Shown: positions 1 through 64,000 of the stretch, one piece after another
How the letters are laid out: each line of letters starts with the position of its first letter
How positions within the stretch are numbered: the stretch's first letter is position 1
IMG/VR virus record: IMGVR_UViG_3300001598_000046
Span: 1-64,000 of that record
Length of the DNA: 64,000 bases
Strand: one strand, 5' to 3'
DNA from: a virus
Taxonomy: Duplodnaviria; Heunggongvirae; Uroviricota; Caudoviricetes
The notes under the pieces: generated by a model
What the model was told of the DNA's origin: nothing
Database searches by the model: none
The model's input: only the letters and a program-made list of their open reading frames with translations
Made by a program: the position numbers and the translations under genes

Positions 1-2
1 AT

Positions 3-179
3 TATGTTAATGATATCATCAAATATTATGGATATTATTGCAAAACTATTATCGAAATCAAAATTGGTAAATCATATAATCCTGCTCGCGACTCAAAAGA
101 AGTTGAGGACTATAAAACCAAAATCAAAGAAAAAGCTGACTACGTCACACAACATTATTTTGTGAAGTTTGGTGTATAA
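3..179 (+). CDS. 3' end of a gene entering from upstream of the window (product unknown)
   Basis: Frame open from window edge, ends ...HYFVKFGV then TAA at 177-179; hairpin terminator follows. Confidence 0.3.
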   Translation, partial: YVNDIIKYYGYYCKTIIEIKIGKSYNPARDSKEVEDYKTKIKEKADYVTQHYFVKFGV

Positions 180-194
180 CCAACAAAGCATAAT

Positions 195-240
195 AAAACT
201 CCGTATAATCGATTTTAAGCGCGGTTATACGGAGTTTTTT
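195..240. terminator. bidirectional hairpin terminator between convergent genes
   Basis: AAAACTCCGTATAA / TTATACGGAGTTTT inverted repeat with ~16-nt loop, T-run 235-240. Confidence 0.5.
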
Positions 241-283
241 ATTGTAGTTGATAAATTATATCATTTTACTATTTGAAGCGAAA

Positions 284-304
284 ATAGCGCGGTTTATGCG
301 CAAA
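284..304 (+). repeat. GC-rich 21-mer ATAGCGCGGTTTATGCGCAAA (copy 1 of 3)
   Basis: Identical 21-mer at 58009-58029 and near-identical reverse-complement copy at 27567-27591; each sits between a gene stop and a convergent-terminator hairpin. Confidence 0.6.
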
Positions 305-309
305 TTATA

Positions 310-786
310 TTATTGTTTTATTGCAGCTAATATATCTTGTGCCCAATTCCATTTATTGCTGATATATAGTCGCATTCTCACATCAATCATATCAAGTGAT
401 ACGCCAAGCAATGCTTCATCGGTAGAGTAATCAGTTGATTTTTTATCTGAAAACCAAGCGACTCTAAATATTGAACTCATCGATGGTTTTTCGTGTAATA
501 GATGCCAACCCAATTTTGAGAATTTACCTTTGACATTCTCTAAATCCTTCATAATTTTATTATATGATCTTGTTGTGGTTGGGGGTGCTGTATAGGTAAT
601 ATTTATGCCAGTCCCATCCGGAGATGGGGCGATTGATTTTATTTTTATTGATGGAAATATATCTTTCTTAAGTATTGCGATAATATCCGGCTTAAGTTTT
701 TCCATCTTTTTGGCAAGATCTTTTGTATCCTTAATAGTCTTATCTGGTGCCTCAATATCGAGGAGGCTTTCATATAAACTTTTCAT
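310..786 (-). CDS. leader-family protein 1 (N-terminus MKSLYESLLDIEAPDKT), function unknown
   Basis: 158-aa ORF; shares conserved N-terminal leader with 5 other ORFs in the window, rest of protein unrelated. Confidence 0.55.
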   Translation of the reverse strand: MKSLYESLLDIEAPDKTIKDTKDLAKKMEKLKPDIIAILKKDIFPSIKIKSIAPSPDGTGINITYTAPPTTTRSYNKIMKDLENVKGKFSKLGWHLLHEKPSMSSIFRVAWFSDKKSTDYSTDEALLGVSLDMIDVRMRLYISNKWNWAQDILAAIKQ

Positions 787-865
787 CTTGAAGTAAAATA
801 TATCTATATAATGATTTCATTAATAATTGAAGGACCTGACTTAAATATATAATCTCTTAATGGTC

Positions 866-1354
866 TCATTTATAATAATTTAATAATTTTTCAAAAACAT
901 CATAACATAATGACCCATCAAGATCAAATCGTATAAAAACTTTAGTACCATTATGATGCATATATATAATACGCAATGCAAAATTAACCATATGTGTTTT
1001 GGTATTCTCACAATTCCAAAGATATTCATCATAATCTTCGTGGTGCCAATCCTTGAAATATGGTACATATTGATATTGTTTCGAAAATTCACCTTTTATC
1101 TGATTTGCAAATGAACTCAATATATCTTTACGTTGCTGATTTGTAAGTGCATTGGCTTCAAGAATAATACTCTTCGTTGTAATTAATTTTCCATTACCCT
1201 CAAGAGCTACGTGTGCAGTCTTAATATATTTTTTAGGGACTGCAGTTTTATAGATCTCAATAATCTTTTCCTTCTGCAGGTCAAAATCCTTTGCATTACT
1301 CATCGTTTTGTCTGCATATGTAGTACTTAACAGACTTTCATATAATGTTTTCAT
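866..1354 (-). CDS. leader-family protein 2 (N-terminus MKTLYESLLSTTYADKT), function unknown
   Basis: 162-aa ORF directly upstream of family member 1; same leader pattern. Confidence 0.55.
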   Translation of the reverse strand: MKTLYESLLSTTYADKTMSNAKDFDLQKEKIIEIYKTAVPKKYIKTAHVALEGNGKLITTKSIILEANALTNQQRKDILSSFANQIKGEFSKQYQYVPYFKDWHHEDYDEYLWNCENTKTHMVNFALRIIYMHHNGTKVFIRFDLDGSLCYDVFEKLLNYYK

Positions 1355-1381
1355 ACATATATAATAATAAAAGAGTCCCCA

Positions 1382-3142
1382 TTAGGAGACCCTTTTTACT
1401 CTTACATCAAATTTTTCACTCTTGAATAATTTATATTTTGATCTACCTTGGTCAACCAACTTACCTGTTGGAAAATCATCTACCAAATCATATAGGTAGT
1501 ATTTTTCCTTATCATTGGCAAGACAGAGACCACGACCCAAACTTTGCTTATTGATAATTGGTGACTTAAATGATTGCGCAAATACTCCATAATCGAGATT
1601 CTTAAATGTCAACCCGGTACCAACACAACCATAACTTGCAACCAAAATCGCCGCTTTATCATTGAGAAGTTTTTCCTTAATCTGCTCACGTTTCTTATCT
1701 GATGTTTGGCCAGTGATAAGATATATTGGTCTATCAGGGAACCACTCAATAATTCTTGAATGGAGGTATTTGAGATAACTGGTATGATGTGCAAATACGA
1801 TGCAATTCTTTTCGAACCCATTCAATAAATCTCTTAATACTTCCAATCTCTTTTGATCTCGGTGAAGGACCATTTGTTCAAGAAGTAATAAGTTACTACC
1901 ACGATCCTTGCAAAGATCTATATTATAGTTGAGATAATCATCAATTGTGAGTTTATCAGGACCATCATAATCATCTGCAACTCTTTCCTTCATCTCACGG
2001 AGGACCAATGGAAATTCCTTTTCTAACTCGATAGTAAACTCACGCTTCTCAATTGGTAATTTGCGCTCCACCTTTTCACCATTAATCTTATCAACAACGG
2101 TGACACTATTAAGGTACTCGGCACACTTAATATAATTATCGCGTTGTTCATCAGTCATTGGATGAGGGATATAGATTTGAGTAATATCAATTGGAGTGAT
2201 ATATCCACCATCCATCAATTCTTTTGAACGAATATCCTGAATGGTTGGCCCCATTAATGCGTGGCAACAAAATGATTCAATCGTATCCTCAGGTGGTAAT
2301 GAACCAGAGAAACCAAACTTGACTTTGACGTCCTTTATAAATGGTTGCTCGAGAATAGTATTGATAGATTTGCATTTTAGTGTATGCGCTTCATCAACCA
2401 AGATAACATCATAATCATCAAAGAAATGTGGATCATATTTTGCATTGGTTTTATCAGCACGCATTACAAGACTTTGGAATGTTCCGATGGTTAGATTCGA
2501 ACCCTCCTGAAGCTCACCACCAGCCCATACAGTTTCCATCTTAAAGAACTCTGCATAGTCAGTAAAATCTCCAACTGCTTGCTTAACCAATGATTTGGCT
2601 GGAACAATCATTAGGATCTTTTTGGCTCCTTGTTTTTCCATCAAATAACGGAAAACCATATAAGCAACCAAAGTTTTACCAGCACGTGTTGCCAACTGAC
2701 TCAATGATTGACGATATTTGAGGATGAGCCAAGCAGCACGATATTGATATTCATATGGGCAAAGTGATATCTCCCAAGAATTGACATACTCCTTCCACTC
2801 TTCAAAAGACATATTGAATCCTGTGTACTTGAAGTAATTGAATTGTTCAGGAAGTTGGAGAACGATATTCTTTTTTTGACACCACAATTGAATATTCCTC
2901 CACAAACCACTATGGCAGTAGTAGAGGACGCGGCCCATTTTTGTATGTTTCTTTTTTAGGAATATTTCAGGAGTTGGTGTACCCTTAAATGATGGCAAAA
3001 AATGATGAGATGGAATCTTATTGAGAAAATCTTCAAGATTTGGTGTCTTATGTTTCTTACCTTTTTGAGATTGTAATTCTAATTCATCTCCAATAAAGAA
3101 GATGTTACGCATATCATTTGGGTTATACTTAAGCTCTATCAT
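1382..3142 (-). CDS. superfamily-2 DEAH-box DNA helicase
   Basis: Motif I ATRAGKTLVA, motif II ILVDEAHTLK, motif VI-like QSLGRGLCLA; 586 aa. Confidence 0.8.
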   Translation of the reverse strand: MIELKYNPNDMRNIFFIGDELELQSQKGKKHKTPNLEDFLNKIPSHHFLPSFKGTPTPEIFLKKKHTKMGRVLYYCHSGLWRNIQLWCQKKNIVLQLPEQFNYFKYTGFNMSFEEWKEYVNSWEISLCPYEYQYRAAWLILKYRQSLSQLATRAGKTLVAYMVFRYLMEKQGAKKILMIVPAKSLVKQAVGDFTDYAEFFKMETVWAGGELQEGSNLTIGTFQSLVMRADKTNAKYDPHFFDDYDVILVDEAHTLKCKSINTILEQPFIKDVKVKFGFSGSLPPEDTIESFCCHALMGPTIQDIRSKELMDGGYITPIDITQIYIPHPMTDEQRDNYIKCAEYLNSVTVVDKINGEKVERKLPIEKREFTIELEKEFPLVLREMKERVADDYDGPDKLTIDDYLNYNIDLCKDRGSNLLLLEQMVLHRDQKRLEVLRDLLNGFEKNCIVFAHHTSYLKYLHSRIIEWFPDRPIYLITGQTSDKKREQIKEKLLNDKAAILVASYGCVGTGLTFKNLDYGVFAQSFKSPIINKQSLGRGLCLANDKEKYYLYDLVDDFPTGKLVDQGRSKYKLFKSEKFDVRVKRVS

Positions 3143-3738
3143 ATTCCAAAATATTTCATATTCTTATGGATAGCAACTATTTGTTTTTGATAGAAGTTTT
3201 GTATACCAATCATAAATTTGCTCCACCATTCAGGATCTTCACGATAGATGATACAACCGGCATCTTTCAATTGTAGTTGCCCAATACCAATATTGACAAT
3301 GTTCATACATTCCCAACTTACCAATGTAATGGGATTGAATCGAACTCTATCTATATATATACGATTTCCTGCCAAACTATAGTCCACAATCATCAAATCA
3401 AAATAATTTTTTTGATCTTTCTTAAAAAAATCATATAACCTCTTGATTGATACAAGATTTGGTGAACTTTTATGTGCACTCTTACAATGAGTTTTGATAT
3501 CAATAACATGCCGCCCATCATCATTGATTATGCAGTCAGCCATCGCCTTGCGGCTGAGTTTATCAGAATGCACAAACTTTTGAGGATTATGGTCATAAAA
3601 CTCATCAAGAATATCTGAGATCCATTCCTGCATAGCATCACCAATTATACGGGGTGATGTTTTGACTGGAAACTCCTTTTGTTCATATTCTTTGACAAGC
3701 CTATTGAATACGTATGTTTCGATCTCGTGGTAATTCAC
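3139..3738 (-). CDS. hypothetical protein, possible PD-(D/E)xK nuclease fold
   Basis: 199-aa ORF; DDGRHVIDIKTHCK resembles D...(D/E)xK core; weak. Confidence 0.35.
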   Translation of the reverse strand: MNYHEIETYVFNRLVKEYEQKEFPVKTSPRIIGDAMQEWISDILDEFYDHNPQKFVHSDKLSRKAMADCIINDDGRHVIDIKTHCKSAHKSSPNLVSIKRLYDFFKKDQKNYFDLMIVDYSLAGNRIYIDRVRFNPITLVSWECMNIVNIGIGQLQLKDAGCIIYREDPEWWSKFMIGIQNFYQKQIVAIHKNMKYFGI

Positions 3739-4001
3739 TTTCTCATCCCATCGAAAAATTTACTACACCAATATTTGACCGGATATAATGGTGAAAATAT
3801 GAATGTTTCGAAATGAGTACCAACCACATATGTCTCATCCAAATTTGCCTTTAGATCACAAACAGCAACAACATATGCCTCATTAGTGAAGTTCAGAACC
3901 CTTTCATCAAGCTTGTTTGGTCTTGAAAGAAGGAATGAAGCACGATATTTTTTATCTTCTCCATTCGAATGGATCGTAATAATTGGCCTATAAAATTTCA
4001 T
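3735..4001 (-). CDS. hypothetical protein
   Basis: 88-aa ORF in tightly packed minus-strand block with 4-nt overlaps. Confidence 0.3.
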   Translation of the reverse strand: MKFYRPIITIHSNGEDKKYRASFLLSRPNKLDERVLNFTNEAYVVAVCDLKANLDETYVVGTHFETFIFSPLYPVKYWCSKFFDGMRK

Positions 4002-4240
4002 TTCTTTTTGATATTTAGTTTATTTTCAAATTTTATTAACATTTCTTCAAAATTGGCCATCGCCGCACCAAAATCATATTTGACTACCCGGAAAAGATCG
4101 GTGGTATATGTTGAGCCTTCTTTATCAATACATAATCGTACTTTCCAAGGGTTTTTCGCCTTACCTTTGACGAATGATATAACTCTTGCAGGGACCAATT
4201 CCCAACCACGACCAGCACGACCAACCTTAACCCATATCAC
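3998..4240 (-). CDS. hypothetical protein
   Basis: 80-aa ORF, start/stop overlap with neighbours. Confidence 0.3.
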   Translation of the reverse strand: MIWVKVGRAGRGWELVPARVISFVKGKAKNPWKVRLCIDKEGSTYTTDLFRVVKYDFGAAMANFEEMLIKFENKLNIKKK

Positions 4241-4462
4241 TCAATCACCAATATGAAGTGGATGATAAAGACTATCATATATCTCCTTTTCATTACAAAA
4301 ATATTCCTGAAATGGTCGAATAATTCCTGTGATCATTGATATATGATTGATATTTTCGTACATATCTTCATATCTTTTGATTTCGGATGCTGCATCAGCT
4401 CTGTATAAATCACCAGGATTTTCGAGAAGAACCTTTGTCTTTTTTTTCAAGATTCGGATCAA
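4241..4462 (-). CDS. hypothetical protein
   Basis: 73-aa ORF in operon-like array. Confidence 0.3.
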   Translation of the reverse strand: MIRILKKKTKVLLENPGDLYRADAASEIKRYEDMYENINHISMITGIIRPFQEYFCNEKEIYDSLYHPLHIGD

Positions 4463-4468
4463 TCAAAC

Positions 4469-5287
4469 TCATCTTCTTTCGATATCATTATAATGGTAAA
4501 TTACATCCAATGCAATATTGCGGATGATCCATACCAAATTCTCAAGTGGTCCATCAATTGTTACAGTATAATCATAACGCGAATCACCTTTAAGCAAATC
4601 CAAACCGCCCTTCTTTTTATGTGATGGGCGCTCAACTTTGATAATGATTCCACCATTATCTCTTATATATGTTGTTTCGGTGCGTGATTTGACATCGGCA
4701 AATATCTTATATTGGTTCTCCTCATCAAATAATCCATTATAGAATCGTTTGTTTGCAACCAAAGACTTAACCCAAACATTTGCACCAAATGACCCCTGCA
4801 TTATATGGAGACCAAAATAAATGATCAATTCACGTAAGGTCATATAAGTATCATGTTCAACAATATGCCCTGGCTCATCCTTGACAAAGAGGTAATAATC
4901 ATCCGCAGTATATAAGTTGAGTTTTGAGATATCTTCATAAATAGCATTACTAAAATCTTTCATATTAATTATCATATGATCCTTCAAGTAATCACTATTC
5001 ATATCCTTCATACTTACACCAATGAGCATTGAGAGGAGCATCTTTGGACCATCACCAAAACCCTCAATGATTACGTGGCGACAATCCATATAATTCAAAG
5101 CAGTTTCACCAGCCTCATCAGGTGGAGCCACGATTGCCTCACACCATTGGTCGAAAGATTTTTTGAACTCTTCGGTTGATATCTCATTATCTTTATGTCG
5201 AGTATAGAACTCTATGGCATTTGCCAAGAGATATGATATTGTTGATTTGCCAGCACCACGATGGCCTCGTATTCCGATTATTTTCAT
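4469..5287 (-). CDS. deoxynucleoside monophosphate kinase-like P-loop kinase (T4 gp1-like)
   Basis: N-terminal Walker A MKIIGIRGHRGAGKST resembles T4 gp1 MKLIFLSGVKRSGKDT; C-terminal IIKVERPSH resembles gp1 VIHVVRPG. Confidence 0.55.
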   Translation of the reverse strand: MKIIGIRGHRGAGKSTISYLLANAIEFYTRHKDNEISTEEFKKSFDQWCEAIVAPPDEAGETALNYMDCRHVIIEGFGDGPKMLLSMLIGVSMKDMNSDYLKDHMIINMKDFSNAIYEDISKLNLYTADDYYLFVKDEPGHIVEHDTYMTLRELIIYFGLHIMQGSFGANVWVKSLVANKRFYNGLFDEENQYKIFADVKSRTETTYIRDNGGIIIKVERPSHKKKGGLDLLKGDSRYDYTVTIDGPLENLVWIIRNIALDVIYHYNDIERR

Positions 5288-5661
5288 TCGATCTTAATTT
5301 TTTTCATAATATCTTCAGCTCTCTTCAATAGAGTATCAACATCTTCAGGTTCCATCTTTTCTGTATTGAGTGTCTTGACTCTTAATGTGAATTGATCGAC
5401 ATTTGATGTATACATTGGAACAACCATCACCAAAACCGAACCATCATCAAATTGCTCAATGAATGAGTCACGGATATTTTCGATATTACGAGTGACTGTC
5501 GAAATCGATGCACAAGTTGGGAACATAACCGTTAGTACGATGATAAGTTTATCCTTATTTGGTATAGTCGTAGGGTTGACAATTTTTGTTCCTAACATTG
5601 CGGCCTTTGCCAAATTCATAACAATATTATTCAGGTTCTCCTGAAACACTTTCTCAAACAT
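5284..5661 (-). CDS. hypothetical protein
   Basis: 125-aa ORF, 4-nt overlap with downstream kinase gene. Confidence 0.35.
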   Translation of the reverse strand: MFEKVFQENLNNIVMNLAKAAMLGTKIVNPTTIPNKDKLIIVLTVMFPTCASISTVTRNIENIRDSFIEQFDDGSVLVMVVPMYTSNVDQFTLRVKTLNTEKMEPEDVDTLLKRAEDIMKKIKIE

Positions 5662-6025
5662 TATCCTTTATATCAAAATATTTTTCATAAATTAGTTTCT
5701 TATATCTTTCCTTCCAATCAATACTCATATCAAATCCTGATTCTGCAATTTGATTAAATATATCGGGTAATGATTCGATAATCATATTAACCGTTTCATT
5801 TACTCCACGTTTATATCCCTGTACTACACCAAAATAGCAGCCACTCTCAAATGCATCTGTTGGATCTTCCAACTGAGTTTGTGCACCTGATAATGTGACC
5901 GCTTCTATAATTGCGTCAGCGAACTCTTTTCCTTTTTCTTCGAGATTCATTTCTTCTCTCTCGTCTATTTTTTGGATATCGTGATGCGATATCAAATCCT
6001 TCATATATGAGCCAATTATAACCAT
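5654..6025 (-). CDS. hypothetical protein
   Basis: 123-aa acidic ORF. Confidence 0.35.
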   Translation of the reverse strand: MVIIGSYMKDLISHHDIQKIDEREEMNLEEKGKEFADAIIEAVTLSGAQTQLEDPTDAFESGCYFGVVQGYKRGVNETVNMIIESLPDIFNQIAESGFDMSIDWKERYKKLIYEKYFDIKDNV

Positions 6026-6103
6026 TCAGATCATAGTAGGCCACGGATGGAGCACTTTTTCTATTTGGCCGTTTACCATTGTTTTCCATCATCAATCTTC
6101 AAA

Positions 6104-6313
6104 TTAATCTAAAAATGTCGTCCAAAATACACATACGAAGATAAATATACCCATTCCACCGGCCATCTCCAAACCAACACGAATATTATCACGAGTATCT
6201 TCTCTGATGAACGTGAGGCGCTTTACGATTGGATCGAGGATCAGAGCAAGGATTGCAATCACGAATGCCACGATCGAAATAGTTAATGCACCATTGAAGT
6301 AAGCCTGTGTCAT
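6104..6313 (-). CDS. small membrane protein
   Basis: 69 aa, long hydrophobic segment ISIVAFVIAILALILDPIV and C-terminal GIFIFVCVFWTTF. Confidence 0.4.
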   Translation of the reverse strand: MTQAYFNGALTISIVAFVIAILALILDPIVKRLTFIREDTRDNIRVGLEMAGGMGIFIFVCVFWTTFLD

Positions 6314-6323
6314 ATCATTGTTA

Positions 6324-6395
6324 TAGGAGGGGTTGGTTTTGATCTCCTACACTTATATATAACAAATGATGATAAAAACTTTAGTCATTTTTATC
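6324..6395 (-). promoter_or_regulatory. 5' leader cassette of gene 6104..6313: hairpin (CTTTAGT loop) - ATATATAACAAA box - hairpin with GGGTTGGTTTTGAT loop
   Basis: Stem TAGGAG(6324-6329)/CTCCTA(6344-6349) with 14-nt loop; box 6355-6366; stem GATAAAAA(6371-6378)/TTTTTATC(6388-6395) with loop CTTTAGTCA. Confidence 0.45.
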
Positions 6396-6542
6396 CGAAT
6401 TTCTTTCGATATTCATACATTGTGGCTCCATCAAACTTGCATTAAGTGGTCGCATATGATAATTACAATAGTTATTATAATGATCTCTATATGGACACAT
6501 TGTGCAATCACCACGTTCTCTATTTTGTGCCATTATCTTATA

Positions 6543-7874
6543 CTAATTTATCTTTGATACCGCATCAAATAATACATCAGGATTAATATTATATTTGACC
6601 TGATTACGCTGCATTTGTTCAATTACTGATTGGAGAATTTGGCTGATACGCGCTATTGATAATCCCTCCTGAGCAGCAATCTCTTTTGGTTCTAATTCAC
6701 GTGGCATACCAATACCAAACTTCTTGAGGAACACTGAACGATCTCTTGGTTTGACACCATCCAATAATTTATCAAGACCATTCTTGAATATATCATATGC
6801 CTCGGCAGCTTCCATATCGGAAACGTGGTCATCCTCCATATTCAATATATCACTAAACTTTGTATCATTATCATCACCGATTGGTGCATCAATATCCAAT
6901 GTCACCTCCTTACGATATGATCCATACTTGAGTTTATCATTATATATATCCGACTTTGGTTTCTTAACCAATCGAGAATAATTATCTATCTCAATCAAGA
7001 TATATGCGCGGATCCACATAAATGCCACAGAGTTGAATGTGGCATTTTTGACATTATGCTTGACCCAAGCAATAACATCATTTCTCATAAATGGTTTCCA
7101 AGTTATTGATGACCAATTTGATGGGATTGGAGTAGCCTCCATATCCTTCAATTCATCATCATTCTTTTGTTCTGTTGATTCGGCAATAGCAATAGATGCG
7201 AAGGCTTTGACAAATTTTTTTCGTATCCCACCATATTTGAGGTATTGTTGGATCTTATTAATAATTTCACCACCATTGGCATTTTCAGGTAATTCCTCCA
7301 ATGCTTCTAACATATCTTCCTTGAGTTTGGCTCTATTTGGATCATATTTTTTGAATGATTCAATCAGGCCATAATTGCCGGCGGAAATAAGTTCCTCCAA
7401 ACTCAAACCCAATCCCTGATATCCTTTGGCAATACTGATAACAGTTTTAAGGTTCATCTCAATAAGTTTATCTCTATTCTCCTCACAATATTCAATATTA
7501 TAGTTATTACCATTCTTATCATATGCCTTACTTACATCACGAAAATATTGTTGTAATGTTCCACGTTCAGCATCAGGGAGCATAGCCTTACTCGTTAATG
7601 CTTCTGCCGCAGAGGATAATGGAATATCATTACTGAGACTATATCTAATAACCGCCGATATATAGAATGATGCATCGGTTTGTGGCTTGAGCTTTATATA
7701 TTTGTTATATGACTCATACAAATCCGGGAGTGAATCAAAAACCGCTTCATTTGTTTTATCTTCATACTCATCAATGAGTTCAACATTGTTCTTCTTTAGA
7801 TTGTCAAACTTCTTCTCAAAAGTTTCATAAACCATCTCATATCTTTCGTATTTTTCATATAACAAATATATCAA
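6543..7874 (-). CDS. RNA polymerase sigma-70 family factor (regions 2 and 4 present, insertion between 2.2 and 2.3)
   Basis: Region 2.2 GNYGLIESFKKYDP; region 2.3/2.4 FNSVAFMWIRAYILIEI..RLVKKP (cf. FSTYATWWIRQAITRAI..RTIRIP); region 4.2 HTH FGIGMP..EIAAQEGLSIARISQILQSVIEQM. Confidence 0.65.
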   Translation of the reverse strand: MIYLLYEKYERYEMVYETFEKKFDNLKKNNVELIDEYEDKTNEAVFDSLPDLYESYNKYIKLKPQTDASFYISAVIRYSLSNDIPLSSAAEALTSKAMLPDAERGTLQQYFRDVSKAYDKNGNNYNIEYCEENRDKLIEMNLKTVISIAKGYQGLGLSLEELISAGNYGLIESFKKYDPNRAKLKEDMLEALEELPENANGGEIINKIQQYLKYGGIRKKFVKAFASIAIAESTEQKNDDELKDMEATPIPSNWSSITWKPFMRNDVIAWVKHNVKNATFNSVAFMWIRAYILIEIDNYSRLVKKPKSDIYNDKLKYGSYRKEVTLDIDAPIGDDNDTKFSDILNMEDDHVSDMEAAEAYDIFKNGLDKLLDGVKPRDRSVFLKKFGIGMPRELEPKEIAAQEGLSIARISQILQSVIEQMQRNQVKYNINPDVLFDAVSKIN

Positions 7875-7889
7875 GTCATTACAAAATAT

Positions 7890-10800
7890 TTAGTCATTAT
7901 TATCGGTTTCTGGAATTGCCTCACAATGAATGACTTCCATATCAACTTCATTATTATCCAAGAAGCCTGCCAACTCAAATGTGTGTTCGTTTGCGCCGAG
8001 TTTTTCGAGTTCATCCTTTTCTTTCCATAAGAGCTCAACTTTCTCAAGTTTTACGATACCCTCCTTATTTGGTCTCGACATTTTGACAAGACACTTGAAT
8101 ATCTCTTCGAATTTCTTACGGATCGTTTCCATTGTATATTGCGCCATATTAATCTTGACTCTATCATCAGATTCTTTGCGAGCATAACTCATTGCATAGT
8201 TACTAATGAAATTCATCACATCCACCTTCTTGACCTTATCATATTGGCAGAAATCATATATATGGTTCATATAGTCTTGAATTGGAATATCCAAACGATG
8301 GTTCTTCTCATTATATACAAGATTAATAAGAAGTTTGATACGTTTGATGGCTGCAAAATTGAATGAACGATTCTTATTTCTACAAAAATCAAAAATATCC
8401 TTAATATCTTCTACCATATATTGTTTTGACATACTTACGAAGATTGGAACCACCTTTTCGAATACTTCAATATTCTTAACAATCATTACCTTTTTATTGG
8501 CATCCTCCTTCCAATCATCTCCCTTACGGATCTCATAAAGACCCTGAAGAACATCGTGGTAGATTGACAAACGATCCTCAGTAATGAGATCCATCAACTC
8601 CTCAACATGTGATGTATTGGCTGCCATTCTATCATCATACGCAAGCTTAACCATATTTTTGAGATCAGAGAATATCTCACCATCCTCAAGCTTGAATCCA
8701 CCCAAATCTTTTGATGTTACCTCATAACCATAAGCCATCATACCCTTCATAAGTACCGGTAATTGCTGGACATATTCTCTATATTTGCGCTCAAAATATA
8801 TGACCTTATAAGCGATTTCATTGAGGTAGTATTTATTTTCCACCTCATTATATTCAATAAATTTATTATCGTGAATGATTGATGCAACCAATGAATTATA
8901 CTTATATTCAATAGGGTTACGTTCGATCATTGAGTTACATAAACGAAGAATGGATTGCACATCTTTTATCTCTTCATCATTCAATTTGAAGTTCATTTGT
9001 CTAAATTTATGGATACTACGACTATTTCCATCTGCATCATTTTTTGAGATATATAGACGAATGAATAGGTCATTTGAACGAAGACGATTGGCAAACTGTT
9101 CAACCTCCTGAGGCATCATCAAATCATCAAAATAGATATTGAATCTGAATTTATCCAATATATCCACACCCACGGATAGATAGTTTGAGCACATAAGAAT
9201 TTGTGTATCCTTAATTGTCTTCTCAAAGTTCACATCATCCATAAACTCCTCGCCAAGATTCGACTTCTTGTAATATTTGAGGTTAATTTCATTGAACTCA
9301 CAATACTCATGTTCCATAAAATATTGGACAGCTGCTTTGACCTGATCGGAGAATAACGTACCTTTATTGGTAGGGAATAGTACGCGCCGACCCTCATATA
9401 TATCTTTAGCCATTGCGCGACACATATGATAGAAGAGATCATTTGGTGTTTCTACCATATTGACGAGGAACTCCTTTTTACGAATATCTTCCTTAATAAC
9501 CTTCAAATGAACTATATCAGGGAAGAATACTGTCTCGCCACTTGGTGTACCCGACATTAATATAATTGGCACTTCAGTATTACGGATCATCTCAACAATT
9601 TTTGACATTACTGGACGATACTCAGATTGGAACATCAAGTGTGACTCATCAATAATGATGTAATCAAAACCATTAGCCTTGATATCCATCAAGTTCATAT
9701 ATGAGAACTTATCAATGGTCATACTAACACCATTTGTCATATCCAAACGTGGTTTGCGCGATCCATACGAATAATACCAATCTTTCTCACCTTCAACCTT
9801 TGATTTGATGGTTGACGTAAATGGCATAACCATAATGACTTTCTTGCCATCTTTGACAAGGCTCTTAATCATCTCAGTCTTACCAACACCGGCACCCGCT
9901 TCAATCAATGTTACTCTCCCAATATTATCAAGCAATTGCCATTTGATATTACCCAAATACTCATCTTTTGTTATATAGAAGGTCTTATTGAATTTTGATT
10001 CATGAATAAGTGTTGGATTATCAATTTTATCAACACTATTGAATAATGAACCTTCATCCAACGAAGTATCCTGAATATTGAGTTTGATCTTGAAGCCGTG
10101 TTGAGTGTTAAGTCTATTCACAGCCCAAACATCAACTGGTTTCTCGTGACGTGCTGCCGTTACACAGTCTGCCTGCAACTCCTTATCCGAAATATTATTC
10201 GAACATACCATACGGAGATACTTATATCCTTGCTCCAATCCATACAACTGCACCAACGTATTGGCCAAACGCCATCTTTCGTGGTGCTTATAGTGAACCT
10301 TATTGTGTGTATCAGTTGTGAGTTCCGCAGCCTCCTTAACATCAATCTTCAAATCATCACCATTATCCTCTTCAAACCATTCCCAACGCTTAAATATCTC
10401 CTTTAGATCAGGATATGTAACCCAATCAATATCAGGATGTCCAAGATCCTCAACATTATCGAAGTTAATATATATGAAATCTTCGAAAAATCTTGTACTG
10501 ATCATTGGATGAGCATCATAACCAATGAATGCACCTTGTTGTGGTTTGAACATTGCAAGGTCCATCCACTTCAATAAATCATCCTTACCAAACCCAAGTC
10601 TTTCCATTGCACTCAGGCAAGATATATATACGAATGAATATTTGTGGCGGAAGTTGGTAAGATATAGGAGTTTCTTACGGTGACCATCCTTTTGATCGGC
10701 CTCTGCCACAGTAATTTTGGTATAGATATGGAGGCCCTTACCTGAGCTTGATAGTGTTGCCCCCAAGAACCAGTTACATTTATGTAGGCAATTGAATATA

Positions 10801-11219
10801 TGTACTTTAAGTTCTTTTGCAATAACCTCATCCTTAATATCCATATCAATCACCTGAAAACCATTCCAAAGTTCAAATGCTTTCTTACCGATTGGTCTCT
10901 CACCATTTGAGGTGCTATAGATGACTTTTCGGTTAATTTTGGTACAATCCTTATTCGTTGGTGAAATAATGGTCTTAACCAACTCCTCCAACGTACAAGA
11001 TATACCTTGTGATTGTTTAATATTCGTGCAAATAGTGGCTTGGCACTCCCTCAAACGTTTACTAAATTGTTCTCTCTCCTCCTCACTACATTCCATATAA
11101 TCGGGGCTTGAGAAGATCTCCTGAGCCCAATGCTGTTTCCACGATAGGCTCGTTGGAGAGTTCATTACACGATATGCTTGTAATGATTGTTCGAGAGTTA
11201 TATCTTTTGGTCCATTCAT
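7890..11219 (-). CDS. bifunctional replicative primase-polymerase (AEP) / helicase
   Basis: N-terminal AEP motif SSSGKGLHIYTKI (SGxGxHxY); central Walker A EAGAGVGKTE and Walker B/DExH IIIDESHLM; 1109 aa. Confidence 0.6.
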   Translation of the reverse strand: MNGPKDITLEQSLQAYRVMNSPTSLSWKQHWAQEIFSSPDYMECSEEEREQFSKRLRECQATICTNIKQSQGISCTLEELVKTIISPTNKDCTKINRKVIYSTSNGERPIGKKAFELWNGFQVIDMDIKDEVIAKELKVHIFNCLHKCNWFLGATLSSSGKGLHIYTKITVAEADQKDGHRKKLLYLTNFRHKYSFVYISCLSAMERLGFGKDDLLKWMDLAMFKPQQGAFIGYDAHPMISTRFFEDFIYINFDNVEDLGHPDIDWVTYPDLKEIFKRWEWFEEDNGDDLKIDVKEAAELTTDTHNKVHYKHHERWRLANTLVQLYGLEQGYKYLRMVCSNNISDKELQADCVTAARHEKPVDVWAVNRLNTQHGFKIKLNIQDTSLDEGSLFNSVDKIDNPTLIHESKFNKTFYITKDEYLGNIKWQLLDNIGRVTLIEAGAGVGKTEMIKSLVKDGKKVIMVMPFTSTIKSKVEGEKDWYYSYGSRKPRLDMTNGVSMTIDKFSYMNLMDIKANGFDYIIIDESHLMFQSEYRPVMSKIVEMIRNTEVPIILMSGTPSGETVFFPDIVHLKVIKEDIRKKEFLVNMVETPNDLFYHMCRAMAKDIYEGRRVLFPTNKGTLFSDQVKAAVQYFMEHEYCEFNEINLKYYKKSNLGEEFMDDVNFEKTIKDTQILMCSNYLSVGVDILDKFRFNIYFDDLMMPQEVEQFANRLRSNDLFIRLYISKNDADGNSRSIHKFRQMNFKLNDEEIKDVQSILRLCNSMIERNPIEYKYNSLVASIIHDNKFIEYNEVENKYYLNEIAYKVIYFERKYREYVQQLPVLMKGMMAYGYEVTSKDLGGFKLEDGEIFSDLKNMVKLAYDDRMAANTSHVEELMDLITEDRLSIYHDVLQGLYEIRKGDDWKEDANKKVMIVKNIEVFEKVVPIFVSMSKQYMVEDIKDIFDFCRNKNRSFNFAAIKRIKLLINLVYNEKNHRLDIPIQDYMNHIYDFCQYDKVKKVDVMNFISNYAMSYARKESDDRVKINMAQYTMETIRKKFEEIFKCLVKMSRPNKEGIVKLEKVELLWKEKDELEKLGANEHTFELAGFLDNNEVDMEVIHCEAIPETDNND

Positions 11220-11323
11220 ATATAGTGTATATTCTATATCAGATTAATATATGCGCTTGCAACGTTATATTTATGTGGCTGGTATTTATTATATAGGTAT
11301 AGAAAAATATTTAAGAAAAAGAT

Positions 11324-11908
11324 ATGGCTAATTTGAAAGCGTATATGCCTGTTGAAGAAGTAATTGCAAAGGGCTACATCACTGATGTTGAGATATGTGC
11401 GAAACTTAAAGCTCGCAAACTCGATTTGGAAGACCCAAGAGTAGCTGCTTGCGTTACACAACCAGAGGCTTACAAGGCAATCTATGTTGCTCCAGTTGAT
11501 GATCCAACAACTCCTAATCGTGATGAGTCCATAAAGGATAGCACAACACAAGATTACGAAAATGCATTGGATAACAAGGCGGAGAAAGATGCAGCATACA
11601 CCACAGATCAAGATTCTGAAAACGATATCAAATTCGATATCATACTCAACAATGAGCGTTCCACAACTGGTGAACGTAAGAATTACAGCTGGAAGGGTTC
11701 AACAACTGACTTGACTGTTGCTGATATTTTCAAGAAATTGCGTACAAAGAAGGTAGATAATTCATACCTCTACTGGACATCGATGGATGGTATGAAGAAG
11801 TTGACCGTAAATGAGTTGGCTCTTACCGGAGACGCAATGCTTGAGTTCTTTAAGGCACCTCAGGGTGGTACCATCCGTGAGTTCTTTATCAATGATCCAA
11901 GCATATAA
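11324..11908 (+). CDS. hypothetical acidic protein
   Basis: 194-aa ORF, first gene after divergent intergenic region 11220-11323. Confidence 0.45.
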   Translation: MANLKAYMPVEEVIAKGYITDVEICAKLKARKLDLEDPRVAACVTQPEAYKAIYVAPVDDPTTPNRDESIKDSTTQDYENALDNKAEKDAAYTTDQDSENDIKFDIILNNERSTTGERKNYSWKGSTTDLTVADIFKKLRTKKVDNSYLYWTSMDGMKKLTVNELALTGDAMLEFFKAPQGGTIREFFINDPSI

Positions 11909-11921
11909 TTGACGAACAATT

Positions 11922-12113
11922 ATGAAACCACTATTTTCATTCCTTGAAGAGGCTGGTATTGGTCCAGCAGGAGCAGCCACACCGGGTAATACGATGGGTA
12001 TGGGTAATCCAACCGCAGATGATGGTTCAGGAAAAGGTTCAGAGCCTTTGACTGCAAAATCAGAAACTGAAAAACCACGTAAGAAACGCCGTAAAAAAGG
12101 TGAGGAGGAATAA
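11922..12113 (+). CDS. small protein with Gly-rich N-part and Lys/Arg-rich C-tail
   Basis: 63 aa ending KPRKKRRKKGEEE. Confidence 0.3.
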   Translation: MKPLFSFLEEAGIGPAGAATPGNTMGMGNPTADDGSGKGSEPLTAKSETEKPRKKRRKKGEEE

Positions 12114-12130
12114 TTATGTATATCAAATAA

Positions 12131-12161
12131 AAAAGGAGGTCCTTTCGGATCTCCTTTTTTT
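12131..12161. terminator. bidirectional hairpin terminator
   Basis: GGAGGTCC tttc GGATCTCC flanked by A-run and T-run, between convergent genes. Confidence 0.5.
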
Positions 12162-12177
12162 GTGTTCGTTCGTTTGG

Positions 12178-13425
12178 TTAGAACGGTGCGTCAGCGTCTT
12201 GTGCCTCATTTGCAGGTGCGGCAGGAGCAGCTGGGGATGTAGCTGCAGGTGCGTCATCAACCTTAATGTTCTTCAAGAGGATAAAGTCAATCCATCTCTG
12301 AACCTTCTCAGAAGTCTCAGCGTCCCAAGGCTTGTAAGCAATTTCGTCTTCGATGTTGATAACCTTTGCCTCATTCTTGAGGTAGTCAAGAGCGATACCT
12401 GTCAACGCGCGAACCTTATTGTAGAGCTCAGTACCCTCCTTGATCACCTTACCATCCTTATCCTTGACAGGACCGGCGATCTTAGCAGCAGCCTCTTCAC
12501 GTTTCTTAGCAGCCTTTGCAGTATCTGCATCCTTACGAGCGTTGGCATACTCTTCGAGGATCTCCATCTGTGCCTCGTCAAAGAGTGGAGTACCATCGAT
12601 TTTGCGAATTGGTTCGAACTCGGTTGCGAAATCGCAGGTAGCGTACGAGATGTTACGATCGCGAACCACTGGGTTTGGATCATCACCTGGCTTGACATTG
12701 ATCTCGAGTGGGTAACCAAGCACCCAGCTCATCAGATTGATAGCCTTCTTGCCCTTTTTCTTGTCCTCCTCTGAAGGATACTGCTTAGCCTCGAGCTTCT
12801 CACGGATATCCTTTGGAAGCTTCATCAGCATAATGCGGCCAACCAATTCAGGTTTGTTCTCATCCTCGAGAATCTGAACCAATACCCAAGAAGATGTGGT
12901 ATTATCGAAGTTCTCCTTCGCATAATTGAGGATCAATTTACCGAGTTCAGTGTTCTTGAACTTAGCGTCCCAAGCCTCTTTACCACGGCCCTCAACGGCA
13001 TTGAACTCTGCGAGCATTGCTGCACGCTTGTTTGCATCGTTTGGCCAAGCCTTCATAGCATAGCGATCTGCGAAACCATCGAGTGCGAGGAACGCCTCAC
13101 TTGATGCCTTGAAGAGTGGGCAGATACGGCGGTTGTCCTTTGTGTCGAGCATACCATTGATCTCGAGAGTTCCATCAGGACCACCCTGGAGATACCAAGC
13201 TGTTTTCTTGATGATTGAACCCTTCGATGTTGGGTTGTACGGATTGAAGATCACTCTGACCTTTGCGCGGTAGATACCATCCTCAGACTTTGAGTCACGA
13301 GGGTGAGTTTTGTACACGTTAGGGTTAGTTTTTTGAGAATCGTTGTTCTCGAATGGATTGCCACCCATAATGTCGCCATCCATCATTGCGTCAAGTACGT
13401 CTTGCTGCTGTTCTTTGTTTGCCAT
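12178..13425 (-). CDS. candidate single-stranded DNA-binding protein (SSB-type acidic C-terminal tip)
   Basis: 415 aa; Pro/Ala-rich flexible linker PAATSPAAPAAPANEAQ followed by terminal DADAPF (cf. E. coli SSB DDDIPF, T7 gp2.5 acidic tail ending in F); locally higher GC. Confidence 0.4.
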   Translation of the reverse strand: MANKEQQQDVLDAMMDGDIMGGNPFENNDSQKTNPNVYKTHPRDSKSEDGIYRAKVRVIFNPYNPTSKGSIIKKTAWYLQGGPDGTLEINGMLDTKDNRRICPLFKASSEAFLALDGFADRYAMKAWPNDANKRAAMLAEFNAVEGRGKEAWDAKFKNTELGKLILNYAKENFDNTTSSWVLVQILEDENKPELVGRIMLMKLPKDIREKLEAKQYPSEEDKKKGKKAINLMSWVLGYPLEINVKPGDDPNPVVRDRNISYATCDFATEFEPIRKIDGTPLFDEAQMEILEEYANARKDADTAKAAKKREEAAAKIAGPVKDKDGKVIKEGTELYNKVRALTGIALDYLKNEAKVINIEDEIAYKPWDAETSEKVQRWIDFILLKNIKVDDAPAATSPAAPAAPANEAQDADAPF

Positions 13426-13518
13426 TTTGTCTGTTTAATTTTTGTGAACTTTTGTTTAGTGTTTAAGATTTGGACTCCGCGGTTCGTCCTTTCTTATAAT
13501 ATATAACTTTTGATTCAA

Positions 13519-13956
13519 TTATTTAGAGCCCCCATCAAATTCTATGGATTTGAATAGATTGATGACGGCCTTTTCTATGGATTTGAATAGATTGATGACG
13601 GCCTTATATATTGGTTTAATTGGAATCTGCAATAGGTGTAGTGTAATGAACAATACGTTAAACATTGGCACCCACCTCAAAAGAACCGCTACCTCCCAAA
13701 AAGTACAAGCAGATTTTTCTATAACATCATCTGATGAGAATACCTCGTGTAGCGTATATCTGCGACCACACTTCCTCCAGTATGTTAACCAGCAATAAAA
13801 ACTCACAAGTAAGCCAAATACAGGGCTTGTAGCCAGTACTCCAAGGATAATTAAGATTTGTTCTATTGTCATAGTGATATATTTTTGGTACAATATAATA
13901 TATAAAGTATTGTGAGAGTTTTTAGTTCTTACAATTGCAATGTTTTTGCCTGTCAA
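13519..13956 (-). CDS. membrane protein with C-terminal in-frame 11-aa tandem repeat
   Basis: 145 aa; TM-like SPVFGLLVSFYCWLTYW; C-terminus ...KAVINLFKSIEKAVINLFKSIE... Confidence 0.45.
   Translation of the reverse strand: MTGKNIAIVRTKNSHNTLYIILYQKYITMTIEQILIILGVLATSPVFGLLVSFYCWLTYWRKCGRRYTLHEVFSSDDVIEKSACTFWEVAVLLRWVPMFNVLFITLHLLQIPIKPIYKAVINLFKSIEKAVINLFKSIEFDGGSK
13543..13608. repeat. perfect 2 x 33-bp direct tandem repeat
   Basis: tctatggatttgaatagattgatgacggcctt(t/a) twice; in-frame within CDS 13519..13956. Confidence 0.8.
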
Positions 13957-14380
13957 GTGCTTCCATCTCCGCTCTTACACACTCGGGACGTTTATACCAT
14001 TCTTCCAATGAAATTTTCTCCACACTTTTCTCATCTCGTTCAACCTGTCTTTCATGACCTTTGGCCCAATCATACTCCTCAGTATCAGGATTCCAAATAC
14101 ATTTCCACATATTATCCTTAAATCTCTCATTGCGAGTATCCATATTGGCGAACCAATCATAGTTCTTGGCAAGAAGACGAGCGGCATATACAATCTGCTG
14201 CCAATCATCATAGTCCAACGTATATCCGGGTTGCATATGATCAAGGCACTTAAATGCGTTGTATGCATTCAGGTCGCAGATCCCACAAACACCGTGATAA
14301 CGGAGCTCAATTGATTTATCCTGACAGTTTACGCCACCGGCTGTTCCATTGAAGACTGGAGTATCGTAAAATTTTTCCAT
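13922..14380 (-). CDS. hypothetical Cys-rich protein
   Basis: 152 aa with CGICDLNAYNAFKC and C-terminal HCNCKN. Confidence 0.4.
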   Translation of the reverse strand: MEKFYDTPVFNGTAGGVNCQDKSIELRYHGVCGICDLNAYNAFKCLDHMQPGYTLDYDDWQQIVYAARLLAKNYDWFANMDTRNERFKDNMWKCIWNPDTEEYDWAKGHERQVERDEKSVEKISLEEWYKRPECVRAEMEALDRQKHCNCKN

Positions 14381-14694
14381 TATTCGAAATTATTTTTATC
14401 GTTTGATTTGACTTTGATATTCTTGAGGCTATCAATAATCAACATTGCTATACAACATATTGGTAAGATTGTAATTACACAAATCATTACGATAAAATTA
14501 CCAACAGGTATATATCTGTAATAACTTAGATCTGAAGCCACCGGATGGTCATATTGATCATAGATTACTTTGAACAATAAATCATATAATGAGTACTCAT
14601 CTTGATGCCGCCAATATTCAATCCAACACCATATAATACTGAATATTACCGGGATTACATACCCAATCGATATTATTAATCCAATTGTTTTCAT
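14380..14694 (-). CDS. membrane protein
   Basis: 104 aa, two hydrophobic helices (N-terminal and ICVITILPICCIAMLII). Confidence 0.4.
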   Translation of the reverse strand: MKTIGLIISIGYVIPVIFSIIWCWIEYWRHQDEYSLYDLLFKVIYDQYDHPVASDLSYYRYIPVGNFIVMICVITILPICCIAMLIIDSLKNIKVKSNDKNNFE

Positions 14695-15839
14695 ATCGCT
14701 CCTTCGAATATTTCTTCTATATCATTATCTTGTTCGAGGAGTGTCTTGTAGGACCCTCTTATATAATCCATATTAACCACACGATACTCTTGAGTATTCA
14801 TAATGGTTGTTATGGTCTCAGGGATTACTGCTTCATTCAACCATACCAACTTGACGTTATATTCAATCATTTCCTTGATCTTTGTAATAGTCAAATCAGC
14901 ATCTGCAAACTTTTTCATATTTATTATATAGTTTGCAATCTCATCTTGATGGTTGATGATATCATTTATTGTCTTGATATTAAGATTTGTAGTAAGCTTC
15001 TCAAAATCTTTTGGACCGATACCAAATTTGCGACCATTTTTGAATTTACGAGCGATTGATTGAATATTATCACCCTTATCACCACAAATCACCTTATCAT
15101 TAATGACTTCATTTGGATCGGTGTACATTACTGAGCCGGCAATCTCCTCAAGTTGTACCTGAGTTGCCGGTTTATATGTTGGTGGTGTCATCAAGAAATC
15201 GAGATCTTCAGGATCAGGAACAATCTCTTCAAGACTCTTTGGTAGTGCCAAAGTATATATATTATTGCGTTCGGAGAGCCAAGCCGTAAACGCACCATCC
15301 ACACATTGTACCAATTGACGAAGGTCATTATCGATAGACCATACTACACAATTAACTCCTTGTGCATTAAGTACTCTCGACCAATACCATATCCAGTCAT
15401 CACCTTCAATATTATATTGGGTACAAGTGGTGACGCCAGCCTCATTACAAGACTTTGCCAATTCCTTCAATGCACCAAATGCATAATCCCAATCAACATC
15501 CAACGCATCATTATTACGATTTCCTTTATATGTAATATCTCCAAGTTGCTTTGGGATGGCCAATTGTTTACGCCACGATCCACCATCAGTAACAAGGACA
15601 ATATTATCGATGAATGGCATTTTATTGATAATCTTATTGATTGATGTTGCCATCATATCCTTGAGAGTTTCTTTCGCTGCATTGAGTCTTGCTTGAGACG
15701 AACCTTTTGCAAATCGCATTGAGATATCTTTACCTGAAAAAATTCTACTCATTAATAGCCAGTTACCATCAATGAGAAGTGTACAATTATTTGGTTTCAT
15801 ATTATGATTTTTGTTATGGATTAATATACGCTTTTTCAT
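14691..15839 (-). CDS. 5'-3' exonuclease / flap endonuclease (T4 RNase H-like)
   Basis: N-terminal LLIDGNWLLMSR (cf. Pol I 5'-exo LLLVDGSSLAFR), H3TH motif GDKGDNIQSI (cf. GDxSDNIPGV). Confidence 0.75.
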   Translation of the reverse strand: MKKRILIHNKNHNMKPNNCTLLIDGNWLLMSRIFSGKDISMRFAKGSSQARLNAAKETLKDMMATSINKIINKMPFIDNIVLVTDGGSWRKQLAIPKQLGDITYKGNRNNDALDVDWDYAFGALKELAKSCNEAGVTTCTQYNIEGDDWIWYWSRVLNAQGVNCVVWSIDNDLRQLVQCVDGAFTAWLSERNNIYTLALPKSLEEIVPDPEDLDFLMTPPTYKPATQVQLEEIAGSVMYTDPNEVINDKVICGDKGDNIQSIARKFKNGRKFGIGPKDFEKLTTNLNIKTINDIINHQDEIANYIINMKKFADADLTITKIKEMIEYNVKLVWLNEAVIPETITTIMNTQEYRVVNMDYIRGSYKTLLEQDNDIEEIFEGAI

Positions 15840-15899
15840 ACAAATCTTTATCAGTAGAAATCAAAAACTTATTATAGAGATATACAAATTCAATATAAT

Positions 15900-17531
15900 A
15901 TGAACTATCGCAATATCAAGAATGTTGGTATGTTATATGAATCAGGTCTAATTCAGCAACCAACACTTAATGAAAAAAAGGCTGAGCCACACCCATCAAA
16001 AGAAAATGAGGAGGCGAAAGTAAAACCACAAGCTGAACATTTTGATGTTGTATATGCTGATGATATCAAAACATATACAAATATCTTCAAGCATATCATT
16101 GTATTCACCAATGATCGTGATGAGAAGAATAATAAAACTCTCAAGAATATCTACGAGGCAGTTGATAATCTTAAGAAAGATAAATGTGAAATTATTCCCG
16201 AAGTTCACGTATTCGTTGCTGCTGAGATGGATGCCGATGAGCGCGAGGAAGAGATCAAAATCACTGATGGTGATGAAACCTTTACCATAAAGGATGAGTC
16301 AAACCTCGATACTCTTATCTTTGCCCGTCTTGGTGTACAGGGAGAGGATCAATGTGAGCATATCGTTCAATTATTGCAAGATCGTGGATTCCTCGTATTG
16401 AATCCAGTTAAGTATTCTGCATTAGCCTGCGATAAGTATGAGTCAGCTGTATTGTTCCAAAAGGGTGAGATTCCTCAACCAAACTTTACTCTTATGACAA
16501 AGGATATCCTTTATGATAAGAAGATATATGATAAGGCGATGAAAGAGGTTTATCCTGAATGGAATCCCGATGATCCTGATAAGAATGAGGAGCTTTCATT
16601 CGTTGTTAAGATTCTTGATGGTCACGGTGGAACAGGTGTTATGATGATTGATGGTAAGAAAATCCTTGCTGCATTCCAACTTATATTTGCAATAGACCCT
16701 GAACGCCGTTTGATTATCCAAAAGAAGGAGGAGGCTGATGGTGGTGATATTCGTGTTCACGTTCTTACACTTCGTGATAAGCAAGTTATTCTTGCTTGTA
16801 TGAAACGTGTTAAGCTTGGTGGTGATTTCCGTTCGAATGTATCTCTTGGTGCACAAGCAGAACCAGTTAAACTCACTCCTGAACAGGAACAGATTGCATT
16901 GAAGACCGCGCAACTCTCACATCTCCCTTGGTGTGCTGTTGATATTATGCCATTGGTTAAGGGATCAAATAAGGAGATTGGTGATAATGTTGTTCTTGAG
17001 ATCAATGCCAGCCCTGGAACAGATGGTATTTCTGATGTAATGAAGGAGAATTTCATTAATATATTACTCAACGAACTTGATGATCCATCACAATTTATGT
17101 TGCAGGATAAAACTGCAGGATTCATAGAATCGGTATCAATCAATTTTGGAAATACCACAAAAGATTTCCTTGCAAAACTTGATACCGGTAACTCCACAAC
17201 AGCATGCTGTCTTGAGGTTGGAGAGTTCTCTGAGAAGAATGGTCAAATCCATTTCAAGATGGATGGAAAAGAGGTATCATTTAAGAAGACAGGTAAATCT
17301 ATTGCGACTGCTGGAGAGCAGAGTTATGAGCGTCCTGTTATTACTGTTCCTGAAATTACTGTTGGTCTTCGTAAAGTTAAGAACGTCCAAATCAGTATCG
17401 TTAAGAGTCGCGAAAATAAAACAACAAACTGCTTGATTAACAGAGATGTATTGAGTAAGCTTGGATATGTTATCCACCCAAATAAGGCTCATATCCTTAC
17501 AAAAGAAATGGAGAAAGTAAAGATTATCTAA
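15900..17531 (+). CDS. RimK-family ATP-grasp alpha-L-glutamate ligase fused to RimB-like retropepsin (DUF785) domain
   Basis: KILDGHGGTGV, DGGDIRVHV, GDFRSNVSLG, TPEQEQIALKTA, VLEINASPGTDGI all parallel E. coli RimK (GDFRSN, TPQEREIAIKAA, VMEVNASPGLEGI); C-terminal AKLDTGNSTTA..ERPVI..LINRDVL matches RimK-associated retropepsin-like family. Confidence 0.85.
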   Translation: MNYRNIKNVGMLYESGLIQQPTLNEKKAEPHPSKENEEAKVKPQAEHFDVVYADDIKTYTNIFKHIIVFTNDRDEKNNKTLKNIYEAVDNLKKDKCEIIPEVHVFVAAEMDADEREEEIKITDGDETFTIKDESNLDTLIFARLGVQGEDQCEHIVQLLQDRGFLVLNPVKYSALACDKYESAVLFQKGEIPQPNFTLMTKDILYDKKIYDKAMKEVYPEWNPDDPDKNEELSFVVKILDGHGGTGVMMIDGKKILAAFQLIFAIDPERRLIIQKKEEADGGDIRVHVLTLRDKQVILACMKRVKLGGDFRSNVSLGAQAEPVKLTPEQEQIALKTAQLSHLPWCAVDIMPLVKGSNKEIGDNVVLEINASPGTDGISDVMKENFINILLNELDDPSQFMLQDKTAGFIESVSINFGNTTKDFLAKLDTGNSTTACCLEVGEFSEKNGQIHFKMDGKEVSFKKTGKSIATAGEQSYERPVITVPEITVGLRKVKNVQISIVKSRENKTTNCLINRDVLSKLGYVIHPNKAHILTKEMEKVKII

Positions 17532-17537
17532 AATAAT

Positions 17538-18068
17538 ATGAAAGTATTTCTTGGAGGCACCTGTAATGAAAGCACTTGGCGTAATGAATTGATACCAATG
17601 CTTGACAAATTTGGAATCGAATACTTCAATCCAGTCGTTGACGATTGGACACCTGAATGTCAGGAGGAGGAAAGAGTTCAAAAGAATTTATTATGTGATG
17701 TTCATCTTTATGTGATTACTCCACGATTAACTGGATTCTTTTCCATCGCGGAGATTATCGAGAGTTCATTCAACCAACACAAAACCACGTTGGTATATAT
17801 AATGGATGAGGATAACGTCACGTATGCAGAACAAGGTATTCGTAAACCCGGCATCGCTGAAACGAAAGTTTGGACCATTCCACAAAAGAAGTCGTTGGTA
17901 GCTGTAAGTGAGATGGCCGAACACCACGGAGCAATTATATGTTATAGCCTTGAACATATAGTGAAGGAGTTGGAGGAGGTTAAGAAGTTCCAAAATAATA
18001 TGAAGCAAATTCTTCATAAGCGTGACTTCTCAACACCACAACATAATCTACAAAAAGAAGTAAAATAG
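17538..18068 (+). CDS. nucleoside 2-deoxyribosyltransferase-like (DNPH1/RCL-like) protein
   Basis: MKVFLGGTCNES..., later CDVHLYVITPRLTGFFSIAEII fits the flavodoxin-like NDT/DNPH1 pattern; moderate. Confidence 0.4.
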   Translation: MKVFLGGTCNESTWRNELIPMLDKFGIEYFNPVVDDWTPECQEEERVQKNLLCDVHLYVITPRLTGFFSIAEIIESSFNQHKTTLVYIMDEDNVTYAEQGIRKPGIAETKVWTIPQKKSLVAVSEMAEHHGAIICYSLEHIVKELEEVKKFQNNMKQILHKRDFSTPQHNLQKEVK

Positions 18069-18069
18069 T

Positions 18070-18330
18070 ATGACCTTTCGTGAATTTATGAGATTGGCCC
18101 ATTCAGAAAATGGAGCACCAAGCTCGAAACGTATTTATGGTGGGATCGCGGTGGTTGCTGTTCAACTATGTCTGATGGCTGCAGTAGTATTGGCATTCGT
18201 TAACCACGCAGAACTATCAACGGTATTGAAGGAGTTGTTGGAGGTTGATTTGATTACCGGAGCATCATTACTTGGATTGAATAGTGTTACTAAGATATTC
18301 GAGAAAAAAGAAAAAGGAACTCAAGAGTGA
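18070..18330 (+). CDS. small membrane protein
   Basis: 86 aa, hydrophobic IYGGIAVVAVQLCLMAAVVLAFV. Confidence 0.4.
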   Translation: MTFREFMRLAHSENGAPSSKRIYGGIAVVAVQLCLMAAVVLAFVNHAELSTVLKELLEVDLITGASLLGLNSVTKIFEKKEKGTQE

Positions 18331-18342
18331 GTTCCTTTTTTT
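18316..18342 (+). terminator. rho-independent terminator
   Basis: GGAACTCA agag TGAGTTCC then TTTTTTT; stem overlaps stop codon of 18070..18330. Confidence 0.6.
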
Positions 18343-18555
18343 ATAACCAAATTGTCCAACCACATTTATTACATCGATGCAAAACCTCTCCACCCTAATC
18401 CATTACACCTTCATCAATGAGGCAACCACCACAAATCTTTTTATGGATGAATACGGCCAACATCTTGATACAAGCCACCACAACATATAATCCAAACCAA
18501 ATTGCAAATATGAGTGGTACTATCCAAATTCATGTTATCATATTTCGTTGCATTA

Positions 18556-18945
18556 TTATATTATTCTTTCAATATCATATGAAGTAGTTATGGTTCGTGA
18601 TGAATGATATCTACGTCCTACCTGTGCTTGTCTATAAGTCGTACCATCAACCTCAAATTCACGATTATATCTATGACGAACACCATTCTCATTGTATGAA
18701 ACTTCGCCATATATAACATACCGGGTTTCTGATGCTCGGCCACCAACAGGATGCCAATTGCTGGAGATGTCCGAGTATTTATCAATCACTAAAAACTCGT
18801 ATTGAGCCTCAGCAGCACGCTTCGCTTCATGTTCTTTGTGGATATTCCCGAGATAATTCATACCCATTATGAGTCCAGCGGAGATCGCTAGCACCACAAC
18901 GATGCTTATTACCATCGAGATGCATTTTATAAAAAAAGTCCTCAT
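18556..18945 (-). CDS. membrane-anchored protein
   Basis: 129 aa, N-terminal TM ISMVISIVVVLAISAGLIMG. Confidence 0.45.
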   Translation of the reverse strand: MRTFFIKCISMVISIVVVLAISAGLIMGMNYLGNIHKEHEAKRAAEAQYEFLVIDKYSDISSNWHPVGGRASETRYVIYGEVSYNENGVRHRYNREFEVDGTTYRQAQVGRRYHSSRTITTSYDIERII

Positions 18946-18951
18946 ATATAG

Positions 18952-19061
18952 TTGTAGAAGGGGTTGGTTTGGTATCTTCTACAAATATATATAACAAAAG
19001 TTTGAAAAAACTTTAGTGTTTTCAATAACAAACCCTCGAAAAACATTTAGTCTTTCAAGGG
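18952..19061 (-). promoter_or_regulatory. leader cassette upstream of 18556..18945: two CTTTAGT-loop hairpins, ATATATATAACAAAA box, hairpin with GGGTTGGTTTGGTA loop
   Basis: Stem TTGTAGAAG(18952-18960)/TCTTCTACAA(18975-18984), 14-nt loop; box 18985-18999; stems TTGAAAA/TTTTCAA (19002-19025) and CCCTCGAAA/TTTCAAGGG (19033-19061) with loops aactttagtg / aacatttagtc. Confidence 0.45.
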
Positions 19062-19159
19062 TTTATTTTTTGTCATTTGAATTTTCACGCATTGCACCAT
19101 ACATTATGATGCCAAGAGCAATAAATATTGCACCATACTGGATAGCGTCATACCAAAAA

Positions 19160-19333
19160 TCATTCATCGCAATAATGAGGTTCAAGTTGGAGATAACGAA
19201 GTACCTTACCACGTTTGGTTACAATAGTACCACGTTTACGATCAATGTTCAAAATGCCGGAGAGTGTTTCCGGTTGGCCACACTCCCACACCTGATCTTC
19301 AAGTGTCAATTTTTCAAATTGTTCGAGAGTCAT
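19160..19333 (-). CDS. possible small ORF (57 aa), hypothetical
   Basis: MTLEQFEKLTLEDQVWECGQPE...; below 60-aa cutoff of the ORF track; sits just downstream of the tRNA. Confidence 0.2.
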   Translation of the reverse strand: MTLEQFEKLTLEDQVWECGQPETLSGILNIDRKRGTIVTKRGKVLRYLQLEPHYCDE

Positions 19334-19353
19334 AGTTGTAGTTATTAATTTGT

Positions 19354-19441
19354 TGGCGGAGAGCAGTGGTCCCGACCCACATTCGGCGAACCGAACGAGC
19401 TGCTTAGCAGGCAGTCCCTGCCCCCGGCAGGTTTACTCTCC
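19354..19441 (-). tRNA. tRNA-Ser (anticodon GCU), class II with long variable arm, CCA encoded
   Basis: 88 nt GC-rich island in AT-rich DNA. Acceptor GGAGAGT/GCTCTCC + G + CCA. Anticodon stem CTGC/GCAG with loop CUGCUAA (U33, anticodon GCU, A37). Variable-arm hairpin TTCGG-TTCG-CCGAA. D-stem CCTG/CAGG. T-arm atypical (loop GTCGGGA, A at position 8). Confidence 0.6.
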
Positions 19442-19531
19442 ATATATTAAACATCTCCCTCAGAGTCAATCATAATTACAAAAAGACCACCGAGGAGAAA
19501 CCCAAATACAAATATTGCGAAATACTCCATA

Positions 19532-19981
19532 TCATAAAAAAATTTCTGTTTGCCCTAAAAGTGGAGATTCCTGTGATTTTGGTTTTTCTACTTTTTGTAA
19601 TTGAGGAGTTTCAGGCTTATATAATCTTCCCAACATTTCATTGCGAATACCTTCAGTTGATTTCCGAATCATTTCTGCCACCATCTCCTTATTGACCGCG
19701 GAGCCACCAAATCTCACACTAATCAATTTATCAATCATTGGAAGAAGACATTGAATGGTATATTCTGAAAGTATCTCATTCAATTCACAAAATGACACCG
19801 ATGTATGTGGTAAACATTCCTCATCCACATCATCGAACATTCTCTCGCTTGCTATACGATGTGAAATCTTTTCCGCATATTGTAGAGTAAGATCTCTATT
19901 TATCGTAGTATCGAATACATTCTCACAAGGTCGTGGAGCAGTGATCGGTATTTGTTGACCTAATATTGGAAGTTTTGCCAT
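19532..19981 (-). CDS. hypothetical protein
   Basis: 149-aa ORF. Confidence 0.45.
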   Translation of the reverse strand: MAKLPILGQQIPITAPRPCENVFDTTINRDLTLQYAEKISHRIASERMFDDVDEECLPHTSVSFCELNEILSEYTIQCLLPMIDKLISVRFGGSAVNKEMVAEMIRKSTEGIRNEMLGRLYKPETPQLQKVEKPKSQESPLLGQTEIFL

Positions 19982-19983
19982 AG

Positions 19984-20160
19984 TTAACGTTCTTTTTTAT
20001 TATGGAGTTCACCGATAATAACAATCGTACTATAAATGACCAATCCTGGAAGGTAACTGATATGGTCAGTTGAATCATACATCAATCTTGAACATACCAT
20101 TGTTCCAATGATAACCAATAAACCTCCAAAGAGGTAAGCAATAAGTTCTTTCCCTTTCAT
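19984..20160 (-). CDS. possible small membrane protein (58 aa)
   Basis: MKGKELIAYLFGGLLVIIGTMVCS...; hydrophobic core; below ORF-track cutoff. Confidence 0.25.
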   Translation of the reverse strand: MKGKELIAYLFGGLLVIIGTMVCSRLMYDSTDHISYLPGLVIYSTIVIIGELHNKKER

Positions 20161-20188
20161 ATAATAATATATACAAGGGAATGAAATT

Positions 20189-20644
20189 CTATAGTTGATT
20201 GATGGTTTTTTCAGTCAAAATTTTGAATTGGAAACCACGATCTGCACAATATTTCTTAGCTGCAACCCACTTACACATATTCTTTCGATATTCATTCCAA
20301 AGCCAACCATTTTCATTTATTGGTCTCTTACATTGTGTCATTGGTTTGATCTCCACGATACATCGTGTACCATCCTGATACTCTATGAGAAAATCAGGAT
20401 TATATGTATGCTGCGTACCATCATATAATATATATGGTATGGTGACACACTCGGACCCCCAGTATTTTATGGATGGTTCTCTCTCACACCAGTAAGCAAA
20501 TTTCCGTTCCCAACTTGATCTAAATATAATCAAATCATTCGAAATATTACCTTGAAACAATTTCTTACAGGAACGAGGGTCAAGATAACCTTGATTGGTC
20601 CAAGCTCTTGACCCTTTATTTGGTTTGAGATTTTTGATATCCAT
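20189..20644 (-). CDS. PD-(D/E)xK nuclease-fold protein
   Basis: YNPDFLIEYQDG...IVEIKP is a textbook PD-(D/E)xK core; 151 aa. Confidence 0.5.
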   Translation of the reverse strand: MDIKNLKPNKGSRAWTNQGYLDPRSCKKLFQGNISNDLIIFRSSWERKFAYWCEREPSIKYWGSECVTIPYILYDGTQHTYNPDFLIEYQDGTRCIVEIKPMTQCKRPINENGWLWNEYRKNMCKWVAAKKYCADRGFQFKILTEKTINQL

Positions 20645-20647
20645 ATA

Positions 20648-22699
20648 TTACTTCTTAATAGCGGTTGGATCTTCGGTAGTTTCAGAACTCTTATTACCTG
20701 CTGGGTTACCCAAGTTAAGTTCACCAGCTGCCCAAGCTAATGCTTGTATATTTGTTGTACCAAAGATTCTCTCAATTTGTTGAGCATTATTGAGGTTATT
20801 AATAAGATCAACACGAATATAATCTGAAATCATATCTGAACCCTCATATGCACCCGCGATTGAATCTTTAGCCTCCTGAGCCATATTTTGTAATCTTTGT
20901 GCTAATGCTGCTGCATCCTCCATCTTTGCAGAAGTAGGACCTTGACTCGCCATATTATGCTCATTACCATTCTTATCAATATATGATTTCTTACCAGCTT
21001 TTGGATCACCGTCACCAGCAGCTTGCTTATCATTGATTGCTTGTGCACGCTTCAATTCTTCAAAGACTGTTTGATCAAGTGGCATATAGATACGATCATT
21101 ACCACCATTATACATACGCTCAATCAAACGCTTATCACGTGGTTTACCTGATTTGAACTTACAAACAACCTTCAATCCGGTTGGGAAGTCATCAATACCA
21201 AGTGGACCATAATGTTGTACATCACAACCATCCAAAATAAGGTTACCGATCGACATAATTGGTGCACAAGGATTACCAACTGTAACATGCCATTGACCAA
21301 TCGCTGAGTCTGAAATTAATGAGTTAACACCTTGTTTTTGTGCTGGGGGAAGAGTCTCAAGATCACCACCCATCAAAAGACCACCTAAATTATCAAGCAT
21401 ATTTTTGATAAATTTGATTGGATCCTTTGATATATTGTTAGTTACATTTTTCTTCAGATTACTAAAATCTTTTTCAAATGCACCAACATATTCAGAAAAT
21501 GTATCGTGGTGTTTCATACATTCGAGAGATGATAGTGGTTCAAATGATGAGGCACCACTATTTTGACGATATGTACCGTGCCAAAAATCACCTTGTGTAT
21601 AACAAACAGTAAAAATATGGCCAAGCAAATCAAGCATAGCTTGTTTACCATTAACACCATCATAACTTCTTAATTCATAATCAAAAGTTAATGAAAATTC
21701 TTGATTAAACTTCAATCCAGCATCTGCATCACGGACATATATACTCTTAATCATATCAACACCAGCATATGCACGGTTCGCATCATAATGGGGATAAATG
21801 GCTGCATGTTCCCCCCTATCCTCTGCAGCACGTCTATTGAATACACCTGGCATAACCATATTACCAACATGTTGCGCCGCAGGTTTTTGGAATGCTTTAC
21901 CAAACATCGCGCCGATACCACCTTTACTATCCTTTTTTTGAGATTGTGCTTGGACTTGATTATCTTCAAATTGTGTTTTTGTTTCCTTAAATGGTTGACT
22001 AAAATTATATTTGAGAATATCACTCATCTCATTACCCGGTGTACCCATCCACGTAACCATACAACCAAGTGGAATACCACCATTATCTGTTTGTGTCGAT
22101 TCTTTTGCAGATCCACTCTTTCCTGAACCAGCAATTGCTTTAGGGTTACCGTATGGCTTGACATAATCTGCAACAGGAATACCAAAACGGCGAAGAGTAA
22201 TCAAATAGTTATTAGATACTCTTCCGAGGTATTTGCAGTACATAAAATCAGACCAATCATATATACTTGTACCCATAAGACCTTGTTGAGATTTTTGAAC
22301 AAGATCACGAACTGTGCAGGAATTAAATGTGCGTTGCTTTTGACGATTTTTTGGAGAATCAATCAATGGCATATTTTGCGATAGACGCCAACCAAATGAT
22401 TGCTCTTCAATTGGTACTGCGTGAAGTTTATTGAATAACGATCTAACACCAGATGAATCAACTGTTGTTTGAGTACTATCCTTCAATTTTAATGTACCAT
22501 CTTCTCCTTTTTCGAAACTATCGGGTGTTAATGGGTCAACATCAACAGCCAAATTAAATGCTCCACAGGTACGATATGTATTGAACTCATTGGCCATAGC
22601 AGTGGACATCAAGTTCTCGTGGTTTGTTCTTACCTGAGAACGTGCACTTACCTCACTAACGTCCGGATTGTTATCAAATGAACCAAATATATTTTTCAT
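20648..22699 (-). CDS. hypothetical protein, possibly virion structural
   Basis: 683 aa, Gly/Asn/Gln-rich, no enzymatic motif recognised; locally higher GC; upstream of divergent structural block. Confidence 0.45.
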   Translation of the reverse strand: MKNIFGSFDNNPDVSEVSARSQVRTNHENLMSTAMANEFNTYRTCGAFNLAVDVDPLTPDSFEKGEDGTLKLKDSTQTTVDSSGVRSLFNKLHAVPIEEQSFGWRLSQNMPLIDSPKNRQKQRTFNSCTVRDLVQKSQQGLMGTSIYDWSDFMYCKYLGRVSNNYLITLRRFGIPVADYVKPYGNPKAIAGSGKSGSAKESTQTDNGGIPLGCMVTWMGTPGNEMSDILKYNFSQPFKETKTQFEDNQVQAQSQKKDSKGGIGAMFGKAFQKPAAQHVGNMVMPGVFNRRAAEDRGEHAAIYPHYDANRAYAGVDMIKSIYVRDADAGLKFNQEFSLTFDYELRSYDGVNGKQAMLDLLGHIFTVCYTQGDFWHGTYRQNSGASSFEPLSSLECMKHHDTFSEYVGAFEKDFSNLKKNVTNNISKDPIKFIKNMLDNLGGLLMGGDLETLPPAQKQGVNSLISDSAIGQWHVTVGNPCAPIMSIGNLILDGCDVQHYGPLGIDDFPTGLKVVCKFKSGKPRDKRLIERMYNGGNDRIYMPLDQTVFEELKRAQAINDKQAAGDGDPKAGKKSYIDKNGNEHNMASQGPTSAKMEDAAALAQRLQNMAQEAKDSIAGAYEGSDMISDYIRVDLINNLNNAQQIERIFGTTNIQALAWAAGELNLGNPAGNKSSETTEDPTAIKK

Positions 22700-22802
22700 A
22701 AGCCTTATATCTAATACTTTTATAATAATGAATTTCTAAAAATTCCTTTCGAAACTTCTGAACTAAACATTATTATATCCAATATAAAGATACAAAAAAA
22801 TT

Positions 22803-25800
22803 ATGGCAAATATTGCGGAGTACTTAAAGCAAATACAAATATTAACAAAAAAGAATCTCGAGATTCTTGAAGGTATCAATAATTCATTTTTTACCAAGCA
22901 GGAACATCTTCGTATAACTGTTGGTGATGCCGATTATGTTATCCCATCATTTATCTCATTGGAGAATAAGATAAATGCTCTTCAGGAGAATTTCGAGAAC
23001 CTCGTTTATGCTCCAAAATGTGGTGAGGCTGTATTCAATATGGATGGTAATACTCGCCATCTTGAGATGCGTGGTTATACCTGTACACCACATAGAGTAA
23101 AGATTGATATTTCGAAGATTGATGGCTTTACGGTGGAGCAGAATGATGTATTCAAAGATATGCTTACTCCAAATCCATTTATCCGTGTGGATTTGAGCAT
23201 GATACCAAATGATATTACACAAGTAAATGTCCGAAAAATTGCGATAAAATCGGACGAATTGAAGGCAATTATTGCTGCAAAATTTCCAGTTGGTACATCT
23301 TTATTGCCAGTTGAGTGGGCAGATCTCTATAAAATCCTCTACCTCTATAAGGAAGATCAGGATTATATTATGTATGATACTCGCCGTAATCTCCCGATTC
23401 ATCAAATGATTGGAACAGGTGAATATACGATCAAGAGTATTGATGAGGATGTTACGGATGCTAATCTTGATGAATATATTACACTTACCTTCCACGAAGA
23501 TCTAAAATATAAGCAATTTGATGAAACCATTGAAAAATATATTTCTGTTGGTGATCAGCTGGTAACTTATGATGATAGTGCCAAAATGGAGGTTGTGATG
23601 GTTAACCCATCAGTCCGCCAATTGAAGGTAAAAGTTCTCAATGGTGATTATCTCAATCTTGTTGCAGATCCTGAGGGTGGTTTATCAAGTGATATGTGTA
23701 AGTTGAAGTTCTATGCTCCAATAGACTTCAATAATGATAAATATATTAATATTCCTCTTGAAGAGGATCAATATATTGCAGTATTCGTTGCACCACTTAG
23801 TCGTCAAAATATCCAATCTCCTTGGGGTGGTGGTATTTATGTAGATACTAATGAGATCCGTTGGACTGATGATAGTCAAGTTAGATTTAAGGATTACTAC
23901 GAAGCAAATATCCGCAATATTGGTGATATTCTTTATGAAATGTCCGCAGCAATGACTTCTTCAGTTATGAAGTGGAGTGAGGATGATTTTACGAAATTCA
24001 CACAATATCAACCGATAATTGATACAAATAAGTTGAAGGTGGTACAAATCAATAAGCATATTAATGATTCTGTTGCCATCAAAACAATTCGTGATCTCTA
24101 TGCACAAAAACAAGATTATCAAAACCAACTTACCGAAGTAAAGGAGCAAATTTCGAAGATCAAGCAAACACTTTCGGAGATTGCATTCAATGATACAACA
24201 GGTATCCGCGAAACTTATGAGGAGCAGTTGGCTCAATATAACACAAAACAAAATAACCTTCTCAATAGCCTCTCAAAGGTATCGAATGAGATGGCAACTT
24301 CCGCAAGTAATAGTGAAGTTCCAATTGAGAATGCCAAATATCATATTCGTGGCTACTACCAATGGTTGGTTCGCGATACTGATAAGGATCCAATCTTGGC
24401 TCAATTTTGGAAATATGTATGTGGTATAAAGGTTCAATATCGTTATAAGAATAAAAATAATGATACTGGTTCGGCTGTAAGTATTGATGAGAATTTCATC
24501 TTTAGTGATTGGAATGATATGGATTCATTCAATCTTCAAAAGATCCCAACATATGATGGTGGATATAAGTTTGGGTTCCCACAATATACTGGATCAGATA
24601 ACCTCAAATCTCACGATAACGGTCGTCTTAACGAACCATCATTCAATCAAATTGATATTCCTATTTCACAAGGTGAGACAGTGGATATCCGCTTAAAGAT
24701 AGTTTGGGACTTCGGTTCACCATTTATTGAAACAACATCTAATTGGTCTTCAATCGTAAATATTGAGTTCCCAACCGAGTTCGTAAAAGATGTGCAAATT
24801 ACGAATATTCTTGAAGCAAACCAACAAGATCTCGAGGAGGATCGTTTCCGTATTATGTTGGATGATAAGGGGGTTACCGAACATATTGGTGATGAGCTTA
24901 TGGACCAAAATGTCAAATTCTTCCACCAACCAAAACATATCGCTTCAGGTTTCTATACTGAGGAACGCCGTGTAATTCCATTGGATGAGAAATTGAAGGA
25001 GATGAGTGATACCGTTGTCGCATTACAAGATATTATTAACGGAACAAGTAGTGAAAATCTTGCTGTTTCGGTTATTGTTGATGATATCGAAAATTCTTTG
25101 CAGAATAATAAAGTAAATACCATATTGGTTCCAGCATATGATACTACTTCGGAGAAGAGTAATAATAAACCACACGTTGAGCAATTAACAATTCAGATTG
25201 CTAATGCTTCACAACATACAATAAGATTACATAGTTTGTTCCCTGCGACAAATGATCTTGAAATTAGTCAAATTACTAATACCAAATTCACGAAAGCGGA
25301 TTATGCGGTAGATTCATCTAATGGTATTTGGCTTGGATGGCGTGGTAAAAATGCAAATAATCAAATTGCAGAGATATTTGGTCTTCAAACTGCAAACCAA
25401 TGGGCTACGTTCCGTTTGAACAATGTTTATTCAGGTGAAGCATATTATTCAGCAAATGGTGGTATCACAACTGAAGAAAACCCAACAACAACACCAGAGA
25501 CATACATATCTTCACTCACCTCAAATGATGGTTTGATTGTTTATCCATATCTTTCGGATGAGGCTGCTCTCAAGATTAAGGGTCAGGATGTGTATGGTAA
25601 CGTAACATTGGCTCCGGGTGAAGCATTAATCATACCAATTATGGCTCATTATAGAGTAGTTGGTTCTGCAACTGAATATACCAAGACCATTTCATTTGAT
25701 CTTCGTACAAGTCTTTATAATGATCCAATCAACTATATTATGAAGATTGTGGCACCTAAATCAGACTCACAACAATCAGCGGTAGCAAGAGCAAATCGTA

Positions 25801-25877
25801 GTCGCTTGTTGAATAAGTCAACATTACAGGTATCAAGCCTCAAGACACATAAGTACAATACATTGATTAAGAACTAA
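22803..25877 (+). CDS. large hypothetical protein (candidate tail/baseplate component)
   Basis: 1024 aa; same transcription unit as the gpV-like spike gene. Confidence 0.45.
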   Translation: MANIAEYLKQIQILTKKNLEILEGINNSFFTKQEHLRITVGDADYVIPSFISLENKINALQENFENLVYAPKCGEAVFNMDGNTRHLEMRGYTCTPHRVKIDISKIDGFTVEQNDVFKDMLTPNPFIRVDLSMIPNDITQVNVRKIAIKSDELKAIIAAKFPVGTSLLPVEWADLYKILYLYKEDQDYIMYDTRRNLPIHQMIGTGEYTIKSIDEDVTDANLDEYITLTFHEDLKYKQFDETIEKYISVGDQLVTYDDSAKMEVVMVNPSVRQLKVKVLNGDYLNLVADPEGGLSSDMCKLKFYAPIDFNNDKYINIPLEEDQYIAVFVAPLSRQNIQSPWGGGIYVDTNEIRWTDDSQVRFKDYYEANIRNIGDILYEMSAAMTSSVMKWSEDDFTKFTQYQPIIDTNKLKVVQINKHINDSVAIKTIRDLYAQKQDYQNQLTEVKEQISKIKQTLSEIAFNDTTGIRETYEEQLAQYNTKQNNLLNSLSKVSNEMATSASNSEVPIENAKYHIRGYYQWLVRDTDKDPILAQFWKYVCGIKVQYRYKNKNNDTGSAVSIDENFIFSDWNDMDSFNLQKIPTYDGGYKFGFPQYTGSDNLKSHDNGRLNEPSFNQIDIPISQGETVDIRLKIVWDFGSPFIETTSNWSSIVNIEFPTEFVKDVQITNILEANQQDLEEDRFRIMLDDKGVTEHIGDELMDQNVKFFHQPKHIASGFYTEERRVIPLDEKLKEMSDTVVALQDIINGTSSENLAVSVIVDDIENSLQNNKVNTILVPAYDTTSEKSNNKPHVEQLTIQIANASQHTIRLHSLFPATNDLEISQITNTKFTKADYAVDSSNGIWLGWRGKNANNQIAEIFGLQTANQWATFRLNNVYSGEAYYSANGGITTEENPTTTPETYISSLTSNDGLIVYPYLSDEAALKIKGQDVYGNVTLAPGEALIIPIMAHYRVVGSATEYTKTISFDLRTSLYNDPINYIMKIVAPKSDSQQSAVARANRSRLLNKSTLQVSSLKTHKYNTLIKN

Positions 25878-26605
25878 TGAATGTTAATGAACTATATGAA
25901 AAGATAAGAAAAGGAGAGATTGACGTAAATAATCAATCTCTCTTCTTCAAAATTTTTATTGAGGGATTTCTCCAATCTCTCAATGATACCATCAAAATTC
26001 GTAACAAAACTATCCCTCATTATATCCCACAAACGGGTGACGAGACTATGATGGTTGAGATTAAAGGGAAAGATGTTACAGCAAATGATACTGAGGTGAC
26101 AAACGAGAATTATATATATTCGGTATCACCTCGTTGTTCAGTCCAACCAAAGGGTATCTCGATTATTGCGGATCAAGTATCAAGCCCATATGCAAATGGT
26201 ACTTTTGAATTTGATTATGAAGATGTCATCGCTATGTTCTCAGCCGAGTTCCGTAGGATACCATTGAAGATGAGTTTTGAACTCACATATCTTGTTGATT
26301 CTTATACTGATTACCTTGAATTGGTTCAACAAATTGTGTCGAAATTACTCTTTATTCGCAATTATTCCATATCATATATGGGGCGTTCAATTGGTTGTTC
26401 ATATCAAGTTCCAACAGATTTTGATGTTGAATATGATGTTGAATTTGACCTTGCGAATCAAGAGGATCGACATAAAAAACTCAATCTTACCATTGAGGTA
26501 GAAACAAACTTCCCAGTATATGCTGGTGAGACGGCAATACCTGCAGATAGAATTATCACCAAATATAAGAGTGATATAATTATAAATGAAAGAACTATAC
26601 AATGA
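25877..26605 (+). CDS. hypothetical protein
   Basis: 242 aa; ATGA start/stop overlap with upstream gene and 4-nt overlap with downstream gene. Confidence 0.45.
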   Translation: MNVNELYEKIRKGEIDVNNQSLFFKIFIEGFLQSLNDTIKIRNKTIPHYIPQTGDETMMVEIKGKDVTANDTEVTNENYIYSVSPRCSVQPKGISIIADQVSSPYANGTFEFDYEDVIAMFSAEFRRIPLKMSFELTYLVDSYTDYLELVQQIVSKLLFIRNYSISYMGRSIGCSYQVPTDFDVEYDVEFDLANQEDRHKKLNLTIEVETNFPVYAGETAIPADRIITKYKSDIIINERTIQ

Positions 26606-27312
26606 AATTAGCAAATGGTGAACTCCGTCCAGGGTTAATCCTCGAAGTATTGGATGGGCAAGGAACAATTCGTGCGGAGGTACCGGGATTATTCTCTGCA
26701 GTTGATAAGGAGAATTTACCACCGATATATCCATTTGCCATTGGTAGCTCAAATTCATTCTCAACACCAAATAAAGGTGATGAGGTTTGGGTACTTTCAT
26801 TTACTGATAATCCTCGAGAATTATATTGGTTCCGCAAAGATAATTTTGCCAAGAATAATGGAGAGGGTAATAAGGGTGGTAAGAAATGTACCGGTGGTGG
26901 TAATATTCAAGACCAAAAGAATGTTGAGGTTTTGATGAGCCGTGAATCAAATGTTGGATACGCAACAATATATTTTTCAGATGGTACCGGTTGGGTTATT
27001 CAAAATCAAGATGCTATTATTGAATTGGGTTGTGATTCAATTCAACTTACAACAAGAATGCCACACGGAACAATTGAGATAACTGAAGATGGGATTTCAT
27101 TGGGAACCGCAGGTGGTTCAGCACATCCAGTACCACACGGTGATAAGGTAGAAAAATTATTTGATAATATTATATCAACATTTCGAAAGATCTCGGAGGC
27201 AGCAAAAACAAATCCATATACTGCAGCACTTTCTCCAGTTATTGATACTGCAATTGCAAATTTCGAAAATGATCCTTCATATATAAGTTCTAATTATGTT
27301 ACGGTAGATTAA
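26602..27312 (+). CDS. baseplate spike / gpV-gp5 OB-fold family protein
   Basis: GTIRAEVPGLFSAVDKENLPPIYPFAIGSS..PNKGDEVWVLSFTDNP matches N-terminal OB-fold pattern of P2 gpV / T4 gp5 / VgrG; 236 aa similar to P2 gpV size. Confidence 0.55.
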   Translation: MKLANGELRPGLILEVLDGQGTIRAEVPGLFSAVDKENLPPIYPFAIGSSNSFSTPNKGDEVWVLSFTDNPRELYWFRKDNFAKNNGEGNKGGKKCTGGGNIQDQKNVEVLMSRESNVGYATIYFSDGTGWVIQNQDAIIELGCDSIQLTTRMPHGTIEITEDGISLGTAGGSAHPVPHGDKVEKLFDNIISTFRKISEAAKTNPYTAALSPVIDTAIANFENDPSYISSNYVTVD

Positions 27313-27313
27313 T

Positions 27314-27556
27314 ATGGAAACACACTCAAATAACCACAGATTCTATAATTATAATGCTTGGGAGAATAAATTACATCAACCATACGATTATGAGAGGAAT
27401 GGTTTGCTCAAATATATTCTATCTCATAAATTGGTTGAATCAAAAAATACAACCTTCCAATACCTTCTCAAGTATATCGAAAATTCTTTGATTATTGTTA
27501 TGAAATTTGCTGAGAGGTTGCAACATTTCAAAGACCCAGCATATAGCAATCGCTAA
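27314..27556 (+). CDS. hypothetical protein
   Basis: 80-aa ORF starting 2 nt after the spike gene stop. Confidence 0.3.
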   Translation: METHSNNHRFYNYNAWENKLHQPYDYERNGLLKYILSHKLVESKNTTFQYLLKYIENSLIIVMKFAERLQHFKDPAYSNR

Positions 27557-27566
27557 ATAGCTTATA

Positions 27567-27591
27567 TTTCGCGCATAAACCGCGCTATAAT
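27567..27591 (-). repeat. GC-rich motif ATAGCGCGGTTTATGCGCGAAA, reverse-complement copy (2 of 3)
   Basis: Plus strand reads tttcgcgcataaaccgcgctataat; lies between stop of 27314..27556 and hairpin 27598..27636. Confidence 0.6.
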
Positions 27592-27597
27592 CAAATC

Positions 27598-27636
27598 AAA
27601 ATGGCCAGCCTTACAGTTATGAAGGTTGGCCATTTT
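27598..27636. terminator. bidirectional hairpin terminator
   Basis: AAAATGGCCAGCCTT acagttatg AAGGTTGGCCATTTT between convergent genes. Confidence 0.55.
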
Positions 27637-27656
27637 TATGCGAAATATGAGGGATT

Positions 27657-27989
27657 TTATTCACTTAAATCATCAATCAATTCCTGAATACGTTTTGCAG
27701 ATTTTGCACAATTTTCTTTATCTCCTCGTTTTGTATATTCATCAAGCTGGTTTTGTGCGATTTGTAATTCGATTACCTTTTGGTCATGTGTGGCTCGGGA
27801 AACTTCTCGAAGAGTCTTGGTAAATTCTGCTACCCAATCCAAAGCACCTTTGGAGAAATGGTGATGATCTATACCAATTTCCTTACATAATATGATTGGA
27901 TCGAGGAGGCCAGTCATCTCACATTTTTCTCTCAAAGTTTTCGATGAAAAGAAAAGTGGTACGGCTTCAAAAATTATTTGATCATCCAT
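27657..27989 (-). CDS. hypothetical protein
   Basis: 110-aa ORF. Confidence 0.4.
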   Translation of the reverse strand: MDDQIIFEAVPLFFSSKTLREKCEMTGLLDPIILCKEIGIDHHHFSKGALDWVAEFTKTLREVSRATHDQKVIELQIAQNQLDEYTKRGDKENCAKSAKRIQELIDDLSE

Positions 27990-27992
27990 ATT

Positions 27993-28241
27993 TTATCCGA
28001 TTGGTCCGTATGTGACGACTTCAACTGTCATATTCGGATGGTTAATACCAATATTCACAATACTTGTCCCGAGTGGAGTAGTTCGCTGAACCTCAAAAAT
28101 GATTTCACCATTTTCTATATGATGGCCGACCACGACACCCTCGAAATCGAGTGGAACGAGACAATCACATTTGAAATGAAGCCTCTTCCCAACCAATTGA
28201 TTTGCAACGAATACTTTAATATCTAATTTAAGATCCTTCAT
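27993..28241 (-). CDS. hypothetical protein
   Basis: 82-aa ORF. Confidence 0.35.
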   Translation of the reverse strand: MKDLKLDIKVFVANQLVGKRLHFKCDCLVPLDFEGVVVGHHIENGEIIFEVQRTTPLGTSIVNIGINHPNMTVEVVTYGPIG

Positions 28242-28561
28242 TAATCAAATATTGATTTGTAGCCAATGGTAACCTCGCGAGATATTGAATCACCAATATG
28301 AACCTCGTGATCAAATGAATGATGATCATAAATTGAATCATTATAACAAATAGTTGTTTCCCAAGATTCAGGATGGTAAATTCTACGAGTATGGATTGTT
28401 GTAACCTTCCCACAATGAATTGGAACCAACTGTGTTGTGGAATATGCTTGGTGGTATTCAACCGCAACAATCCTACCATATTGTGTCTCAGTAATTCGTG
28501 TACAAGCCATACAAAGTACACAGGCCAAAATTAATAGGAACTTTTTCATTCTATATCGCAT
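28241..28561 (-). CDS. small lipoprotein (paralogue of 32412..32675)
   Basis: MKKFLLILACVLCMACTRI: signal peptide plus Cys lipobox-like MCMAC motif shared with the other copy. Confidence 0.45.
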   Translation of the reverse strand: MRYRMKKFLLILACVLCMACTRITETQYGRIVAVEYHQAYSTTQLVPIHCGKVTTIHTRRIYHPESWETTICYNDSIYDHHSFDHEVHIGDSISREVTIGYKSIFD

Positions 28562-29016
28562 TTTGTTTTGAAGTTATCAAACATTTCCTGATCAAAATTC
28601 CAATTAGGTATCGTACCATCATCCTCAACTTCGAACTCGAAATAATCACCCCAACCACCTTCACCGACACAATCAGGAACATATCCTTCATATGAAAGTC
28701 CGGGTATTGGTTTCATATCTTCATCGAGGAGCATATACATACATTCGTCAACGACCTTCATATTATAAAAATCAACAGCCAATTTTCCAGTTGGCCAATT
28801 GACTACGCGGCCGGCATCGATATCAATAATAAGTAAGAGATTTTCACCACCGTCAGCACGAAGCATACCAAACTTTTTTACGGCATCACTAAGTGTATGA
28901 ATACTCTTCAATGTTGCGTGGACATCCCACTCCTCGAGAAAATCTGCAGGAATTACGATTTTGAGGTATTTCGCATCTGCATTGATGCTCTTTGTAATTG
29001 TGTACTGTACTTTCAT
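28546..29016 (-). CDS. hypothetical protein
   Basis: 156-aa acidic ORF. Confidence 0.45.
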   Translation of the reverse strand: MKVQYTITKSINADAKYLKIVIPADFLEEWDVHATLKSIHTLSDAVKKFGMLRADGGENLLLIIDIDAGRVVNWPTGKLAVDFYNMKVVDECMYMLLDEDMKPIPGLSYEGYVPDCVGEGGWGDYFEFEVEDDGTIPNWNFDQEMFDNFKTKCDIE

Positions 29017-29019
29017 ATA

Positions 29020-29241
29020 CTATATCAATATTTTTGGTTCAACCACCATTACCCCGCGCAAATCTCCATCATCGTCAACGAGACTGCCAATCCTCACGAG
29101 GTTACAACCGTGAGCTCGGGCTACCTCACGAAGATGTTGAGCCCATTCCTCAGAAGAACAAAGACCATATCCCCATCCCTCGACTCGGCGATTTCGCTCA
29201 ATGGCTTTTTTGCAAAGTTCGATCAATTTTTCTTCAGACAT
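29020..29241 (-). CDS. hypothetical protein
   Basis: 73-aa ORF. Confidence 0.3.
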   Translation of the reverse strand: MSEEKLIELCKKAIERNRRVEGWGYGLCSSEEWAQHLREVARAHGCNLVRIGSLVDDDGDLRGVMVVEPKILI

Positions 29242-29255
29242 AATTTTTAAGTTTA

Positions 29256-29549
29256 TTAATTTCTAATATGTTTTCTAACCACGTGCTCACGAGTTGCCAA
29301 CTCAGCCTTAACTTCAGCCAATGAAAATCTACATTCACCACGATGACCTTTATATGGATTCCAATGAGCAAATTTACCCATAATTATCTTACAGGATGGA
29401 TCGAAACCCCAATCACCACAATCTACCTCACCAATTTTATCCATCACATCCCACCCACGATATATCCAATGCATTTGTCTTTTGAATACCGCAAGGAGAT
29501 CCTTTGTTGGAACATGTTTTAGGACATATTGTCTAAACTCTTTCGTCAT
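29256..29549 (-). CDS. hypothetical protein
   Basis: 97-aa ORF. Confidence 0.4.
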   Translation of the reverse strand: MTKEFRQYVLKHVPTKDLLAVFKRQMHWIYRGWDVMDKIGEVDCGDWGFDPSCKIIMGKFAHWNPYKGHRGECRFSLAEVKAELATREHVVRKHIRN

Positions 29550-29570
29550 ATTATATGATTTTGATTACTT

Positions 29571-29620
29571 ATATATATAACAAAAGTGGAGGAAACATTT
29601 AGTAGTCTCCTCCACTTTTT
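29571..29620 (-). promoter_or_regulatory. intergenic cassette: conserved-loop hairpin terminator plus ATATATATAACAAAA box
   Basis: Box 29571-29585; stem GTGGAGGA(29586-29593)/TCCTCCAC(29608-29615), loop aacatttagtagtc, T-run. Confidence 0.45.
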
Positions 29621-29637
29621 ATCGGGTTGATCAACAA

Positions 29638-31143
29638 TTACTTGTTAACTGTTGCAGCGATAACACTTGAGTTATCTTTCATAATCTTACCAAGATCAAC
29701 ACCAGTTGCAGTCTTGATGGTCTGCATTGCCTGAGCCATTACCACCGGAACATTACCGGAGATACCTGCAGCCTCGTTACCATTGGTTCCGAAAACTGTG
29801 ACGTTATCGATTGAACCAAGTGGCTTAGCAACATTGGCAACCACATCAGGAAGAACCTTGATGGCCATCTCAGCCATTGCGGCACCGTTGTACTTCTTGT
29901 AGGCCTCAGCCTTCTTGTCCATTGCGGCAGCCTCAGCCTCACCCTTAGCCTGAATTGCAGCGGCCTCAGCTTTACCTTTGGCCTCGATACCAGCAGCCTC
30001 CTGCTGTGCGGCAAACAACTCAGCCTCTGCCTTTGCATGAATAGCCTTTGCTCTCTGTTCAGCTTCATAAGCCTCAGCTTCAGCCTTACGCTTGCGCTGC
30101 TCCAACTCTGCTTTTGCATCGGTCTCCTTTTTGAACTTGTCAACCTCAGCCTGCTTTGCAACCTCAGCCTGCAACTGCTTCTCACGGATGGCAACCTCCT
30201 GTTCCTTCAACTCCTGCTCACGCTTAGCCTTCTCAACCTCAGCTTCAACAGCTGCTGCGTTGATCTCCTTTTTACGTTCCTGAAGACGAATCTCCTTTGC
30301 AGCCTCAGCCTCAACAGTTTTGATGTTAACCTCCTTGAGCTGTTCCTGCTTCTGAATCTCATAAGCGGCATCTGCAACGGCCTTCTGTGTATCAGCCTGA
30401 CGTTTCAGATCGGCTTTCTTGATATCGAGTGCAGTGTTCTTCTCAGCGATCTTTGTCTCGGATTCAACTCGTGCATCATTTGCCTCACGCTTGGCCTCAG
30501 CCTCAGCCTTAGCGATATCGCGTTCTGCATTTGCCTTGTTGATTGAGGCGTTCTTCTTGATCATATAGGTGTTATCAGCACCAAGATCCTGAATGAGGCC
30601 CTTCTCATCAGTGATTGACTGAATGTTGCAAGTAAGAATCTCAATACCAAGCTTCTCCATATCCTTGGCAGCCTTCTTCTGAATCTCGTCAGAGAAACCA
30701 TCTCGGTTGAGGTTGAGCTCCTTAAGTTCCTGAGTACCAATGATCTCACGCAAGTTACCTTCGAGTGAATCCTTCAATTCAGATGCAATCTGTTGTGGTG
30801 CTTTATTCAGGAAGTTAGCGGCCGCGACAGCAAGCATAGTCGGATTGATTCGGACCTTCGCAACGGCGTCCACGTTAACATTGATAAAGTCTTTGGTAGG
30901 AATTGATGATGCCTTAATATCAACGGATAACTGACCGAGATACAGCATATCCTTTTTCTGAAGTCCTGGAAGTTTGATACCACCGGAACCGATCAAGAAC
31001 TTAGGATTTTTGCGTGGCCATCCGGAAATGACGTAGGCAACATTTGGTGATGTTTTGACATACGAAATCGAGAATAGTATAATGAGCACCAAAATGACTG
31101 CTCCGGCTACTATCAGGCCGCTTGATAATGTTAATCCAAACAT
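29638..31143 (-). CDS. flotillin-like SPFH/band-7 domain membrane protein
   Basis: N-terminal TM LIVAGAVILVLIILF, SPFH-like core, long Ala/Glu-rich coiled coil (AEAEAKREANDAR...EAEAYEAEQRAKA...) typical of FloT/YqiK; 501 aa; GC clearly above genome background. Confidence 0.75.
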   Translation of the reverse strand: MFGLTLSSGLIVAGAVILVLIILFSISYVKTSPNVAYVISGWPRKNPKFLIGSGGIKLPGLQKKDMLYLGQLSVDIKASSIPTKDFINVNVDAVAKVRINPTMLAVAAANFLNKAPQQIASELKDSLEGNLREIIGTQELKELNLNRDGFSDEIQKKAAKDMEKLGIEILTCNIQSITDEKGLIQDLGADNTYMIKKNASINKANAERDIAKAEAEAKREANDARVESETKIAEKNTALDIKKADLKRQADTQKAVADAAYEIQKQEQLKEVNIKTVEAEAAKEIRLQERKKEINAAAVEAEVEKAKREQELKEQEVAIREKQLQAEVAKQAEVDKFKKETDAKAELEQRKRKAEAEAYEAEQRAKAIHAKAEAELFAAQQEAAGIEAKGKAEAAAIQAKGEAEAAAMDKKAEAYKKYNGAAMAEMAIKVLPDVVANVAKPLGSIDNVTVFGTNGNEAAGISGNVPVVMAQAMQTIKTATGVDLGKIMKDNSSVIAATVNK

Positions 31144-31322
31144 ATTTATAAAATTTAATGGTTAGTTTTCTTTTGGTTTTATCCTGTATTTCAGGTGAGT
31201 ACTCAAAAAGGTCGGCTCCTCAATATCCTGCCACGGAATAGATTCGTGAGTTTGACATTGGATTGTTGCACCCTCTGCATATGCCTTAATTAATGGAGCC
31301 AAATAAGCGGCACGTTCTCTTG

Positions 31323-32051
31323 TCATACTTTTCTCTGTTTGTCACCTTGCCATTGGCCATTATAGAGATCATCATCATCAACAAGATATGATTCCTCAAC
31401 GCGAGCCTGAGCAATACGAGCGAATTGTTCGATGGTTATACTTGTATAAAGTTCCATAAAACAACCCATATGATCGGTTTTGAATCCACCATCAAATTGG
31501 CCGGAAAGGATTTTGCCACCACAGCGAACAAGACTTGAGCGTGGATCATAATGGAGGACTGCATTTCCAGGGATGTTACAACTCTCTGCAAATGTTACTT
31601 CGTAGTAACCTGGTTCAAGTTTCCAACCCATCTCACCATTTTCCAATTTCATTGGAGGAATTGGAGTTGAGATACATTTCTTTGTTTTCCCTTCTCTCGG
31701 GATGTAGCCTTCACCTCGTACATCACATATTTCAATCACTCGACAGTCAATACCCTGCTGCTGGATACATTCACCTGAGTAATTCATTATGATGCCGGTA
31801 TCGGCGATCTGTTTACCTGTTAATTGCATATTAATCGAATACTGTTTTGATTCTGTAACAATTTGTTCGTGGCGCTCCATCAAAGCAACCATTATACTTC
31901 TCAATAAACTGTTTCTTTTTCGCCTCACTAAGTGAAGCAACGTGTTGCAAGCATAATTTACGACATTTATATCTATTTCCGTCACATTTATTTGCCCACG
32001 GATAATGACATTCTTTCCATCTTGTTCCATCATCATATGGGTATTTACCAC
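31323..32051 (-). CDS. dut: dUTPase / dCTP deaminase superfamily protein
   Basis: C-terminal half carries PRSSL, GQFDGGFKTD, ARIAQ (dUTPase motifs 2-4); real start may be ATG at 31829 (MQLTGKQ), 1 nt after stop of ORF 31831..32103. Confidence 0.5.
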   Translation of the reverse strand: MVNTHMMMEQDGKNVIIRGQINVTEIDINVVNYACNTLLHLVRRKRNSLLRSIMVALMERHEQIVTESKQYSINMQLTGKQIADTGIIMNYSGECIQQQGIDCRVIEICDVRGEGYIPREGKTKKCISTPIPPMKLENGEMGWKLEPGYYEVTFAESCNIPGNAVLHYDPRSSLVRCGGKILSGQFDGGFKTDHMGCFMELYTSITIEQFARIAQARVEESYLVDDDDLYNGQWQGDKQRKV

Positions 32052-32103
32052 CCATTAGATGTTCAGGTTTATCGGGATTATGTCGTGGTTTACCTTTGCC
32101 CAT
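31831..32103 (-). CDS. small Cys-rich hypothetical protein
   Basis: 90 aa with CHYPWANKCDGNRYKCRKLC; overlaps the 5' part of the long dUTPase ORF in another frame. Confidence 0.3.
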   Translation of the reverse strand: MGKGKPRHNPDKPEHLMGGKYPYDDGTRWKECHYPWANKCDGNRYKCRKLCLQHVASLSEAKKKQFIEKYNGCFDGAPRTNCYRIKTVFD

Positions 32104-32402
32104 TACTTATGAATATATTCTTCAAATTCAAATGGTCGAAGGTGAGAATAACGATCGAGAGTATGTACTGCACAATCAAGTTTATTGTCAAATACATCCT
32201 GTTGGATGGAAAGACCATTCCAAAGAGTCAGCCAATCCTCTACATAACTCTTGATATCGGAGCATTTGATTTTGCTACACTCTTTACTTATTAGTGTATC
32301 TTTCGCAATTCTCTCAGTCAAAATATTGATGAGAGCTGTAGTTCCCATAACGGTTGCTGTAACCGGCCCCTCATTAGGGACCACGATAAATACTTTTTTC
32401 AT
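32103..32402 (-). CDS. hypothetical protein
   Basis: 99-aa ORF. Confidence 0.4.
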   Translation of the reverse strand: MKKVFIVVPNEGPVTATVMGTTALINILTERIAKDTLISKECSKIKCSDIKSYVEDWLTLWNGLSIQQDVFDNKLDCAVHTLDRYSHLRPFEFEEYIHK

Positions 32403-32411
32403 ATATGGTTG

Positions 32412-32675
32412 TTATTTTGATTCGATGAATGTAACCTCACCTTCCAAGCAACCCCAACCTGATGATTCAGTGAATTTCTTTGTCTTGGGAACATAATCAC
32501 TATCCATTGGTTCGGTGAGGATCCAAATATTGTTATCTTTCCAAGTACATTCGACCAACCTCTGACCCGGTTCAAGATTGATAGTGGTTTTACCACCATA
32601 ATTTCTTGTGATTTCATTTGGAGTGCAAGCCATACACATAATTGCAATGGCGAAGGCGATAAATATTTTCTTCAT
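32412..32675 (-). CDS. small lipoprotein (paralogue of 28241..28561)
   Basis: MKKIFIAFAIAIMCMACTPNE: signal peptide plus MCMAC Cys motif. Confidence 0.45.
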   Translation of the reverse strand: MKKIFIAFAIAIMCMACTPNEITRNYGGKTTINLEPGQRLVECTWKDNNIWILTEPMDSDYVPKTKKFTESSGWGCLEGEVTFIESK

Positions 32676-32748
32676 ATGATTTTTATATTACTTACAATAG
32701 AATATATAGAAATTGGATGGCTTTTTTATCAAACCACCCAATTTTTTA

Positions 32749-35748
32749 TCAGAAATCGAACAAAAGTAATTCGCGGCTACCATCCAATTTGAATTTCTGC
32801 ATTCCCATCGCTTCGTGACATATTCGATTCAATGGATCGAGGAAGAACTTCTCGAACATTATACCACGATCAACTGGACAATACTCGTCAGCCCATTTTG
32901 GATAATTTCGTGCCTGATATGCAAATGGAACATAATCTCCCTTTTCAGAAATCTTCTTACCGAGGTATATTTTGCATTTTCCACCATAAATTGGATCGCC
33001 GGCAAGATGGTTATTTTCGCGAATGGTATTATATGTCATTAATGCCTTTGGACCTGTCATTGCACCCGGCCACCAGTAAATGATATCATTCTTCTTATCA
33101 ACTGTCATTGCACCAACAATCTTTTTCGAAGATCCATCACGCAATGCTTTGGTATTCTTTGGATCATCATAATCTTCTTTAGTTGCTGAATATTTTGCGA
33201 ATCCATTAATACCTTGATTTGCACATATATCATCTATTGGTGCATTATAGTAACCAAGTTTTTCCTTCTGTACCATAATATTAATATGTTCCCAAAGATG
33301 CTGGTCATTCTCAGCCTCCAACATACCACGAATAACTCTCTTCAATCCACCACGAACATATTTTGGATATGAGGCTTTGATCATTTCCAAACCCTTTGTT
33401 TTCATTGGGAGCGAATCGTCATCAAAATATTTGCCATCTTTCCAAAGGAGAATTTGACAATATCTCTTCTTAACATTCAACCACGCACCACGAAGATTAA
33501 CTGTTTCCAACTCGAACTTTTGTACGGACTTAACGTGGCGAGACGTAAAATATTCATCCATAAATTCCTCGTTATGTTTATCGAGGTAATCTGTATTGAG
33601 GTGAACGATAATATCCAATTTCTCACGGCGAGTCATTTGGTCATATCCTTCAATTGTACTCAAAAGACTCTTGTAAGACATATACAATGAATCGGTATCA
33701 CCATATACAATTTGTACAAGGTTCTTTCCGCTCTTCAAGATCTCCTCAACTTTCTTGAGATTAACCTTCAATCCCCACTTAGCTTGCCATTCACCCATCT
33801 TAGCCCAATTCTCATTCCAATGCCCTGGTATGTGGTGTTCCATCTTATGAATAAGATTACGAGCCTCACCGGTGATATCGCGAGCCACATTAATATTGAA
33901 CCAATAGAATGCGATGTGGCTGGAACCACCATACATACTATTACCCATAAGTTTCATCGCTTGCTCCTTACAAGTATAGAATACAATCTCATCTGCAAGT
34001 ACTCTCTTGAACTCCAATAACTCTTCCCGAGTCATCGCAAGGAGATCATTATAATCACGGATCGTATAACCAACCTCAGCCATCGCATCAACCATATTTT
34101 GTGCATATGGTTTTGATGTTGGTGTGATACCTTTGAGGATATGTTCAATATCCAACATCATAAATGCATCAAGATCCTTTGCAAGATATTTTGATATATT
34201 TCGTGTAGCCTTCAACTGAGCCTGTACCCTCTTAAATGAATAACTCTTATCATTGTGGTATACGTGGCCATTGACACTCACAAAATAATTTGGATCTTTT
34301 CGATATGGTTCGAGAGCGGCATCATCAATAAATGTTCCAATATATTCTCCATACTCCAACTCCTTCGTTTTCTTATATGCGTTGGCATTCGTATATACCA
34401 CAGGGCCGACAATAATATATTGAGGGTTTCCAGTTGGTGTGAGTGGAGCATAGATATATTTGTCGAGTTTCTTTTGATCGTAGAAACAACCAATAAAATT
34501 CTCGAATGATAGGTTGCAAGTGATGATTGTTGATGGATATAGAGATGCAAAGTCGTTACAAGTTACAAAATCCCATAACCCCGGTATTGGTTTGGCTACA
34601 TATGCACCCATCAATCTACCACGATCGCGATCTTTCTTATCCTCGAATACAATCTTATACCCCTGATCACGGAAATCCTTCCAAGTAAGTGCCTCCGAAA
34701 TCGCAATCTTCGAAAAAGCATCCTGAATACGAATACCACAATACAACGCCTGCATATACATCATCTCCATTGTCTTGTAACGATAATTGATTAATTGTAC
34801 AAGGATGGAGTCAATTGCATTGTAGAATACGTAACGTCTAAAGTCAGTCTCATAAAGGATCTCAAGATCACCATCATACTCAATCTTATGAGCCTCCAAA
34901 CCCGGAGTTTCACTTGATATATACTCCAATGATGTTGATTCCTTATCTGTAAGACCGGACATATCGAAATGATCAATAACATCCTTCATATCAAAGATTG
35001 GAGTATGAACTGGCATTGGTACATAGTAATCCTCCAATTTAGTATTGGTGAATTTCTTTTGTACCATTTGGTGACAAATACTTGAACCAGTTACTGAAAG
35101 ATTTGGAAAGAACTCACGTGTACGAGTGGTGAGATATTGCCAGTCGTATTCAATATTGTTCCAACCTGAAAGAATAGGCACTTTCGCGACAATACCTTTA
35201 TAAAAGTATTCAAGCATATCCTTTTCTTTTGGATAATATTGATACTTAAATTCAGGTAATGGGAGATTAAGTGTATGGAAGAATGCAAGTTTGTTAAGAA
35301 AGTCGGTGATTTGATCCTGGATCCATTTGATATCATCCTCGCATAAATATTTATCACCCATTACAAGTGATTTGAGCTCAGGAGATGCAACTGAAATTGT
35401 GTGGACTGGCATATTTGCCACATTCGCCTCAACAAACTCTCGGTCATCACGCATTTTCGTCTCTATATCGAACGTATACAAACGAGGTGATGTACGACCA
35501 TTGAATAATTTTTTGTACTTAGAGTCAAGCTCTTCGAAAAATGTTCGAATGTCGAAACGAGAAGGATTATCAGTTAACATCTCATCACATCTTGCTCCAT
35601 CCCAGTTGGTATATTTTCCATTGGGAGTGAGATAATATGACTTAAATTTATTGATATTGAAGTCCATTATAGACTTCATTCCCTTCTCGTTAATATATGA
35701 AACGGATAGCTTTCCCTGCTTTTTGATAAATTTGTAATCGAGTAGCAT
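32749..35748 (-). CDS. family B DNA polymerase with 3'-5' exonuclease domain
   Basis: Exo I YTFDIE; motif A NDFASLYPS; motif B KLMGNSMYGG; motif C YGDTDS; 999 aa. Confidence 0.9.
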   Translation of the reverse strand: MLLDYKFIKKQGKLSVSYINEKGMKSIMDFNINKFKSYYLTPNGKYTNWDGARCDEMLTDNPSRFDIRTFFEELDSKYKKLFNGRTSPRLYTFDIETKMRDDREFVEANVANMPVHTISVASPELKSLVMGDKYLCEDDIKWIQDQITDFLNKLAFFHTLNLPLPEFKYQYYPKEKDMLEYFYKGIVAKVPILSGWNNIEYDWQYLTTRTREFFPNLSVTGSSICHQMVQKKFTNTKLEDYYVPMPVHTPIFDMKDVIDHFDMSGLTDKESTSLEYISSETPGLEAHKIEYDGDLEILYETDFRRYVFYNAIDSILVQLINYRYKTMEMMYMQALYCGIRIQDAFSKIAISEALTWKDFRDQGYKIVFEDKKDRDRGRLMGAYVAKPIPGLWDFVTCNDFASLYPSTIITCNLSFENFIGCFYDQKKLDKYIYAPLTPTGNPQYIIVGPVVYTNANAYKKTKELEYGEYIGTFIDDAALEPYRKDPNYFVSVNGHVYHNDKSYSFKRVQAQLKATRNISKYLAKDLDAFMMLDIEHILKGITPTSKPYAQNMVDAMAEVGYTIRDYNDLLAMTREELLEFKRVLADEIVFYTCKEQAMKLMGNSMYGGSSHIAFYWFNINVARDITGEARNLIHKMEHHIPGHWNENWAKMGEWQAKWGLKVNLKKVEEILKSGKNLVQIVYGDTDSLYMSYKSLLSTIEGYDQMTRREKLDIIVHLNTDYLDKHNEEFMDEYFTSRHVKSVQKFELETVNLRGAWLNVKKRYCQILLWKDGKYFDDDSLPMKTKGLEMIKASYPKYVRGGLKRVIRGMLEAENDQHLWEHINIMVQKEKLGYYNAPIDDICANQGINGFAKYSATKEDYDDPKNTKALRDGSSKKIVGAMTVDKKNDIIYWWPGAMTGPKALMTYNTIRENNHLAGDPIYGGKCKIYLGKKISEKGDYVPFAYQARNYPKWADEYCPVDRGIMFEKFFLDPLNRICHEAMGMQKFKLDGSRELLLFDF

Positions 35749-35846
35749 AGTTTCTTAATAACGATCTAATTAAATATATGGTATGGTGGGAGATATTTTA
35801 GAAGATTCGTAAGGAATTTTATTGATTCAGGTTTATTATATATACA

Positions 35847-37439
35847 ATGAAACACACGAATATAAATATCACAAGTCCTCACGGTACGATGGAGTACTAT
35901 TTTGAGTATCTGGATGTGAACGATTTTTCTTCAAATCGTATCGATTATGATCCACATCCGGATGAACGCAGTGTGGATTTTTATGATGAAAATACTAATA
36001 CCATTCGTAAAGGTAATGAATGGATTGCAGCATCGATTGATGACCTGATTAATACACATGATATTACACAATTACCAAACGTTTTAGGATATCTGCATAG
36101 GCATGGGATTATCATTGGTAAAACACCATTACCTGAATATTTTGGTAGTGCTATACCATATGAATATAACATATCAACTCTCCGTATCTTCTTCCCAAGA
36201 TTCTCAGTAGATACTTATGAAAAACGTGTCAAATATGCGATCAATATTACTACGTGGATCAATGGTCATACCATTAATATTGGGTCATATATTATTGACC
36301 GTAATGATGTTATTGCGGCGAGTACTGTAAGAACATTCGCAAATAAAGAGTATTATGAGTATATACCAATCAATATCATTGATCCTTGGTATTTGATATA
36401 TAGTGATGAATGGAAAGATTTTCGACAGATTGTTTGTGGTGAATATAGTGGTGAAGGTAGAGAGGAGATAAATACAACTGGCTCGGTACTTAATGTTACA
36501 TTACATCCAGTTAGAGAGGTTGAGGATGGTGTATATCGTGAGATCGAAAATTATATTGGAGGCCAAAATGCAATCAATCTTGCTGATGAAGTTACGGATT
36601 ATCTCCGACTTAATATTGAAGAAAATTATATTGCTGATGAACCATTAACCATTGATACGAATGTAACATTTAATGAGGCTTATGCTCAAACATTGGTAGG
36701 ATTCAAGCAATATATTAAAGAGACATACTCTCTTACAAACTTCAAGATGTTTTTGGAAATGATTATTCAAGACCAAACAGATATCTTCAAGTATGCAATA
36801 ATTGAGTTACAAACTCCTTGGCAATCATTCAATGTCAAAACATATCTTGTGGATAATAAGCCATTTTTCCTTTTTGATAATTGGCAAGGGTACCACGAAG
36901 GTATATATATTAATATGTTTCTCCATCTATGCCAAAGTACTGAAACAGGTATCGAGAATAGTATTATCGCATTGAAATCGAATCGTATCCTTGTTACACA
37001 AGAGCTTTTTAGACACCTTGTTAAGTCCGAGGACAACATTAATTTAGTAAATTTAGATGAAATCGAGATGAATATATTCCACATCAAAGCCGTAAATAAA
37101 GTAGAGCAGAAGGTGGTACAGGTGGAGCGTCCTGATGATTATAAAGCAAATATCATCAAGCCGGTATTCTTCCGTACACAACCATTGGCATCTCTTGTTA
37201 TCCACCCAGCAGTTACTGAACATATATGTCTTAATCTTGACAATTATAAATCGAAGGTTACCACATTCGTCATATCAATCAATGGTATATTATTCAACGA
37301 GGAAGCTCGTACAACCGCCGGTGTTATCTTTAAGATTGTTGGACCATCCCTTCCACAATCTCCAACAGGTGGTGCATATTATATCCTCAATGAAAATAAT
37401 GAGATGGTGACTTCTGGTTCATATAAATATGAAGCATAA
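35847..37439 (+). CDS. hypothetical protein (candidate baseplate component)
   Basis: 530 aa, immediately upstream of gp25-like gene. Confidence 0.45.
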   Translation: MKHTNINITSPHGTMEYYFEYLDVNDFSSNRIDYDPHPDERSVDFYDENTNTIRKGNEWIAASIDDLINTHDITQLPNVLGYLHRHGIIIGKTPLPEYFGSAIPYEYNISTLRIFFPRFSVDTYEKRVKYAINITTWINGHTINIGSYIIDRNDVIAASTVRTFANKEYYEYIPINIIDPWYLIYSDEWKDFRQIVCGEYSGEGREEINTTGSVLNVTLHPVREVEDGVYREIENYIGGQNAINLADEVTDYLRLNIEENYIADEPLTIDTNVTFNEAYAQTLVGFKQYIKETYSLTNFKMFLEMIIQDQTDIFKYAIIELQTPWQSFNVKTYLVDNKPFFLFDNWQGYHEGIYINMFLHLCQSTETGIENSIIALKSNRILVTQELFRHLVKSEDNINLVNLDEIEMNIFHIKAVNKVEQKVVQVERPDDYKANIIKPVFFRTQPLASLVIHPAVTEHICLNLDNYKSKVTTFVISINGILFNEEARTTAGVIFKIVGPSLPQSPTGGAYYILNENNEMVTSGSYKYEA

Positions 37440-37441
37440 TA

Positions 37442-37780
37442 ATGGTTGATATAAATTTATCGGAAGGAGCACCAATTATTAATGATAATGTGAGCCTTAT
37501 TATCCAACAAATCGATACACTTTTCGATACTGCTTATCGAGAGGTGCACGGTGCTCCGTATTATGGTACTCGTTATGATGAGTTCCTATATAATATGAAT
37601 ATGTCAAATGATGCCATCGCATATCAGGTTGAATGTGATTTGGCTGATATTAATTTATTCGGTTTTATACCTACAGTTAATGTGACAATTCTTGAGGGTA
37701 CAATTAATGATATTATCTTGATATCAATTACTTTATCAAAAAATGATGAAGTTTATGAAAAAACTTATAAGATACAATAA
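37442..37780 (+). CDS. baseplate wedge protein, gp25/GPW family
   Basis: 112 aa; IIQQIDTLFDTAYREVHGAPYYGTRYDEFLYN fits the gp25/GPW core (GER..P.fG..l..l.F). Confidence 0.5.
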   Translation: MVDINLSEGAPIINDNVSLIIQQIDTLFDTAYREVHGAPYYGTRYDEFLYNMNMSNDAIAYQVECDLADINLFGFIPTVNVTILEGTINDIILISITLSKNDEVYEKTYKIQ

Positions 37781-39462
37781 TGAAAATATTTGATGCAATT
37801 GAGTTAAGCTACGAACAATATTCTCAGGCCGTACGCAACTATCTTTCTAAAACTTTTTCAGATTTTGGATTGAAGTATAATAATAGTACAGTATTTGGCC
37901 AAATCATCACTGTATTGGAAGGTACTGTTCAAAATATTATGTTGTATATTGAGGATGCATTTACTGAGCAGAATAAATATACAGCTACACGTAAGAAATC
38001 AATTTATGGTTTGGCACAACTTACTGGCTATAATCCATCACTTGGAAAAGCGGCTGGTATGCAGGTTCGCCTATCATATATCCCAACCAATACCCCTCCA
38101 ATCGGTATCATCATCAATAACCACGAGCAATTGGTATGTAGTCAAAATGGTTTGGTGTATAATATTGTATTACCACAGGATGCGATCATAATGGATATTA
38201 CCAAAGATAATTCAAGTAAATATCTACATCTTGTTGAGGGTACATTTGAAACACAAACATTTGTTTCAGATGGAGGTAAGTTCTACACCGAACATATTAA
38301 CTTCCCGGGAGATATTGATGAAGATTATATCGAGATCAAGGTAAATAATGAAGTGTGGGAGCGGGCTGCTTCAATATATGATATGGATCCCGATGGAAAA
38401 CAATGGTGTTACAAGACAAGTATACTTGGTGGTATCATTCTTTGTTTCGGTAACGATATATTTGGCAAATCCCTCAGTGCTGGTGATGAAGTTAATGTTA
38501 CATATCTTCGTCATTCCGGCGAATACGGTAATATTAATAATGATGAATCAATCAATTTTACGTTTATTAATCCACTAAAAAATATTGCTGGTGAAGAAGT
38601 TGATGGAAATTCGACATTTAAGATGAGCCTCGCCATTAATGATAATATAACGAGTGGAACTTTTAGTGAGTCGTTGAGTCAGGTCAAGAATATGATCGGA
38701 TATAATAGCCGTGCAATGGTATTGGCTTCTCCTGAAAATTATAAAGCTTTCATTAATCGTTTTTCATTTTGTGGATATAACCGCACGTGGTCTGAGGTGG
38801 GTTCACTTGTAGTTAATAGTCTTATTATGCGTAACTACAAATCTCAATTGGAAGATGGCCAAGATTACTTCAAATTGAAGGAATCTGATTTCTTCTTAAC
38901 AAATCAGCAAAAGGAATCAATCATTGATTGTATCACTAATAGTGGTCGTCAATTGGCTGGTGCAACATATAGGATATTCGATCCAGAGATTAAGAAGTAT
39001 GCAATGTACCTCTATCTCAAAATGAAATCAACAACCTACGATACCGAATATATATCCAATAAGATTCGTACCCTTGTTGGTGAGTTCTTTAGTAATCTAA
39101 ATCAAGATGATTACGTTCCAAAATCTGACATCATCCAACTTATCAAATCAAATATTGAAGAGATAGATGGAGTCAATTGCTATTTTGTTAGTGAGGCGAA
39201 TGAAACCGCAATGATTAATCGTGGGTACGTAAAGAAAAATCGTATATATAATCCATCAACAGGAACATATGATATCATTGAAGAAAATGTCGCTTTATAT
39301 GAAGGCGAAGATCCAGGACTTGGTCTTGACAGTCACGGAAATATATATATTGAATCGACTGATGAATACCCAGTACTTATGGGTGGTTGGTATTATATGA
39401 GTTCCGATGAGAGGCAAGAGAAAGTTTATGTAAGTGACCCATTAATAATTACTTATGAATAA
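37780..39462 (+). CDS. hypothetical protein in baseplate J/gp6 syntenic position
   Basis: 560 aa; ATGA overlap with the gp25-like gene; assignment by synteny only. Confidence 0.4.
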   Translation: MKIFDAIELSYEQYSQAVRNYLSKTFSDFGLKYNNSTVFGQIITVLEGTVQNIMLYIEDAFTEQNKYTATRKKSIYGLAQLTGYNPSLGKAAGMQVRLSYIPTNTPPIGIIINNHEQLVCSQNGLVYNIVLPQDAIIMDITKDNSSKYLHLVEGTFETQTFVSDGGKFYTEHINFPGDIDEDYIEIKVNNEVWERAASIYDMDPDGKQWCYKTSILGGIILCFGNDIFGKSLSAGDEVNVTYLRHSGEYGNINNDESINFTFINPLKNIAGEEVDGNSTFKMSLAINDNITSGTFSESLSQVKNMIGYNSRAMVLASPENYKAFINRFSFCGYNRTWSEVGSLVVNSLIMRNYKSQLEDGQDYFKLKESDFFLTNQQKESIIDCITNSGRQLAGATYRIFDPEIKKYAMYLYLKMKSTTYDTEYISNKIRTLVGEFFSNLNQDDYVPKSDIIQLIKSNIEEIDGVNCYFVSEANETAMINRGYVKKNRIYNPSTGTYDIIEENVALYEGEDPGLGLDSHGNIYIESTDEYPVLMGGWYYMSSDERQEKVYVSDPLIITYE

Positions 39463-39464
39463 AT

Positions 39465-39932
39465 ATGAAATCATTAATTGAAAGTCTTTTGGATGCTGGT
39501 GTGGCTGATAAAACTTTGGATAAAAATATCAAGAATTTTGAAGAGGTAATGTATATCCGCGAGTTGGTTCATAAATATCTTTACGAGCCAACTATTGGTT
39601 TTTCTTACGATGTTACCCCTAAAACCGGTGGTTCTCATTGGTTTAATGAAGAATATGGTGAATATACCATCAAGATGAAAGTTAGTGAACTTAACAGATT
39701 ATATCGTTTAATGGGAAGAGAATTATTGCAACATTTTGGTCAAGATAAGATGCTGGTCGAATTAGATTCTGAACGCGGTGTCAGATATGTTCTTGAATTT
39801 AGATTCAAGATGTTTGAAAAATGTGATAGAAATGGTTGTCTCCCATATCCTAATATAAAAGTGATAATTGCAAAGAACAGTATGGGTAAAATGTTCACAT
39901 ACGTAAAACTACCAAAATTCTTTATACAATGA
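39465..39932 (+). CDS. leader-family protein 3 (N-terminus MKSLIESLLDAGVADKT), function unknown
   Basis: 155 aa; conserved leader, unrelated body. Confidence 0.55.
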   Translation: MKSLIESLLDAGVADKTLDKNIKNFEEVMYIRELVHKYLYEPTIGFSYDVTPKTGGSHWFNEEYGEYTIKMKVSELNRLYRLMGRELLQHFGQDKMLVELDSERGVRYVLEFRFKMFEKCDRNGCLPYPNIKVIIAKNSMGKMFTYVKLPKFFIQ

Positions 39933-42451
39933 TAAAATTTATTGACATAAATACTCGTCATACATATAATGGTGATAAACCGTATGTTCATTGGTTTGAT
40001 GGCCAACAAAGTACTGGCCTAATCTACACCAAAAACCTCTATATCCTTTCGGACAAGGCATCACTTAATATTAGTATTCCACAAAATGATATTTTCCATC
40101 TTCTTGATATTACGAATATGGAAGAAGTTATTATAGATGGTTTTGATTATAAGGATATTACAAAAATGTACAAGAATAACTTGACATTAACTGGAGTAGC
40201 TTATGATTCAACTCATTATATTTATGTAGTATATCTTGCTTGTAGTAGTTCGATGGCTCTTGAAGCTCGTGAAGATGTTACCATTGATAATGCAGCTTAT
40301 ACCATTGGTGCCGACTTTTTTGCAGAACGTGAAGAGCTCAAAATAAATATTGCCAATCAAGGTTGCGAGATACCCGAAACAATCCAACGCGCTATCTATG
40401 ATAGTGATGTACACGAAGAGATGATGGATAATATCCTCCTCAATCGTAAGTATAAAGAATTGATGATGAATTTCATTGATATTGTTGGAAATAAAGGTTC
40501 GTATAAATCACTTCTCAATTCTCTTAATTGGTTCGAATATGGTGATCTTCTCAAACTCCACGAATTTTGGAAACATACTGAGTGGGGTAGAGTAATATAT
40601 AATGATCAAGATTTTTGCCAAGTATTGAGAGATAAGATGGATAATATCCTCGTCAATTTCTCAAAGACTACATATATGGGTATTTATTGTGCGATGGAAA
40701 GAGAAACAGGTAACCTCGATCCAATTGAGATTTTAGACCATCAGGAACAATTCTTACCTGAGCCAATACCCGAGCTCGAAATGATTATATTTAAGTGGTC
40801 TATTAATGAGATGGCATTGAAGATGACATTACTTGGTAACTTTTTCGAAACATACTTTATGCCAATCCATACAGACCTTATTCATAGTACTCTTGAGGAT
40901 ATAGTATATACAGATTCAGTTAAGTTGATACCGGGTGGGCAAATGAGACGTGAAGATTATGTAATCCATAATATTCCTGTTATTTGCAACGTAAAAGATG
41001 GTGATTGTTTTGTATTGGAGAATGCTGAAACTCGCGTTGAACCCGATACACATTTTGTTACTGAAACTGATGATTATATGAAGCATACCATATTTGGTAT
41101 TAACGATGTTGCTGTTTCAGGTATGGGTGCAGTATCTAATGATTTTGTCAAGAAATTCTATCTCAATAGATATAATGGTATCGGTGTCATCATACCATTT
41201 GAATTTGAGATGGATGCCTGTGATGATGATATTATTTTTCGTGAAGATTTCGCACTTCGTAGTGATGCAACACTCCAATGGGAGCACCTTATCTTTACTG
41301 AGAAATATGCTGCGGTTGATGGTAAATTTAAGATCAAATTCAATTTACTTGTCACTCACGACTACGAATATGATCTCCGTGTGATATTCCGCTCAAATTG
41401 TGGAAATATTTATATTAAGAGAGTCAAATTCAATGTAATAGATATAAGACGTTCATTATTATCTATTTATAAGATTATGCCAAATCTTGATAATAAAGAG
41501 TATCATAATAATGATTTTATGTTCAAGCACTATAATGGATATAGTGATGGATTCCCTTATATCTTACCAGTGGTATTCTCAACATATTATACTTACCATA
41601 AATATTTCATACCATATAATCCAAATATTGATGAAAATTATGGAGTTAAGCTTAAACAACTCATCTCAATATATGGTAAATATATGATAAATAGTAAATT
41701 CGAATCTCTTGATGGTTTGGTTGATACGGCATTACGGCAGCTCCCACTCGATGATAATACAATCACGGCACAGAAAATTTACAATGCAAAGGGTTTACCT
41801 GCAGGAATAACACAACACGATAGAGATCTTATTATGGGTATAACTATATATTTGAGTTATCCTGAAAATTCAAAATTAACGAGATCGTGGGTATATTTAT
41901 GCAAATATTATACAAGATATCGTAAAGAGAAATTTGTACAGGATGCGAGTGGAGAATGGAAACCAACGGATGGTCTCCCATCATTCTATACATTTATCGC
42001 CGATTCATTTGCAACTCGAGATGGTTGTACTTTACCATTCCCAAATAATATTATTAATGATCTTGAACAATATTTTCTAAAGATCTACAATATCAAACAC
42101 GTCTTAGTTCGCAATGAACTTGTATATATTCCATTTGACCACCACCTTGAACCACTTAATCGTGAAACGATAGAGGGCCTTACAATTAATGAAGATGAAA
42201 CACTTTGTGTGATACCTGATATCAAATATCTCAAACGTATTACCGAACACGAATGGGTATTCCATAATGCATCAACAGGACACGATTATATTATGCCAAC
42301 AATCAAAGAACCATTTGTGGCATCAAAAGATCCAAATTATCCAATTCTTGATCCAGGGTATTACGATATCATATTCAGATATAAATTGGCGACAAATGCG
42401 GATACAATTCACGAAATTTGTCTCAAGAGTGCATTTATTCAACGCGCATAA
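39929..42451 (+). CDS. large hypothetical protein (candidate tail fibre/baseplate distal component)
   Basis: 840 aa; last gene of plus-strand structural block. Confidence 0.45.
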   Translation: MIKFIDINTRHTYNGDKPYVHWFDGQQSTGLIYTKNLYILSDKASLNISIPQNDIFHLLDITNMEEVIIDGFDYKDITKMYKNNLTLTGVAYDSTHYIYVVYLACSSSMALEAREDVTIDNAAYTIGADFFAEREELKINIANQGCEIPETIQRAIYDSDVHEEMMDNILLNRKYKELMMNFIDIVGNKGSYKSLLNSLNWFEYGDLLKLHEFWKHTEWGRVIYNDQDFCQVLRDKMDNILVNFSKTTYMGIYCAMERETGNLDPIEILDHQEQFLPEPIPELEMIIFKWSINEMALKMTLLGNFFETYFMPIHTDLIHSTLEDIVYTDSVKLIPGGQMRREDYVIHNIPVICNVKDGDCFVLENAETRVEPDTHFVTETDDYMKHTIFGINDVAVSGMGAVSNDFVKKFYLNRYNGIGVIIPFEFEMDACDDDIIFREDFALRSDATLQWEHLIFTEKYAAVDGKFKIKFNLLVTHDYEYDLRVIFRSNCGNIYIKRVKFNVIDIRRSLLSIYKIMPNLDNKEYHNNDFMFKHYNGYSDGFPYILPVVFSTYYTYHKYFIPYNPNIDENYGVKLKQLISIYGKYMINSKFESLDGLVDTALRQLPLDDNTITAQKIYNAKGLPAGITQHDRDLIMGITIYLSYPENSKLTRSWVYLCKYYTRYRKEKFVQDASGEWKPTDGLPSFYTFIADSFATRDGCTLPFPNNIINDLEQYFLKIYNIKHVLVRNELVYIPFDHHLEPLNRETIEGLTINEDETLCVIPDIKYLKRITEHEWVFHNASTGHDYIMPTIKEPFVASKDPNYPILDPGYYDIIFRYKLATNADTIHEICLKSAFIQRA

Positions 42452-42482
42452 AAAAATGGCCAACATCAAGTTGGCCATTTTT
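42452..42482. terminator. bidirectional hairpin terminator
   Basis: AAAAATGGCCAAC atcaa GTTGGCCATTTTT between convergent genes. Confidence 0.55.
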
Positions 42483-42483
42483 A

Positions 42484-43167
42484 TTATATTTTCATCACCA
42501 CTGGTTCTCGATGTACATTATAATGTTCATCAACAATTGATACATTTCTACAATGACATTGTCCAATCTGCTCATGTTCAATACCGGTATGAATATGACC
42601 TGAGATACAATATTTGATACCACCCTTTTTGAGACGATCTCTCAAAGCCAATGAACCAAAATTTCTACCATAGTTCCAACCCTGATGAGAAGTTCCAATT
42701 TCTCCAAATGGAGATGCGTGAGATATGAGTACATCACAATCAGGAATTGCTTGCATATAATTGGTATCATCAGGTACCTCAAAAGCCCAACGAACACTAT
42801 AACCAATTTGAGTAATCCACGGAGTCCCATAGAAGGTTTTACCTTTATACTCATATGAACTATCACAAAGATAGATGATTTTTTCATTCGAAGTAAGGAG
42901 TTGGATAAATTCATCATACAAATTTATATGATTAACATACTTCTTGCGTTCAAACACCAAATCGTGGTTGCCGGCGATCATAATAACCTTTTCACAAGGT
43001 AATGAATCAACCCACGGAAGAAACGTATCCTGTACCCATTCTTTGCAGGGCATATGATATCCCTGAACATCCAATGGAACGGTATCACCAGCAATTACAA
43101 CAACCTCACATTTTTCAGTAATGATTGGTAATTCACCGTGCATATCACTTAATGCTATTATCTTCAT
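42484..43167 (-). CDS. calcineurin-like metallophosphoesterase
   Basis: LSDMHG, AGDTV, GNHD motifs; 227 aa. Confidence 0.7.
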   Translation of the reverse strand: MKIIALSDMHGELPIITEKCEVVVIAGDTVPLDVQGYHMPCKEWVQDTFLPWVDSLPCEKVIMIAGNHDLVFERKKYVNHINLYDEFIQLLTSNEKIIYLCDSSYEYKGKTFYGTPWITQIGYSVRWAFEVPDDTNYMQAIPDCDVLISHASPFGEIGTSHQGWNYGRNFGSLALRDRLKKGGIKYCISGHIHTGIEHEQIGQCHCRNVSIVDEHYNVHREPVVMKI

Positions 43168-43771
43168 AATCTTCTATATAAATATCTTTTGGATCAACTT
43201 TTTTGACAAACATTACATTGAATAACTTCTCACCACCATATATATGCTCACAAAATTCACTTGTTGATGATGAACTCATATCAAATTTACTCCAAGTCAG
43301 GTCATTTGATAACCTCACAGTAAACCTCGATCGTATATATTTATTCTTGGAGCTTTTCTTTTTCCAAGATCTACCAGTTTTTCGAGTATCACTTGTGAGT
43401 AACTCAATCATCTCAATATAATTACGCCCACTACTACCATAAGTTTTATACTTTCGACTTAGCGTTTCGTAAATACGATTGATTCGTTCATTTGGTTTAT
43501 TTCTCCTTACAAAATCCCAATACCATCTACAAGTTGGCAATGACCAACCCTCTTTTTCAAGTGCTATTATCAAATCATCTCTCAATTTATAATCAAGATT
43601 TTGTGGATGATATTTTGTTGGTGGTATATAGCCAACAAGATTTATTTCACTATTGTTACGCTCAAGTATAAGTACCTTACGATCCTTATACATCGCATAT
43701 TTACCGACAAGGAATGCATCCTTTATTTGGTCGGATGTAATATTCGCTGTATCATTAGTTAATAAACTCAT
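43145..43771 (-). CDS. hypothetical protein
   Basis: 208-aa basic ORF. Confidence 0.45.
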   Translation of the reverse strand: MSLLTNDTANITSDQIKDAFLVGKYAMYKDRKVLILERNNSEINLVGYIPPTKYHPQNLDYKLRDDLIIALEKEGWSLPTCRWYWDFVRRNKPNERINRIYETLSRKYKTYGSSGRNYIEMIELLTSDTRKTGRSWKKKSSKNKYIRSRFTVRLSNDLTWSKFDMSSSSTSEFCEHIYGGEKLFNVMFVKKVDPKDIYIEDYEDNSIK

Positions 43772-44058
43772 TTAAGAAGACATTTAAGGGTTTGTATACA
43801 TTTCCATAATTCAATACAATATGGATCAATCGAAACTATCTCAAGTTTTTCATTTCTCCCATATGGGTTTGATTCATAATGGCAAAGTGCATCTTGCTTT
43901 TTCTCACTCCCACATATATTGACAGTCAATCCTTTTCGGAAGAATATTTGGCTAAATGATACACGTTTATCAACTTTATCCATCAATACCTCCTCAAGCA
44001 TCGTAATGCATGTGCTTGAGGAGATTGAAAGTGGTGTATCAGGGATTCTGAGTTCCAT
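43768..44058 (-). CDS. hypothetical protein
   Basis: 96-aa ORF. Confidence 0.35.
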   Translation of the reverse strand: MELRIPDTPLSISSSTCITMLEEVLMDKVDKRVSFSQIFFRKGLTVNICGSEKKQDALCHYESNPYGRNEKLEIVSIDPYCIELWKCIQTLKCLLK

Positions 44059-44531
44059 TAATCATCATCCTCTTTTTCGTCATCTTCACCAGTATACTCA
44101 GGGAACTCATCACAAACAACTTCGATGAAATTCTTAACGGTACCAAATACCTCTTCAAGATTTGGAATATCTACTCCAAGCTGTCTTGAGTTTTCATCAT
44201 AATAGAGCACTTCTATATTATCCAATGAATGTGCATAATGATCATATTCAGAATCGAATGGTACGAGATCGAAGTCATATATTAATTGCTGGATTGTATC
44301 CGGCATATCATCAATATAACCTTCACCAGTTGCCCATTGTGCAGCTATCAATGCGTAAAGAAGTGCATCTTCACTATCATCCCACTCTTCTTTACTGAAC
44401 TCAAGAGTATCTTCACGATCATCACCATCATTCATATCACCTTCGATACGAATTTCATAGTATGGTCTCTGTTTTCCTGTTGGTTCCTCAATAGTAAAAT
44501 ACTCACGAATGTTTTTGTCCGGTTTTTTCAT
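44058..44531 (-). CDS. highly acidic hypothetical protein
   Basis: 157 aa, very Asp/Glu-rich incl. C-terminal EDDEKEDDD. Confidence 0.45.
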   Translation of the reverse strand: MKKPDKNIREYFTIEEPTGKQRPYYEIRIEGDMNDGDDREDTLEFSKEEWDDSEDALLYALIAAQWATGEGYIDDMPDTIQQLIYDFDLVPFDSEYDHYAHSLDNIEVLYYDENSRQLGVDIPNLEEVFGTVKNFIEVVCDEFPEYTGEDDEKEDDD

Positions 44532-44764
44532 AATTCAATATGCATTATTTTTGCTTTATGTCTACAAAGTACATTCCAACCATATGGGCAATCATTTGCT
44601 GTATATAACATACCATCTATTTGAACGATGGATCTATAGTTTTTATTATCAGCATCAGCCCAGTAATTTTCATCTGAGCAATCAAACCATATATAAGGTA
44701 CTATCTCTTTCATATACTCAACCAAATTTTTAATGTAACCATTACACCAAGGAGCCACATACAT
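44528..44764 (-). CDS. hypothetical protein
   Basis: 78-aa ORF. Confidence 0.3.
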   Translation of the reverse strand: MYVAPWCNGYIKNLVEYMKEIVPYIWFDCSDENYWADADNKNYRSIVQIDGMLYTANDCPYGWNVLCRHKAKIMHIEL

Positions 44765-44967
44765 ACCTCACCAAATAAAGGTTCTCTTGAGAGTTTATCG
44801 AGAAGTCGAATCATTTCATTATCCAACGTATCCATATCAATATGGAAGTGATCTCTCAAACACTCCTTGCGAAATTGCTTGTTATATGCAAACAAAAAGT
44901 CTGCGACAATTGAAAAGATATTTCCAACAAGTACTACCGTAAAAAAGATTGCGATTGCTGTTTTCAT
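44710..44967 (-). CDS. small membrane protein
   Basis: 85 aa, N-terminal hydrophobic AIAIFFTVVLVGNIFSIVADFLF; overlaps upstream ORF start. Confidence 0.3.
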   Translation of the reverse strand: MKTAIAIFFTVVLVGNIFSIVADFLFAYNKQFRKECLRDHFHIDMDTLDNEMIRLLDKLSREPLFGEVCMWLLGVMVTLKIWLSI

Positions 44968-45044
44968 ATATTAGTCATTATTTTCATCATCGTTATACTC
45001 GAGCTTTGCAAGGATTCCGGAGATTATATTAAGCTCGTCAATAT

Positions 45045-45620
45045 TCAATCTCTCAACACCAATAGGGTATCCAAATCTCTCATATCCATTAAATGCACCC
45101 ACAATCTACTGATGGTTTCGATGGTGGTGTCTCGGTTAATGCATCTCAAGCAACCAAAAAGAGAATCTCCTGTAGCAACCTCAACCAATCTCTTATTCTT
45201 TCGGTGAGGTCCGATCTCGTTACCCCACATATCGAAGCGAATATCCATTGGCTGTCGGCAACCATCAGCATCAAACGTGTTAATTATCACCTCGTTGTTA
45301 AAAACGTGGCGCACCACACCATACTCCGAACCAAAACAACCATTGCGGTTTGATGTTACAAGAACAGGAGTACCAGCCTCAATACCGTGGAGAGTTCTGT
45401 GGTAATTGAAATTTTCAATCACCGAATGAACAGGTATCTCAACATCCACAGCAGCTCGGAGGGCATTTATCAACTCCTGTCCTGTAATACTGTCGTCAAC
45501 CTCGGCAATAAAACTTCTGCTTGGAACGCCAGCAATCTTCTTTCCTATCTCATTGAAATTTACAATTACCTCGTACTTCATATATTGTCTATTGGAGGGA
45601 TGGTTTGGTATCTCCAACAT
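45045..45620 (-). CDS. hypothetical protein
   Basis: 191-aa ORF. Confidence 0.45.
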   Translation of the reverse strand: MLEIPNHPSNRQYMKYEVIVNFNEIGKKIAGVPSRSFIAEVDDSITGQELINALRAAVDVEIPVHSVIENFNYHRTLHGIEAGTPVLVTSNRNGCFGSEYGVVRHVFNNEVIINTFDADGCRQPMDIRFDMWGNEIGPHRKNKRLVEVATGDSLFGCLRCINRDTTIETISRLWVHLMDMRDLDTLLVLRD

Positions 45621-45672
45621 ATATAGATAACAAAACTTCCCGAAATCTTTAGTAATTCCGGGAAGTTTTTTT
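45621..45672 (-). promoter_or_regulatory. intergenic cassette: conserved-loop hairpin terminator plus ATATAGATAACAAAA box abutting ATG
   Basis: Box 45621-45635 directly adjacent to start codon at 45620; stem CTTCCCG(45636-45642)/CGGGAAG(45659-45665), loop aaatctttagtaattc, T-run. Confidence 0.45.
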
Positions 45673-45753
45673 GTTCAAAGTTTATGTATTTCGTGTAAGG
45701 TGGTTATACCAAAACTCAGTCGCGTGATATTTGAAGATGTTCCTCGTAACTCA

Positions 45754-47253
45754 TTACTCCTCAGGATTTGTATATGCTCCTTCCATCTCCATATCAACCT
45801 CACCAGCATCGATTGCCTTTGCTTCGCGGTTGCGATATGCAAATGTCTTGATCTTGAACGCCTCCTTGAGTGGGTCATTTTCGATACGAAGTACGAGACC
45901 CTCGCGTGGTACCTTGTTGGCACAGAATGGCTCATTCTCTTCCATACCGAAACGCTTATCTATTGCGAGACGGCGAATAACTTCTGCACGCCAAGCATCA
46001 AGATTTTCAGTTGAAATATCAGGATAGAGCTCGGCCAATGTTCCGTGATATACTTGATCAATCACTCGGATATGATTTGCAACATCCTGAAGACCATTAT
46101 TGATGAGAATCTGTTTGAACAATTTTGTCCAAGTGATTACACCCTCAATATTGGCTTCGATATGCTTATCCTCAGTAACATCATAAGCGTTGACACGGTA
46201 GATCATAAGCTGAGATTCACGAGGGCCGCAACCATAATCGTAGTTCTTTTGGATTGGACCACCTGATGGCAAGAATCCAACGATCTCACCATAGATAGTA
46301 GTGCCTCTTGGGATGAAATCCTTGATGAGGTTGTTCCAATGTGCCCAAACATCCTCATTATAGAATCCTGGGGTTACATCCTTATTGATGTACTGGTTCT
46401 TGATAACTGAACGGCTTGAGTAAACATTACCATACTCAGTCAATGGGATATCTGCACCGAAGAACTTCTTAACCTTCTCCCAAAATGAGAGTTCACGATT
46501 AACAAGAATATTACCGAAGATCGCAGAAGTACCGTGGATTTTGACTGTAAGGTCTACAACCTGATCAGGTTCGAGGCGGAAAGCATTCTTCTCGAGCTGT
46601 GCGGTGTCATAGTGGAATGAAAACTCACCCGGAACAAGACGATCGAATCTCTTGAGCTTTTTGTTGCGTTTCTTTGCACGATCCTTAGCGATCGCAGGCT
46701 GCTGTTTTGGTGCTGGGATATAAGCCTGAATGAACTGCTCGCCACCAACCATATCGAAGGTATCACCAACGTGGATCTCATCATTGAAGTAAGGGATCTC
46801 TATACCTTTTGAATGGAGGTAATTCTGCATTGCATCGAGGCTAAAGAGGTAACCCATAGATACCTGACCGCGGAGCTTGATCATACGGATACGACCATTG
46901 CGCTCGAAGAATCCGTGATGCTCGGCGTTTGGATTGGCATTCATCTCAGGATGGCAATACTCATCATTGATACGAAGGAAGTCATCGCAGAGCTGTGTTT
47001 CCATATCGGCGTAGAACATCAGGTCACCAGTGTGGACATCATCCTTACGGACTACAATTGGCATATTTGGCTTGATCTCGGTTTTTGCAATGGCGTCTGC
47101 ACCTTCAATTGGAAGGATCTCACCGATGCGAACAAGTTCACAAGCATACTCGGCCTTGAAGTGTTCTGATTTTGAAAAAATTTGTTTCATATTTTTGTTA
47201 TTTATTGAGTTATCGAATTTATTTACCAATCTTTTCCATAAAAACAATGCCAC
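45754..47253 (-). CDS. Rnl2-family RNA ligase-like nucleotidyltransferase with N-terminal extension
   Basis: Motif I VKIHGTSAIF (cf. T4 Rnl2 KIHGTN); 499 aa vs ~334 for T4 Rnl2. Confidence 0.45.
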   Translation of the reverse strand: MALFLWKRLVNKFDNSINNKNMKQIFSKSEHFKAEYACELVRIGEILPIEGADAIAKTEIKPNMPIVVRKDDVHTGDLMFYADMETQLCDDFLRINDEYCHPEMNANPNAEHHGFFERNGRIRMIKLRGQVSMGYLFSLDAMQNYLHSKGIEIPYFNDEIHVGDTFDMVGGEQFIQAYIPAPKQQPAIAKDRAKKRNKKLKRFDRLVPGEFSFHYDTAQLEKNAFRLEPDQVVDLTVKIHGTSAIFGNILVNRELSFWEKVKKFFGADIPLTEYGNVYSSRSVIKNQYINKDVTPGFYNEDVWAHWNNLIKDFIPRGTTIYGEIVGFLPSGGPIQKNYDYGCGPRESQLMIYRVNAYDVTEDKHIEANIEGVITWTKLFKQILINNGLQDVANHIRVIDQVYHGTLAELYPDISTENLDAWRAEVIRRLAIDKRFGMEENEPFCANKVPREGLVLRIENDPLKEAFKIKTFAYRNREAKAIDAGEVDMEMEGAYTNPEE

Positions 47254-47441
47254 TGTCCATTGACGACTATTGGTGCATCAACTAAGCAGTACGTTTCATT
47301 ATTTTCTCGGAGTTTCCGGTATAGGCAACCAAGACATGCGCAGGTGGTGGAGGGTCTTTTCCTTGTTCTTAATATATCAAATGGATCATTCATTTTTAGT
47401 ATGTTTACTCGATTTTTAGTTGCTATCGTACCTTATTCAAA

Positions 47442-48083
47442 TCATATTTGCCCATATAATCTTATATCTTTTGGATCGATGATGCGTACACGAGCTGGAT
47501 ATGGATGTTCATCTGAGAATGTTTGTCTACTCAATGGATTTGTAACCATCCCAGTTTGTTTTGCGATCTCCGGCCACATAAAATAACATATGATTGCGAT
47601 CATCGCTTTCTTGTAGTTTTCCATATTGAAGTGTTCGAGTGGTCTGCGATGACCTTCTTCGATTACTGCGTTGTTCAACTCATACCCATATTCGGAGAGA
47701 TCTCTACATACCTGTTGCTTGGGTTGATGGAACTCATGTTGACCTTTAGTAAAGAGGTAACAATTTGAATCTTCGTGAAACTCAACCTTATCAAATAGAT
47801 GCATCTCAATACCTCTACGAATAAACTTCGTTTTGTATGAGTAGAATTTACCTTTGAGGCCAGCAGGAACATCATTACACTTGACACCACGATTCACTAA
47901 CGAAATGGTATAAAGAATCTCATCAAGATTGATGAAGCTATATGGAATAACCATATCAGCATACTCACGAACCCATTTATTGAGCTTTTTACCCGCGGCC
48001 TTGTCCTCCATAATGATGTTATACAACATTCTCATTGTGGCTTTGTGATGGCCGGAAAATTCGTATATATCTCCTATCGTCAT
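47442..48083 (-). CDS. hypothetical protein
   Basis: 213-aa ORF, no motif recognised. Confidence 0.45.
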   Translation of the reverse strand: MTIGDIYEFSGHHKATMRMLYNIIMEDKAAGKKLNKWVREYADMVIPYSFINLDEILYTISLVNRGVKCNDVPAGLKGKFYSYKTKFIRRGIEMHLFDKVEFHEDSNCYLFTKGQHEFHQPKQQVCRDLSEYGYELNNAVIEEGHRRPLEHFNMENYKKAMIAIICYFMWPEIAKQTGMVTNPLSRQTFSDEHPYPARVRIIDPKDIRLYGQI

Positions 48084-48364
48084 TACTCGGCAACTATTAC
48101 AGTTTCACATCCACTCATCCATTCGATACTCGTTGGTTCCGAAACGGATATAACCTTTGGATCATTCTCACGGAGATTATCACTATACTCATTGAACTCA
48201 TCCAAAGCCTCCTGCATAGACTCAGCAATGATCAAAATTGTGTGATGATATGTTGTGGTTGGATCCATATTACCACATATAACCTGTGCCGGTCCTGTGG
48301 TCGTAAATTGAACTTTGTAAGCGTACTGCATAATATAATGATTTAATTTATTTGACAAAGGCAT
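48083..48364 (-). CDS. hypothetical protein
   Basis: 93-aa ORF. Confidence 0.35.
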   Translation of the reverse strand: MPLSNKLNHYIMQYAYKVQFTTTGPAQVICGNMDPTTTYHHTILIIAESMQEALDEFNEYSDNLRENDPKVISVSEPTSIEWMSGCETVIVAE

Positions 48365-48531
48365 CCATCATACCCAGGGATATACTCCACTCGAATTGGA
48401 TCGCATTCATATGCTTCTCTGAATGTTTCGATGGCATCTTCCATCCTTTCAGCGATAACCATCACATTTCTTTCCTCATTATTATCGAGGTAAACTATAC
48501 GATATGGTTCAAACATATTCTTGATTTTTGA

Positions 48532-48774
48532 TTAACACTCAGTTACCATCTCGATCGCGATATGGTCAAAATTCTGCACTCTTTTGATCAATTCGATGTC
48601 TGGAGCGGGACCATCGAACTCAGCCTTGAATACCTCGACTGCATTTTCATAGTTCTGTGCAACGACCAACATATTATGCTGCACCATCTCAGTGATAAAA
48701 CACTTCTCACCATTTTTCATAATGATCTTACGTGCTGGCAACTTGAACAAGAACTCATATGCTTCTAACTTCAT
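48532..48774 (-). CDS. hypothetical protein
   Basis: 80-aa ORF. Confidence 0.35.
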   Translation of the reverse strand: MKLEAYEFLFKLPARKIIMKNGEKCFITEMVQHNMLVVAQNYENAVEVFKAEFDGPAPDIELIKRVQNFDHIAIEMVTEC

Positions 48775-48815
48775 AGTCTATAGGTGAAGGAGTTTTGGTT
48801 TATCTCCCTTACATC

Positions 48816-48865
48816 TATATATAACAAAACCCCCTAAAACATTTAGTAGTTTTAGGGGGTTTTTG
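48816..48865 (-). promoter_or_regulatory. intergenic cassette: conserved-loop hairpin terminator plus TATATATAACAAAA box
   Basis: Box 48816-48829; stem CCCCCTAAAA(48830-48839)/TTTTAGGGGG(48850-48859), loop catttagtag, T-run. Confidence 0.45.
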
Positions 48866-48887
48866 AGGTGCTCCTCGCCAATATTTA

Positions 48888-49370
48888 TTATAAAATGTCT
48901 CTCGTAATCCTATATCGAACAACACCAATCACCTTCAATCTTTCCAACCAAAGAACATCAGGATCCTTTAGTATACTTTTTTTCTCAATCAATTCATATC
49001 CACCGATATCATTCTTGATCAATAAAATATCATTTGGTCGAGTTTGGTTGTAGCTTGTTCGTTCAATAATGAGTGCATCACCATTATAAATATTTCGATC
49101 TTCAAGTAAGAATCCACCAGCGACTGCAATGACATACCGTTTATCTTTCCAATCGAAGAGACCACCATCAATACTTGTATCTCTCTTTTTGATCCTCACC
49201 TTTTGAAACTTAAATGGCTTAAATGGATAATCGGGAGAGTCATAAAAATATTTATAACTATGTGTCAATGCAACAGGAACATCTATTTGTAGTGCACGAA
49301 TTGACAAATAAAATACGAGAGCATATATTAATGCTCCACAAATTGGAATAATGATATATAATGCATCCAT
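48888..49370 (-). CDS. membrane-anchored protein, possibly S24/S26 peptidase-like
   Basis: N-terminal TM; GDALIIER..NDILLIK weakly resembles LexA/signal-peptidase beta-barrel; weak. Confidence 0.3.
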   Translation of the reverse strand: MDALYIIIPICGALIYALVFYLSIRALQIDVPVALTHSYKYFYDSPDYPFKPFKFQKVRIKKRDTSIDGGLFDWKDKRYVIAVAGGFLLEDRNIYNGDALIIERTSYNQTRPNDILLIKNDIGGYELIEKKSILKDPDVLWLERLKVIGVVRYRITRDIL

Positions 49371-49384
49371 AATCTAATATATGG

Positions 49385-49852
49385 TTATCTCCAAAAAACT
49401 TTAGTAACGTTTCCCCAAATACCATCAATTTTTGCCCACATCTCTTGATTGGTTGTTTTGACATTAAGTGGACCTTTTGATTTGATATATGGCCCGAATT
49501 TGAGGTAATCGAAGTAACCGGTTTTGACTGGGCAAACATCAACAGAATGCTGTCTACCACTATACCATCCAACCTTCAATTTTGGATGAGTCTTTTTGAC
49601 ATATTGTGCAAGATCCGATATTTCGTGTGGGTAGGCGTCACCACCCATAAATCCTACACAAGTGATCTCTTTATGTGCTGCAATAAGAGTATCCAATACA
49701 GTTTCATTTAGCTCAGTACCAACATACTCAGCAAGATGAGGTGAATGACAACCTTTGCAGGCACAGGGGCAGCCGGTAAGATTGATTGCAAGAGTTACCT
49801 CATTTGGAAACTCCTGAAATACAATTTCGACTTCCTGATACTTTGGAATCAT
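49385..49852 (-). CDS. nrdG: radical-SAM activase, NrdG-like (anaerobic RNR activating protein family)
   Basis: 155 aa; Cys cluster LTGCPCACKGCHSP and FMGGDA (cf. NrdG GCxxxCxGC and SGGDP). Confidence 0.55.
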   Translation of the reverse strand: MIPKYQEVEIVFQEFPNEVTLAINLTGCPCACKGCHSPHLAEYVGTELNETVLDTLIAAHKEITCVGFMGGDAYPHEISDLAQYVKKTHPKLKVGWYSGRQHSVDVCPVKTGYFDYLKFGPYIKSKGPLNVKTTNQEMWAKIDGIWGNVTKVFWR

Positions 49853-49858
49853 ATATGA

Positions 49859-50206
49859 TTAATTTAGAACTGTTAGAAATTCCCATTTAGCACACCAAGT
49901 TAGGTCATGCCATTCAATTGTATTCTCCTTATGATTATTCAATGTTGAACAAATGAAGAACTCAATGAAATACTCGTTATTAATTTGTTTTATTTCACCA
50001 ATTCTGATGACCAAGCAACTATCTGAAATTGATTGTGATGCGTCATCATAATTTGGTCGGATAAGCATTCTTGTACTTTGTGATGGAGCATTAACTTCAC
50101 CACGAGTTTTGGTATATTCTCTAATATACTCAAGGATTGCTGTGGAAAATAAACTTTTCTCTTTCATCTTACGATACAGCCTCTCATATGTCTGTGATGC
50201 TATCAT
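49859..50206 (-). CDS. hypothetical protein
   Basis: 115-aa ORF. Confidence 0.4.
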   Translation of the reverse strand: MIASQTYERLYRKMKEKSLFSTAILEYIREYTKTRGEVNAPSQSTRMLIRPNYDDASQSISDSCLVIRIGEIKQINNEYFIEFFICSTLNNHKENTIEWHDLTWCAKWEFLTVLN

Positions 50207-50255
50207 ATATAATATATAATAGTACTAACAGAAATTGAGCTGGCATATTTTTTAT

Positions 50256-50900
50256 TTATGCTTTATGCTTGATTCTAAATTGTTTCCAATAATTGAGAAT
50301 TGCCGCGCGTGTACTCTTTCGGAAGACTCCCTCCGTGAATACTGCGCGAACCCAATCTTTTGGAGGAACAACGCGGATGGCACCGGTCAAATTTGGTATA
50401 TACATACGCACTCCAAATGCCAAACCAGTATTCTCCAACTGCTGCATCAACCACTCATAATCGAATCTTGACATTTCTTTATTCAATCCAGTCTCCCAAG
50501 TCTTCAGGTACATTGGTTTCCAAATCTCCATAATACGATCCATAATTTGGTATCGAATACGTGGTGGATAATAATGGATATTGAATCCAATGATGCGTGG
50601 TTCACCCTTTTGATTCTTAAATGTACCAAAGAAGATCGTACAAGGTTTTGCATCATAATATTCAAGTTCCTCCTTTGTTGCTGGCTCAAGATAATTGAAG
50701 TATATAAGTTGGCCCGGCATAACATCACGGGGTCCAGTAACCTCGAGATTCTCCTCAAGATATTTACGTTGGCGTCTATCACGGAGCTCAGGAGAATGCT
50801 TATATTCTTTGAATGCCCTTATCTCTCGTATGAGGGAATAATTTTTATCCGGTTTCTCACTTTTTGGAGTAACCTTTTTTTCATTACTGGTTGTTGCCAT
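50256..50900 (-). CDS. hypothetical protein downstream of terminase
   Basis: 214-aa basic ORF overlapping terL stop by 17 nt. Confidence 0.45.
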   Translation of the reverse strand: MATTSNEKKVTPKSEKPDKNYSLIREIRAFKEYKHSPELRDRRQRKYLEENLEVTGPRDVMPGQLIYFNYLEPATKEELEYYDAKPCTIFFGTFKNQKGEPRIIGFNIHYYPPRIRYQIMDRIMEIWKPMYLKTWETGLNKEMSRFDYEWLMQQLENTGLAFGVRMYIPNLTGAIRVVPPKDWVRAVFTEGVFRKSTRAAILNYWKQFRIKHKA

Positions 50901-52746
50901 AAGATGTCAATCTATTTAGATTTGCATTTTGAATCCGTTGCATATCGTTATCAAAATCATACCACGTTTCAATTGGTACTGCACCCACACCAACCTGTGG
51001 TGTATAGTTTTCGTATGGATTATATGTTTCTTCGTCAAATGGTTTGCCAATTTTCTCCTCAAAATCTTCGATAAAGAGTTTATATTGAAGTGTTTTCTTA
51101 ACAAATTCAAGCTGAACTGTTGACATTACCATATCATCGTGGCCAAATGATGCTTTATAATGTTTTGTTCCATCATCACAGAAATTTTCAAGTTCAAATA
51201 TAAACATTTCTGCATCATTACGAATGAAATCTCGTTCATAATCTTCCTGAAATAGAAGGCAATGTGGTGTTTTGTTTCCAGATGTAAGTTTTATACCTTG
51301 CACATATTTTGTACCACCCTCATTATAATACTTAACGAGGCAGTTAATATCAAAGTTTTCGAAACCTTTTGCGTTGGTCAAATCCTTAATATCTCTTATA
51401 AATAATTCACCATAAGTATTATACTCAATTGAAATGAGAGTATGATCATTATTGGCATAAAGGTTCATTACCTGCATTAATGATAATGCATATTCGTCTC
51501 GTGGCACCTGATTTGATCTGAAATACCCAACAGCCACCAAACGTGGACCATATTTACCTTTTTCCATACGATATATAGTCATTACTGTATAGTCTCCACC
51601 CAATCCTTCAGCGATATCAACTGGAATAACAATAAACTCTTTTCGAAGATCGGTCATTGGATTAAAGTCAGGATGCCAAAACCAACAATCAGAATGGAAT
51701 ACACCAAGCATCTCTTTATTGACAAATTTGATTGCATCATCACGGCGAGCACGGAGAATAGCACGTTTTATCAAAGCACTTGATGTAACATCAAAATTAA
51801 TACCAAATTGACCCTCAAATGCCTCCTCAGAACCATAGTTTGCAATCATACGTTGATGCCAAGCCTCATCACGTGGTTCGAAACATTGTTTCTTTGGATT
51901 CCACTCCGGTACATCTTTCCACTCAACCGCAAATGGCGCATAGTCATTCTCACCTAACTTGGCACCCATATATAATCTATAAAAAAGTTCCTTTCCATTT
52001 ACCGTACTCGAAATCATTACACGTGCTGCTGCAGCGGTAAGAGTTGGAAGTACGTGATTATAGAATGGTTCCTGAATATTCTTCTTAATTTTTGCAAACT
52101 CATCGAGTAATGCGCAATGGAATGTAAATGAAATACCGGAATCCATCGTTGTTGCATCAGCCATACAACGACAGCCATTATCCAATACAATCTCACCCTC
52201 ATTCCACTTCTCAACACCAGGTTTGAGGAAGAATGGTATCTCATAAAATATCTTCTTAACCTTATCCAAAATTTCAATCGCAGTCTTGCGTTTATTACCA
52301 AGAACCAACGCATTCTTATCATAATTGAATAAGATATAATGTAACATAAAAATCGCTGATGTGGTGGTCTTACCAGCCTGACGGCAGGAAACCATAATAC
52401 TCATATTATGATCTTCAAGATGTTTGAGATAACGCTTCTGATAATCACGCAGTTGGACATGTTTAATACCCTTTGGTGTCATCAATTTGCAATACTTTTC
52501 AGCGAAATATAATATATTTTTTCTACACTTGAGCCACTCAATTTTTTCTTCATCTGTACGTGTGAATACCAAATTACATTTGAGGATTTTGGTATTGTTC
52601 TCATAAAATGGATTGGCAACAAGTCTCTTACCTTCATCGAGTCCCTTCAGGGCTATATCAAGGACTTCGGTGGTCCACACAACTCTGCGGGCTTTCGCTC
52701 CATCCTTTTCCTCTTTGATAGGATTAAATGCCTGTTTTTTAGCCAT
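50884..52746 (-). CDS. terL: terminase large subunit
   Basis: Walker A SCRQAGKTTTS (cf. T4 gp17 SRQLGKT), Walker B ALLDEFAKI, C-terminal nuclease-sized domain; 620 aa. Confidence 0.85.
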   Translation of the reverse strand: MAKKQAFNPIKEEKDGAKARRVVWTTEVLDIALKGLDEGKRLVANPFYENNTKILKCNLVFTRTDEEKIEWLKCRKNILYFAEKYCKLMTPKGIKHVQLRDYQKRYLKHLEDHNMSIMVSCRQAGKTTTSAIFMLHYILFNYDKNALVLGNKRKTAIEILDKVKKIFYEIPFFLKPGVEKWNEGEIVLDNGCRCMADATTMDSGISFTFHCALLDEFAKIKKNIQEPFYNHVLPTLTAAAARVMISSTVNGKELFYRLYMGAKLGENDYAPFAVEWKDVPEWNPKKQCFEPRDEAWHQRMIANYGSEEAFEGQFGINFDVTSSALIKRAILRARRDDAIKFVNKEMLGVFHSDCWFWHPDFNPMTDLRKEFIVIPVDIAEGLGGDYTVMTIYRMEKGKYGPRLVAVGYFRSNQVPRDEYALSLMQVMNLYANNDHTLISIEYNTYGELFIRDIKDLTNAKGFENFDINCLVKYYNEGGTKYVQGIKLTSGNKTPHCLLFQEDYERDFIRNDAEMFIFELENFCDDGTKHYKASFGHDDMVMSTVQLEFVKKTLQYKLFIEDFEEKIGKPFDEETYNPYENYTPQVGVGAVPIETWYDFDNDMQRIQNANLNRLTSYGNNQ

Positions 52747-52861
52747 ATAATTCGAATAAATTTATGTATAAATAATAACGAATTACAGAATTTTTTAACA
52801 AAAAACCTTACTAAACTTTGTTTGAATCATTATAATATAGTCAAATATATATGATGAACAT

Positions 52862-53941
52862 ATGCCAAAAAGTAAAGATTATGATAAATTGAGTGAACAG
52901 ATTGGTGACTTTGGAGGAGAAACCGGTCTTGGTAAACTCGAGCATACTGCTGCAATTCGTGGTGGCAAGGAAGCATTAACTCCTGCGGAGGAAGATGCAA
53001 AAAATGCGTTCCTCAAGAAACAGCGCGAACTCGCTGATCGTGCTGATGCTGCTGCAGAACGTTATGGTAGTGGTAGAGTAATCGGTCAGGAGGAAGAAAC
53101 TAATATTTCTGATGGTTGGATTCCGATTGATCGTAATGAAATGCATAAAAGATCAATATTCTATCCTGAAACTTGGGAATTTTATCTTCGCCCAGCAACC
53201 GAACAAGCTATTAAGAATTGGATGAGTATTGATGAGGAGAATCTGCTTCAAGTTAACCGGGTATTTAATGAGATATGCAAATTCTGTATACGTATTGTTG
53301 ATGGTGATAAGAGTATCGCTTGGGGTAATATTAATTATTGGGATCGTTTTTGGTTCATTACAAAGGTACGTGAATGTACATTTGCATCCAATAAGAAAAT
53401 AATTACATTTGATGATACTTGTGCAGAATGTGATCAAGAAATTACATTTGAACTTCGTTCTGATAACCTCGTATATGAGTTCCCTGATGATGAACTTGTT
53501 GAGGCATATTGGAATGGATCAAATTGGTATATTGAGCCTGAGGAGTATGACGTAGAACATGATCCAATTACTCTCTATACTCCAACACTTGCAAAGGAGG
53601 AAGCTATTATTGATTGGGCACGCCGCGAACACGAGCGTGGTAAAAAGCTTGATGAGAACTTCCCTAAGTTTGCACTTTGGCTCATCAATAAACCATCAAA
53701 AGACCCTGATATGTTTGATAAGCAGATTCAGAAAATTTTGAAGGACTACAAAAATTGGAGTGTCGATTTCTACCGTTTTATGGAGCAGGTTGTAACTAAT
53801 ATTACAATCAATCCCAAAGAAACATTAAGACAAGTTTGTCCACACTGCGGGGAGGAAGTGATTTCCACAGTTAAGTTTCCAAATGGCATCAAAGTTCTCT
53901 TCGATGTTGAAACTCGTGCTAAACGATTCGGAACGAAATAA
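52862..53941 (+). CDS. hypothetical protein with two CxxC pairs
   Basis: 359 aa; CAECDQE ... CPHCGEE suggest zinc ribbon; first gene after divergent region from terL. Confidence 0.45.
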   Translation: MPKSKDYDKLSEQIGDFGGETGLGKLEHTAAIRGGKEALTPAEEDAKNAFLKKQRELADRADAAAERYGSGRVIGQEEETNISDGWIPIDRNEMHKRSIFYPETWEFYLRPATEQAIKNWMSIDEENLLQVNRVFNEICKFCIRIVDGDKSIAWGNINYWDRFWFITKVRECTFASNKKIITFDDTCAECDQEITFELRSDNLVYEFPDDELVEAYWNGSNWYIEPEEYDVEHDPITLYTPTLAKEEAIIDWARREHERGKKLDENFPKFALWLINKPSKDPDMFDKQIQKILKDYKNWSVDFYRFMEQVVTNITINPKETLRQVCPHCGEEVISTVKFPNGIKVLFDVETRAKRFGTK

Positions 53942-54317
53942 TTTGGAGATTAAAGATACTCTTCGAACATTCCGACTTGATCCAACCAAAGGTAATTGGT
54001 TTGAGTATATAATATTTGCATTATTCAAAGTTGATGTCCGAGATATTATATCAATCAAAGCACAACTCGGAAAAGCATTTGGTATCCAACCTGACCAACT
54101 CGATAAAATGCCTTTTTGGGAATTTGAAATGTATGTGCAGGAACTTGAGAAACTTGTTAAAGAAGAGAATGATAGGCAGAAGGATGAATACGAGAAATCT
54201 GGTGTTGGTAAAGCTATGCAGATGGCTGATCCAAAGAATATTGGGAAGACTACACAAAGTATGATGCCAAAGATGCCAAAGATGCCGACAGTGAATATCT
54301 CTATGCCAAAAATGTAA
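53883..54317 (+). CDS. hypothetical protein with C-terminal MPK repeats
   Basis: 144 aa; 5' end overlaps previous ORF so true start may be internal; ends MMPKMPKMPTVNISMPKM. Confidence 0.35.
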   Translation: MASKFSSMLKLVLNDSERNNLEIKDTLRTFRLDPTKGNWFEYIIFALFKVDVRDIISIKAQLGKAFGIQPDQLDKMPFWEFEMYVQELEKLVKEENDRQKDEYEKSGVGKAMQMADPKNIGKTTQSMMPKMPKMPTVNISMPKM

Positions 54318-54324
54318 TAGAAAA

Positions 54325-54349
54325 GGGACTCTCATTGAGTTCCTTTTTT
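54325..54349 (+). terminator. rho-independent terminator
   Basis: GGGACTC tcatt GAGTTCC then TTTTTT. Confidence 0.5.
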
Positions 54350-54396
54350 ATTTTATATTACACCCAAATGATCACTGGATTATTATTTATACATAA

Positions 54397-56109
54397 TTGA
54401 TTACAAATATGAATTGCGCAATAAAGAGAATAATTCAATTCCATAATGCATATGTTCCTGGTCCAATTCAAATCAAGAATCAAATGGGTCAGGACATTAC
54501 AACATACTGCCAATATTCTTGGTCGAATGATATGGTATGTTGGACCAATTGGGTTACATATGATATGTATCTCAAAATTTGTGGGCAATTGAAGGATGAA
54601 ACATATATACGTATTCTTATACAGGATTCAATAGGAATTGTTAAGATCCACGATGTTGCTACAGATTGTTATTCCGTGACGTTGGATCTCGATAACCCTT
54701 TTGAGGTAACAATTTGTAATGATAACCTCTTCAATCCTTATGCAAATCTCGATTGTGCCATTAAACTTCAACAACAAATGGCTGATTCTATAATCTGTAT
54801 GTTTGGTATACCCGTATATTATTTTAGAGTTAAGCCAGACCCAACTACAGCTGACTATACATTTAAGGAGTATTTACTTCATAATATTGAATCAGTTAAG
54901 CAGATCAAAATGATGATTCCTGAGGGCACTATGCCAAGTTCAAATCCTAAATTTAATGCACTCGATTTTGATTGGGAGACTGATTGGGATGTTGAGATTG
55001 GTAAAAATGAATTTGCGAGAGCATTTGGAGATGGCCAAGTTCCAAAAGTTCGTGATTTTATCTATATTCCGATGATGAAACGTATGTGGGATGTTAATTC
55101 AGCATATGATGAGAAGAATGAAAATCTTATGTGGATATCAACAACTTGGAAACTTAGCCTTGTTAAGTATGAGGATGCTACAAACGTAAATGGTACTCCT
55201 GAAATGGAAAGCCTTATTGATTCACTCATACCACATACCTACGAAAATACCTTTGGTGAAAAGGAGAGAACATTATGGGAGCGAACAACTGGTTCAACTC
55301 AAATAAAATCTCCTGATCACGCATATACAAATTTATATGATATATCTATGGGAGACGCAATAAGACAGGCGTATTCGAAAAATGAAATAAATATTGTCGA
55401 TTATCAGTACAACCACAATAGTATGGTGGTTACACGTAATATATATAAATTCAAAACACCATTGGCAAAGGTAACATATCAAAAAGGTTATTGTGGTGCT
55501 AATGGAACACTTGCATTTATATTGCAAACAACTGGAACATCACGAGACGAATTAATATGTAGTAATTGTCGTCAAAAAACAGTATGCCCATACTATAGTG
55601 CTGAAGCTGGTGCAAAATGTTCCGTACCATCAACAATTATCAAATGTGGGCCAATTGATGTTAATCTTACACTTAAACCAATTGCTGGTGGTAATTGTTA
55701 TGAGATTTCTTGTGGTGATATAAAGGGTAATCTGAAGCTTTTTGCAAGTTATCTCGTTATCATCCGTTGGAACCGTCAAAATTATACTGTATCGATGGAA
55801 TGTTACGAGCATATACATCGCACAAATATCCCAACATATATGCTCAAACCTGAGATGTACTCATTTAATGCCACACCAACAATATCTGTAACATCACAAT
55901 ATAATCTCGATTATGATATAACGGAAGAGCAAGATATGTTTATCCAAGCATATCCTTGTCTCCTGACAAATATCAAATTATACAATATTGATTTGGGTCG
56001 TGAAGGTGCGATTAAAGAATCTCTTAAATATGTAACACAACATAAAAATATCATAATTAATGACCTCGCTCGTCCAATCGAGAGTGGCCAGGGTTATACA
56101 GCAAGATAA
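54397..56109 (+). CDS. hypothetical protein (570 aa)
   Basis: Long ORF; its last ~63 codons are duplicated as a fragment at 57165..57350. Confidence 0.5.
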   Translation: MITNMNCAIKRIIQFHNAYVPGPIQIKNQMGQDITTYCQYSWSNDMVCWTNWVTYDMYLKICGQLKDETYIRILIQDSIGIVKIHDVATDCYSVTLDLDNPFEVTICNDNLFNPYANLDCAIKLQQQMADSIICMFGIPVYYFRVKPDPTTADYTFKEYLLHNIESVKQIKMMIPEGTMPSSNPKFNALDFDWETDWDVEIGKNEFARAFGDGQVPKVRDFIYIPMMKRMWDVNSAYDEKNENLMWISTTWKLSLVKYEDATNVNGTPEMESLIDSLIPHTYENTFGEKERTLWERTTGSTQIKSPDHAYTNLYDISMGDAIRQAYSKNEINIVDYQYNHNSMVVTRNIYKFKTPLAKVTYQKGYCGANGTLAFILQTTGTSRDELICSNCRQKTVCPYYSAEAGAKCSVPSTIIKCGPIDVNLTLKPIAGGNCYEISCGDIKGNLKLFASYLVIIRWNRQNYTVSMECYEHIHRTNIPTYMLKPEMYSFNATPTISVTSQYNLDYDITEEQDMFIQAYPCLLTNIKLYNIDLGREGAIKESLKYVTQHKNIIINDLARPIESGQGYTAR

Positions 56110-56110
56110 T

Positions 56111-56974
56111 ATGAAATCACTTTACGAAAGCTTACTCGGTATCACAAATGATGATATTGATAAAACAAACCTGAAACTTCTATGGAATCAATTACAATTG
56201 GATATTAAGGGTACGGAGAAAAAACCACGTATTAATTTTCTACAAATCAAAAATAATAATGCTGGAGAACTCTCCTGTTATTGCTCAATTCCACAAGGGA
56301 GATTGGGTAGAGGCCCACAAATTGATGATATACCAAGTTTAACAAAACTTTTTCCTGCTGGTATTGAAGCAAAAAGATTACAAATTAGTAAAAATTGTGA
56401 TCATAAATTATCTGAACTTGCGGCACTTAATATCAAAGTAAACGAATATAAGATTGATGGTTACGATACTGAGGAAAGTTTAGCAAAATTGGATATTCAA
56501 GTACCATCAGTATACTGTGATGCCGCTGCACTTATCACAGATAATTTACTTCAACGAATATCCAAATATACCGACAAGATTAGACTTGATGCTTGTATGG
56601 AATTTCACGGTTGGAGAAAAATGGAAGATTTGAAGAAATTATCTAATTGTCCATTTGATGTTATGATCATTAATAAAGGTGCATATCTTTTTGGATTGGA
56701 TCAACCAAGAAAAAATACTGTGACAATCGGAGATTACCTTGAAGGTCATCTTAATATTAATGGAACTCCAAGAGAGGGGCAATTTGTATATCGTGATAGT
56801 TCTCAGCAACAACATTATAATGGGTTTAAGAGTAAACTTGCCGATTGGATTAAACGAAATCCAAAAACAACTCTTATAATGAGTTGGGGTGGTACAATGG
56901 AAAAAATTTCATTGGACTCAAAGGGTGAACTCACCACAACAAAAATAACCGATCGAGAAATTAATAAATTATGA
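56111..56974 (+). CDS. leader-family protein 4 (N-terminus MKSLYESLLGITNDDIDKT), function unknown
   Basis: Start ATG 1 nt after stop of upstream gene (ORF track extends it upstream to 56060 in the same frame). Confidence 0.55.
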   Translation: MKSLYESLLGITNDDIDKTNLKLLWNQLQLDIKGTEKKPRINFLQIKNNNAGELSCYCSIPQGRLGRGPQIDDIPSLTKLFPAGIEAKRLQISKNCDHKLSELAALNIKVNEYKIDGYDTEESLAKLDIQVPSVYCDAAALITDNLLQRISKYTDKIRLDACMEFHGWRKMEDLKKLSNCPFDVMIINKGAYLFGLDQPRKNTVTIGDYLEGHLNINGTPREGQFVYRDSSQQQHYNGFKSKLADWIKRNPKTTLIMSWGGTMEKISLDSKGELTTTKITDREINKL

Positions 56975-57162
56975 AAAGCCTTTATGAAAGTTTATTAGGA
57001 TCTACTGAAGATACAATTGATACCACGAATAAGAAATATGCAGAATATGTAGATTTCTGTGATAAATCAAAAGAATTGTATGATGCCTTTTGGTCTGAAT
57101 TTGAACACAAGGCCATCAAACTCGGTATAGCCAAACGAGACTTCAATAATAGTACGATATAA
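56971..57162 (+). CDS. leader-family protein 5, short (N-terminus MKSLYESLLGSTEDTIDTT)
   Basis: 63 aa; ATGA overlap with member 4; possibly truncated. Confidence 0.4.
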   Translation: MKSLYESLLGSTEDTIDTTNKKYAEYVDFCDKSKELYDAFWSEFEHKAIKLGIAKRDFNNSTI

Positions 57163-57164
57163 CT

Positions 57165-57350
57165 GAGGAGCAAGATGTATTTATCCATGCATATCCTTGC
57201 CTTCTTACCAATATTAAACTTTATAATATTGATCTTGGTAAAGATGATTCGATTAAAGAATCGTTAAAATACGTAACAAAAAACAAAAATATTATAATCA
57301 ACGACCTTGCACGTCCAATGGAAAGTGGTCTTGGTTATGCAGTAAAATAA
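57165..57350 (+). pseudogene. start-less duplicated fragment of the 3' end of gene 54397..56109
   Basis: Translates TEEQDVFIHAYPCLLTNIKLYNIDLGKDDSIKESLKYVTKNKNIIINDLARPMESGLGYAVK vs gene C-terminus TEEQDMFIQAYPCLLTNIKLYNIDLGREGAIKESLKYVTQHKNIIINDLARPIESGQGYTAR; no in-frame start. Confidence 0.5.
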
Positions 57351-57352
57351 TT

Positions 57353-57871
57353 ATGAAATCTCTTATAGAAAGTATTTTGGATTCAAATCTTGCTGACAAA
57401 GGTACGATCAGTGCTGAAAAGGCTCAAAAGGCAATGAGCATAATTCGTGACGTTTTTGAAAAATTGCTTAATACCGACAAATTCACAATAGAAGTTTGGA
57501 TACCGGAACAACCTGATAAAGTTCGTGGTGTTATGAAATATAAATTCAACGCAAGTGCTCCTAACGATACTAAAAATGACTATATTGAGCAGAGAAAATA
57601 TTATCAAGAAGTCATTGTCAGTAGTGTCAAGGAACTGAAAAAGATGAATAAGTATCTCGACATGGATCCTCAGGAGGCATATAGTAGCCGCCCATACGAG
57701 AACAGAAATTTGTTTTTGACCAACTCACAACCAATAGTCAACTACACGGATTCAATGATTAGTGTAATGGGTAACTCCAATAGTGATTTTTTCGATATGT
57801 TAGTTGGTGATTGCTTCGTATCTACCCTTGAAGAAGTAATTAAAAAGAATAAAAAGATCATAATTCATTGA
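57353..57871 (+). CDS. leader-family protein 6 (N-terminus MKSLIESILDSNLADKGT), function unknown
   Basis: 172 aa; start 2 nt after stop of the pseudogene fragment, mirroring junction at 56109/56111. Confidence 0.55.
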   Translation: MKSLIESILDSNLADKGTISAEKAQKAMSIIRDVFEKLLNTDKFTIEVWIPEQPDKVRGVMKYKFNASAPNDTKNDYIEQRKYYQEVIVSSVKELKKMNKYLDMDPQEAYSSRPYENRNLFLTNSQPIVNYTDSMISVMGNSNSDFFDMLVGDCFVSTLEEVIKKNKKIIIH

Positions 57872-57960
57872 TTAGTAAAACAAAAGATGGACGAGTAGTC
57901 ATTTTTGATTGGTTCGATCCATATTATTATAATGGATAAAATTCTCTCATATTTCGAATA

Positions 57961-57999
57961 AAATGGGCTGGCCTTCATAGTTGTAAGGCCAGCCCATTT
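57961..57999. terminator. bidirectional hairpin terminator
   Basis: Perfect 15-bp inverted repeat AAATGGGCTGGCCTT catagttgt AAGGCCAGCCCATTT between convergent genes. Confidence 0.6.
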
Positions 58000-58008
58000 G
58001 AATTGAAT

Positions 58009-58029
58009 ATAGCGCGGTTTATGCGCAAA
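58009..58029 (+). repeat. GC-rich 21-mer ATAGCGCGGTTTATGCGCAAA (copy 3 of 3)
   Basis: Identical to 284-304; followed by partial echo GCGATGTTTATGCGTGC. Confidence 0.6.
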
Positions 58030-58040
58030 ATAAGCGATGT

Positions 58041-58580
58041 TTATGCGTGCTGTGATTCCAATGCAATAGTCTTATCGATAATTGCAATGCGTTCCTCGAC
58101 TGTTCCGCGAACCTCAACGTATGGGATATCCAACTCCTGAAGCAGTGTAAGAATGTTGTTATCGATACACTGACGGAACTCCTCGTCCATTGAACGAACA
58201 CCATCATCAACAACTGGGAACTCGATTGGGAAGTAAAAATAGATGAAATCCTGATGGTTGTGCACGAACTCGTCAAGCGCACTTGCTTGTAACTCCATAT
58301 ACTCCGGTGAGAGTTTACCAATATCACAAAGATGCATTGTATATGCAGTCACATCAGTAAGACCACGATCCGAGATAAATTCGGGCATCTCAGCAAACTG
58401 CTTACAATACTCCGCAAAAATTGCCTCTTGACCCTTGGCATCACCAGCTTCATTTATATTAATACCCTGTTTAGCGAGGTTACGAACAACCTCAGTGATA
58501 ACTGGCATACCCTTTTCACGATAATGATTAAGGATTGTTGTTTTGCCAGTTCCTTGTGCACCTGTTAGAATAATCTTCAT
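58041..58580 (-). CDS. P-loop NTPase / small kinase
   Basis: MKIILTGAQGTGKTTIL Walker A at N-terminus; 179 aa. Confidence 0.5.
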   Translation of the reverse strand: MKIILTGAQGTGKTTILNHYREKGMPVITEVVRNLAKQGININEAGDAKGQEAIFAEYCKQFAEMPEFISDRGLTDVTAYTMHLCDIGKLSPEYMELQASALDEFVHNHQDFIYFYFPIEFPVVDDGVRSMDEEFRQCIDNNILTLLQELDIPYVEVRGTVEERIAIIDKTIALESQHA

Positions 58581-58625
58581 AATGAGTTTTTGATTTATAT
58601 AATATATGCTATTTTGACCATAATT

Positions 58626-59609
58626 TTATACAGATTCAATAACTTGTTTGAATTTCTTTTCAAGATGTTTTGGTATCAACTCTTTGCAAATGGTATTAAT
58701 ATCATATGTCTCAAGTATATCTCCATCAAATGATATAGAATCGATTATTGGTATGACCGTAAAATTACGACATATATTGGATATTTCCTTAATACGTTCC
58801 TGATAACGGCCATCAGAAAGATTTGCTTGATTTATATAGAGCTCATAATAATCAATTGCATTGAACTCCTGATCAAATATTGTTTCATTCTTGAGACGCC
58901 AAAATTTGATTGCACCTTTGTTTGTGTATGGTAGGAGTTGTTCATCATCATAAATATAGAAAAAACGATCGTGGTTAGCATCATTGAAATCAAGTGGGAA
59001 ACAGCTGCCAAGATTATATAAGTTATCCTTGAATTGTGGTGTATGAATATGACCGGCGAATACTTTACAACCACGCAACTCCTCAATAGGTTTCTTATCA
59101 GCTCCAAAAATATCAGCGTGAGTGTAGATATTTCGAGCATTAGGGTGCTCATCCAAAATTTTGGTCAAATCATACTTATACTGATACCACGGAATATATA
59201 AATCAACAAAATTATTCGAAAATACCTCATCAATAACCAAATGAAGATTCTTACCACAATCCCTAAATACCATTGATAATGATTCATACTCCGCAGAGTT
59301 TGGTGAATAGAAATCGTGATTGCCGGCAATTATGAAGAAATCATCCGCATATTTTGCGATCTCAATAAAACATTCACGAACCTCCTTCGCGACATATGGT
59401 GAAATACTTGAACGAGAATCAAATACATCACCAAGATGGATTATTGTGGTTTTTGGGTGTTCTTTAAGATATGGTATAATTTGTCTTCGTAGAAATGCTA
59501 TCTGTGAGTTGAGCCAAGTTGTTGAGTTCTGTTTCCATCCAAAATGTGTATCAGTTAATAGTAATCGGTTCATTTGGTAAATCAATTTTTTTATTATGAT
59601 TCTCAACAA
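58626..59609 (-). CDS. calcineurin-like metallophosphoesterase (SbcD/Mre11-like possible)
   Basis: LLLTDTHFG, HLGDVFD, AGNHDF motifs; 327 aa; no Rad50-like partner seen adjacent. Confidence 0.6.
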   Translation of the reverse strand: MLRIIIKKLIYQMNRLLLTDTHFGWKQNSTTWLNSQIAFLRRQIIPYLKEHPKTTIIHLGDVFDSRSSISPYVAKEVRECFIEIAKYADDFFIIAGNHDFYSPNSAEYESLSMVFRDCGKNLHLVIDEVFSNNFVDLYIPWYQYKYDLTKILDEHPNARNIYTHADIFGADKKPIEELRGCKVFAGHIHTPQFKDNLYNLGSCFPLDFNDANHDRFFYIYDDEQLLPYTNKGAIKFWRLKNETIFDQEFNAIDYYELYINQANLSDGRYQERIKEISNICRNFTVIPIIDSISFDGDILETYDINTICKELIPKHLEKKFKQVIESV

Positions 59610-60159
59610 CTCTCAGATATGCGCGTTTAATAATATCACGATCAAGTGATCCATTTTGTACCGTACAACCAGCAAGTTTTAGTCCATTGAGAATACCCTC
59701 GAAAAGGCTTGCCACGTATATTTCGAGTTCGTGGAGATTTGAGATATCAACTTCAATTTTTTTGAGAATATCATATTGGATACCTTCAACCAAATGATCA
59801 AAAATGAAATTTTCGATTTCATCAAACTCGAAATCATATTGATCATCATCTTTGACAATATATCCCCGTCTTTTATACCAATCCGCACACCATTGTTCTT
59901 TGGCAATGATATTAATTGGAAGTACGGCGAAGATACCATTTTTTGTACAATATTGATCGCGTGCTGTATCACAAGCATCCAATAATTCCGTTGCAAGGCC
60001 TTGTTCACGATATTTTTCATTAACGAATAAATCACTTATCCAAATCTTCTTATTTGGAAGGATAGTGAGTCGTACATATGCTTTACCGGGGATCATAAAA
60101 TAGTGGCATTCATCTATATTGTCATTATGCCACGTTGAGCAGAAATGTTTAATATTCAT
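59551..60159 (-). CDS. GNAT-family N-acetyltransferase
   Basis: Motif A-like VNEKYREQGLATELLDA; 202 aa; 5' end overlaps upstream gene so start may be internal. Confidence 0.5.
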   Translation of the reverse strand: MNIKHFCSTWHNDNIDECHYFMIPGKAYVRLTILPNKKIWISDLFVNEKYREQGLATELLDACDTARDQYCTKNGIFAVLPINIIAKEQWCADWYKRRGYIVKDDDQYDFEFDEIENFIFDHLVEGIQYDILKKIEVDISNLHELEIYVASLFEGILNGLKLAGCTVQNGSLDRDIIKRAYLRVVENHNKKIDLPNEPITIN

Positions 60160-60356
60160 ATCTTCTTCACATCTTCAATTGTCATACCAGTTCTTTCAGT
60201 GAACTCGGCAAGTTCTTCAGGAGATAAATTTTTGAGTATCTCCAAAAGTCTCTTTTTCTTTTTGTTCGCCTTTATACGAAATATGATGGCGGCTATGGAG
60301 GTTACACAACATAACCCCCATAGTATCCAAAATAATATTGAAAATATATCTCCCAT
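60156..60356 (-). CDS. small membrane protein
   Basis: 66 aa; ILFWILWGLCCVTSIAAIIF. Confidence 0.3.
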   Translation of the reverse strand: MGDIFSILFWILWGLCCVTSIAAIIFRIKANKKKKRLLEILKNLSPEELAEFTERTGMTIEDVKKI

Positions 60357-60358
60357 AT

Positions 60359-61831
60359 TTATCTACAATATATTACCATTCGAGCAATACGGCTTGCGAA
60401 ATGTTCAACAGATTCATTATCATAGAACATATGTTCGCTTTGGTATCGATCAAATTTATAATCAAATGCTTTCTCAATAGTCATCGCAATTTCAGCCATA
60501 TCAAGACTATCAAAACCGAATACTCCAAGAGGCTTCTTGATGAATGAATCATATTGATCCATTGGCATCCACCGATCGTGAATATATCCACCCCATTCAT
60601 TTTCTTGCCACAAGATATTTATGATAAAATCTCTTGCACATTCTTCATTTGTTTTTTGAATGTTTGCTTGTGTGGTATTTGATTCATGATCAACTTCACC
60701 GGTTGGACCAAGTTGGGTTTCCGGCTTATCAATAGTCATCTCCTCAAATTGTTTCTTTTGTTCAGGTGTGAGAAGATTTTTGAGGATCTCATTTTCAAGA
60801 GCAATATGCTCAGGTTCTTTTTGTAATTGAGGTGCTCGCGGAGTAACCGCATACATATCATTGAGTTTTTGATTAAACTCATCATTGAATGCTTTGCGTT
60901 GCTCAGGAGTAATGAAAGCCATCAAAGCATCAAATTGAGCTCTCAAATCACTCAAACTATGCTTCAATTCTTCAATATCCAAATCCACCAATGAAATCAT
61001 CCTACCACCAGTCAATTCGAATTGCTCGGAGATTTTTTGTTTGATTATCTCCCACGAGATTGGTCCATAGTTGTTATTATCCACTCCAACATCATATTGT
61101 GTTGGGAGTTTGAATTTGAGACGACCAGCATCTGCACCACCCGAACCATCTTTTGAGTGTACATGCCCAAATAATTGCCATACCTTTTCAGAATCTTTGC
61201 GATAGATGCCACCGTATGTTAGGAATGGATAATGGTTAAGATATACGGCACGACCTTCGATCTCGATTTGGCGCTGGAATGTAACACTATCAAAATATTG
61301 CATATATCCTTGACGAATATTCTTGACATCGTGATTACCAAGCACCAAATGGATATGGCCGTTCAAATGTTCGAGAATCCACACCCAATTACTTGAGCCA
61401 CCCCAACAAAAATCACCCAAATGGTAGACGATATCATCAGGCCCAACGATACTATTCCACTTCTCCACAAGTGCCTTGTTCATCTCCTCAACAGTTGCGA
61501 ATGGGCGACCACAAAATTTTATGATGTTCTCGTGACAGAAGTGAGTATCGGAGGTGAACCAAATATGATCTCCATTTTTATAGATCTCCTTGTCGTCATT
61601 CTTATTGAATCGACTATTATACTTGGAGTGAACTTCACTAATAGTACGATTATATTTTCTCCAAGTTGGATCATTTGGTGCATATAACTCATCGAATTTT
61701 GCACTCATCCCATTAGCCAATATAACAAAATCTTCAGCGATTTGTATAATTGGACTTACGAGTGTTGGTGACGAGCGGTCATATGCCACAGCGAATCCTA
61801 TTAATAATTCATTCTTTTTCATCTTTGCCAA
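60359..61831 (-). CDS. metallophosphoesterase with C-terminal acyl-carrier-protein-like domain
   Basis: TSDTHFCH, HLGDFCWGG, VLGNHD motifs N-terminally; C-terminal LGVFGFDSLDMAEIAMTIEKAFDYKF resembles PP-binding DSLD motif. Confidence 0.55.
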   Translation of the reverse strand: MAKMKKNELLIGFAVAYDRSSPTLVSPIIQIAEDFVILANGMSAKFDELYAPNDPTWRKYNRTISEVHSKYNSRFNKNDDKEIYKNGDHIWFTSDTHFCHENIIKFCGRPFATVEEMNKALVEKWNSIVGPDDIVYHLGDFCWGGSSNWVWILEHLNGHIHLVLGNHDVKNIRQGYMQYFDSVTFQRQIEIEGRAVYLNHYPFLTYGGIYRKDSEKVWQLFGHVHSKDGSGGADAGRLKFKLPTQYDVGVDNNNYGPISWEIIKQKISEQFELTGGRMISLVDLDIEELKHSLSDLRAQFDALMAFITPEQRKAFNDEFNQKLNDMYAVTPRAPQLQKEPEHIALENEILKNLLTPEQKKQFEEMTIDKPETQLGPTGEVDHESNTTQANIQKTNEECARDFIINILWQENEWGGYIHDRWMPMDQYDSFIKKPLGVFGFDSLDMAEIAMTIEKAFDYKFDRYQSEHMFYDNESVEHFASRIARMVIYCR

Positions 61832-62055
61832 ACTGGTTTATTTTGCATACCCTTTGGAATAACAAATGCTTCAGGTTCAGGAATTTTTACTGGATCAACC
61901 AAAAGCATTTCATAATTGTATGCTGGTGGAAATGCATCTCCTGGAAGGCTATAGTTGATTGATGGGAATTTCTCATTCTTGACAAAAAGTATGCCAATGA
62001 TCAGGGGGAAAGCTACACAAAGTGTTGTGATAAAACTGTCAATAAAGTTGTACAT
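61819..62055 (-). CDS. small membrane protein
   Basis: 78 aa, hydrophobic LCVAFPLIIGILFV. Confidence 0.3.
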   Translation of the reverse strand: MYNFIDSFITTLCVAFPLIIGILFVKNEKFPSINYSLPGDAFPPAYNYEMLLVDPVKIPEPEAFVIPKGMQNKPVWQR

Positions 62056-62081
62056 ATTTATTTAGATTAAATGATTGACAA

Positions 62082-62753
62082 TTATAATCTTCCAGCAGCA
62101 ATCTTACACTTATGGTAGTGTTCCATTCGTTGCTTGATATTTGTGGTACTATTGATAGAATCGAAAAGCTCTACCAAACGCTTTTCATAATCAGGATTAC
62201 TTGCGTAACGTTTACCTGACTTATTAACATACTTTTTATATAAATCAAATTCATTACCACCTTCCGGGATATAACTATTCACGATTAATTCAACGAATGG
62301 TCGAATCGATTGATCGGGATGATTAAGCCACTTACCCTCGGCCTTGAGTTGTTCAGCCGTCTTACCATCTGGTGTTAGATCATTGAATACCCGATTAGAT
62401 TTTGATGCGATACCTGTGGTTCCAAAATGAGACTCCTGCCAACCCTGAACCAACACAAATCTTATATCAATATTATATTCATCACAAGCTTCGACAATGG
62501 CAAAACCGTGGAGTTCAGATTCAGGAGCAACAGATTTGATGAAGCTGTCAACTTCCATAATAAGATCAGCCTTCGCAGCATTATATTCGATATCAGATTT
62601 ATGCTGATATGCCCAAAGATGATATGGAAGATCCTCTTTTTGAGTGTGTGAATAAGTATATCCTACGGCCGCACCGCAGATCATAAGAACGATGATTGTC
62701 TGAATAATGAGAGCCTTATGTGTGCTCAGCCAATTTGAAAATTTTGTACTCAT
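62082..62753 (-). CDS. endolysin, GH73 N-acetylglucosaminidase-like with N-terminal signal-anchor
   Basis: TM ALIIQTIIVLMICGAAVGY; catalytic region LVQGWQESHFG (cf. FlgJ/GH73 ALESGWG) and YASNPDYEK (GH73 YATDPxY). Confidence 0.6.
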   Translation of the reverse strand: MSTKFSNWLSTHKALIIQTIIVLMICGAAVGYTYSHTQKEDLPYHLWAYQHKSDIEYNAAKADLIMEVDSFIKSVAPESELHGFAIVEACDEYNIDIRFVLVQGWQESHFGTTGIASKSNRVFNDLTPDGKTAEQLKAEGKWLNHPDQSIRPFVELIVNSYIPEGGNEFDLYKKYVNKSGKRYASNPDYEKRLVELFDSINSTTNIKQRMEHYHKCKIAAGRL

Positions 62754-62803
62754 ATTGTTAATGTTTTAGTTATAGTATAATATATATTGTTTACCTAATG
62801 ATT

Positions 62804-63142
62804 TTAGTTCGTTAATTCCAAAGGATCACAAAATAAATCCTCAAGTAATATGAATGGCCATAATGTTACGAAACCTTTTGGAAATCCTCCATAACAAAAA
62901 TGTACAGTTTCAAAAACATTTATACCACATAAAATGTATAGTGGTACTCCGATAATGATTTTCAGTACAAGCTCAATTGGTGATAGTAATGCTCCACAAA
63001 TCACCGCAGTGATTAGCAGGAAGAAAGAAGAGATTGCGAAAATAATGGTTGCGATTGCTGCCAAAATTCCTGCAATGATTGTTAATGGGTATTCGATGAC
63101 TTCGATTATACGTTCACGAATACCAGGTTTGATGCTGATCAT
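62804..63142 (-). CDS. multi-TM membrane protein, holin candidate
   Basis: 112 aa with 2-3 hydrophobic helices, adjacent to the endolysin. Confidence 0.35.
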   Translation of the reverse strand: MISIKPGIRERIIEVIEYPLTIIAGILAAIATIIFAISSFFLLITAVICGALLSPIELVLKIIIGVPLYILCGINVFETVHFCYGGFPKGFVTLWPFILLEDLFCDPLELTN

Positions 63143-63198
63143 AATGGATAATTAATTGATTACATTATATATATAACAAATCTTAATAAAATATTTAG

Positions 63199-63227
63199 CA
63201 ATAAAAAAGGGTTTCTTGCGAAACCCT
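63199..63227 (-). terminator. rho-independent terminator for gene 63232..63846
   Basis: Minus sense GGGTTTC gcaa GAAACCC followed by TTTTTTATT. Confidence 0.55.
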
Positions 63228-63231
63228 CATA

Positions 63232-63846
63232 TTATTTGGCGTCATCCGCCGGCTCCAATGTATTATGATCAATTGCCATCTTGCAACCACATACACAAGT
63301 TGGTTTGCCAGCCTTATGCTTCTCAAACATCTTGCGTGTCACCTTTGCCTCAAACCCACATTCGGGGCAGAAATATACCACAGCACCATTCTTACCTTGT
63401 TTTGTTTCTTTTTTGGCGAATGAAACTGGTTTACCCGGGAAGTCACCATATTTCTTTTTGAGTCTTGCATATGTTTCTTTTATGATATCCTGAAGTTGGA
63501 GACTTGCCTCCTTACCACCATCAATAAACATATACTTCTCAGCGGTCTTCTTAAACTGTTTCCCATTACCTTGTATATTGAAGAATGCGTGGATACATTC
63601 TTTTGCCAATGCAATGAGCATCTCAATATTGTCGCGGATGAGATAACTAACACCAATTGTTGTTGGGAAGAAATCATCCATATTGATATTGATACCTTCG
63701 GAAGGTTGAACACATTCTGTTGGTTTACCTCCACGTGTGCGGCCACATGCTATTTGAAAATCGTGATTGAGTAGATCAAGATCACCATTAAATACGGCGG
63801 CATCGAGTTCCTCAACGGCGTGTCTAAGCCATTCTTCTCTTGTCAT
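63232..63846 (-). CDS. hypothetical protein with C-terminal zinc-ribbon-like Cys cluster
   Basis: 204 aa; CPECG ... CVCGC. Confidence 0.45.
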   Translation of the reverse strand: MTREEWLRHAVEELDAAVFNGDLDLLNHDFQIACGRTRGGKPTECVQPSEGININMDDFFPTTIGVSYLIRDNIEMLIALAKECIHAFFNIQGNGKQFKKTAEKYMFIDGGKEASLQLQDIIKETYARLKKKYGDFPGKPVSFAKKETKQGKNGAVVYFCPECGFEAKVTRKMFEKHKAGKPTCVCGCKMAIDHNTLEPADDAK

Positions 63847-63928
63847 ATTCTATTTTTTGTATTTTTATCTTTATGAGCTTGCCATATCATCATAGCAATA
63901 ATGATTAGAAATAATATTGATTCTTTCA

Positions 63929-64000
63929 TCACCATTCATTATTTTTCCAGCGATTCCTGATAATGAAACGATCACCCTTTTTGAAGAGGCCACGAGAATG
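63929..64000 (-). CDS. 3' end of a minus-strand gene continuing beyond the window
   Basis: Open frame ...FKKGDRFIIRNRWKNNEW then stop; partial. Confidence 0.25.
   Translation of the reverse strand, partial: HSRGLFKKGDRFIIRNRWKNNEW

Follow-up and report, generated by a model that had tools for sequence, protein, structure and literature searches.

A 21-nucleotide motif beside bidirectional terminators at convergent operon ends of an uncultivated phage

The 21-mer ATAGCGCGGTTTATGCGCAAA, which occurs three times in the window (the whole stretch of 64,000 nucleotides of phage DNA that was analysed), is not a free-standing element. It is the most strongly preserved segment of a cassette that is reused at operon ends and has a two-way terminator at its centre. 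Our preferred reading, which we hold tentatively at a probability of roughly 0.4, is that the 21-mer is a box recognized by its sequence, within a bidirectional-terminator cassette that is shared across the phage family and was copied from junction to junction. The lineage comprises uncultivated phages of approximately 157 kb that encode a T4-type terminase, a DNA polymerase of family B and a sigma factor of their own, and the terminase search alone returned more than 1,400 relatives. The non-coding DNA of uncultivated phages offers few signals that can be read, repeated regulatory cassettes among them, and the cassette described here marks operon ends, not operon starts.

The motif and its junctions in the window

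A motif scan located exact copies of the 21-mer at 284-304 (+) and 58009-58029 (+), as well as a reverse-complement copy. The original prediction had reported the same three copies, and had placed an indel in the third, at 27567-27591; the scan showed one substitution (ATAGCGCGGTTTATGCGCGAA), no indel and a span of 27568-27588. The assumption of roughly 30% GC was likewise replaced by a measured value of 36.7% G+C for the window, and the claim that the identity was very unlikely by chance was upheld, with zero occurrences expected at up to three mismatches in 100 dinucleotide-preserving shuffles. Scanning the window with six mismatches allowed returned no further credible copy, and there were no stray 21-mers at random positions. 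The 21-mer can be read as two tandem 11-nt boxes, CGCGCATAAAC and CGCGCTATAAT, in direct orientation and spaced by one helical turn (11 bp), so that both lie on the same helix face. The features are as follows.

284..304, minus strand: motif copy 1, 5 nt past the stop (310-312) of gene 310..786; in gene sense TTTGCGCATAAACCGCGCTAT
271..307, minus strand: core common to copies 1 and 3, 37 nt, 33/37 positions identical; beyond it no significant similarity
195..240, no strand: hairpin at junction 1, a bidirectional terminator unrelated to the other hairpins
212-228, minus strand: half-motif ATAACCGCGCTTAAAAT, located by inspection of the sequence within the 195-240 hairpin loop
27554..27667, plus strand: cassette W2, with the box pair, a 9-nt spacer, hairpin 27598-27636 (loop ACAGTTATG) and an inverted degenerate box
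27568..27588, plus strand: motif copy 2, 11 nt past the stop (27554-27556) of gene 27314..27556; TTCGCGCATAAACCGCGCTAT
27570-27580 and 27581-27591, plus strand: boxes CGCGCATAAAC and CGCGCTATAAT, respectively, at copy 2
27634-27651: inverted degenerate box of W2, TTTTATGCGAAATATGAG
42441..42482, plus strand: fourth junction, single box AACGCGCATAAAA overlapping the stop of gene 39929..42451
57930..58043, minus strand: cassette W3, an inverted copy of W2, with hairpin 57961-57999 (plus-strand loop CATAGTTGT)
57946-57962: degenerate box of W3, CTCATATTTCGAATAAA
58009..58029, minus strand: motif copy 3, 11 nt past the stop (58041-58043) of gene 58041..58580, an AAA_28 / nucleotide-kinase-like gene

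The predicted order of gene stop, motif and hairpin held at all three sites, every one of which lies between convergent genes. At site 1, the stop (310-312, minus strand) is followed by a 5-nt gap, the motif, a 43-nt gap and the hairpin at 195-240. Sites 2 (stop 27554-27556, plus strand; hairpin 27598-27636) and 3 (stop 58041-58043, minus strand; hairpin 57961-57999) share gaps of 11 nt before the motif and 9 nt after it. Copies 1 and 3 differ in strand from copy 2, yet all three are read in the sense of the adjacent gene. The window contains about six convergent junctions: three carry the full motif, and the fourth carries a single box (CGCGCATAAAA) that abuts the hairpin at 42452-42482. The stem of this hairpin is related to the W2 stem, and the junction has a positional counterpart in the relative L157.

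The four large hairpins have stems of 13-15 bp with A and T tracts on both sides, lie between convergent genes and have the make-up of bidirectional intrinsic terminators; no strand asymmetry consistent across the sites was found. As the original prediction had noted, the hairpins at 27598-27636, 57961-57999 and 42452-42482 are mutually related and the one at 195-240 is not. The 21-mer itself does not qualify as a terminator by the combination of a stable stem and a U tract. In the mRNA of the adjacent gene, all three copies are predicted to form a mini-hairpin, GCGC-AUAAACC-GCGC, with a stem of only 4-5 bp and a loop of 7 nt, followed 3' by an A run on one strand and UAUAAU/UAUUUU on the other. 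A terminator-scan match at 287-301 is followed by AAATTATATT, a weak T tract.

The possibility that the motif merely belonged to a recently copied segment with identical flanks was borne out in part. Copies 2 and 3 do lie inside a duplication, since W2 and W3 form a 114-nt inverted repeat of 77% identity, but the 21-mer is identical at 20/21 positions and the flanks at only about 73%. Copies 1 and 3 agree at 21/21 motif positions and their flanks are unrelated. A stable 21-mer amid the diverged W2 and W3, together with a perfect copy 1 within unrelated flanks, therefore points to constraint and not to recent copy-paste. The stems of W2 and W3 carry compensatory changes, and their loop cores are flipped (AGTT in W2, AACT in W3). 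The comparison shows a stem that evolves by compensation while box and loop stay fixed. Flank conservation could partly reflect the role of the A/U tracts in the terminator.

Distribution of the cassette among relatives

Convergent junctions of the distant relatives L075, L073 and L157 share the first box, the hairpin loop AGTTAT/AACTAT and, beyond the hairpin, the degenerate inverted box, and a similarly built cassette is present in L072 and L074. A 16-mer, TATTTCGCGCATAAAC, is identical in L075, where it lies 7 nt past a stop and ahead of a hairpin at a syntenic operon end; the synteny is based on a 230-aa gene of L075 that is 37% identical to window gene 26602..27312. At the same position L073 carries the variant GCGCAAAAAC, and the far-side flank GATATGAGAG is kept in both. 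The loop TAGTT/AACTA is retained in L075, L073, L072, L074 and L157 despite entirely different stems. The first box thus persists at the corresponding operon end between phages with a protein identity of just 35-37%, and only this first half of the 21-mer is old. Across 853 kb of DNA from the family, the pattern GCGCAWAAAC was counted seven times, with 6/7 occurrences intergenic, against about two expected overall by our own estimate. Duplication of the cassette to a second junction was also observed in L072/L074 and in L073.

The distribution is patchy. At junction 2 of the closest sampled relatives, L003 and L004 (58% and 63% identity in the neighbouring 1024-aa protein), the motif is absent and a plain terminator or a different sequence is found instead; the box is therefore dispensable or patchily inherited. 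It is also absent from junction 2 of L067-L071 and L076. In L072, a box-like element beside the syntenic gene is flipped (GCGCGTTTTTATGCG), and in L069 a box pair, with the boxes 22 bp apart, lies between co-directional genes beside a TATAAATA, so neither position nor orientation of the box is universal. Searches of three public collections returned no other phage with the exact motif. When 185,579 species genomes were scanned with an 18-mer, 19 single matches resulted, all in unrelated GC-rich coding DNA, with no related copies.

A proposed role at operon ends and its alternatives

According to the preferred reading, a composite cassette of about 100 nt would close convergent operons, with the 21-mer as its most conserved block. 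The layout runs from the gene stop through the box, a short A/T spacer, the long hairpin and the degenerate inverted box to the stop of the converging gene. The long hairpin, with its A and T tracts, is an intrinsic terminator of the two-way type and retains AGTTAT/AACTAT in its loop. In this phage, one side of the cassette carries the box twice in tandem, the pair constituting the 21-mer, and the whole cassette or its 37-nt core has been copied onto other convergent junctions. A putative phage or host factor would recognize the box and act with the terminator at operon ends. Its most likely role would be an efficient, direction-specific stop at the junction, possibly by a pause or roadblock on the DNA or by a factor bound to the nascent 3' UTR. 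The freely evolving stem with a fixed loop and box across relatives of about 35% identity suggests a dedicated factor at convergent junctions. If this is true, the cassette would help to delimit transcription units in a widespread family.

An alternative that we consider unlikely but credible is a structural RNA element: a small GC-clamped stem-loop upstream of the terminator, of which the shape and not the sequence matters, acting as a pause hairpin or as a 3'-end stability or processing element. The mini-hairpin is predicted in 3/3 copies and would always be transcribed ahead of termination. In L072, CGCG-CAAAACT-CGCG-TATAAA lies 2 nt past two stop codons and ahead of terminators, with all four pairs swapped, the pairing kept and the loop AAAC in common; a regular expression for a GC 4-bp hairpin followed by TATW matched these five sites and no others across 331 kb of DNA from the family. 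However, both GCGC and CGCG are self-complementary, so this apparent covariation is not independent evidence, and the L072 hairpin is on the opposite side of the cassette as judged by flank homology. The positional orthologues in L075 and L073 retain the first arm and loop (GCGCATAAAC) but lack the second arm and form no hairpin. A four-bp stem is also marginal, and the large hairpins display no consistent strand asymmetry. Rfam gave zero matches at gathering thresholds across the whole window. Lenient Rfam scans of the three sites gave sub-threshold matches only, driven by the terminator hairpin; the best of these, the sRNA model STnc240 (30.2 bits versus a gathering threshold of 55), does have a small-hairpin-plus-terminator architecture.

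There is a similar minority chance that the 21-mer has no function of its own and is a by-product of the spread of a palindromic cassette by duplication, short-tract gene conversion or quasi-palindrome template switching, in the manner of a low-copy selfish or recombinogenic MITE/REP or PeSL element. The 21-mer is part of a duplicated palindromic module, it resembles a tandem duplication of an 11-nt unit, and cassette duplications have occurred in three other lineages. The inversion of the W2/W3 loop core fits template switching, and the patchy distribution among relatives and the location of two sites beside members of a six-member paralogue family, as in plastic regions, are equally in line with it. 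What this explanation accounts for poorly is that the 21-mer is far better kept than the rest of the cassette and that copy 1 retains it amid unrelated flanks. It is also hard to explain without constraint why 16 nt are identical in L075 at the matching operon end when the proteins are about 37% identical. No target-site duplication was seen, no transposase was present among the scanned window ORFs and no copies were found in host-like genomes. If the box were functionless, the sites would still provide a clear case of palindromic terminator modules duplicating, flipping and decaying within phage genomes.

More far-reaching, and in our view doubtful, is the proposal that the junction cassette is a previously undescribed protein-dependent insulator/terminator system or a tiny structured-RNA gene common to this large family of approximately 157-kb uncultivated phages. 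Its loop and boxes would then be read by a dedicated phage factor controlling convergent transcription, and the 21-mer would be a binding site doubled in the present lineage.

A DNA-level site apart from transcription, such as a T5-type nick site, a replication origin iteron, a gyrase/topoisomerase site or a recombination site, is improbable. T5 nicks at GCGC-containing sequences, the two direct GC boxes 11 bp apart share one helix face (22 bp in L069), the motif is located where positive supercoils build up between convergent operons, and the copies are dispersed at intervals of 27-30 kb. The copies are, however, on different strands and always in gene sense, which argues for transcription rather than for one DNA strand. 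Within the window we identified no nickase, initiator or recombinase, a 151-aa TnsA-fold protein matched head-completion proteins, and GC skew was uninformative.

Quite improbable is a transcription start element, with the box as part of a promoter either for a transcript antisense to the 3' end of the neighbouring gene or for a very short RNA made up of the conserved-loop hairpin. In gene sense, the second GCGC is followed by TATAAT, TATATT or TATTTT; in the opposite sense, ATATAG lies beside the box (TATAAATA in L069). A promoter-like region of L155 reads TATAGGCGCGG, and stems that covary around a conserved loop would be in keeping with a small structured RNA. The sequence (T/C)ATATTT(C/G) resembles the -7 element TAnnTTTG of Bacteroidota, a consensus that may not be that of the host. 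Nevertheless, the phage's own promoter pattern ACTAAA-N14-17-TATAWATA (six cassettes, two operon starts) has no match at the motif, sigma-70-type spacing does not fit (the best TTGCGC to TATAAT distance is 11 nt), a downstream gene is absent in both directions and no Rfam family was matched.

Comparison with known systems

The stoperators of Cluster A mycobacteriophages are 13-mers that occur more than 20 times per genome, also serve as promoter operators, are bound by the L5 gp71-type immunity repressor of temperate phages and are proposed to stop elongating RNA polymerase (PMC9283540). The motif resembles them as an asymmetric sequence in short intergenic spaces near stops whose orientation follows transcription (3/3 copies in the sense of the adjacent gene, 5-11 nt past its stop, three sites being too few for strong statistics). 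In contrast to stoperators, it has just three copies in 64 kb, none at a promoter and all at operon ends beside intrinsic terminators, and there is no sign of a temperate lifestyle; a stoperator identity was rejected on copy number and location. Searches with Pfam and PHROG of 27 selected ORFs of the 64-kb window gave no repressor or integrase match, most small ORFs being matchless.

Lambdoid nut sites consist of boxA and boxB and are read on the nascent RNA, as with nutR between cro and tR1. They lie near the operon start, and polymerase reads through downstream terminators into further genes; boxB has a 5-bp stem and a GNRA-like pentaloop and is bound by an N-type protein. The motif likewise pairs a short linear box with a small hairpin whose stem is GC and whose loop is rich in A, located between the stop codon of a gene and an intrinsic terminator. 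It is rejected as a nut site, being the last element of its operon, with the next gene convergent, a stem of 4 bp and a loop of 7 nt. Antitermination is disfavoured because read-through would run antisense into the converging gene. Among the candidate functions listed by the original prediction, a protein-binding site or 3'-UTR element is retained, antitermination is unlikely, and a packaging or homing signal gained no support.

REP/BIME and MITE-like repeats (e.g., Correia) are present in tens to hundreds of copies in bacterial chromosomes, can terminate transcription or stabilise mRNA, and get copied to new sites. MITEs have inverted termini with target duplications, and REPs have a dedicated transposase. 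The cassette is similarly an imperfect palindromic module situated outside genes, just beyond the 3' ends of convergent pairs. With 2-4 copies, no target duplication flanking any of the three sites, no related copies in the scanned species genomes and no transposase in the scanned ORFs, this class was rejected, palindromic structure being the one defining trait in common. Any Rfam family was rejected as well, with nothing reaching the gathering threshold.

The PeSL/PmSL elements of T4-like phages are composite terminator-promoter cassettes (Arbiol et al. 2010, PMC2839356; Comeau et al. 2014, PMC4122927). A PeSL combines a stem-loop, a sigma-70-like -35/-10 promoter, a Shine-Dalgarno sequence and a start codon between co-directional genes (PMC2839356; PMC4122927). 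Both are short stem-loop cassettes repeated intergenically in large myovirus-type genomes, with variable stems and conserved flanking motifs, and both are tied to variable genes and are possible recombination points; the motif cassette shows the same repetition at several intergenic sites. Unlike a PeSL, it lacks a promoter and lies between the two stop codons of convergent genes, and its GC-rich box is missing from PeSLs. A PeSL identity was rejected, as both cassette sides end in stops and there is neither a correctly spaced promoter nor ACTAAA-N14-17-TATAWATA. If the preferred reading is true, the cassette would be a termination-side counterpart to the promoter-side PeSL cassettes. The true PeSL analogue in the window is a different repeat family (6329-6400 and others).

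The 21-mer and its position at gene ends

The GC-rich 21-mer is a real, non-random feature of the window, in which three copies were located by pattern search. The two copies expected to be exact were borne out, whereas the reverse-complement copy, reported in the original prediction to contain an indel, actually carries one substitution. The G+C content, assumed to be approximately 30%, was measured at 36.7%. The proposed order of gene stop, motif and hairpin was confirmed against the ORF list at all three sites.

Motif copies, flanking elements and other convergent gene ends
284-304, motif copy 1, exact ATAGCGCGGTTTATGCGCAAA; site 1: stop of 310..786 (-), 5 nt, motif, 43 nt, hairpin 195-240
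27568-27588, motif copy 2, reverse complement with one substitution; site 2: stop of 27314..27556 (+), 11 nt, motif, 9 nt, hairpin 27598-27636
58009-58029, motif copy 3, exact ATAGCGCGGTTTATGCGCAAA; site 3: stop of 58041..58580 (-), 11 nt, motif, 9 nt, hairpin 57961-57999
212-228, half-copy of the motif in the loop of the unrelated junction-1 hairpin
42452-42482, hairpin related to the cassette hairpins, adjoined by a single box
12129-12160 and 18311-18340, convergent junctions with a plain terminator

Sequences with up to three mismatches to the 21-mer were absent from 100 dinucleotide-preserving shuffles, and a Hamming scan of the window allowing six mismatches yielded no further credible copy. 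All three sites are flanked by convergent genes, and the motif always has the sense of the nearer gene. The window contains approximately six convergent junctions, with the full motif at three, a single box (one 11-nt unit of the 21-mer) at one and a plain terminator at two.

Anatomy of the cassette

The concern that the motif might belong to a larger duplicated segment was justified for two of the three copies. The repeat finder placed copies 2 and 3 within a 114-nt inverted repeat (27554-27667 and 57930-58043, hereafter W2 and W3; 77% identical), but copy 1 shares with copy 3 only the stretch 271-307, with 33 of 37 positions identical. A resemblance between the upstream flank of copy 1 and the hairpin loop of copy 3 was not significant, as 101 of 2000 shuffles scored equally well. 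Within the 114-nt repeat, the motif itself is identical at 20 of 21 positions, and the stems differ by compensatory changes (GGGCTGGCC/GGCCAGCCC in W2 versus GGCCAACC/GGCTGGCC in W3). Beyond each hairpin, on the side away from the motif, the first half of the motif recurs in inverted, degenerate form (CTCATATTTCGCATAAAA in W2, CTCATATTTCGAATAAA in W3, compared with CTTATATTTCGCGCATAAAC on the motif side); thus, the basic unit consists of a box, a hairpin and an inverted box. Since a second GC block follows the box on the motif side, the 21-mer reads as tandem 11-nt units, CGCGCATAAAC and CGCGCTATAAT. As GCGC is self-complementary, it can equally be folded into a hairpin of 4 bp that encloses a 7-nt loop.

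Flank-to-flank pairing of a lower stem amounted to 12 bp in W2, was weaker in W3 and was absent in the related locus L075 (paired by hand), so the lower stem was rejected as a conserved part of the cassette. Among 12 hairpins, neither folding energy nor the number of G-U pairs revealed a consistent strand preference. Hairpins of different lineages would not align in register for a covariance model. At the gathering threshold, Rfam returned no family for the window; the best lenient matches, all below threshold (STnc240 at 30 bits versus 55, and miRNA precursors), reflect generic hairpins.

The cassette among related phages and its possible function

The window, which is phage DNA, has genes for a family B DNA polymerase (32749..35748), a large terminase of the T4 type (50884..52746) and a sigma factor (6543..7874), as well as for helicases, a baseplate wedge protein and an RNA ligase; no tRNA genes were found in it. 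No GenBank phage matched an 8-kb query at the DNA level by megablast, and the identity of the polymerase to known phage polymerases does not exceed 25%. Protein searches led to a large family of uncultivated phages, whose complete-looking contigs measure 157-160 kb. Logan contigs of run SRR1221442 match the window at 100% identity, and one JGI contig does so at 99.9%; exact-protein look-ups matched the same phage only (99.9-100% identity), and the next-nearest relative reaches only approximately 63% identity in conserved proteins. IMG/VR protein searches with two motif-adjacent genes returned nothing.

The exact motif was absent from all the relatives fetched, i.e., 10 IMG/VR records taken at the neighbouring 1024-aa gene and a further 32 taken at the terminase. 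Its 18-mer had no match in IMG/VR; metagenome contigs yielded 39 and species genomes 19, each a single hit in coding DNA of unrelated origin, most of it GC-rich. The 57 IMG/VR matches to the 15-mer core were likewise unrelated to the window; the matches in these three public collections were only chance occurrences in unrelated DNA. Of the closest relatives, L003 has a plain terminator at junction 2, and L004 has another sequence there that continues to the contig end. Twelve bases identical to the far-side flank of the cassette, TAATGGATAAAA, open an ORF in L004; an origin of this flank as a gene-start remnant was rejected, as a search of the window turned up no homologue of that ORF.

Parts of the cassette were recognisable in more distant loci. 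L075 carries a 16-mer identical to that of the window, TATTTCGCGCATAAAC, 7 nt past a stop; a long hairpin with loop TTAGTTAT comes next, and then GATATGAGAG. This operon end is syntenic, its 230-aa gene being 37% identical to window gene 26602..27312. In L073, the variant GCGCAAAAAC occupies this position, and another cassette, inverted, lies at a distance of 11 kb. L072 and L074 share another version, present at two junctions each; in L072 it includes CGCG-CAAAACT-CGCG-TATAAA, 2 nt past the stop codons, and a scan with the L072 19-mer matched only its own contig, twice. A short HMM of the box was too weak for significance (best E = 1.9); its L157 lead was then confirmed by eye as TCATATTTGCGATATAAC and a hairpin with AACTAT in the loop, 8.6 kb beyond the terminase gene, a position similar to that of the 42452 junction. 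The stems are unrelated across lineages (GGCC, GCGATCG and GATCTCC types), the loop TAGTT/AACTA is kept in the relatives and W3 (AGTTAT in W2), and the boxes are still recognisable. Family DNA totalling 853 kb contains seven instances of the string GCGCAWAAAC, six of these intergenic, against approximately two expected overall by our own estimate. There were two exceptions. In L072, the box-like element that lies beside the syntenic gene is flipped. In L069 (20964-21075), a box-like pair (GCGCATAAAC and TTTCGCGCAAAA, 22 nt apart) is located between co-directional genes, directly adjoining TATAAATA and approximately 50 nt upstream of a start codon, a context unlike that of the terminator cassettes.

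These comparisons establish a family-wide terminator cassette at convergent junctions that has been repeatedly duplicated within genomes. They also show that its stem covaries freely and that its loop and box are under sequence constraint. Only the lineage of the window has the second half of the 21-mer, and the L075 and L073 orthologues lack the hairpin that this half creates. This pattern favours a box that would be read as sequence, present here twice at a distance of one helical turn, over an RNA hairpin that acts purely by its structure. The orientation, always in gene sense, and the placement between stop and terminator point to transcription. In our working model, a phage or host factor that helps to close the operon would recognise the box, either as DNA or in the nascent 3' UTR; hairpin folding, equally good for the two strands, favours neither. 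The description that fits the feature best is that of a repeated regulatory cassette of a phage, unusual in lying at operon ends and in how well its box and loop are conserved. A recombination-driven origin, in which the motif would have no function, is kept as a live rival, and the patchy distribution of the motif among relatives speaks for it. Antitermination is unlikely, since a polymerase reading through would transcribe the converging gene in antisense. The same holds for a promoter: the phage's own presumed pattern is absent, no sigma-70 spacing fits and no gene lies downstream.

Nut sites, REP/BIME elements and MITEs each have at least one defining feature that the cassette lacks. The cassette resembles PeSLs in being a repeated stem-loop unit, but a PeSL by definition also has a promoter and, downstream, a start codon (PMC2839356, PMC4122927), and neither was found when the cassette was tested for them. 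It shares asymmetry, intergenic position and orientation with transcription with stoperators, which differ in copy number, use at promoters and dependence on a temperate-phage repressor (PMC9283540).

A second repeat family and other features

A second repeat family in the window resembles PeSLs and is distinct from the motif cassette.

Copies of the second repeat family and two further genes
6329-6400, 18961-19066, 29572-29618, 45597-45668, 48791-48862 and 63168-63214 (-), repeat copies
upstream of 22803 and of 52862 (+), ACTAAAC and a TATA-rich box
29638..31143 (-), SPFH/flotillin-like protein (Band_7 and Flot domains)
15900..17531 (+), RimK-type ATP-grasp enzyme

Each of the six repeat copies comprises a terminator hairpin with a variable stem and the conserved loop ACTAAA(G/T)GTTT, followed by TTTGTTATATATA and a conserved leader, GTAGGAGAT(A/C)CAAACCAACCC. 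Two plus-strand operons are preceded by ACTAAAC and then a TATA-rich box (TATAATATA before 52862, TATAAAGA before 22803). The pattern ACTAAA-N14-17-TATAWATA is probably the phage's own promoter, perhaps serving the phage sigma factor. GC-clamped mini-hairpins and GGAGATC leaders are also present at promoters in the phage family; the intergenic region 1509-1638 of L155 contains a GCGC-TCTAT-GCGC mini-hairpin, ACTAAAC, TATAGGCGCGGCGGAGATCGCGC and ATATAGCGC before the start codon. The starts at 22803, 35847, 52862 and 15900 have A/T-rich leaders without a Shine-Dalgarno sequence, which would fit a Bacteroidota host.

Six paralogous ORFs, 310..786 (-), 866..1354 (-), 39465..39932 (+), 56111..56974 (+), 56971..57162 (+) and 57353..57871 (+), share the start MKSL(Y/I)ES(L/I)L(D/G) and diverge thereafter. 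Two members of this group lie beside motif sites 1 and 3, and a PHROG scan of five of the six gave no match. The L-x-E near their N-terminus is reminiscent of the capsid-targeting/prohead-protease motif of T4 internal proteins. L073 has a similar paralogue family, starting with MKHISESI. A 199-nt direct repeat (55912-56110 and 57153-57351, 79% identical) has an MKSL paralogue directly downstream of each copy; one copy forms the 3' end of a 570-aa gene and the other is intergenic. An exact 33-nt tandem duplication at 13540-13605 in ORF 13519..13956 (-) would encode an in-frame 11-residue repeat. The G+C content rises to approximately 0.44 around 12-14 kb and 30-32 kb.

Follow-up and report, generated by a model that had tools for sequence, protein, structure and literature searches.

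A short N-terminal leader shared by unrelated proteins of an uncultivated T4-type phage lineage is probably a variant of the T4 capsid-targeting sequence

Six proteins encoded in the window, the whole stretch of 64,000 nucleotides of phage DNA analysed here, open with the same short leader. A six-frame regular-expression scan for MK[ST]L[YI]ES[LI]L returned exactly six matches, each at the ATG opening an ORF (63-287 aa), with coordinates, strands and N-termini as in the original prediction. Looser patterns gained no further window ORFs in a six-frame scan, no degenerate copy was present in the ~77 other window proteins, and chance cannot be the source of the six copies. On the minus strand, ORF 866-1354 (162 aa, MKTLYESLLSTTYADKT..., body pI 8.4) lies downstream of a UvsW-like helicase and is the first gene of a pair, the second being ORF 310-786 (158 aa, MKSLYESLLDIEAPDKT..., body pI 9.6, no known family). 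On the plus strand, ORF 39465-39932 (155 aa, MKSLIESLLDAGVADKT..., orphan body, pI 9.0) is translationally coupled and located between a gp6-like baseplate wedge gene (37780-39462) and a gene similar to ORF-177 of PTm1 (39929-42451). The other three, also on the plus strand, are ORFs 56111-56974 (287 aa, MKSLYESLLGITNDDIDKT...), 56971-57162 (63 aa, MKSLYESLLGSTEDTIDTT...) and 57353-57871 (172 aa, MKSLIESILDSNLADKGT..., body pI 6.9); they form a tandem locus whose conserved upstream anchor is a T4-type neck protein gene (54409-56109, plus strand). A speculative seventh member, of the long-form type described below, is the 63-aa ORF 11922-12113 (plus strand), which starts MKPLFSFLEE|AGIG..., fits the T4-like pattern M-K-x-Phi-x-x-F-L-x-E, has a middle part rich in Gly and Pro, and ends in a very basic tail (KPRKKRRKKGEEE).

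Synonymous codon variation within the leader is real, as claimed originally, and conservation reflects selection at the peptide level. Among the six window ORFs, Ser3 is encoded by AGT, TCA, AGC or TCT (in one case Thr, ACA), Leu4 by TTA or CTT, position 8 by CTC, CTG, CTT or TTA (in one case Ile, ATT) and Leu9 by CTC, TTA or TTG, and for the invariant Ser7 both codon classes, AGY and TCN, are in use among relatives. Upstream of ORF 866-1354, positions 1356-1395 (minus strand) hold a GC-rich inverted-repeat-like segment, labelled terminator-like because of its analogy to those of array-first relatives; after it comes the promoter-like motif TTATTATATATG, which ends 1 nt before the ATG. The arrangement is the same in other array-first members, where TTATTAT[TA]TATA abuts the ATG, ending 0-3 nt before it. 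Such spacing points to 5' UTRs that are very short or missing. This, together with the invariable use of AAA for Lys2 and GAA for Glu6 in the window, would suit a common element at the 5' ends of possibly leaderless mRNAs, acting in translation initiation or in regulation. This explanation is very improbable and is largely refuted by the codon data, i.e. the extensive synonymous differences and the codon-class switch at Ser7 and Ser3; moreover, most members are operon-internal genes without a promoter of their own, and AAA and GAA are the preferred codons of this 37% GC genome.

The proposal that the neck-gene locus is a tandem, rearranging one was borne out by a relic of the last ~62 codons of the neck gene at 57153-57352 (plus strand), 79% identical in nucleotides to 55912-56109. 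Its differences are mostly synonymous, it carries its own stop, and leader ORF 57353-57871 comes directly after it; it is a recombination footprint. ORF 56971-57162 is probably a truncated cassette, since its 3' end meets this relic. The synteny of the neck gene and leader locus is the same in the relatives L078, L072 and L278, and between the neck and kinase genes L278 has a single leader ORF, whereas the window and L078 have three each, those of L078 being different from those of the window. For ORF 56111-56974 the database start is an upstream ATG at 56060 (304 aa). Because the additional stretch and the end of the neck gene overlap, and because the seven full-length orthologues begin at the leader, 56111 is the real start. 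In nine orthologue representatives the bodies share 32-40% identity versus about 90% for the leader, which is nearly unchanged in seven of them. The AlphaFold model of this protein (pLDDT 82, pTM 0.81) has a short helix at residues 4-9 but places leader residues 1-15 below pLDDT 50, so that the leader is modelled as a flexible free tail outside the fold. The body model gave no confident fold match.

Once residues 1-20 were removed, the six window bodies showed no significant pairwise similarity, and Pfam and PHROGs searches gave no match for any of them; the leader does not represent the beginning of any known enzyme domain. The leader is not private to this genome, being present on at least 96 distinct ORFs of related uncultivated phage contigs, of which 71 are tightly coupled to an upstream ORF. 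BLAST clustering of 65 unique leader proteins gave 44 unrelated body clusters, so that among related phages the leader is constant and the bodies vary. The only Pfam family found among these relatives, in a few proteins, is DUF285/LRR; the family of ORF 56111-56974 is an alpha/beta protein matching neither DUF285 nor any solved fold, and most bodies are without detectable relatives. At profile level the bodies are not paralogues. An ordinary fast-evolving paralogue family, in which an N-terminal helix would be the best-conserved part of one common fold, is therefore quite improbable. Many bodies do cluster at 146-205 aa, the best-matching window pair is the tandem 310/866 (a marginal E=0.017 in a tiny database), and small groups of true paralogues occur, such as a pair in L003 and three genes similar to ORF 56111-56974 in L279. 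A single family is nevertheless hard to reconcile with the number of clusters, with lengths of 63 to 323 aa across relatives, with bodies that are DUF285/LRR in some cases but not in the family of ORF 56111-56974, and with a leader that is disordered and detached in a confident model. DUF285 domains are also widespread without the leader, which argues that the tag was joined to pre-existing domains. The bodies have a median pI of 7.4 compared to 5.7 for the proteome (8.4-9.6 in four of the six window bodies), and those of the T4 internal proteins have pI values of 9.6, 9.7 and 7.9. Most bodies are basic or neutral, and they would be interchangeable cargo.

In 62 proteins there is no variation at M1, K2, L4, E6 and S7, whereas position 5 varies freely (K, Y, I or L), a pattern compatible with an L-x-E protease motif. 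Beyond about residue 17 the conservation fades, giving a tag of ~16 residues. Bacterial and archaeal genomes (596 Gb) contained no family-like ORFs or arrays, and the tag is phage-restricted. The lineage carrying it is a deep-branching uncultivated clade whose large terminase (TerL) is only about 30% identical to that of any cultured phage; the closest of these, PTm1 (32% TerL identity), is without such a tag.

The original prediction had likened the leader to the capsid-targeting sequence (CTS) of T4. Taken alone, the short leader resembles MKTYQEFIAE only weakly in statistical terms (top ~2% of N-termini), and the case therefore rests on a longer form of the leader, which strengthens it. This form, MKTLNDYIRE-SILDDE..., shares its tandem arrays with the short MKTLY----E-SILDDE.... 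On contig L249/L270, seven long-form ORFs (MKTLNDYIRE-SILDDEDELIG) are interleaved with five short-form ORFs (MKTLY----E-SILDDEDVLIG), the segment after the Glu being common to both, and the same pairing occurs on L014/L073, L266 and L258. Long forms are commoner in leader loci, with 22 of 829 ORFs compared to 3 of 1787 (p=7e-9). Alignment of the long form to MKTYQEFIAE|A of T4 IPII and IPIII requires no gaps (PMC8442874; PMC9026906), and T4 IPI (MKTFKEFTSTTT...) resembles the short form (MKTLYESLLSTT...). By this bridge, E6 of the short form corresponds to E10 of T4, the cut site of the prohead protease, and the L-[YI]-E of the leader falls at the T4 cleavage-site position. The leader is probably an evolutionary relative of the T4 CTS, shortened by four residues.

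The clade has a gp23-family major capsid protein (MCP) and thus a T4-type head. The MCP of the leader-bearing contig L244 contains E-I-Y-E|S-V in its propeptide, just before the conserved mature core, and the leaders of the same contig read S-L-Y-E|S-I, i.e. the same Phi-Y-E|S junction. Similarly, the MCPs of L175 and L177 have I-Y-E|G and I-K-E|G, and the long leaders match with I-Y-E|G and I-N-E|G. No prohead protease gene was found within the 64,000-nt window; S77-type protease/scaffold fusions occur in relatives, on contigs other than those proven leader-bearing. A predicted cut at E6 would leave a conserved stretch of about 10 residues (S-[LI]-[LF]-D-x-[DN]-[LI]-x-x-K) on the mature protein, which a simple T4 model does not explain. 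Position 10 is mostly Asp, which at that position blocks processing in T4 (PMC9026906), and by analogy cleavage of the leader may be absent altogether.

Residues 7-16 would stay useful without cleavage if the leader were a docking peptide attaching interchangeable small binding modules (LRR/DUF285) to the outside of the virion at the neck, collar or baseplate, as a modular host-range or adhesion system. We consider this rather unlikely. Leader ORFs do immediately follow neck, baseplate-wedge and gp2-like genes, with translational coupling to them, and one body cluster is of the BspA-type DUF285/LRR fold typical of surface adhesins. However, intermediate forms link the leader to the T4 CTS, which is active inside the prohead, and the MCP propeptide has the Phi-x-E|S junction too. 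Most bodies are also monomer-sized (63-300 aa), Pfam and PHROGs revealed no fibre or receptor-binding family among them, their pI is biased towards basic values as in T4 internal proteins, and many leader loci adjoin replication rather than tail genes.

The LRR/DUF285 cargo and the sites beside neck and baseplate genes are compatible with external docking as well.

The motif TTATTAT[TA]TATA also occurs in exact form before structural genes and TerL. An exact copy, TTATTATATATA, at 35833-35844 (plus strand) precedes the baseplate operon and belongs to the motif class seen in front of array-first leader ORFs, and TTATTATTTATA occurs exactly at 52767-52778 (minus strand) before the large terminase gene and at 54380-54391 (plus strand) before the neck gene. 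The latter copy would drive the neck gene and leader ORFs 56111-56974 and 56971-57162 as one operon, and probably ORF 57353-57871 further downstream. The two motif classes are one base apart, so that late expression of the leader genes is suggestive at most. Several arrays adjoin replication genes (helicase, a w7890-like helicase/primase, SSB), and small hypervariable orphan genes arranged in tandem are a typical feature of host-takeover regions. The tag might therefore sit on non-virion proteins, serving in timed proteolysis, localisation or chaperone recognition and being CTS-like merely in ancestry or form. This is likewise unlikely, given the co-transcription with structural genes, the promoter-like motif common to TerL, neck and baseplate genes and the match between the L-x-E|S junction and the MCP propeptide site, and in T4 a leader of exactly this kind acts in the prohead (PMC9026906, PMC3012670).

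A variant of the T4 capsid-targeting and internal-protein system is thus the probable nature of the leader system. In both, otherwise unrelated proteins begin with a common short peptide (about 16 aa here, 10-19 in T4) that has an M-K-[ST]-Phi-x-E... pattern and an L/I-x-E protease motif, the bodies of these proteins tend to be basic, and in some genomes the leader genes lie near gp2/gp4-type genes, as T4 ipI does. The carriers are small, non-essential and hypervariable in T4-type phage (PMC3012670, PMC9026906), to which those described here are similar. Unlike the T4 CTS, the window leader has four fewer residues ahead of the Glu, with a predicted propeptide of only six residues; conserved residues continue after the predicted cut, and position 10 is Asp, Ser or Gly instead of Glu. 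In many cases the genes lie within structural operons (neck, baseplate), and the diversity of the putative cargo is far larger (at least 44 families, DUF285/LRR included).

In the giant phages phiKZ, 201phi2-1 and SPN3US, ejection or inner-body proteins have N-terminal propeptides that are thought to direct prohead entry and are removed by a gp21-related protease cutting after Glu at a three-residue motif; the SPN3US paralogues gp53 and gp54 have an identical 15-residue N-terminus (PMC5694885). These propeptides are mostly >100 residues long with an S/A-x-E motif, the shared N-termini are on paralogues rather than unrelated proteins, and they have no sequence similarity to the leader. The P1 Dar anti-defence proteins are reported to enter the head during assembly and to be injected with the DNA (PMC9024508, PMC12810830), as is proposed for the leader cargo. 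They follow an ordered protein-protein hierarchy (Hdf/DarA first) instead of a common short leader, and have no sequence relation to the leader proteins. Bacterial polymorphic toxins and effectors also combine a conserved N-terminal delivery module with many unrelated C-terminal payloads, and recombination at the edge of the module exchanges these payloads. Their much larger delivery domains and their bacterial secretion make this resemblance conceptual only.

Under the capsid-targeting interpretation, the tagged proteins would be made late, alongside the structural proteins, and the amphipathic N-terminal helix (M-K-[ST]-L-x-E-S-[LI]-[LF]-[DGS]) would bind the scaffolding core while the prohead assembles, thereby enclosing the protein in the head. 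A T4-type prohead protease would then cut after L4-x-E6, the equivalent of I-x-E10 in T4 IPII and IPIII, and the mature protein would remain in the capsid with the DNA and be injected into the next host. Exchange of bodies between phages would proceed by recombination anchored in the leader and in the end of the conserved gene that precedes it. The proteins so tagged are probably a large and fast-changing injected set, and many of them, by analogy with T4 IPI, are likely to be counter-defence or host-takeover factors.

A six-frame scan of the 64-kb window found the motif MK[ST]L[YI]ES[LI]L exactly six times, each time at the ATG opening an ORF of 63-287 aa. The six tagged ORFs of the original prediction, at 310-786 (-), 866-1354 (-), 39465-39932 (+), 56111-56974 (+), 56971-57162 (+) and 57353-57871 (+), are thus all present as described and share the leader. 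Looser patterns gave no extra matches in the 64 kb, and all other window proteins lack a degenerate copy of the leader. Database gene calls open the 56111 ORF at the upstream ATG 56060; the true start is 56111, because seven full-length orthologues begin at the leader. The synonymous differences reported for the leader codons were found again, Ser3 being encoded by AGT, TCA, AGC or TCT and Leu by TTA, CTT, CTC, CTG or TTG. Once residues 1-20 were trimmed off, no significant pairwise similarity was left among the six bodies, as had been claimed; the best pair was the tandem 310/866, with E=0.017 in a tiny database. None of the six bodies matched Pfam or PHROGs, and the 39465 product is an orphan whose single-sequence AlphaFold model was uninformative (pLDDT 49). 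The pI of the bodies is shifted upwards (median 7.4 versus 5.7 for the window proteome) and lies between 8.4 and 9.6 in four of the six; for comparison, the bodies of the T4 internal proteins have pI values of 9.6, 9.7 and 7.9.

The leader is amphipathic and net acidic (K2, E6, D10, D12). Sec, Tat and lipoprotein signals have a hydrophobic core of roughly 7 to 20 residues after a basic N-region. Such a signal peptide was ruled out, as the leader has no hydrophobic stretch.

The window (36.7% GC) had been described as rich in T4-like genes, and the gene content bears this out. It comprises packaging genes (TerL, gp2-like end protector), head and tail genes (gp4-like head-completion protein, gp15-like and neck proteins, gp6-like baseplate wedge) and genes for a family B DNA polymerase, an UvsW-like helicase, a sigma factor, an RNA ligase and a gp47/SbcD-like nuclease. 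Nucleotide searches yielded no relative of the window among GenBank phages. Among cultured phages, the jumbo Tenacibaculum phages PTm1, PTm5 and pT24 and Sphingomonas phage PAU come closest, with TerL identities of about 30%, and the window therefore belongs to a deep-branching T4-like phage. A scan of the whole PTm1 genome found neither the leader nor any other common N-terminal tag. The window also encodes a 501-aa protein with SPFH/Band 7 and flotillin domains (29638-31143, -; Pfam E=5e-19), an unusual cargo for a phage genome.

Relatives were retrieved from IMG/VR and metagenome contigs with a degenerate DNA pattern for the leader, and a re-scan of the fetched loci gave at least 96 distinct leader ORFs. 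Their contigs form one clade, because their core genes are 35-65% identical to those of the window. Across these relatives the leader is constant and the bodies vary: the 65 unique proteins among the matches listed that were at least 100 aa long or cut by a contig end fell into 44 BLAST clusters (at least 44 families), 38 of them singletons. In the tagged proteins Pfam recognized solely DUF285/BspA-type LRR repeats (E=5e-81) and one LRR_4. That the leader merely marks an ordinary paralogue family is very unlikely in view of these 44 clusters among the listed proteins, their different architectures and the detached leader; some bodies match DUF285/LRR and the family of w56111, the product of the 56111 ORF, apparently does not, so that the bodies do not appear to be paralogues at profile level either.

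Among 62 proteins from the matches listed, M1, K2, L4, E6 and S7 are invariant, sites 3 (S/T), 8 (L/I), 9 (F/L) and 10 (D/S/G) vary, and position 5 is unconstrained (K, Y, I, L). Conservation is weaker up to K/R16, and the information content equals background beyond about residue 17. All 62 contain an L/I-x-E-type motif, as L4-x-E6. The invariant Ser7 is encoded by AGY and TCN alike, and selection therefore acts on the peptide; the same switching of codon class makes an RNA-level element hardly credible. The idea of a frozen codon class at Ser7 was discarded, as many members have TCN. The w56111 body has nine orthologue representatives (32-40% identity); seven orthologues carry the leader almost unchanged, one has the variant MRSLYETILD and two were called from an internal Met.

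The pattern gave just scattered, chance-like single matches in 596 Gb of bacterial and archaeal genomes, and a leader-only profile run against a 5.8-billion-protein database gave 31 short candidates via a word index, which showed further leader variants. In the searchable literature the leader strings are absent, the T4 capsid-targeting sequence (CTS) being the sole return, and the same search found no proteomic data for them. Some members have an internally duplicated leader, e.g. MKSLKESLFDSKTQTMESLFDKDL..., with two ESLFD copies (contigs L059, L083, L132, L052, L004, L109 and L266; family protein P0005), and the tag thus evolves by short duplications and deletions. On L279/L280 (ENA k141_500414; 9719-12575), which has no close homologues of window genes, three tandem w56111-family genes begin MRSLYETILD, MRSLYESILD and MKSLYESILD. 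Ahead of them lies a 72-aa ORF that opens with MKNLSESINE; the tag and that cargo family therefore reach beyond the immediate clade. An 82-aa protein with an 'HFKCDC' motif (27993-28241, -, in the window; homologues in L004, L038, L062, L102, L120, L148, L175 and L177) repeatedly adjoins the leader-ORF arrays of relatives. In L177 (IMGVR_UViG_3300014293_000033), of a neighbouring lineage in the same clade, three small ORFs (7227-7796, 10130-10540 and 10527-10958, all -) share a different N-terminus, M(G/S)LLNK(N/S)(E/N)KT..., which may be another lineage-specific tag or belong to mere paralogues. Five IMG/VR contigs (L248, L250, L259, L268 and L274) encode a 924-960-aa protein with the leader-like start MKSFKESILLDEAKAKGKVIVVYGGGFQPFHAGH..., with Phe at position 4. 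It is a large nucleotidyltransferase-like enzyme and recalls T4 Alt, a large enzyme that is packaged into the T4 head; this may be a coincidence.

The T4 CTS, MKTYQEFIAE, is cut by gp21 after L/I-x-E; residues 4 and 7 play a part in targeting and residues 8 and 10 in processing, and with Asp at position 10 targeting persists whereas processing is blocked. The T-even internal proteins that carry it are described as diverse anti-defence proteins with the CTS as their sole common part (PMC8442874, PMC9026906, PMC3012670). In the T4 record, MKTYQEFIAE is followed by ARVG in IPII and by ASVV in IPIII, and IPI begins with MKTFKEFTSTTTPVSTITE, followed by A after the cut. The short leader alone resembles MKTYQEFIAE weakly (top ~2% of N-termini) and is close to IPI (MKTFKEF-TSTTT versus MKTLYES-LLSTT in w866, the product of the 866 ORF). 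A long form of the leader, which came to light in that comparison on the same contigs, provides the bridge. In L249/L270, one 73 kb contig, seven ORFs start with MKTLNDYI[RKI]E-S[IL]LDDE[DE].LI.. and five with MKTLY----E-SILDDED.L[IV].., the two forms being interleaved in the same tandem arrays with identical segments after the Glu. Elsewhere, MKSLSQYIYE-GLFNVDKN adjoins MKSLYE-SLFDKDL (L014/L073), MKSFKKYIAE-D adjoins MKSFKESLLE-N (L258), and MKHLKEYINE-GIFDDNIK of L266 lies beside local short forms and matches MKSLKE-SLFDDNIK of L023. Long forms are enriched in leader loci (22 of 829 ORFs versus 3 of 1787; Fisher p=7e-9), and none was found among 373 in PTm1. Because the two forms are paired and have a common post-Glu segment, E6 of the short form equals E10 of the long form. 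MKTLNDYIRE in turn aligns to MKTYQEFIAE without gaps, with M, K, T, I8 and E10 identical and L/Y, N/Q, D/E and Y/F as similar pairs, so that L-[YI]-E falls exactly at the I-A-E cut site of T4. The parallel with the CTS drawn in the original prediction is thus an actual likeness that can be read from the sequence, and L-[YI]-E is the predicted counterpart of the T4 cut motif.

Starts resembling the T4 CTS were also observed in other T4-like lineages (MKSYKSFLNE, MKGYREFLNE, MKKYSEFISE, MKTYFDFLNE, MKSFKKYIAE), close to head modules in L171/L173 (3428-4609), L220 (12960-13808), L236 (6721-6957) and L258 (4842-5916). In L171, MKSYKSFLNE (then N) and MKGYREFLNE (then S) lie just upstream of a head module with gp4-like, gp2-like, portal, protease/scaffold and MCP (major capsid protein) genes. 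These starts suggest that the CTS system is widespread in the T4 superfamily. In the window itself, a 63-aa candidate ORF (11922-12113, +) starts with MKPLFSFLEE and continues with AGIGPAGAATPGNTMGMGNPTADDGSGKGSEPLTAKSETEKPRKKRRKKGEEE after the Glu at position 10, a T4-CTS-like N-terminus with L4, F7, L8 and E10 followed by Ala. Its product, disordered and rich in Gly/Pro in the middle and very basic in the tail, could be a small DNA-associated internal peptide. The propeptides of phiKZ/SPN3US head proteins mostly exceed 100 aa and are cleaved at S/A-x-E sites (PMC5694885); this giant-phage class was ruled out for the leader, which has about 16 aa and Leu/Ile at P3.

The 64-kb window contains no gene for a prohead protease, scaffold, portal or MCP, and MCP-based searches (PTm1 MCP as query, a scan of IMG/VR with an MCP alignment, gene context) found no protease on a leader-bearing contig. 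S77-type protease/scaffold fusions occur in PTm1, L162 and L171. The MCP searches did recover clade MCPs from L175, L177 and L244. On L244, a small contig, two leader ORFs accompany a gene for a gp23-family MCP. This MCP shares 61-62% identity with those of L175 and L177, two contigs that also have close homologues of window genes. The site compared was the last L/I-x-E ahead of GIYATPLNT[LM]G[IM]GNP, the conserved mature core; T4 gp23 is cut in the equivalent region at L-T-E, then A. The L244 MCP has the junction E-I-Y-E, then S-V, and the L244 leaders S-L-Y-E, then S-I. In L175 the MCP junction is I-Y-E, then G, as in long leaders with the same I-Y-E and G, and in L177 it is I-K-E, then G, with I-N-E and G in long leaders. 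This circumstantial match is as expected if one protease trimmed the MCP and the tagged proteins alike, and gives an independent hint that the tag is read by the prohead protease.

Gene context links the leader ORFs to structural genes. Among the 96 listed, 71 are tightly coupled to the preceding ORF on the same strand. The 39465 ORF separates the gp6-like wedge gene from the next baseplate-region gene, and two bases separate the end of the neck gene (54409-56109, +) from the 56111 ORF. The order of neck gene and leader array recurs in L078, L072 and L278, and a gp2-like gene precedes leader ORFs in L022 and L128; in the T4 record, ipI lies downstream of genes 4, 2 and 3. The first genes of arrays follow a terminator hairpin and then TTATTAT[TA]TATA, which ends 0-3 nt before the ATG. 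In the window, exact copies of this promoter-like motif stand ahead of the baseplate operon, TerL and the neck gene, and its presence before leader and structural genes tentatively suggests a late or structural regulon. The sequence TTTGTTATATATA, one base off this motif, has five exact copies in the window against 0.5 expected (6354, 18986, 29572, 48816 and 63168, all on the - strand). Each stands some 30-45 nt ahead of a small gene, and the sequence looks like a second promoter class.

Two readings place the tagged proteins elsewhere than in the capsid. An external docking tag, by which binding modules would attach to the neck or baseplate, would suit the LRR cargo and the gene position; the CTS bridge speaks against it and we consider it unlikely. 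We also give little credence to an intracellular tag on non-virion proteins, a reading opposed by the structural-gene context.

At the neck locus, the rearranging tandem arrangement noted earlier has left a trace. A relic of the final ~62 neck-gene codons occupies 57153-57352 (+); it is 79% identical in nucleotide sequence to 55912-56109, with mostly synonymous differences and its own stop codon. The relic lies between leader ORFs 56971 and 57353, the latter starting immediately after it; it is thus a footprint of cassette exchange, and its placement suggests that the 63-aa ORF 56971-57162 is a truncated gene, probably a truncated cassette. The number and kind of leader ORFs vary among relatives, the neck-to-kinase interval containing one in L278, three in the window and three different ones in L078. 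Homologous recombination between related phages is the simplest reading. Such recombination, anchored at the leader and at the end of the conserved upstream gene, would insert or replace whole cassettes. Hypervariable, dispensable loci whose cassettes are exchanged between relatives are likewise a mark of the T4-type tagged proteins.

We consider it probable that the leader is a shortened T4-type capsid-targeting leader on a very diverse set of cargo. As with the T4 internal proteins, a short N-terminal peptide (about 10-20 aa) is common to unrelated proteins of one phage, and its long form is related to the CTS (MKTYQEFIAE / MKTFKEF...). By this reading the leader would bind the scaffold and be cleaved after E6, and the tagged proteins would reside in the virion, be injected and have anti-defence roles. 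The simple T4 model accounts neither for the ~10 conserved residues that follow the predicted cut nor for the Asp at position 10. A more tentative version, which we regard as possible but doubtful, is a bipartite tag: the first 6 residues (10 in the long form) would be a T4-type capsid-targeting propeptide cut after the Glu, and the next ~10, S-[LI]-[LF]-D-x-[DN]-[LI]-x-x-K with subtype variants, would be retained on the mature proteins. The retained part would be a second signal, so far undescribed, which might for example order the exit via portal and tail or position the proteins on the packaged DNA.

Textbooks already cover the T4 CTS and the hypervariable internal-protein loci of T-even phages. 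As judged from the searchable literature, what is new is a recognizable CTS relative in a deep-branching uncultivated T4-like clade, the short/long dimorphism within single genomes, the conserved segment retained behind the predicted cut, the size and nature of the cargo set (more than 40 families, including DUF285/LRR proteins) and the placement of tagged genes inside structural operons. Proteins that enter the cell together with phage DNA act ahead of all phage gene expression, and in T4 some of them are dedicated inhibitors of host restriction systems. As small, fast-evolving orphans, injected proteins are difficult to find. If the leader works like the T4 CTS, its 10-16 residues would be a search key for injected proteins, and the main practical value would lie in mining metagenomes with it; the search gave at least about 100 candidates from uncultivated phages, which belong to more than 40 families and in many cases apparently stem from rumen or gut samples. 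By analogy with T4 these would be candidate anti-defence proteins, and the leader a possible packaging tag for engineering phages outside E. coli. Should the bipartite reading hold, one short tag would allow dozens of injected-effector families of uncultivated phages to be mined directly, including LRR-type binders of host proteins. To our knowledge, the CTS mechanism has been studied almost only in T-even coliphages; if the relationship is true, it would be ancient and widespread across the T4 superfamily, with a tag that evolves by small insertions and deletions while the Phi-x-E junction is kept.

Follow-up and report, generated by a model that had tools for sequence, protein, structure and literature searches.

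At its middle promoters phage T4 practises sigma appropriation, by means of MotA and AsiA. Bacillus phage SPO1 makes gp28, a protein of the sigma-70 family that redirects the host's core polymerase to phage-specific, bipartite middle promoters. The SPO1 sigma cascade is among the subjects summarised in PMC13401047. Then there are the stem-loops known as PeSLs and PmSLs, described from the T4-like phages RB49/phi1, T4/PST and KVP40/nt-1 (Arbiol et al. 2010, PMC2839356; Comeau et al. 2014, PMC4122927). The PeSL stem-loops lie between the -35 box and the -10 box or overlap them (PMC2839356).

The window considered here, 64,000 nt of the record IMGVR_UViG_3300001598_000046 and the whole of what was analysed, comes from an uncultured large phage and holds 86 called ORFs. 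I know of no promoter for these uncultured phages. I propose that the cassettes found at junctions between the window's minus-strand genes are intrinsic terminators nested inside phage promoters, which are most likely read through the phage's own sigma factor, and I would put the probability of this at about 0.6. The CTAAA/TATAT sequence of the promoter is previously undescribed; the element is of an ordinary regulatory kind. Promoter activity, start site, termination, the identity of the sigma factor and temporal class are all things I infer from sequence.

Six junctions have ACTAAA(G/T), a gap of 12-13 nt and then TTTGTTATATATA; there is also a degenerate seventh copy. The initial annotation had spoken of a conserved cassette at seven or more junctions. 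The cassette is real, and all six of the listed boxes can be found on the minus strand, but there are only six such junctions, one of them a tandem pair whose upstream copy (19050) has no TATAT. It had also allowed that a systematic scan might find the motif no more often than chance would. In the window CTAAA-N18-TATAT matches 12 times against 0.51 expected, always on the minus strand, and none of 100 shuffles reaches 12. The composite CTAAA-N13-TTTGTTATATATA matches eight times at up to three mismatches (0.38 expected), five of these exactly and all again confined to the minus strand. The 15-mer ATATATATAACAAAA, which is the box as first quoted, is present at all six sites, though exact at only two (18985 and 29571), with one mismatch at 45621, 48815 and 63167 and two at 6353; it has eight matches at up to two mismatches, where 1.49 are expected. 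Matches to it at 9966 and 10715 are unrelated to the cassettes.

The distance from CTAAA to TATAT is exactly 18 nt in 12 of 12 matches, or 17 nt between hexamers. A single variant added to these makes a promoter family of 13. Loosening the spacing to 17-19 nt, or permitting T for C, brings in one extra match only, intragenic and on the plus strand. In ten of the 12 matches the end lies 7-74 nt upstream of a start codon on the minus strand. The exceptions in placement are 7893, which overlaps the annotated TTG start of the sigma gene, and 47399 and 13925, which are within called ORFs; a later start codon would leave the motif upstream of the gene at both 7893 and 47399. The box had been placed 0-45 nt before the start. 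The zero, at 45621, arose from an ATG inside TATATATG, and when the next ATG is used there, the six cassettes have TATAT 26-45 nt from the start. Two elements spaced within 16-18 nt and facing a downstream gene are what define a bipartite promoter of the sigma-70 family, and these are found here. Five of the six cassettes have a conserved G, 11 nt beyond the first T of TATAT, compatible with a start 5-9 nt past the -10.

I propose the following arrangement. The promoter would be bipartite, with a -35-like (A)CTAAA(G/T), exactly 18 nt and a -10-like TATAT(A/T). Wherever an upstream transcript must stop, a terminator would be present as well, a GC-rich hairpin with its 5' arm upstream of CTAAA. 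CTAAA itself would form the loop, and the 3' arm and U-tract would occupy the sequence-free spacer. Since the U-tract fills the spacer, the terminator's tail would be what appears as TTTT in the TTTTGTTATATATAT box, and the TG in that box may act as an extended -10. A single 45-nt segment would in this way end one transcript and begin the next.

Table 1. The sigma gene and the predicted promoters, terminators and stem-loops of the window.
Feature	Coordinates	Strand	Remarks
Downstream stem-loop	6322..6351	minus	GTAGGAG / loop ATCAAAACCAACCC / CTCCTAT; -8.5 kcal/mol, z -3.7
Promoter CTAAA-N18-TATAT with TTTG	6357..6384	minus	after sigma gene, before 69-aa ORFan 6104-6313; weak hairpin 6371-6395 encloses CTAAA
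Phage sigma-70-family gene, RpoD/RpoS-like	6543..7874	minus	regions 2, 3, 4; ~95-aa insert in region 2
Promoter CTAAAT-N17-TATATT, no hairpin	7866..7893	minus	3' end of helicase gene, directly before sigma gene
Family promoter, no hairpin	13499..13526	minus	upstream of SSB-like gene 12178-13425
Family promoter, no hairpin	13898..13925	minus	within ORF 13519-13956 region
Downstream stem-loop	18952..18984	minus	GTAGAAG / loop ATACCAAACCAACCC / CTTCTAC; -8.6 kcal/mol, z -7.6
Promoter with TTTTG	18989..19016	minus	before 129-aa ORFan 18556-18945; hairpin 19002-19025 very weak
Half cassette	19020..19067	minus	strong terminator hairpin 19027-19067 (site 19050; -23.9 kcal/mol, z -8.6), loop ACTAAAT, then TTTGTTAT, without TATAT
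Full cassette	29575..29619	minus	hairpin 29582-29619 (site 29602; -23.9 kcal/mol), CTAAA in loop, TTTT, G, TATATATA; before 97-aa ORFan 29256-29549
Degenerate cassette relative	32710..32744	minus	downstream of PolB; terminator hairpin, loop TTTGATAAAAAAG, then TTTCTATATATTC
Family promoter, no hairpin	35774..35801	minus	26 nt upstream of family-B DNA polymerase gene 32749-35748
Downstream stem-loop	45590..45619	minus	GTTGGAG / loop ATACCAAACCATCC / CTCCAAT; -8.1 kcal/mol
Full cassette	45625..45669	minus	after RNA ligase gene; hairpin 45632-45669 (site 45652; -21.1 kcal/mol), CTAAA in loop, TTTTG; -10-like element is a TATCTATATAT variant
Family promoter, no hairpin	47372..47399	minus	just inside 56-aa ORF 47223-47393, upstream of RNA ligase gene
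Downstream stem-loop	48784..48812	minus	GTAAGGGAG / loop ATAAACCAAAA / CTCCTTCAC; -6.1 kcal/mol; weak alone
Full cassette	48819..48863	minus	hairpin 48826-48863 (site 48846; -23.6 kcal/mol), CTAAA in loop, TTTTG, TATATATA; before 80-aa ORFan 48532-48774
Family promoter ACTAAAGTTTTTT...TATATT, no hairpin	49377..49404	minus	7 nt upstream of gene 48888-49370
Family promoter, no hairpin	62780..62807	minus	upstream of gene 62082-62753
Promoter with TTTG	63171..63198	minus	GCTAAA outside any hairpin
Separate terminator GGGTTTCGCAAGAAACCC-T6	63207..63228	minus	5' of promoter 63171-63198

The four strong hairpins, at 19050, 29602, 45652 and 48846, fold at -21 to -24 kcal/mol (z -5.6 to -8.6 against shuffles) and are flanked by an A-run on the 5' side and a U-run on the 3' side. 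Each has the GC-rich stem, the U-tract, the position after a stop codon and the advantage over shuffles by which an intrinsic terminator is predicted. The sites at 6384 and 19016 fall short of this. The hairpins listed at the outset thus fared unevenly: four are strong, that at 6371-6395 is weak (-6.1 kcal/mol, z -1.4) and that at 19002-19025 is no better than shuffled sequence (-4.1 kcal/mol, z -0.1). The cassettes are the strongest of the terminator-like sites on the window's minus strand. Strong terminators in the window that no CTAAA/TATAT promoter follows have unrelated loops of 4-5 nt. The strong hairpins with their U-tract, and TATAT at fixed spacing, bear out as a prediction the claim that the cassette joins a terminator to a promoter.

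What is conserved in the loop? The initial annotation took it to be an element recognized in RNA. A broader form of the idea would have the loop serve, as RNA or as a cruciform, a phage protein engaged in antitermination, processing or packaging, with selection on it independent of any promoter. It is true that ACTAAA(G/T) occupies a loop of 5-8 nt on unrelated stems in three full cassettes and also in the half cassette at 19050, that many metagenomic relatives display the loop in the same way, and that cassette loops are longer than those of the window's other terminators. But CTAAA lies inside a hairpin in only five of the 13 family members (three strong, two weak), the other eight having none around it, and its position is fixed relative to TATAT, not to the stem. 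In two relatives (L250 and L195) CTAAA is base-paired in the stem instead of being exposed in the loop, and units of hairpin plus box exist that have no CTAAA (L203 at 7236; L169 at 726/772). Rfam covariance models give no match at gathering score in the whole window, only sub-threshold chance matches at about 19000-19600. The fixed 18-nt spacing, the eight members with no hairpin and the stem-paired CTAAA of the relatives argue that the loop is conserved as the upstream DNA element of a promoter. An RNA or cruciform element I regard as very improbable.

TTTTG goes with the hairpin-bearing copies, and the seven extra copies with no hairpin have TATATT and lack TTTTG. Only 63198 departs from this, having TTTG and TATATATA with no hairpin around its GCTAAA. 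The seven family promoters with neither TTTG nor a CTAAA hairpin were absent from the initial annotation, as were four covarying hairpins, which lie just downstream of the box in four cassettes. This second stem-loop is known from those four copies, and two of them lack significance when taken singly. The new transcript would start at or beside it, and the conserved feature is a CA-rich loop; the copy at 6322..6351 is probably the 5' end of an mRNA. The stem-loop may serve as a 5' stabiliser or as a regulatory site.

The four copies have about 75 nt in common, the downstream stem-loop included, and the half cassette at 19050, 34 nt upstream of 19016, looks like a tandem partial duplication. 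One might suppose from this that the cassettes are a repeat or mobile element that spread recently and has no regulatory role. The stems and the outer flanks, however, have no common sequence (alignment A2), which also rules out a single recent duplication as the cause of loop conservation. Orientation and distance to the start codon are uniform, and the motif is kept at orthologous genes in relatives at about 50% protein identity. The alignment and the conservation in distant relatives largely refute a role-less repeat, and I give it hardly any weight.

The same architecture recurs in seven loci from relatives (L429, L431, L013, L169, L195, L250 and L001). The three that carry the sigma gene (L429, L431 and L013) have sigmas 48-59% identical to the window's, and other shared proteins are 32-60% identical. 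Among relatives' boxes not selected through CTAAA, seven of eight have [CT]TAAA 12-13 nt upstream; as a control, one of 116 random occurrences of TTTTGTTATATATA in IMG/VR has it at the right offset. A hairpin is present at only 11 of 33 such promoter sites in the relatives. The promoter of the SSB gene is conserved in three lineages, the orthologous gene being in L014 (4451) and L430 (2796). L014, which is syntenic with the window and whose sigma is 53% identical, shows few promoter sites of this kind, with ATATATTTATAT-like strings at many junctions.

Cassettes are associated with ORFans and with points of insertion, deletion or replacement, as seen at the two junctions compared. Downstream of the sigma gene the window has a cassette and a 69-aa ORF, L429 has the promoter and an unrelated 63-aa ORF, and L014, L015 and L016 have neither cassette nor ORF. 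The cassette at 19016 sits within a 1.85-kb segment that in L014 is 273 bp. The genes directly after the six cassettes encode 69, 129, 97, 191, 80 and 112 aa and have no significant PHROG match; the 69-aa ORF has a marginal one (E 0.0046), to a family whose function is unknown.

The family as a whole stands ahead of minus-strand genes for the sigma factor, the SSB-like protein and PolB, the RNA ligase region and ORFans. The plus-strand structural genes (baseplate wedge, head closure) have a CTAAA-less TTATTATA motif. Related plus-strand strings had been reported ahead of three starts: TTTATTATATA(TA) does precede those at 35847 and 11324, and the copy at 15900 is weaker (CTTATTATAGAG). An SD-like core is found in only six of the 86 genes.

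Who reads the promoter? Most likely it is the host's RNA polymerase core carrying the phage's RpoD-like sigma (6543-7874), a reader that the initial annotation had also suggested and that is plausible. Regions 2.1-2.4, 3 and 4.2 are detected in this protein, and with regions 2, 3 and 4 it could read a bipartite promoter. In an alignment its helix 4.2 reads LSIARISQI where SigA has VTRERIRQI, differing at the positions that read the -35, and the helix is near-invariant across sigma homologs that are 52-63% identical overall. The class served by the phage sigma would be early/middle, driving replication genes and ORFans, and the structural genes of the other strand would use a motif with no -35. 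The sigma gene is itself behind a family member, so if it is self-read, the gene could first be expressed only by read-through out of the helicase operon or from some other promoter.

That last point is met more simply if the promoter is an early one read by the unmodified host holoenzyme, the nested architecture being the same. In that case it would be some later class, for example the TTATTATA motif ahead of structural genes, that the phage sigma serves. I regard this as possible but doubtful. It fits that a family member precedes the sigma gene, as it would an early gene, and that replication genes and ORFans are driven, as by T4 early/middle promoters; those of T4 PeSLs are host sigma-70 promoters (PMC2839356). 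That the motif is kept across phages with only 35-60% protein identity would follow if all infect related hosts. The relatives are binned with Bacteroidales MAGs, and this, together with the scarcity of SD-like cores in the window, makes Bacteroidota the probable hosts of the family. Yet the motif is unlike the consensus of Bacteroidota sigma-A, TTTG/TAnnTTTG (PMC9723704), a comparison that presumes this host, and unlike TTGACA/TATAAT; TAnnTTTG is not enriched in the window, nor is TTGACA/TATAAT, whose matches are at chance level. The exact pattern is rare among bacterial genomes, 596 Gb of which gave 55 scattered matches, the plausible ones on phage-like contigs. Then there is the phage sigma, with its full region 4 and family-invariant helix, which a late promoter with no -35 would not need. 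Jumbo phages of the group are reported to carry, besides RpoD-like sigmas, a minimal gp55-like sigma and gp33 for late genes (PMC7824862).

A further view is that a phage activator binds CTAAA and takes the place of -35 recognition, leaving the host sigma to read TATAT only. CTAAA is centred near -30 to -35, its distance to a TAnnnT-type -10 is fixed, replication genes (T4's typical middle class) come after family members, and nt-1 has MotA-box versions of the PeSL, which are the PmSLs (PMC4122927). I consider it improbable all the same. The MotA box is TGCTT, unlike CTAAA, and TATAT(A/T) is not expected to be read by a Bacteroidota sigma-A. A PHROGs/Pfam scan of about 45 of the 86 ORFs in the window, which is part of the genome, found no protein like MotA or AsiA.

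A bolder form of the preferred reading, nested terminator and phage sigma, makes the nesting functional. The -35-like box is the terminator's loop and the U-tract abuts the -10, so polymerase released at the hairpin might be passed straight to the overlapping promoter; or the forming of the hairpin in RNA, or of a cruciform in DNA, might gate access of the sigma. Termination and reinitiation would then be coupled at ORFan modules and, with the CA-rich 5' stem-loop, make up a portable module for ORFan swaps in a large, uncultured family of Bacteroidota phages whose own RpoD-like sigma has a new -35 specificity. I think this unlikely.

What the analysis offers is a testable definition of a promoter, CTAAA-N18-TATAT, accompanied by TTTG or not, for a large uncultured phage family with an RpoD-like sigma. 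The split by strand and motif between replication/ORFan and structural genes may aid the annotation of operons and temporal classes in metagenomic phages. The idea behind PeSLs, promoter-terminator modules at points of ORFan exchange, would reach past the proteobacterial T4-like phages. There is also a caution: where stems vary and the loop is conserved, the loop can be a promoter box in DNA that falls within a terminator, not an element recognized in RNA. If dependence on the sigma proves true, the strong and compact terminator-promoter units are possible parts for Bacteroidota genetics.

Set beside known intrinsic terminators, the cassettes have ordinary stems of 15-18 pairs, GC-rich, at -21 to -24 kcal/mol and just past a stop codon, followed by a U-tract (of only three U at 19050). 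The A-run on the 5' side gives them the symmetry of bidirectional terminators. They differ in having a loop of 5-8 nt with conserved sequence and a U-tract that abuts a -10-like element, because the promoter overlaps the terminator. Compared with the promoters of SPO1 gp28, there are likewise phage-specific -35 and -10 boxes ahead of replication genes, but the boxes are others, and the sigma here is long and RpoD-like, with an insert in region 2, and is a candidate reader judged from its sequence.

The analogy to PeSLs drawn by the initial annotation fits, both in the overlapping placement of -35 and -10 (PMC2839356) and in the location of cassettes where ORFans are inserted, lost or swapped. 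Like PeSLs, the cassettes are short intergenic composites of a strong predicted promoter and a terminator-type stem-loop, with variable stems and conserved promoter boxes, degraded half copies and products of tandem slippage (here 19050/19016), and they are enriched beside small ORFans and at the points where relatives differ by an indel or a replacement. The phage also has the T4-type terminase and baseplate genes, and early and late functions are split by strand. In contrast, the boxes here are CTAAA and TATAT(A/T), not near-consensus sigma-70 boxes such as the TTGACA-like and TATAAT of PeSLs, and there is no Shine-Dalgarno element. The stem-loop is placed uniformly, with the -35-like box in the loop, where PeSLs fall into five subclasses; most members of the family lack a stem-loop altogether; and four copies have a second one after the promoter. 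Finally, the reader of PeSLs is the host's sigma-70, and here it may be a sigma of the phage.

The element that underlies the recurring intergenic cassettes is a candidate bipartite promoter, CTAAA-N18-TATAT, with 17 nt between its hexamers. It occurs 12 times in the window against 0.51 expected (no more than 3 in any of 100 shuffles). All 12 matches lie on the minus strand, to which the family is confined in the window, and the site at 45652, whose -10-like part reads TATCT, is a 13th member. Admitting spacings of 17-19 nt, or T for C, brings in just one extra match, plus-strand and intragenic, so the 18-nt spacing is effectively invariant. In ten of the 12 matches a minus-strand start codon follows 7-74 nt after the end of the motif. 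Then there are the members that overlap genes: 7893 covers the annotated TTG start of the sigma gene, and 47399 and 13925 lie within called ORFs; all three would be upstream of the coding sequence if translation began at a later start codon. Behind the family lie the genes for the sigma factor, the SSB-like protein and PolB, the RNA ligase region, and genes for small proteins without a significant PHROG match.

Features of the window, with coordinates and strand
Feature	Position	Strand	Remark
Family member absent from the initial annotation	7893	minus	before sigma gene
Family member absent from the initial annotation	13526	minus	before SSB-like gene
Family member absent from the initial annotation	13925	minus	
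Family member absent from the initial annotation	35801	minus	26 nt before PolB
Family member absent from the initial annotation	47399	minus	before small ORF and RNA ligase gene
Family member absent from the initial annotation	49404	minus	
Family member absent from the initial annotation	62807	minus	
Strong terminator-type hairpins	19027-19067, 29582-29619, 45632-45669, 48826-48863	minus	by folding
Second stem-loops	6322-6351, 18952-18984, 45590-45619, 48784-48812	minus	directly downstream of cassettes
Strong terminators without following family promoter	12129-12160, 1369-1396, 18311-18340, 42452-42482, 54316-54352		
Starts with (T)TATTATA(T/A) upstream	11324, 15900, 22803, 35847, 54397	plus	
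Starts with (T)TATTATA(T/A) upstream	1354, 20160, 22699, 50206, 52746	minus	
Sigma-70-family protein	6543-7874	minus	
DEAD-box helicase	7890-11219		
Family-B DNA polymerase (PolB)	32749-35748	minus	
Baseplate wedge subunit	37780-39462	plus	
T4-type large terminase	50884-52746	minus	
Head-closure protein	54397-56109	plus	
SSB-like protein, exonuclease, RNA ligase, dNMP and thymidylate kinases, SbcD-like nucleases		minus	

The cassettes are the copies at six minus-strand junctions, which align without gaps as ACTAAA(G/T), 12-13 nt and TTTGTTATATATA. The initial annotation had placed them correctly, in numbers well above chance, and a systematic scan with the composite CTAAA-N13-TTTGTTATATATA finds 8 matches (up to 3 mismatches) where 0.38 are expected. 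The annotation's 15-mer box is exact at two sites and differs by 1-2 bases at the other four. Hairpins are less uniform. Each was scored singly against shuffles, since loop length on the 5' side varies and the stems are unrelated. Four are strong (-21 to -24 kcal/mol, z -5.6 to -8.6), each with a 5' A-run and a 3' U-run; the one at 6371-6395 folds weakly, that at 19002-19025 at chance level, and at 63198 GCTAAA has no enclosing hairpin, a separate terminator lying upstream. Neither the stems nor the outer flanks share sequence in alignment, and recent duplication is therefore not the explanation of the conservation.

The alignment separates two forms. The six cassette copies read TTTG-T-TATATATA (at 45652, TATCTATATAT), and the remaining seven read TATATT and lack TTTTG; the TTTT of the hairpin-bearing boxes is thus terminator U-tract, not promoter sequence, and the G that follows it may be the TG of an extended -10. 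Site 63198 has the cassette form, yet no hairpin around its GCTAAA.

I propose that a terminator can be laid over this promoter because the spacer would have no sequence requirement. The 5' arm of the hairpin would precede the -35-like box, which would itself make up the loop of 5-8 nt; the spacer would be taken up by the 3' arm with its U-tract. In a single segment of about 45 nt the upstream transcript would be ended and the next one begun. The initial idea of the cassette as terminator plus promoter is supported by this overlay of U-tract hairpins on CTAAA-N18-TATAT. There are also imperfect copies. A half copy at 19050 has the hairpin, CTAAA and TTTGTTAT but lacks TATAT, and the full promoter at 19016 follows it 34 nt further downstream; a diverged cassette downstream of PolB, at 32710-32744, has the loop TTTGATAAAAAAG and then TTTCTATATATTC.

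An alternative view, that of the initial annotation, is that the loop is conserved as an RNA recognition element. It is too much to ask of a loop-specific element that its distance to TATAT be constant with or without a hairpin, as is found here, and only 5 of the 13 members have CTAAA within one. The loops of the five strong terminators not followed by a family promoter are unrelated, of 4-5 nt. Relatives, defined as only those loci sharing proteins with the window (32-60% identity), have a hairpin of -10 kcal/mol or better at 11 of 33 sites. CTAAA is base-paired within the stem, not exposed, in two of them (L250 and L195), and hairpin-plus-box units without CTAAA exist (L203 7236, L169 726/772). 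In 155 kb of relatives there are 23 occurrences of CTAAA-N18-TATAT (2.3 in shuffles), of which the search pattern had pre-selected about half; among eight promoter-like boxes of relatives not selected via CTAAA, seven have [CT]TAAA 12-13 nt upstream. Exact-pattern scans of metagenomes and genomes gave many chance matches in AT-rich DNA, and relaxed-pattern scans of IMG/VR mostly chance among the matches listed. The second of the latter serves as a negative control: among the matches listed in unrelated contigs, [CT]TAAA stands at the right offset in 1 of 116 occurrences of TTTTGTTATATATA, so the coupling of CTAAA to the box is not a property of AT-rich DNA. Because of these controls taken together I favor, on sequence grounds, a DNA promoter box over an RNA recognition element.

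A second stem-loop, not mentioned in the initial annotation, follows the cassettes at 6384, 19016, 45652 and 48846; its first base is a conserved G located 11 nt past the first T of TATAT. Judged by eye, since a MAFFT alignment of the four copies misplaced the fourth, the stems covary (GTAGGAG/CTCCTAT, GTAGAAG/CTTCTAC, GTTGGAG/CTCCAAT, AAGGGAG/CTCCTT), and the loop is conserved and CA-rich, AT(A)CCAAACCAACCC. We would place this stem-loop, tentatively, at the 5' end of the mRNA, since there are only four copies and two of them are not significant singly. It might stabilize the mRNA from that end or act as an operator. Three relatives (L250, L427, L001) have different, unrelated hairpins at this position.

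The phage DNA is 32-44% G+C, and the cultured phages nearest by terminase (Tenacibaculum phages PTm1/pT24 and Sphingomonas phage PAU) are only about 30% identical. Bacteroidota lack SD sequences (PMC6847099, PMC9723704). The host is likely one of these bacteria, because a Shine-Dalgarno-like core precedes only 6 of the 86 called genes and relatives fall in bins of Bacteroidales MAGs (e.g. L427, with Muribaculaceae). No near-identical DNA was found in GenBank phages beyond a 95-nt match, 14349-14443, at 80-81% identity to Prevotella Lak megaphages; it falls inside genes 13922-14380 and 14380-14694 or where the two meet.

The sigma-A promoter of Bacteroidota is TTTG/TAnnTTTG (PMC9723704). Its full form, TTTG-N17-23-TAnnTTTG, has 9 matches in the window, every one inside a gene, and TAnnTTTG by itself has 86, with shuffles giving about 75. 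A scan of the window for E. coli-type promoters (TTGACA/TATAAT) is likewise at chance level, so the two perfect 12/12 matches to TTGACA-N17-TATAAT may be coincidence: one (31055-31083, plus) is antisense within gene 29638-31143, and the other (39942-39970, plus) stands at the start of gene 39929-42451.

The family resembles neither of these promoters, one point in favor of the phage's own sigma factor as its reader, a role already suggested for it in the initial annotation. Others are that the protein is full RpoD/RpoS-like, with regions 2-4.2 complete (2.1-2.2 at residues 125-181, 2.3-2.4 at 276-306, 3-4.2 at 311-421), and that helix 4.2 and region 2.3-2.4, near-invariant across homologs 52-63% identical overall, match the family-wide conservation of the promoter. 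Helix 4.2 reads LSIARISQI against VTRERIRQI in SigA, so the -35-reading positions differ. An insert of about 95 residues (about 182-275) separates regions 2.2 and 2.3; among homologs it varies strongly in sequence and length (0 to about 70 residues in alignment), while the DNA-reading regions flanking it are near-invariant. At E <= 1e-5 the homologs number more than 3665, none of them close in cultured phages, where no relative extends beyond region 2. I put the probability that the phage sigma reads the family at 0.55-0.6, a plausible link. Reading by the host holoenzyme is rather unlikely, though a family member precedes the sigma gene itself, the T4 counterparts are early promoters read by the host, and the contrast with host promoters presumes a host that is only probable. 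A MotA-like activator acting at the family is very improbable; no gp55-, gp33-, MotA- or AsiA-like protein appears in about 45 of the 86 called ORFs (PHROGs or Pfam).

In jumbo phages of this group Iyer et al. (PMC7824862) report RpoD-like sigmas alongside minimal ones of the gp55 kind, together with gp33, and two promoter classes in the window would fit such a sigma pair, a further point for the phage sigma. The second class would be represented by (T)TATTATA(T/A), found without CTAAA 6-37 nt before plus-strand structural genes and the terminase gene. Its enrichment is modest: TTATTATA occurs 17 times against 9.4 expected, a count reached in 3 of 100 shuffles. The motif resembles the -10-only promoter of the T4 late type, and the two classes together the early/middle and late layout of T4 genes, by analogy with which the window's genes may fall into temporal classes. 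Function also divides the strands: the minus strand has the ORFans and the genes of DNA and nucleotide metabolism, the plus strand those for baseplate and head closure. Genes for the terminase, for a gp2-like end protector and for one head-closure protein depart from this layout in lying on the minus strand.

Other intergenic features deserve mention. A 21-mer with a small inverted repeat (GCGC..GCGC), ATAGCGCGGTTTATGCGCAAA, occurs at 284-304 (plus), 27568-27588 (minus) and 58009-58029 (plus) with 0-1 mismatch, where 0 are expected; all three copies are found where genes converge, with a bidirectional terminator on one side and the end of a gene on the other, and the 21-mer may be a protein-binding site. 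In similar places L014 has a different repeat, GATCTGCGATTATAC.CGATTTAAA. L169 (726/772) and L203 (2639) share a palindromic bidirectional terminator, AGATCTCTTGA...TCAAGAGATCT, with TTTGTTATA on both strands and no CTAAA, kept downstream of the homolog of gene 39929-42451. No tRNA or tmRNA was found in the window, Rfam gave no match at gathering score, and an E-value scan of 19000-19600 gave sub-threshold chance matches only. The GC-rich stretch there, which at first seemed ORF-free, holds several tiny ORFs: 19081-19531 (minus) has none above the calling threshold and no Rfam match, only a series of about 29-56 aa that separates gene 19532-19981 from the 19050 cassette. The entire segment is missing from L014.

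The architecture extends to relatives, both those with a sigma 48-59% identical (L429, L431, L013) and those recognized by shared proteins (L001/L012, L169, L195, L203, L250, L427). Among their terminators are some that carry CTAAA in or at the loop, then TTTTGTTATAT. The promoter of the SSB-like gene is kept in three lineages (window 13526, L014 4451, L430 2796). What lies downstream of sigma is not kept: the window has a cassette and a 69-aa ORFan, L429 a promoter of the same type and an unrelated 63-aa ORF, L430 a 163-nt gap, and L014, L015 and L016 the next conserved gene directly. At a second junction, the 1.85-kb segment of small ORFs holding the 19016/19050 cassettes corresponds to 273 bp in L014.

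Among known systems, the PeSL/PmSL stem-loops of T4-like phages come closest. PeSLs are promoter-terminator modules that flank ORFans at points of indel and replacement (PMC2839356, PMC4122927), and the ORFan junctions of the window and its relatives, compared at two junctions only, show the same pattern, bearing out the likeness suggested initially. The 19050/19016 pair resembles the degraded, slipped PeSL copies of T4-like phages (PMC4122927). Unlike PeSLs, the cassettes have their own box sequences, no SD, a -35-like box placed uniformly in the loop and a second stem-loop downstream; most of the family's promoters do without a stem-loop, and their reader possibly differs too. The element works like a PeSL and belongs to that kind of element, but it is not a PeSL in the strict sense, because it lacks the host sigma-70-type promoter by which PeSLs are defined. 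The kind of element is already known; what is new is the specific promoter consensus with its strict spacing, and the spread of that promoter through a large family of uncultured phages with an RpoD-like sigma of their own.
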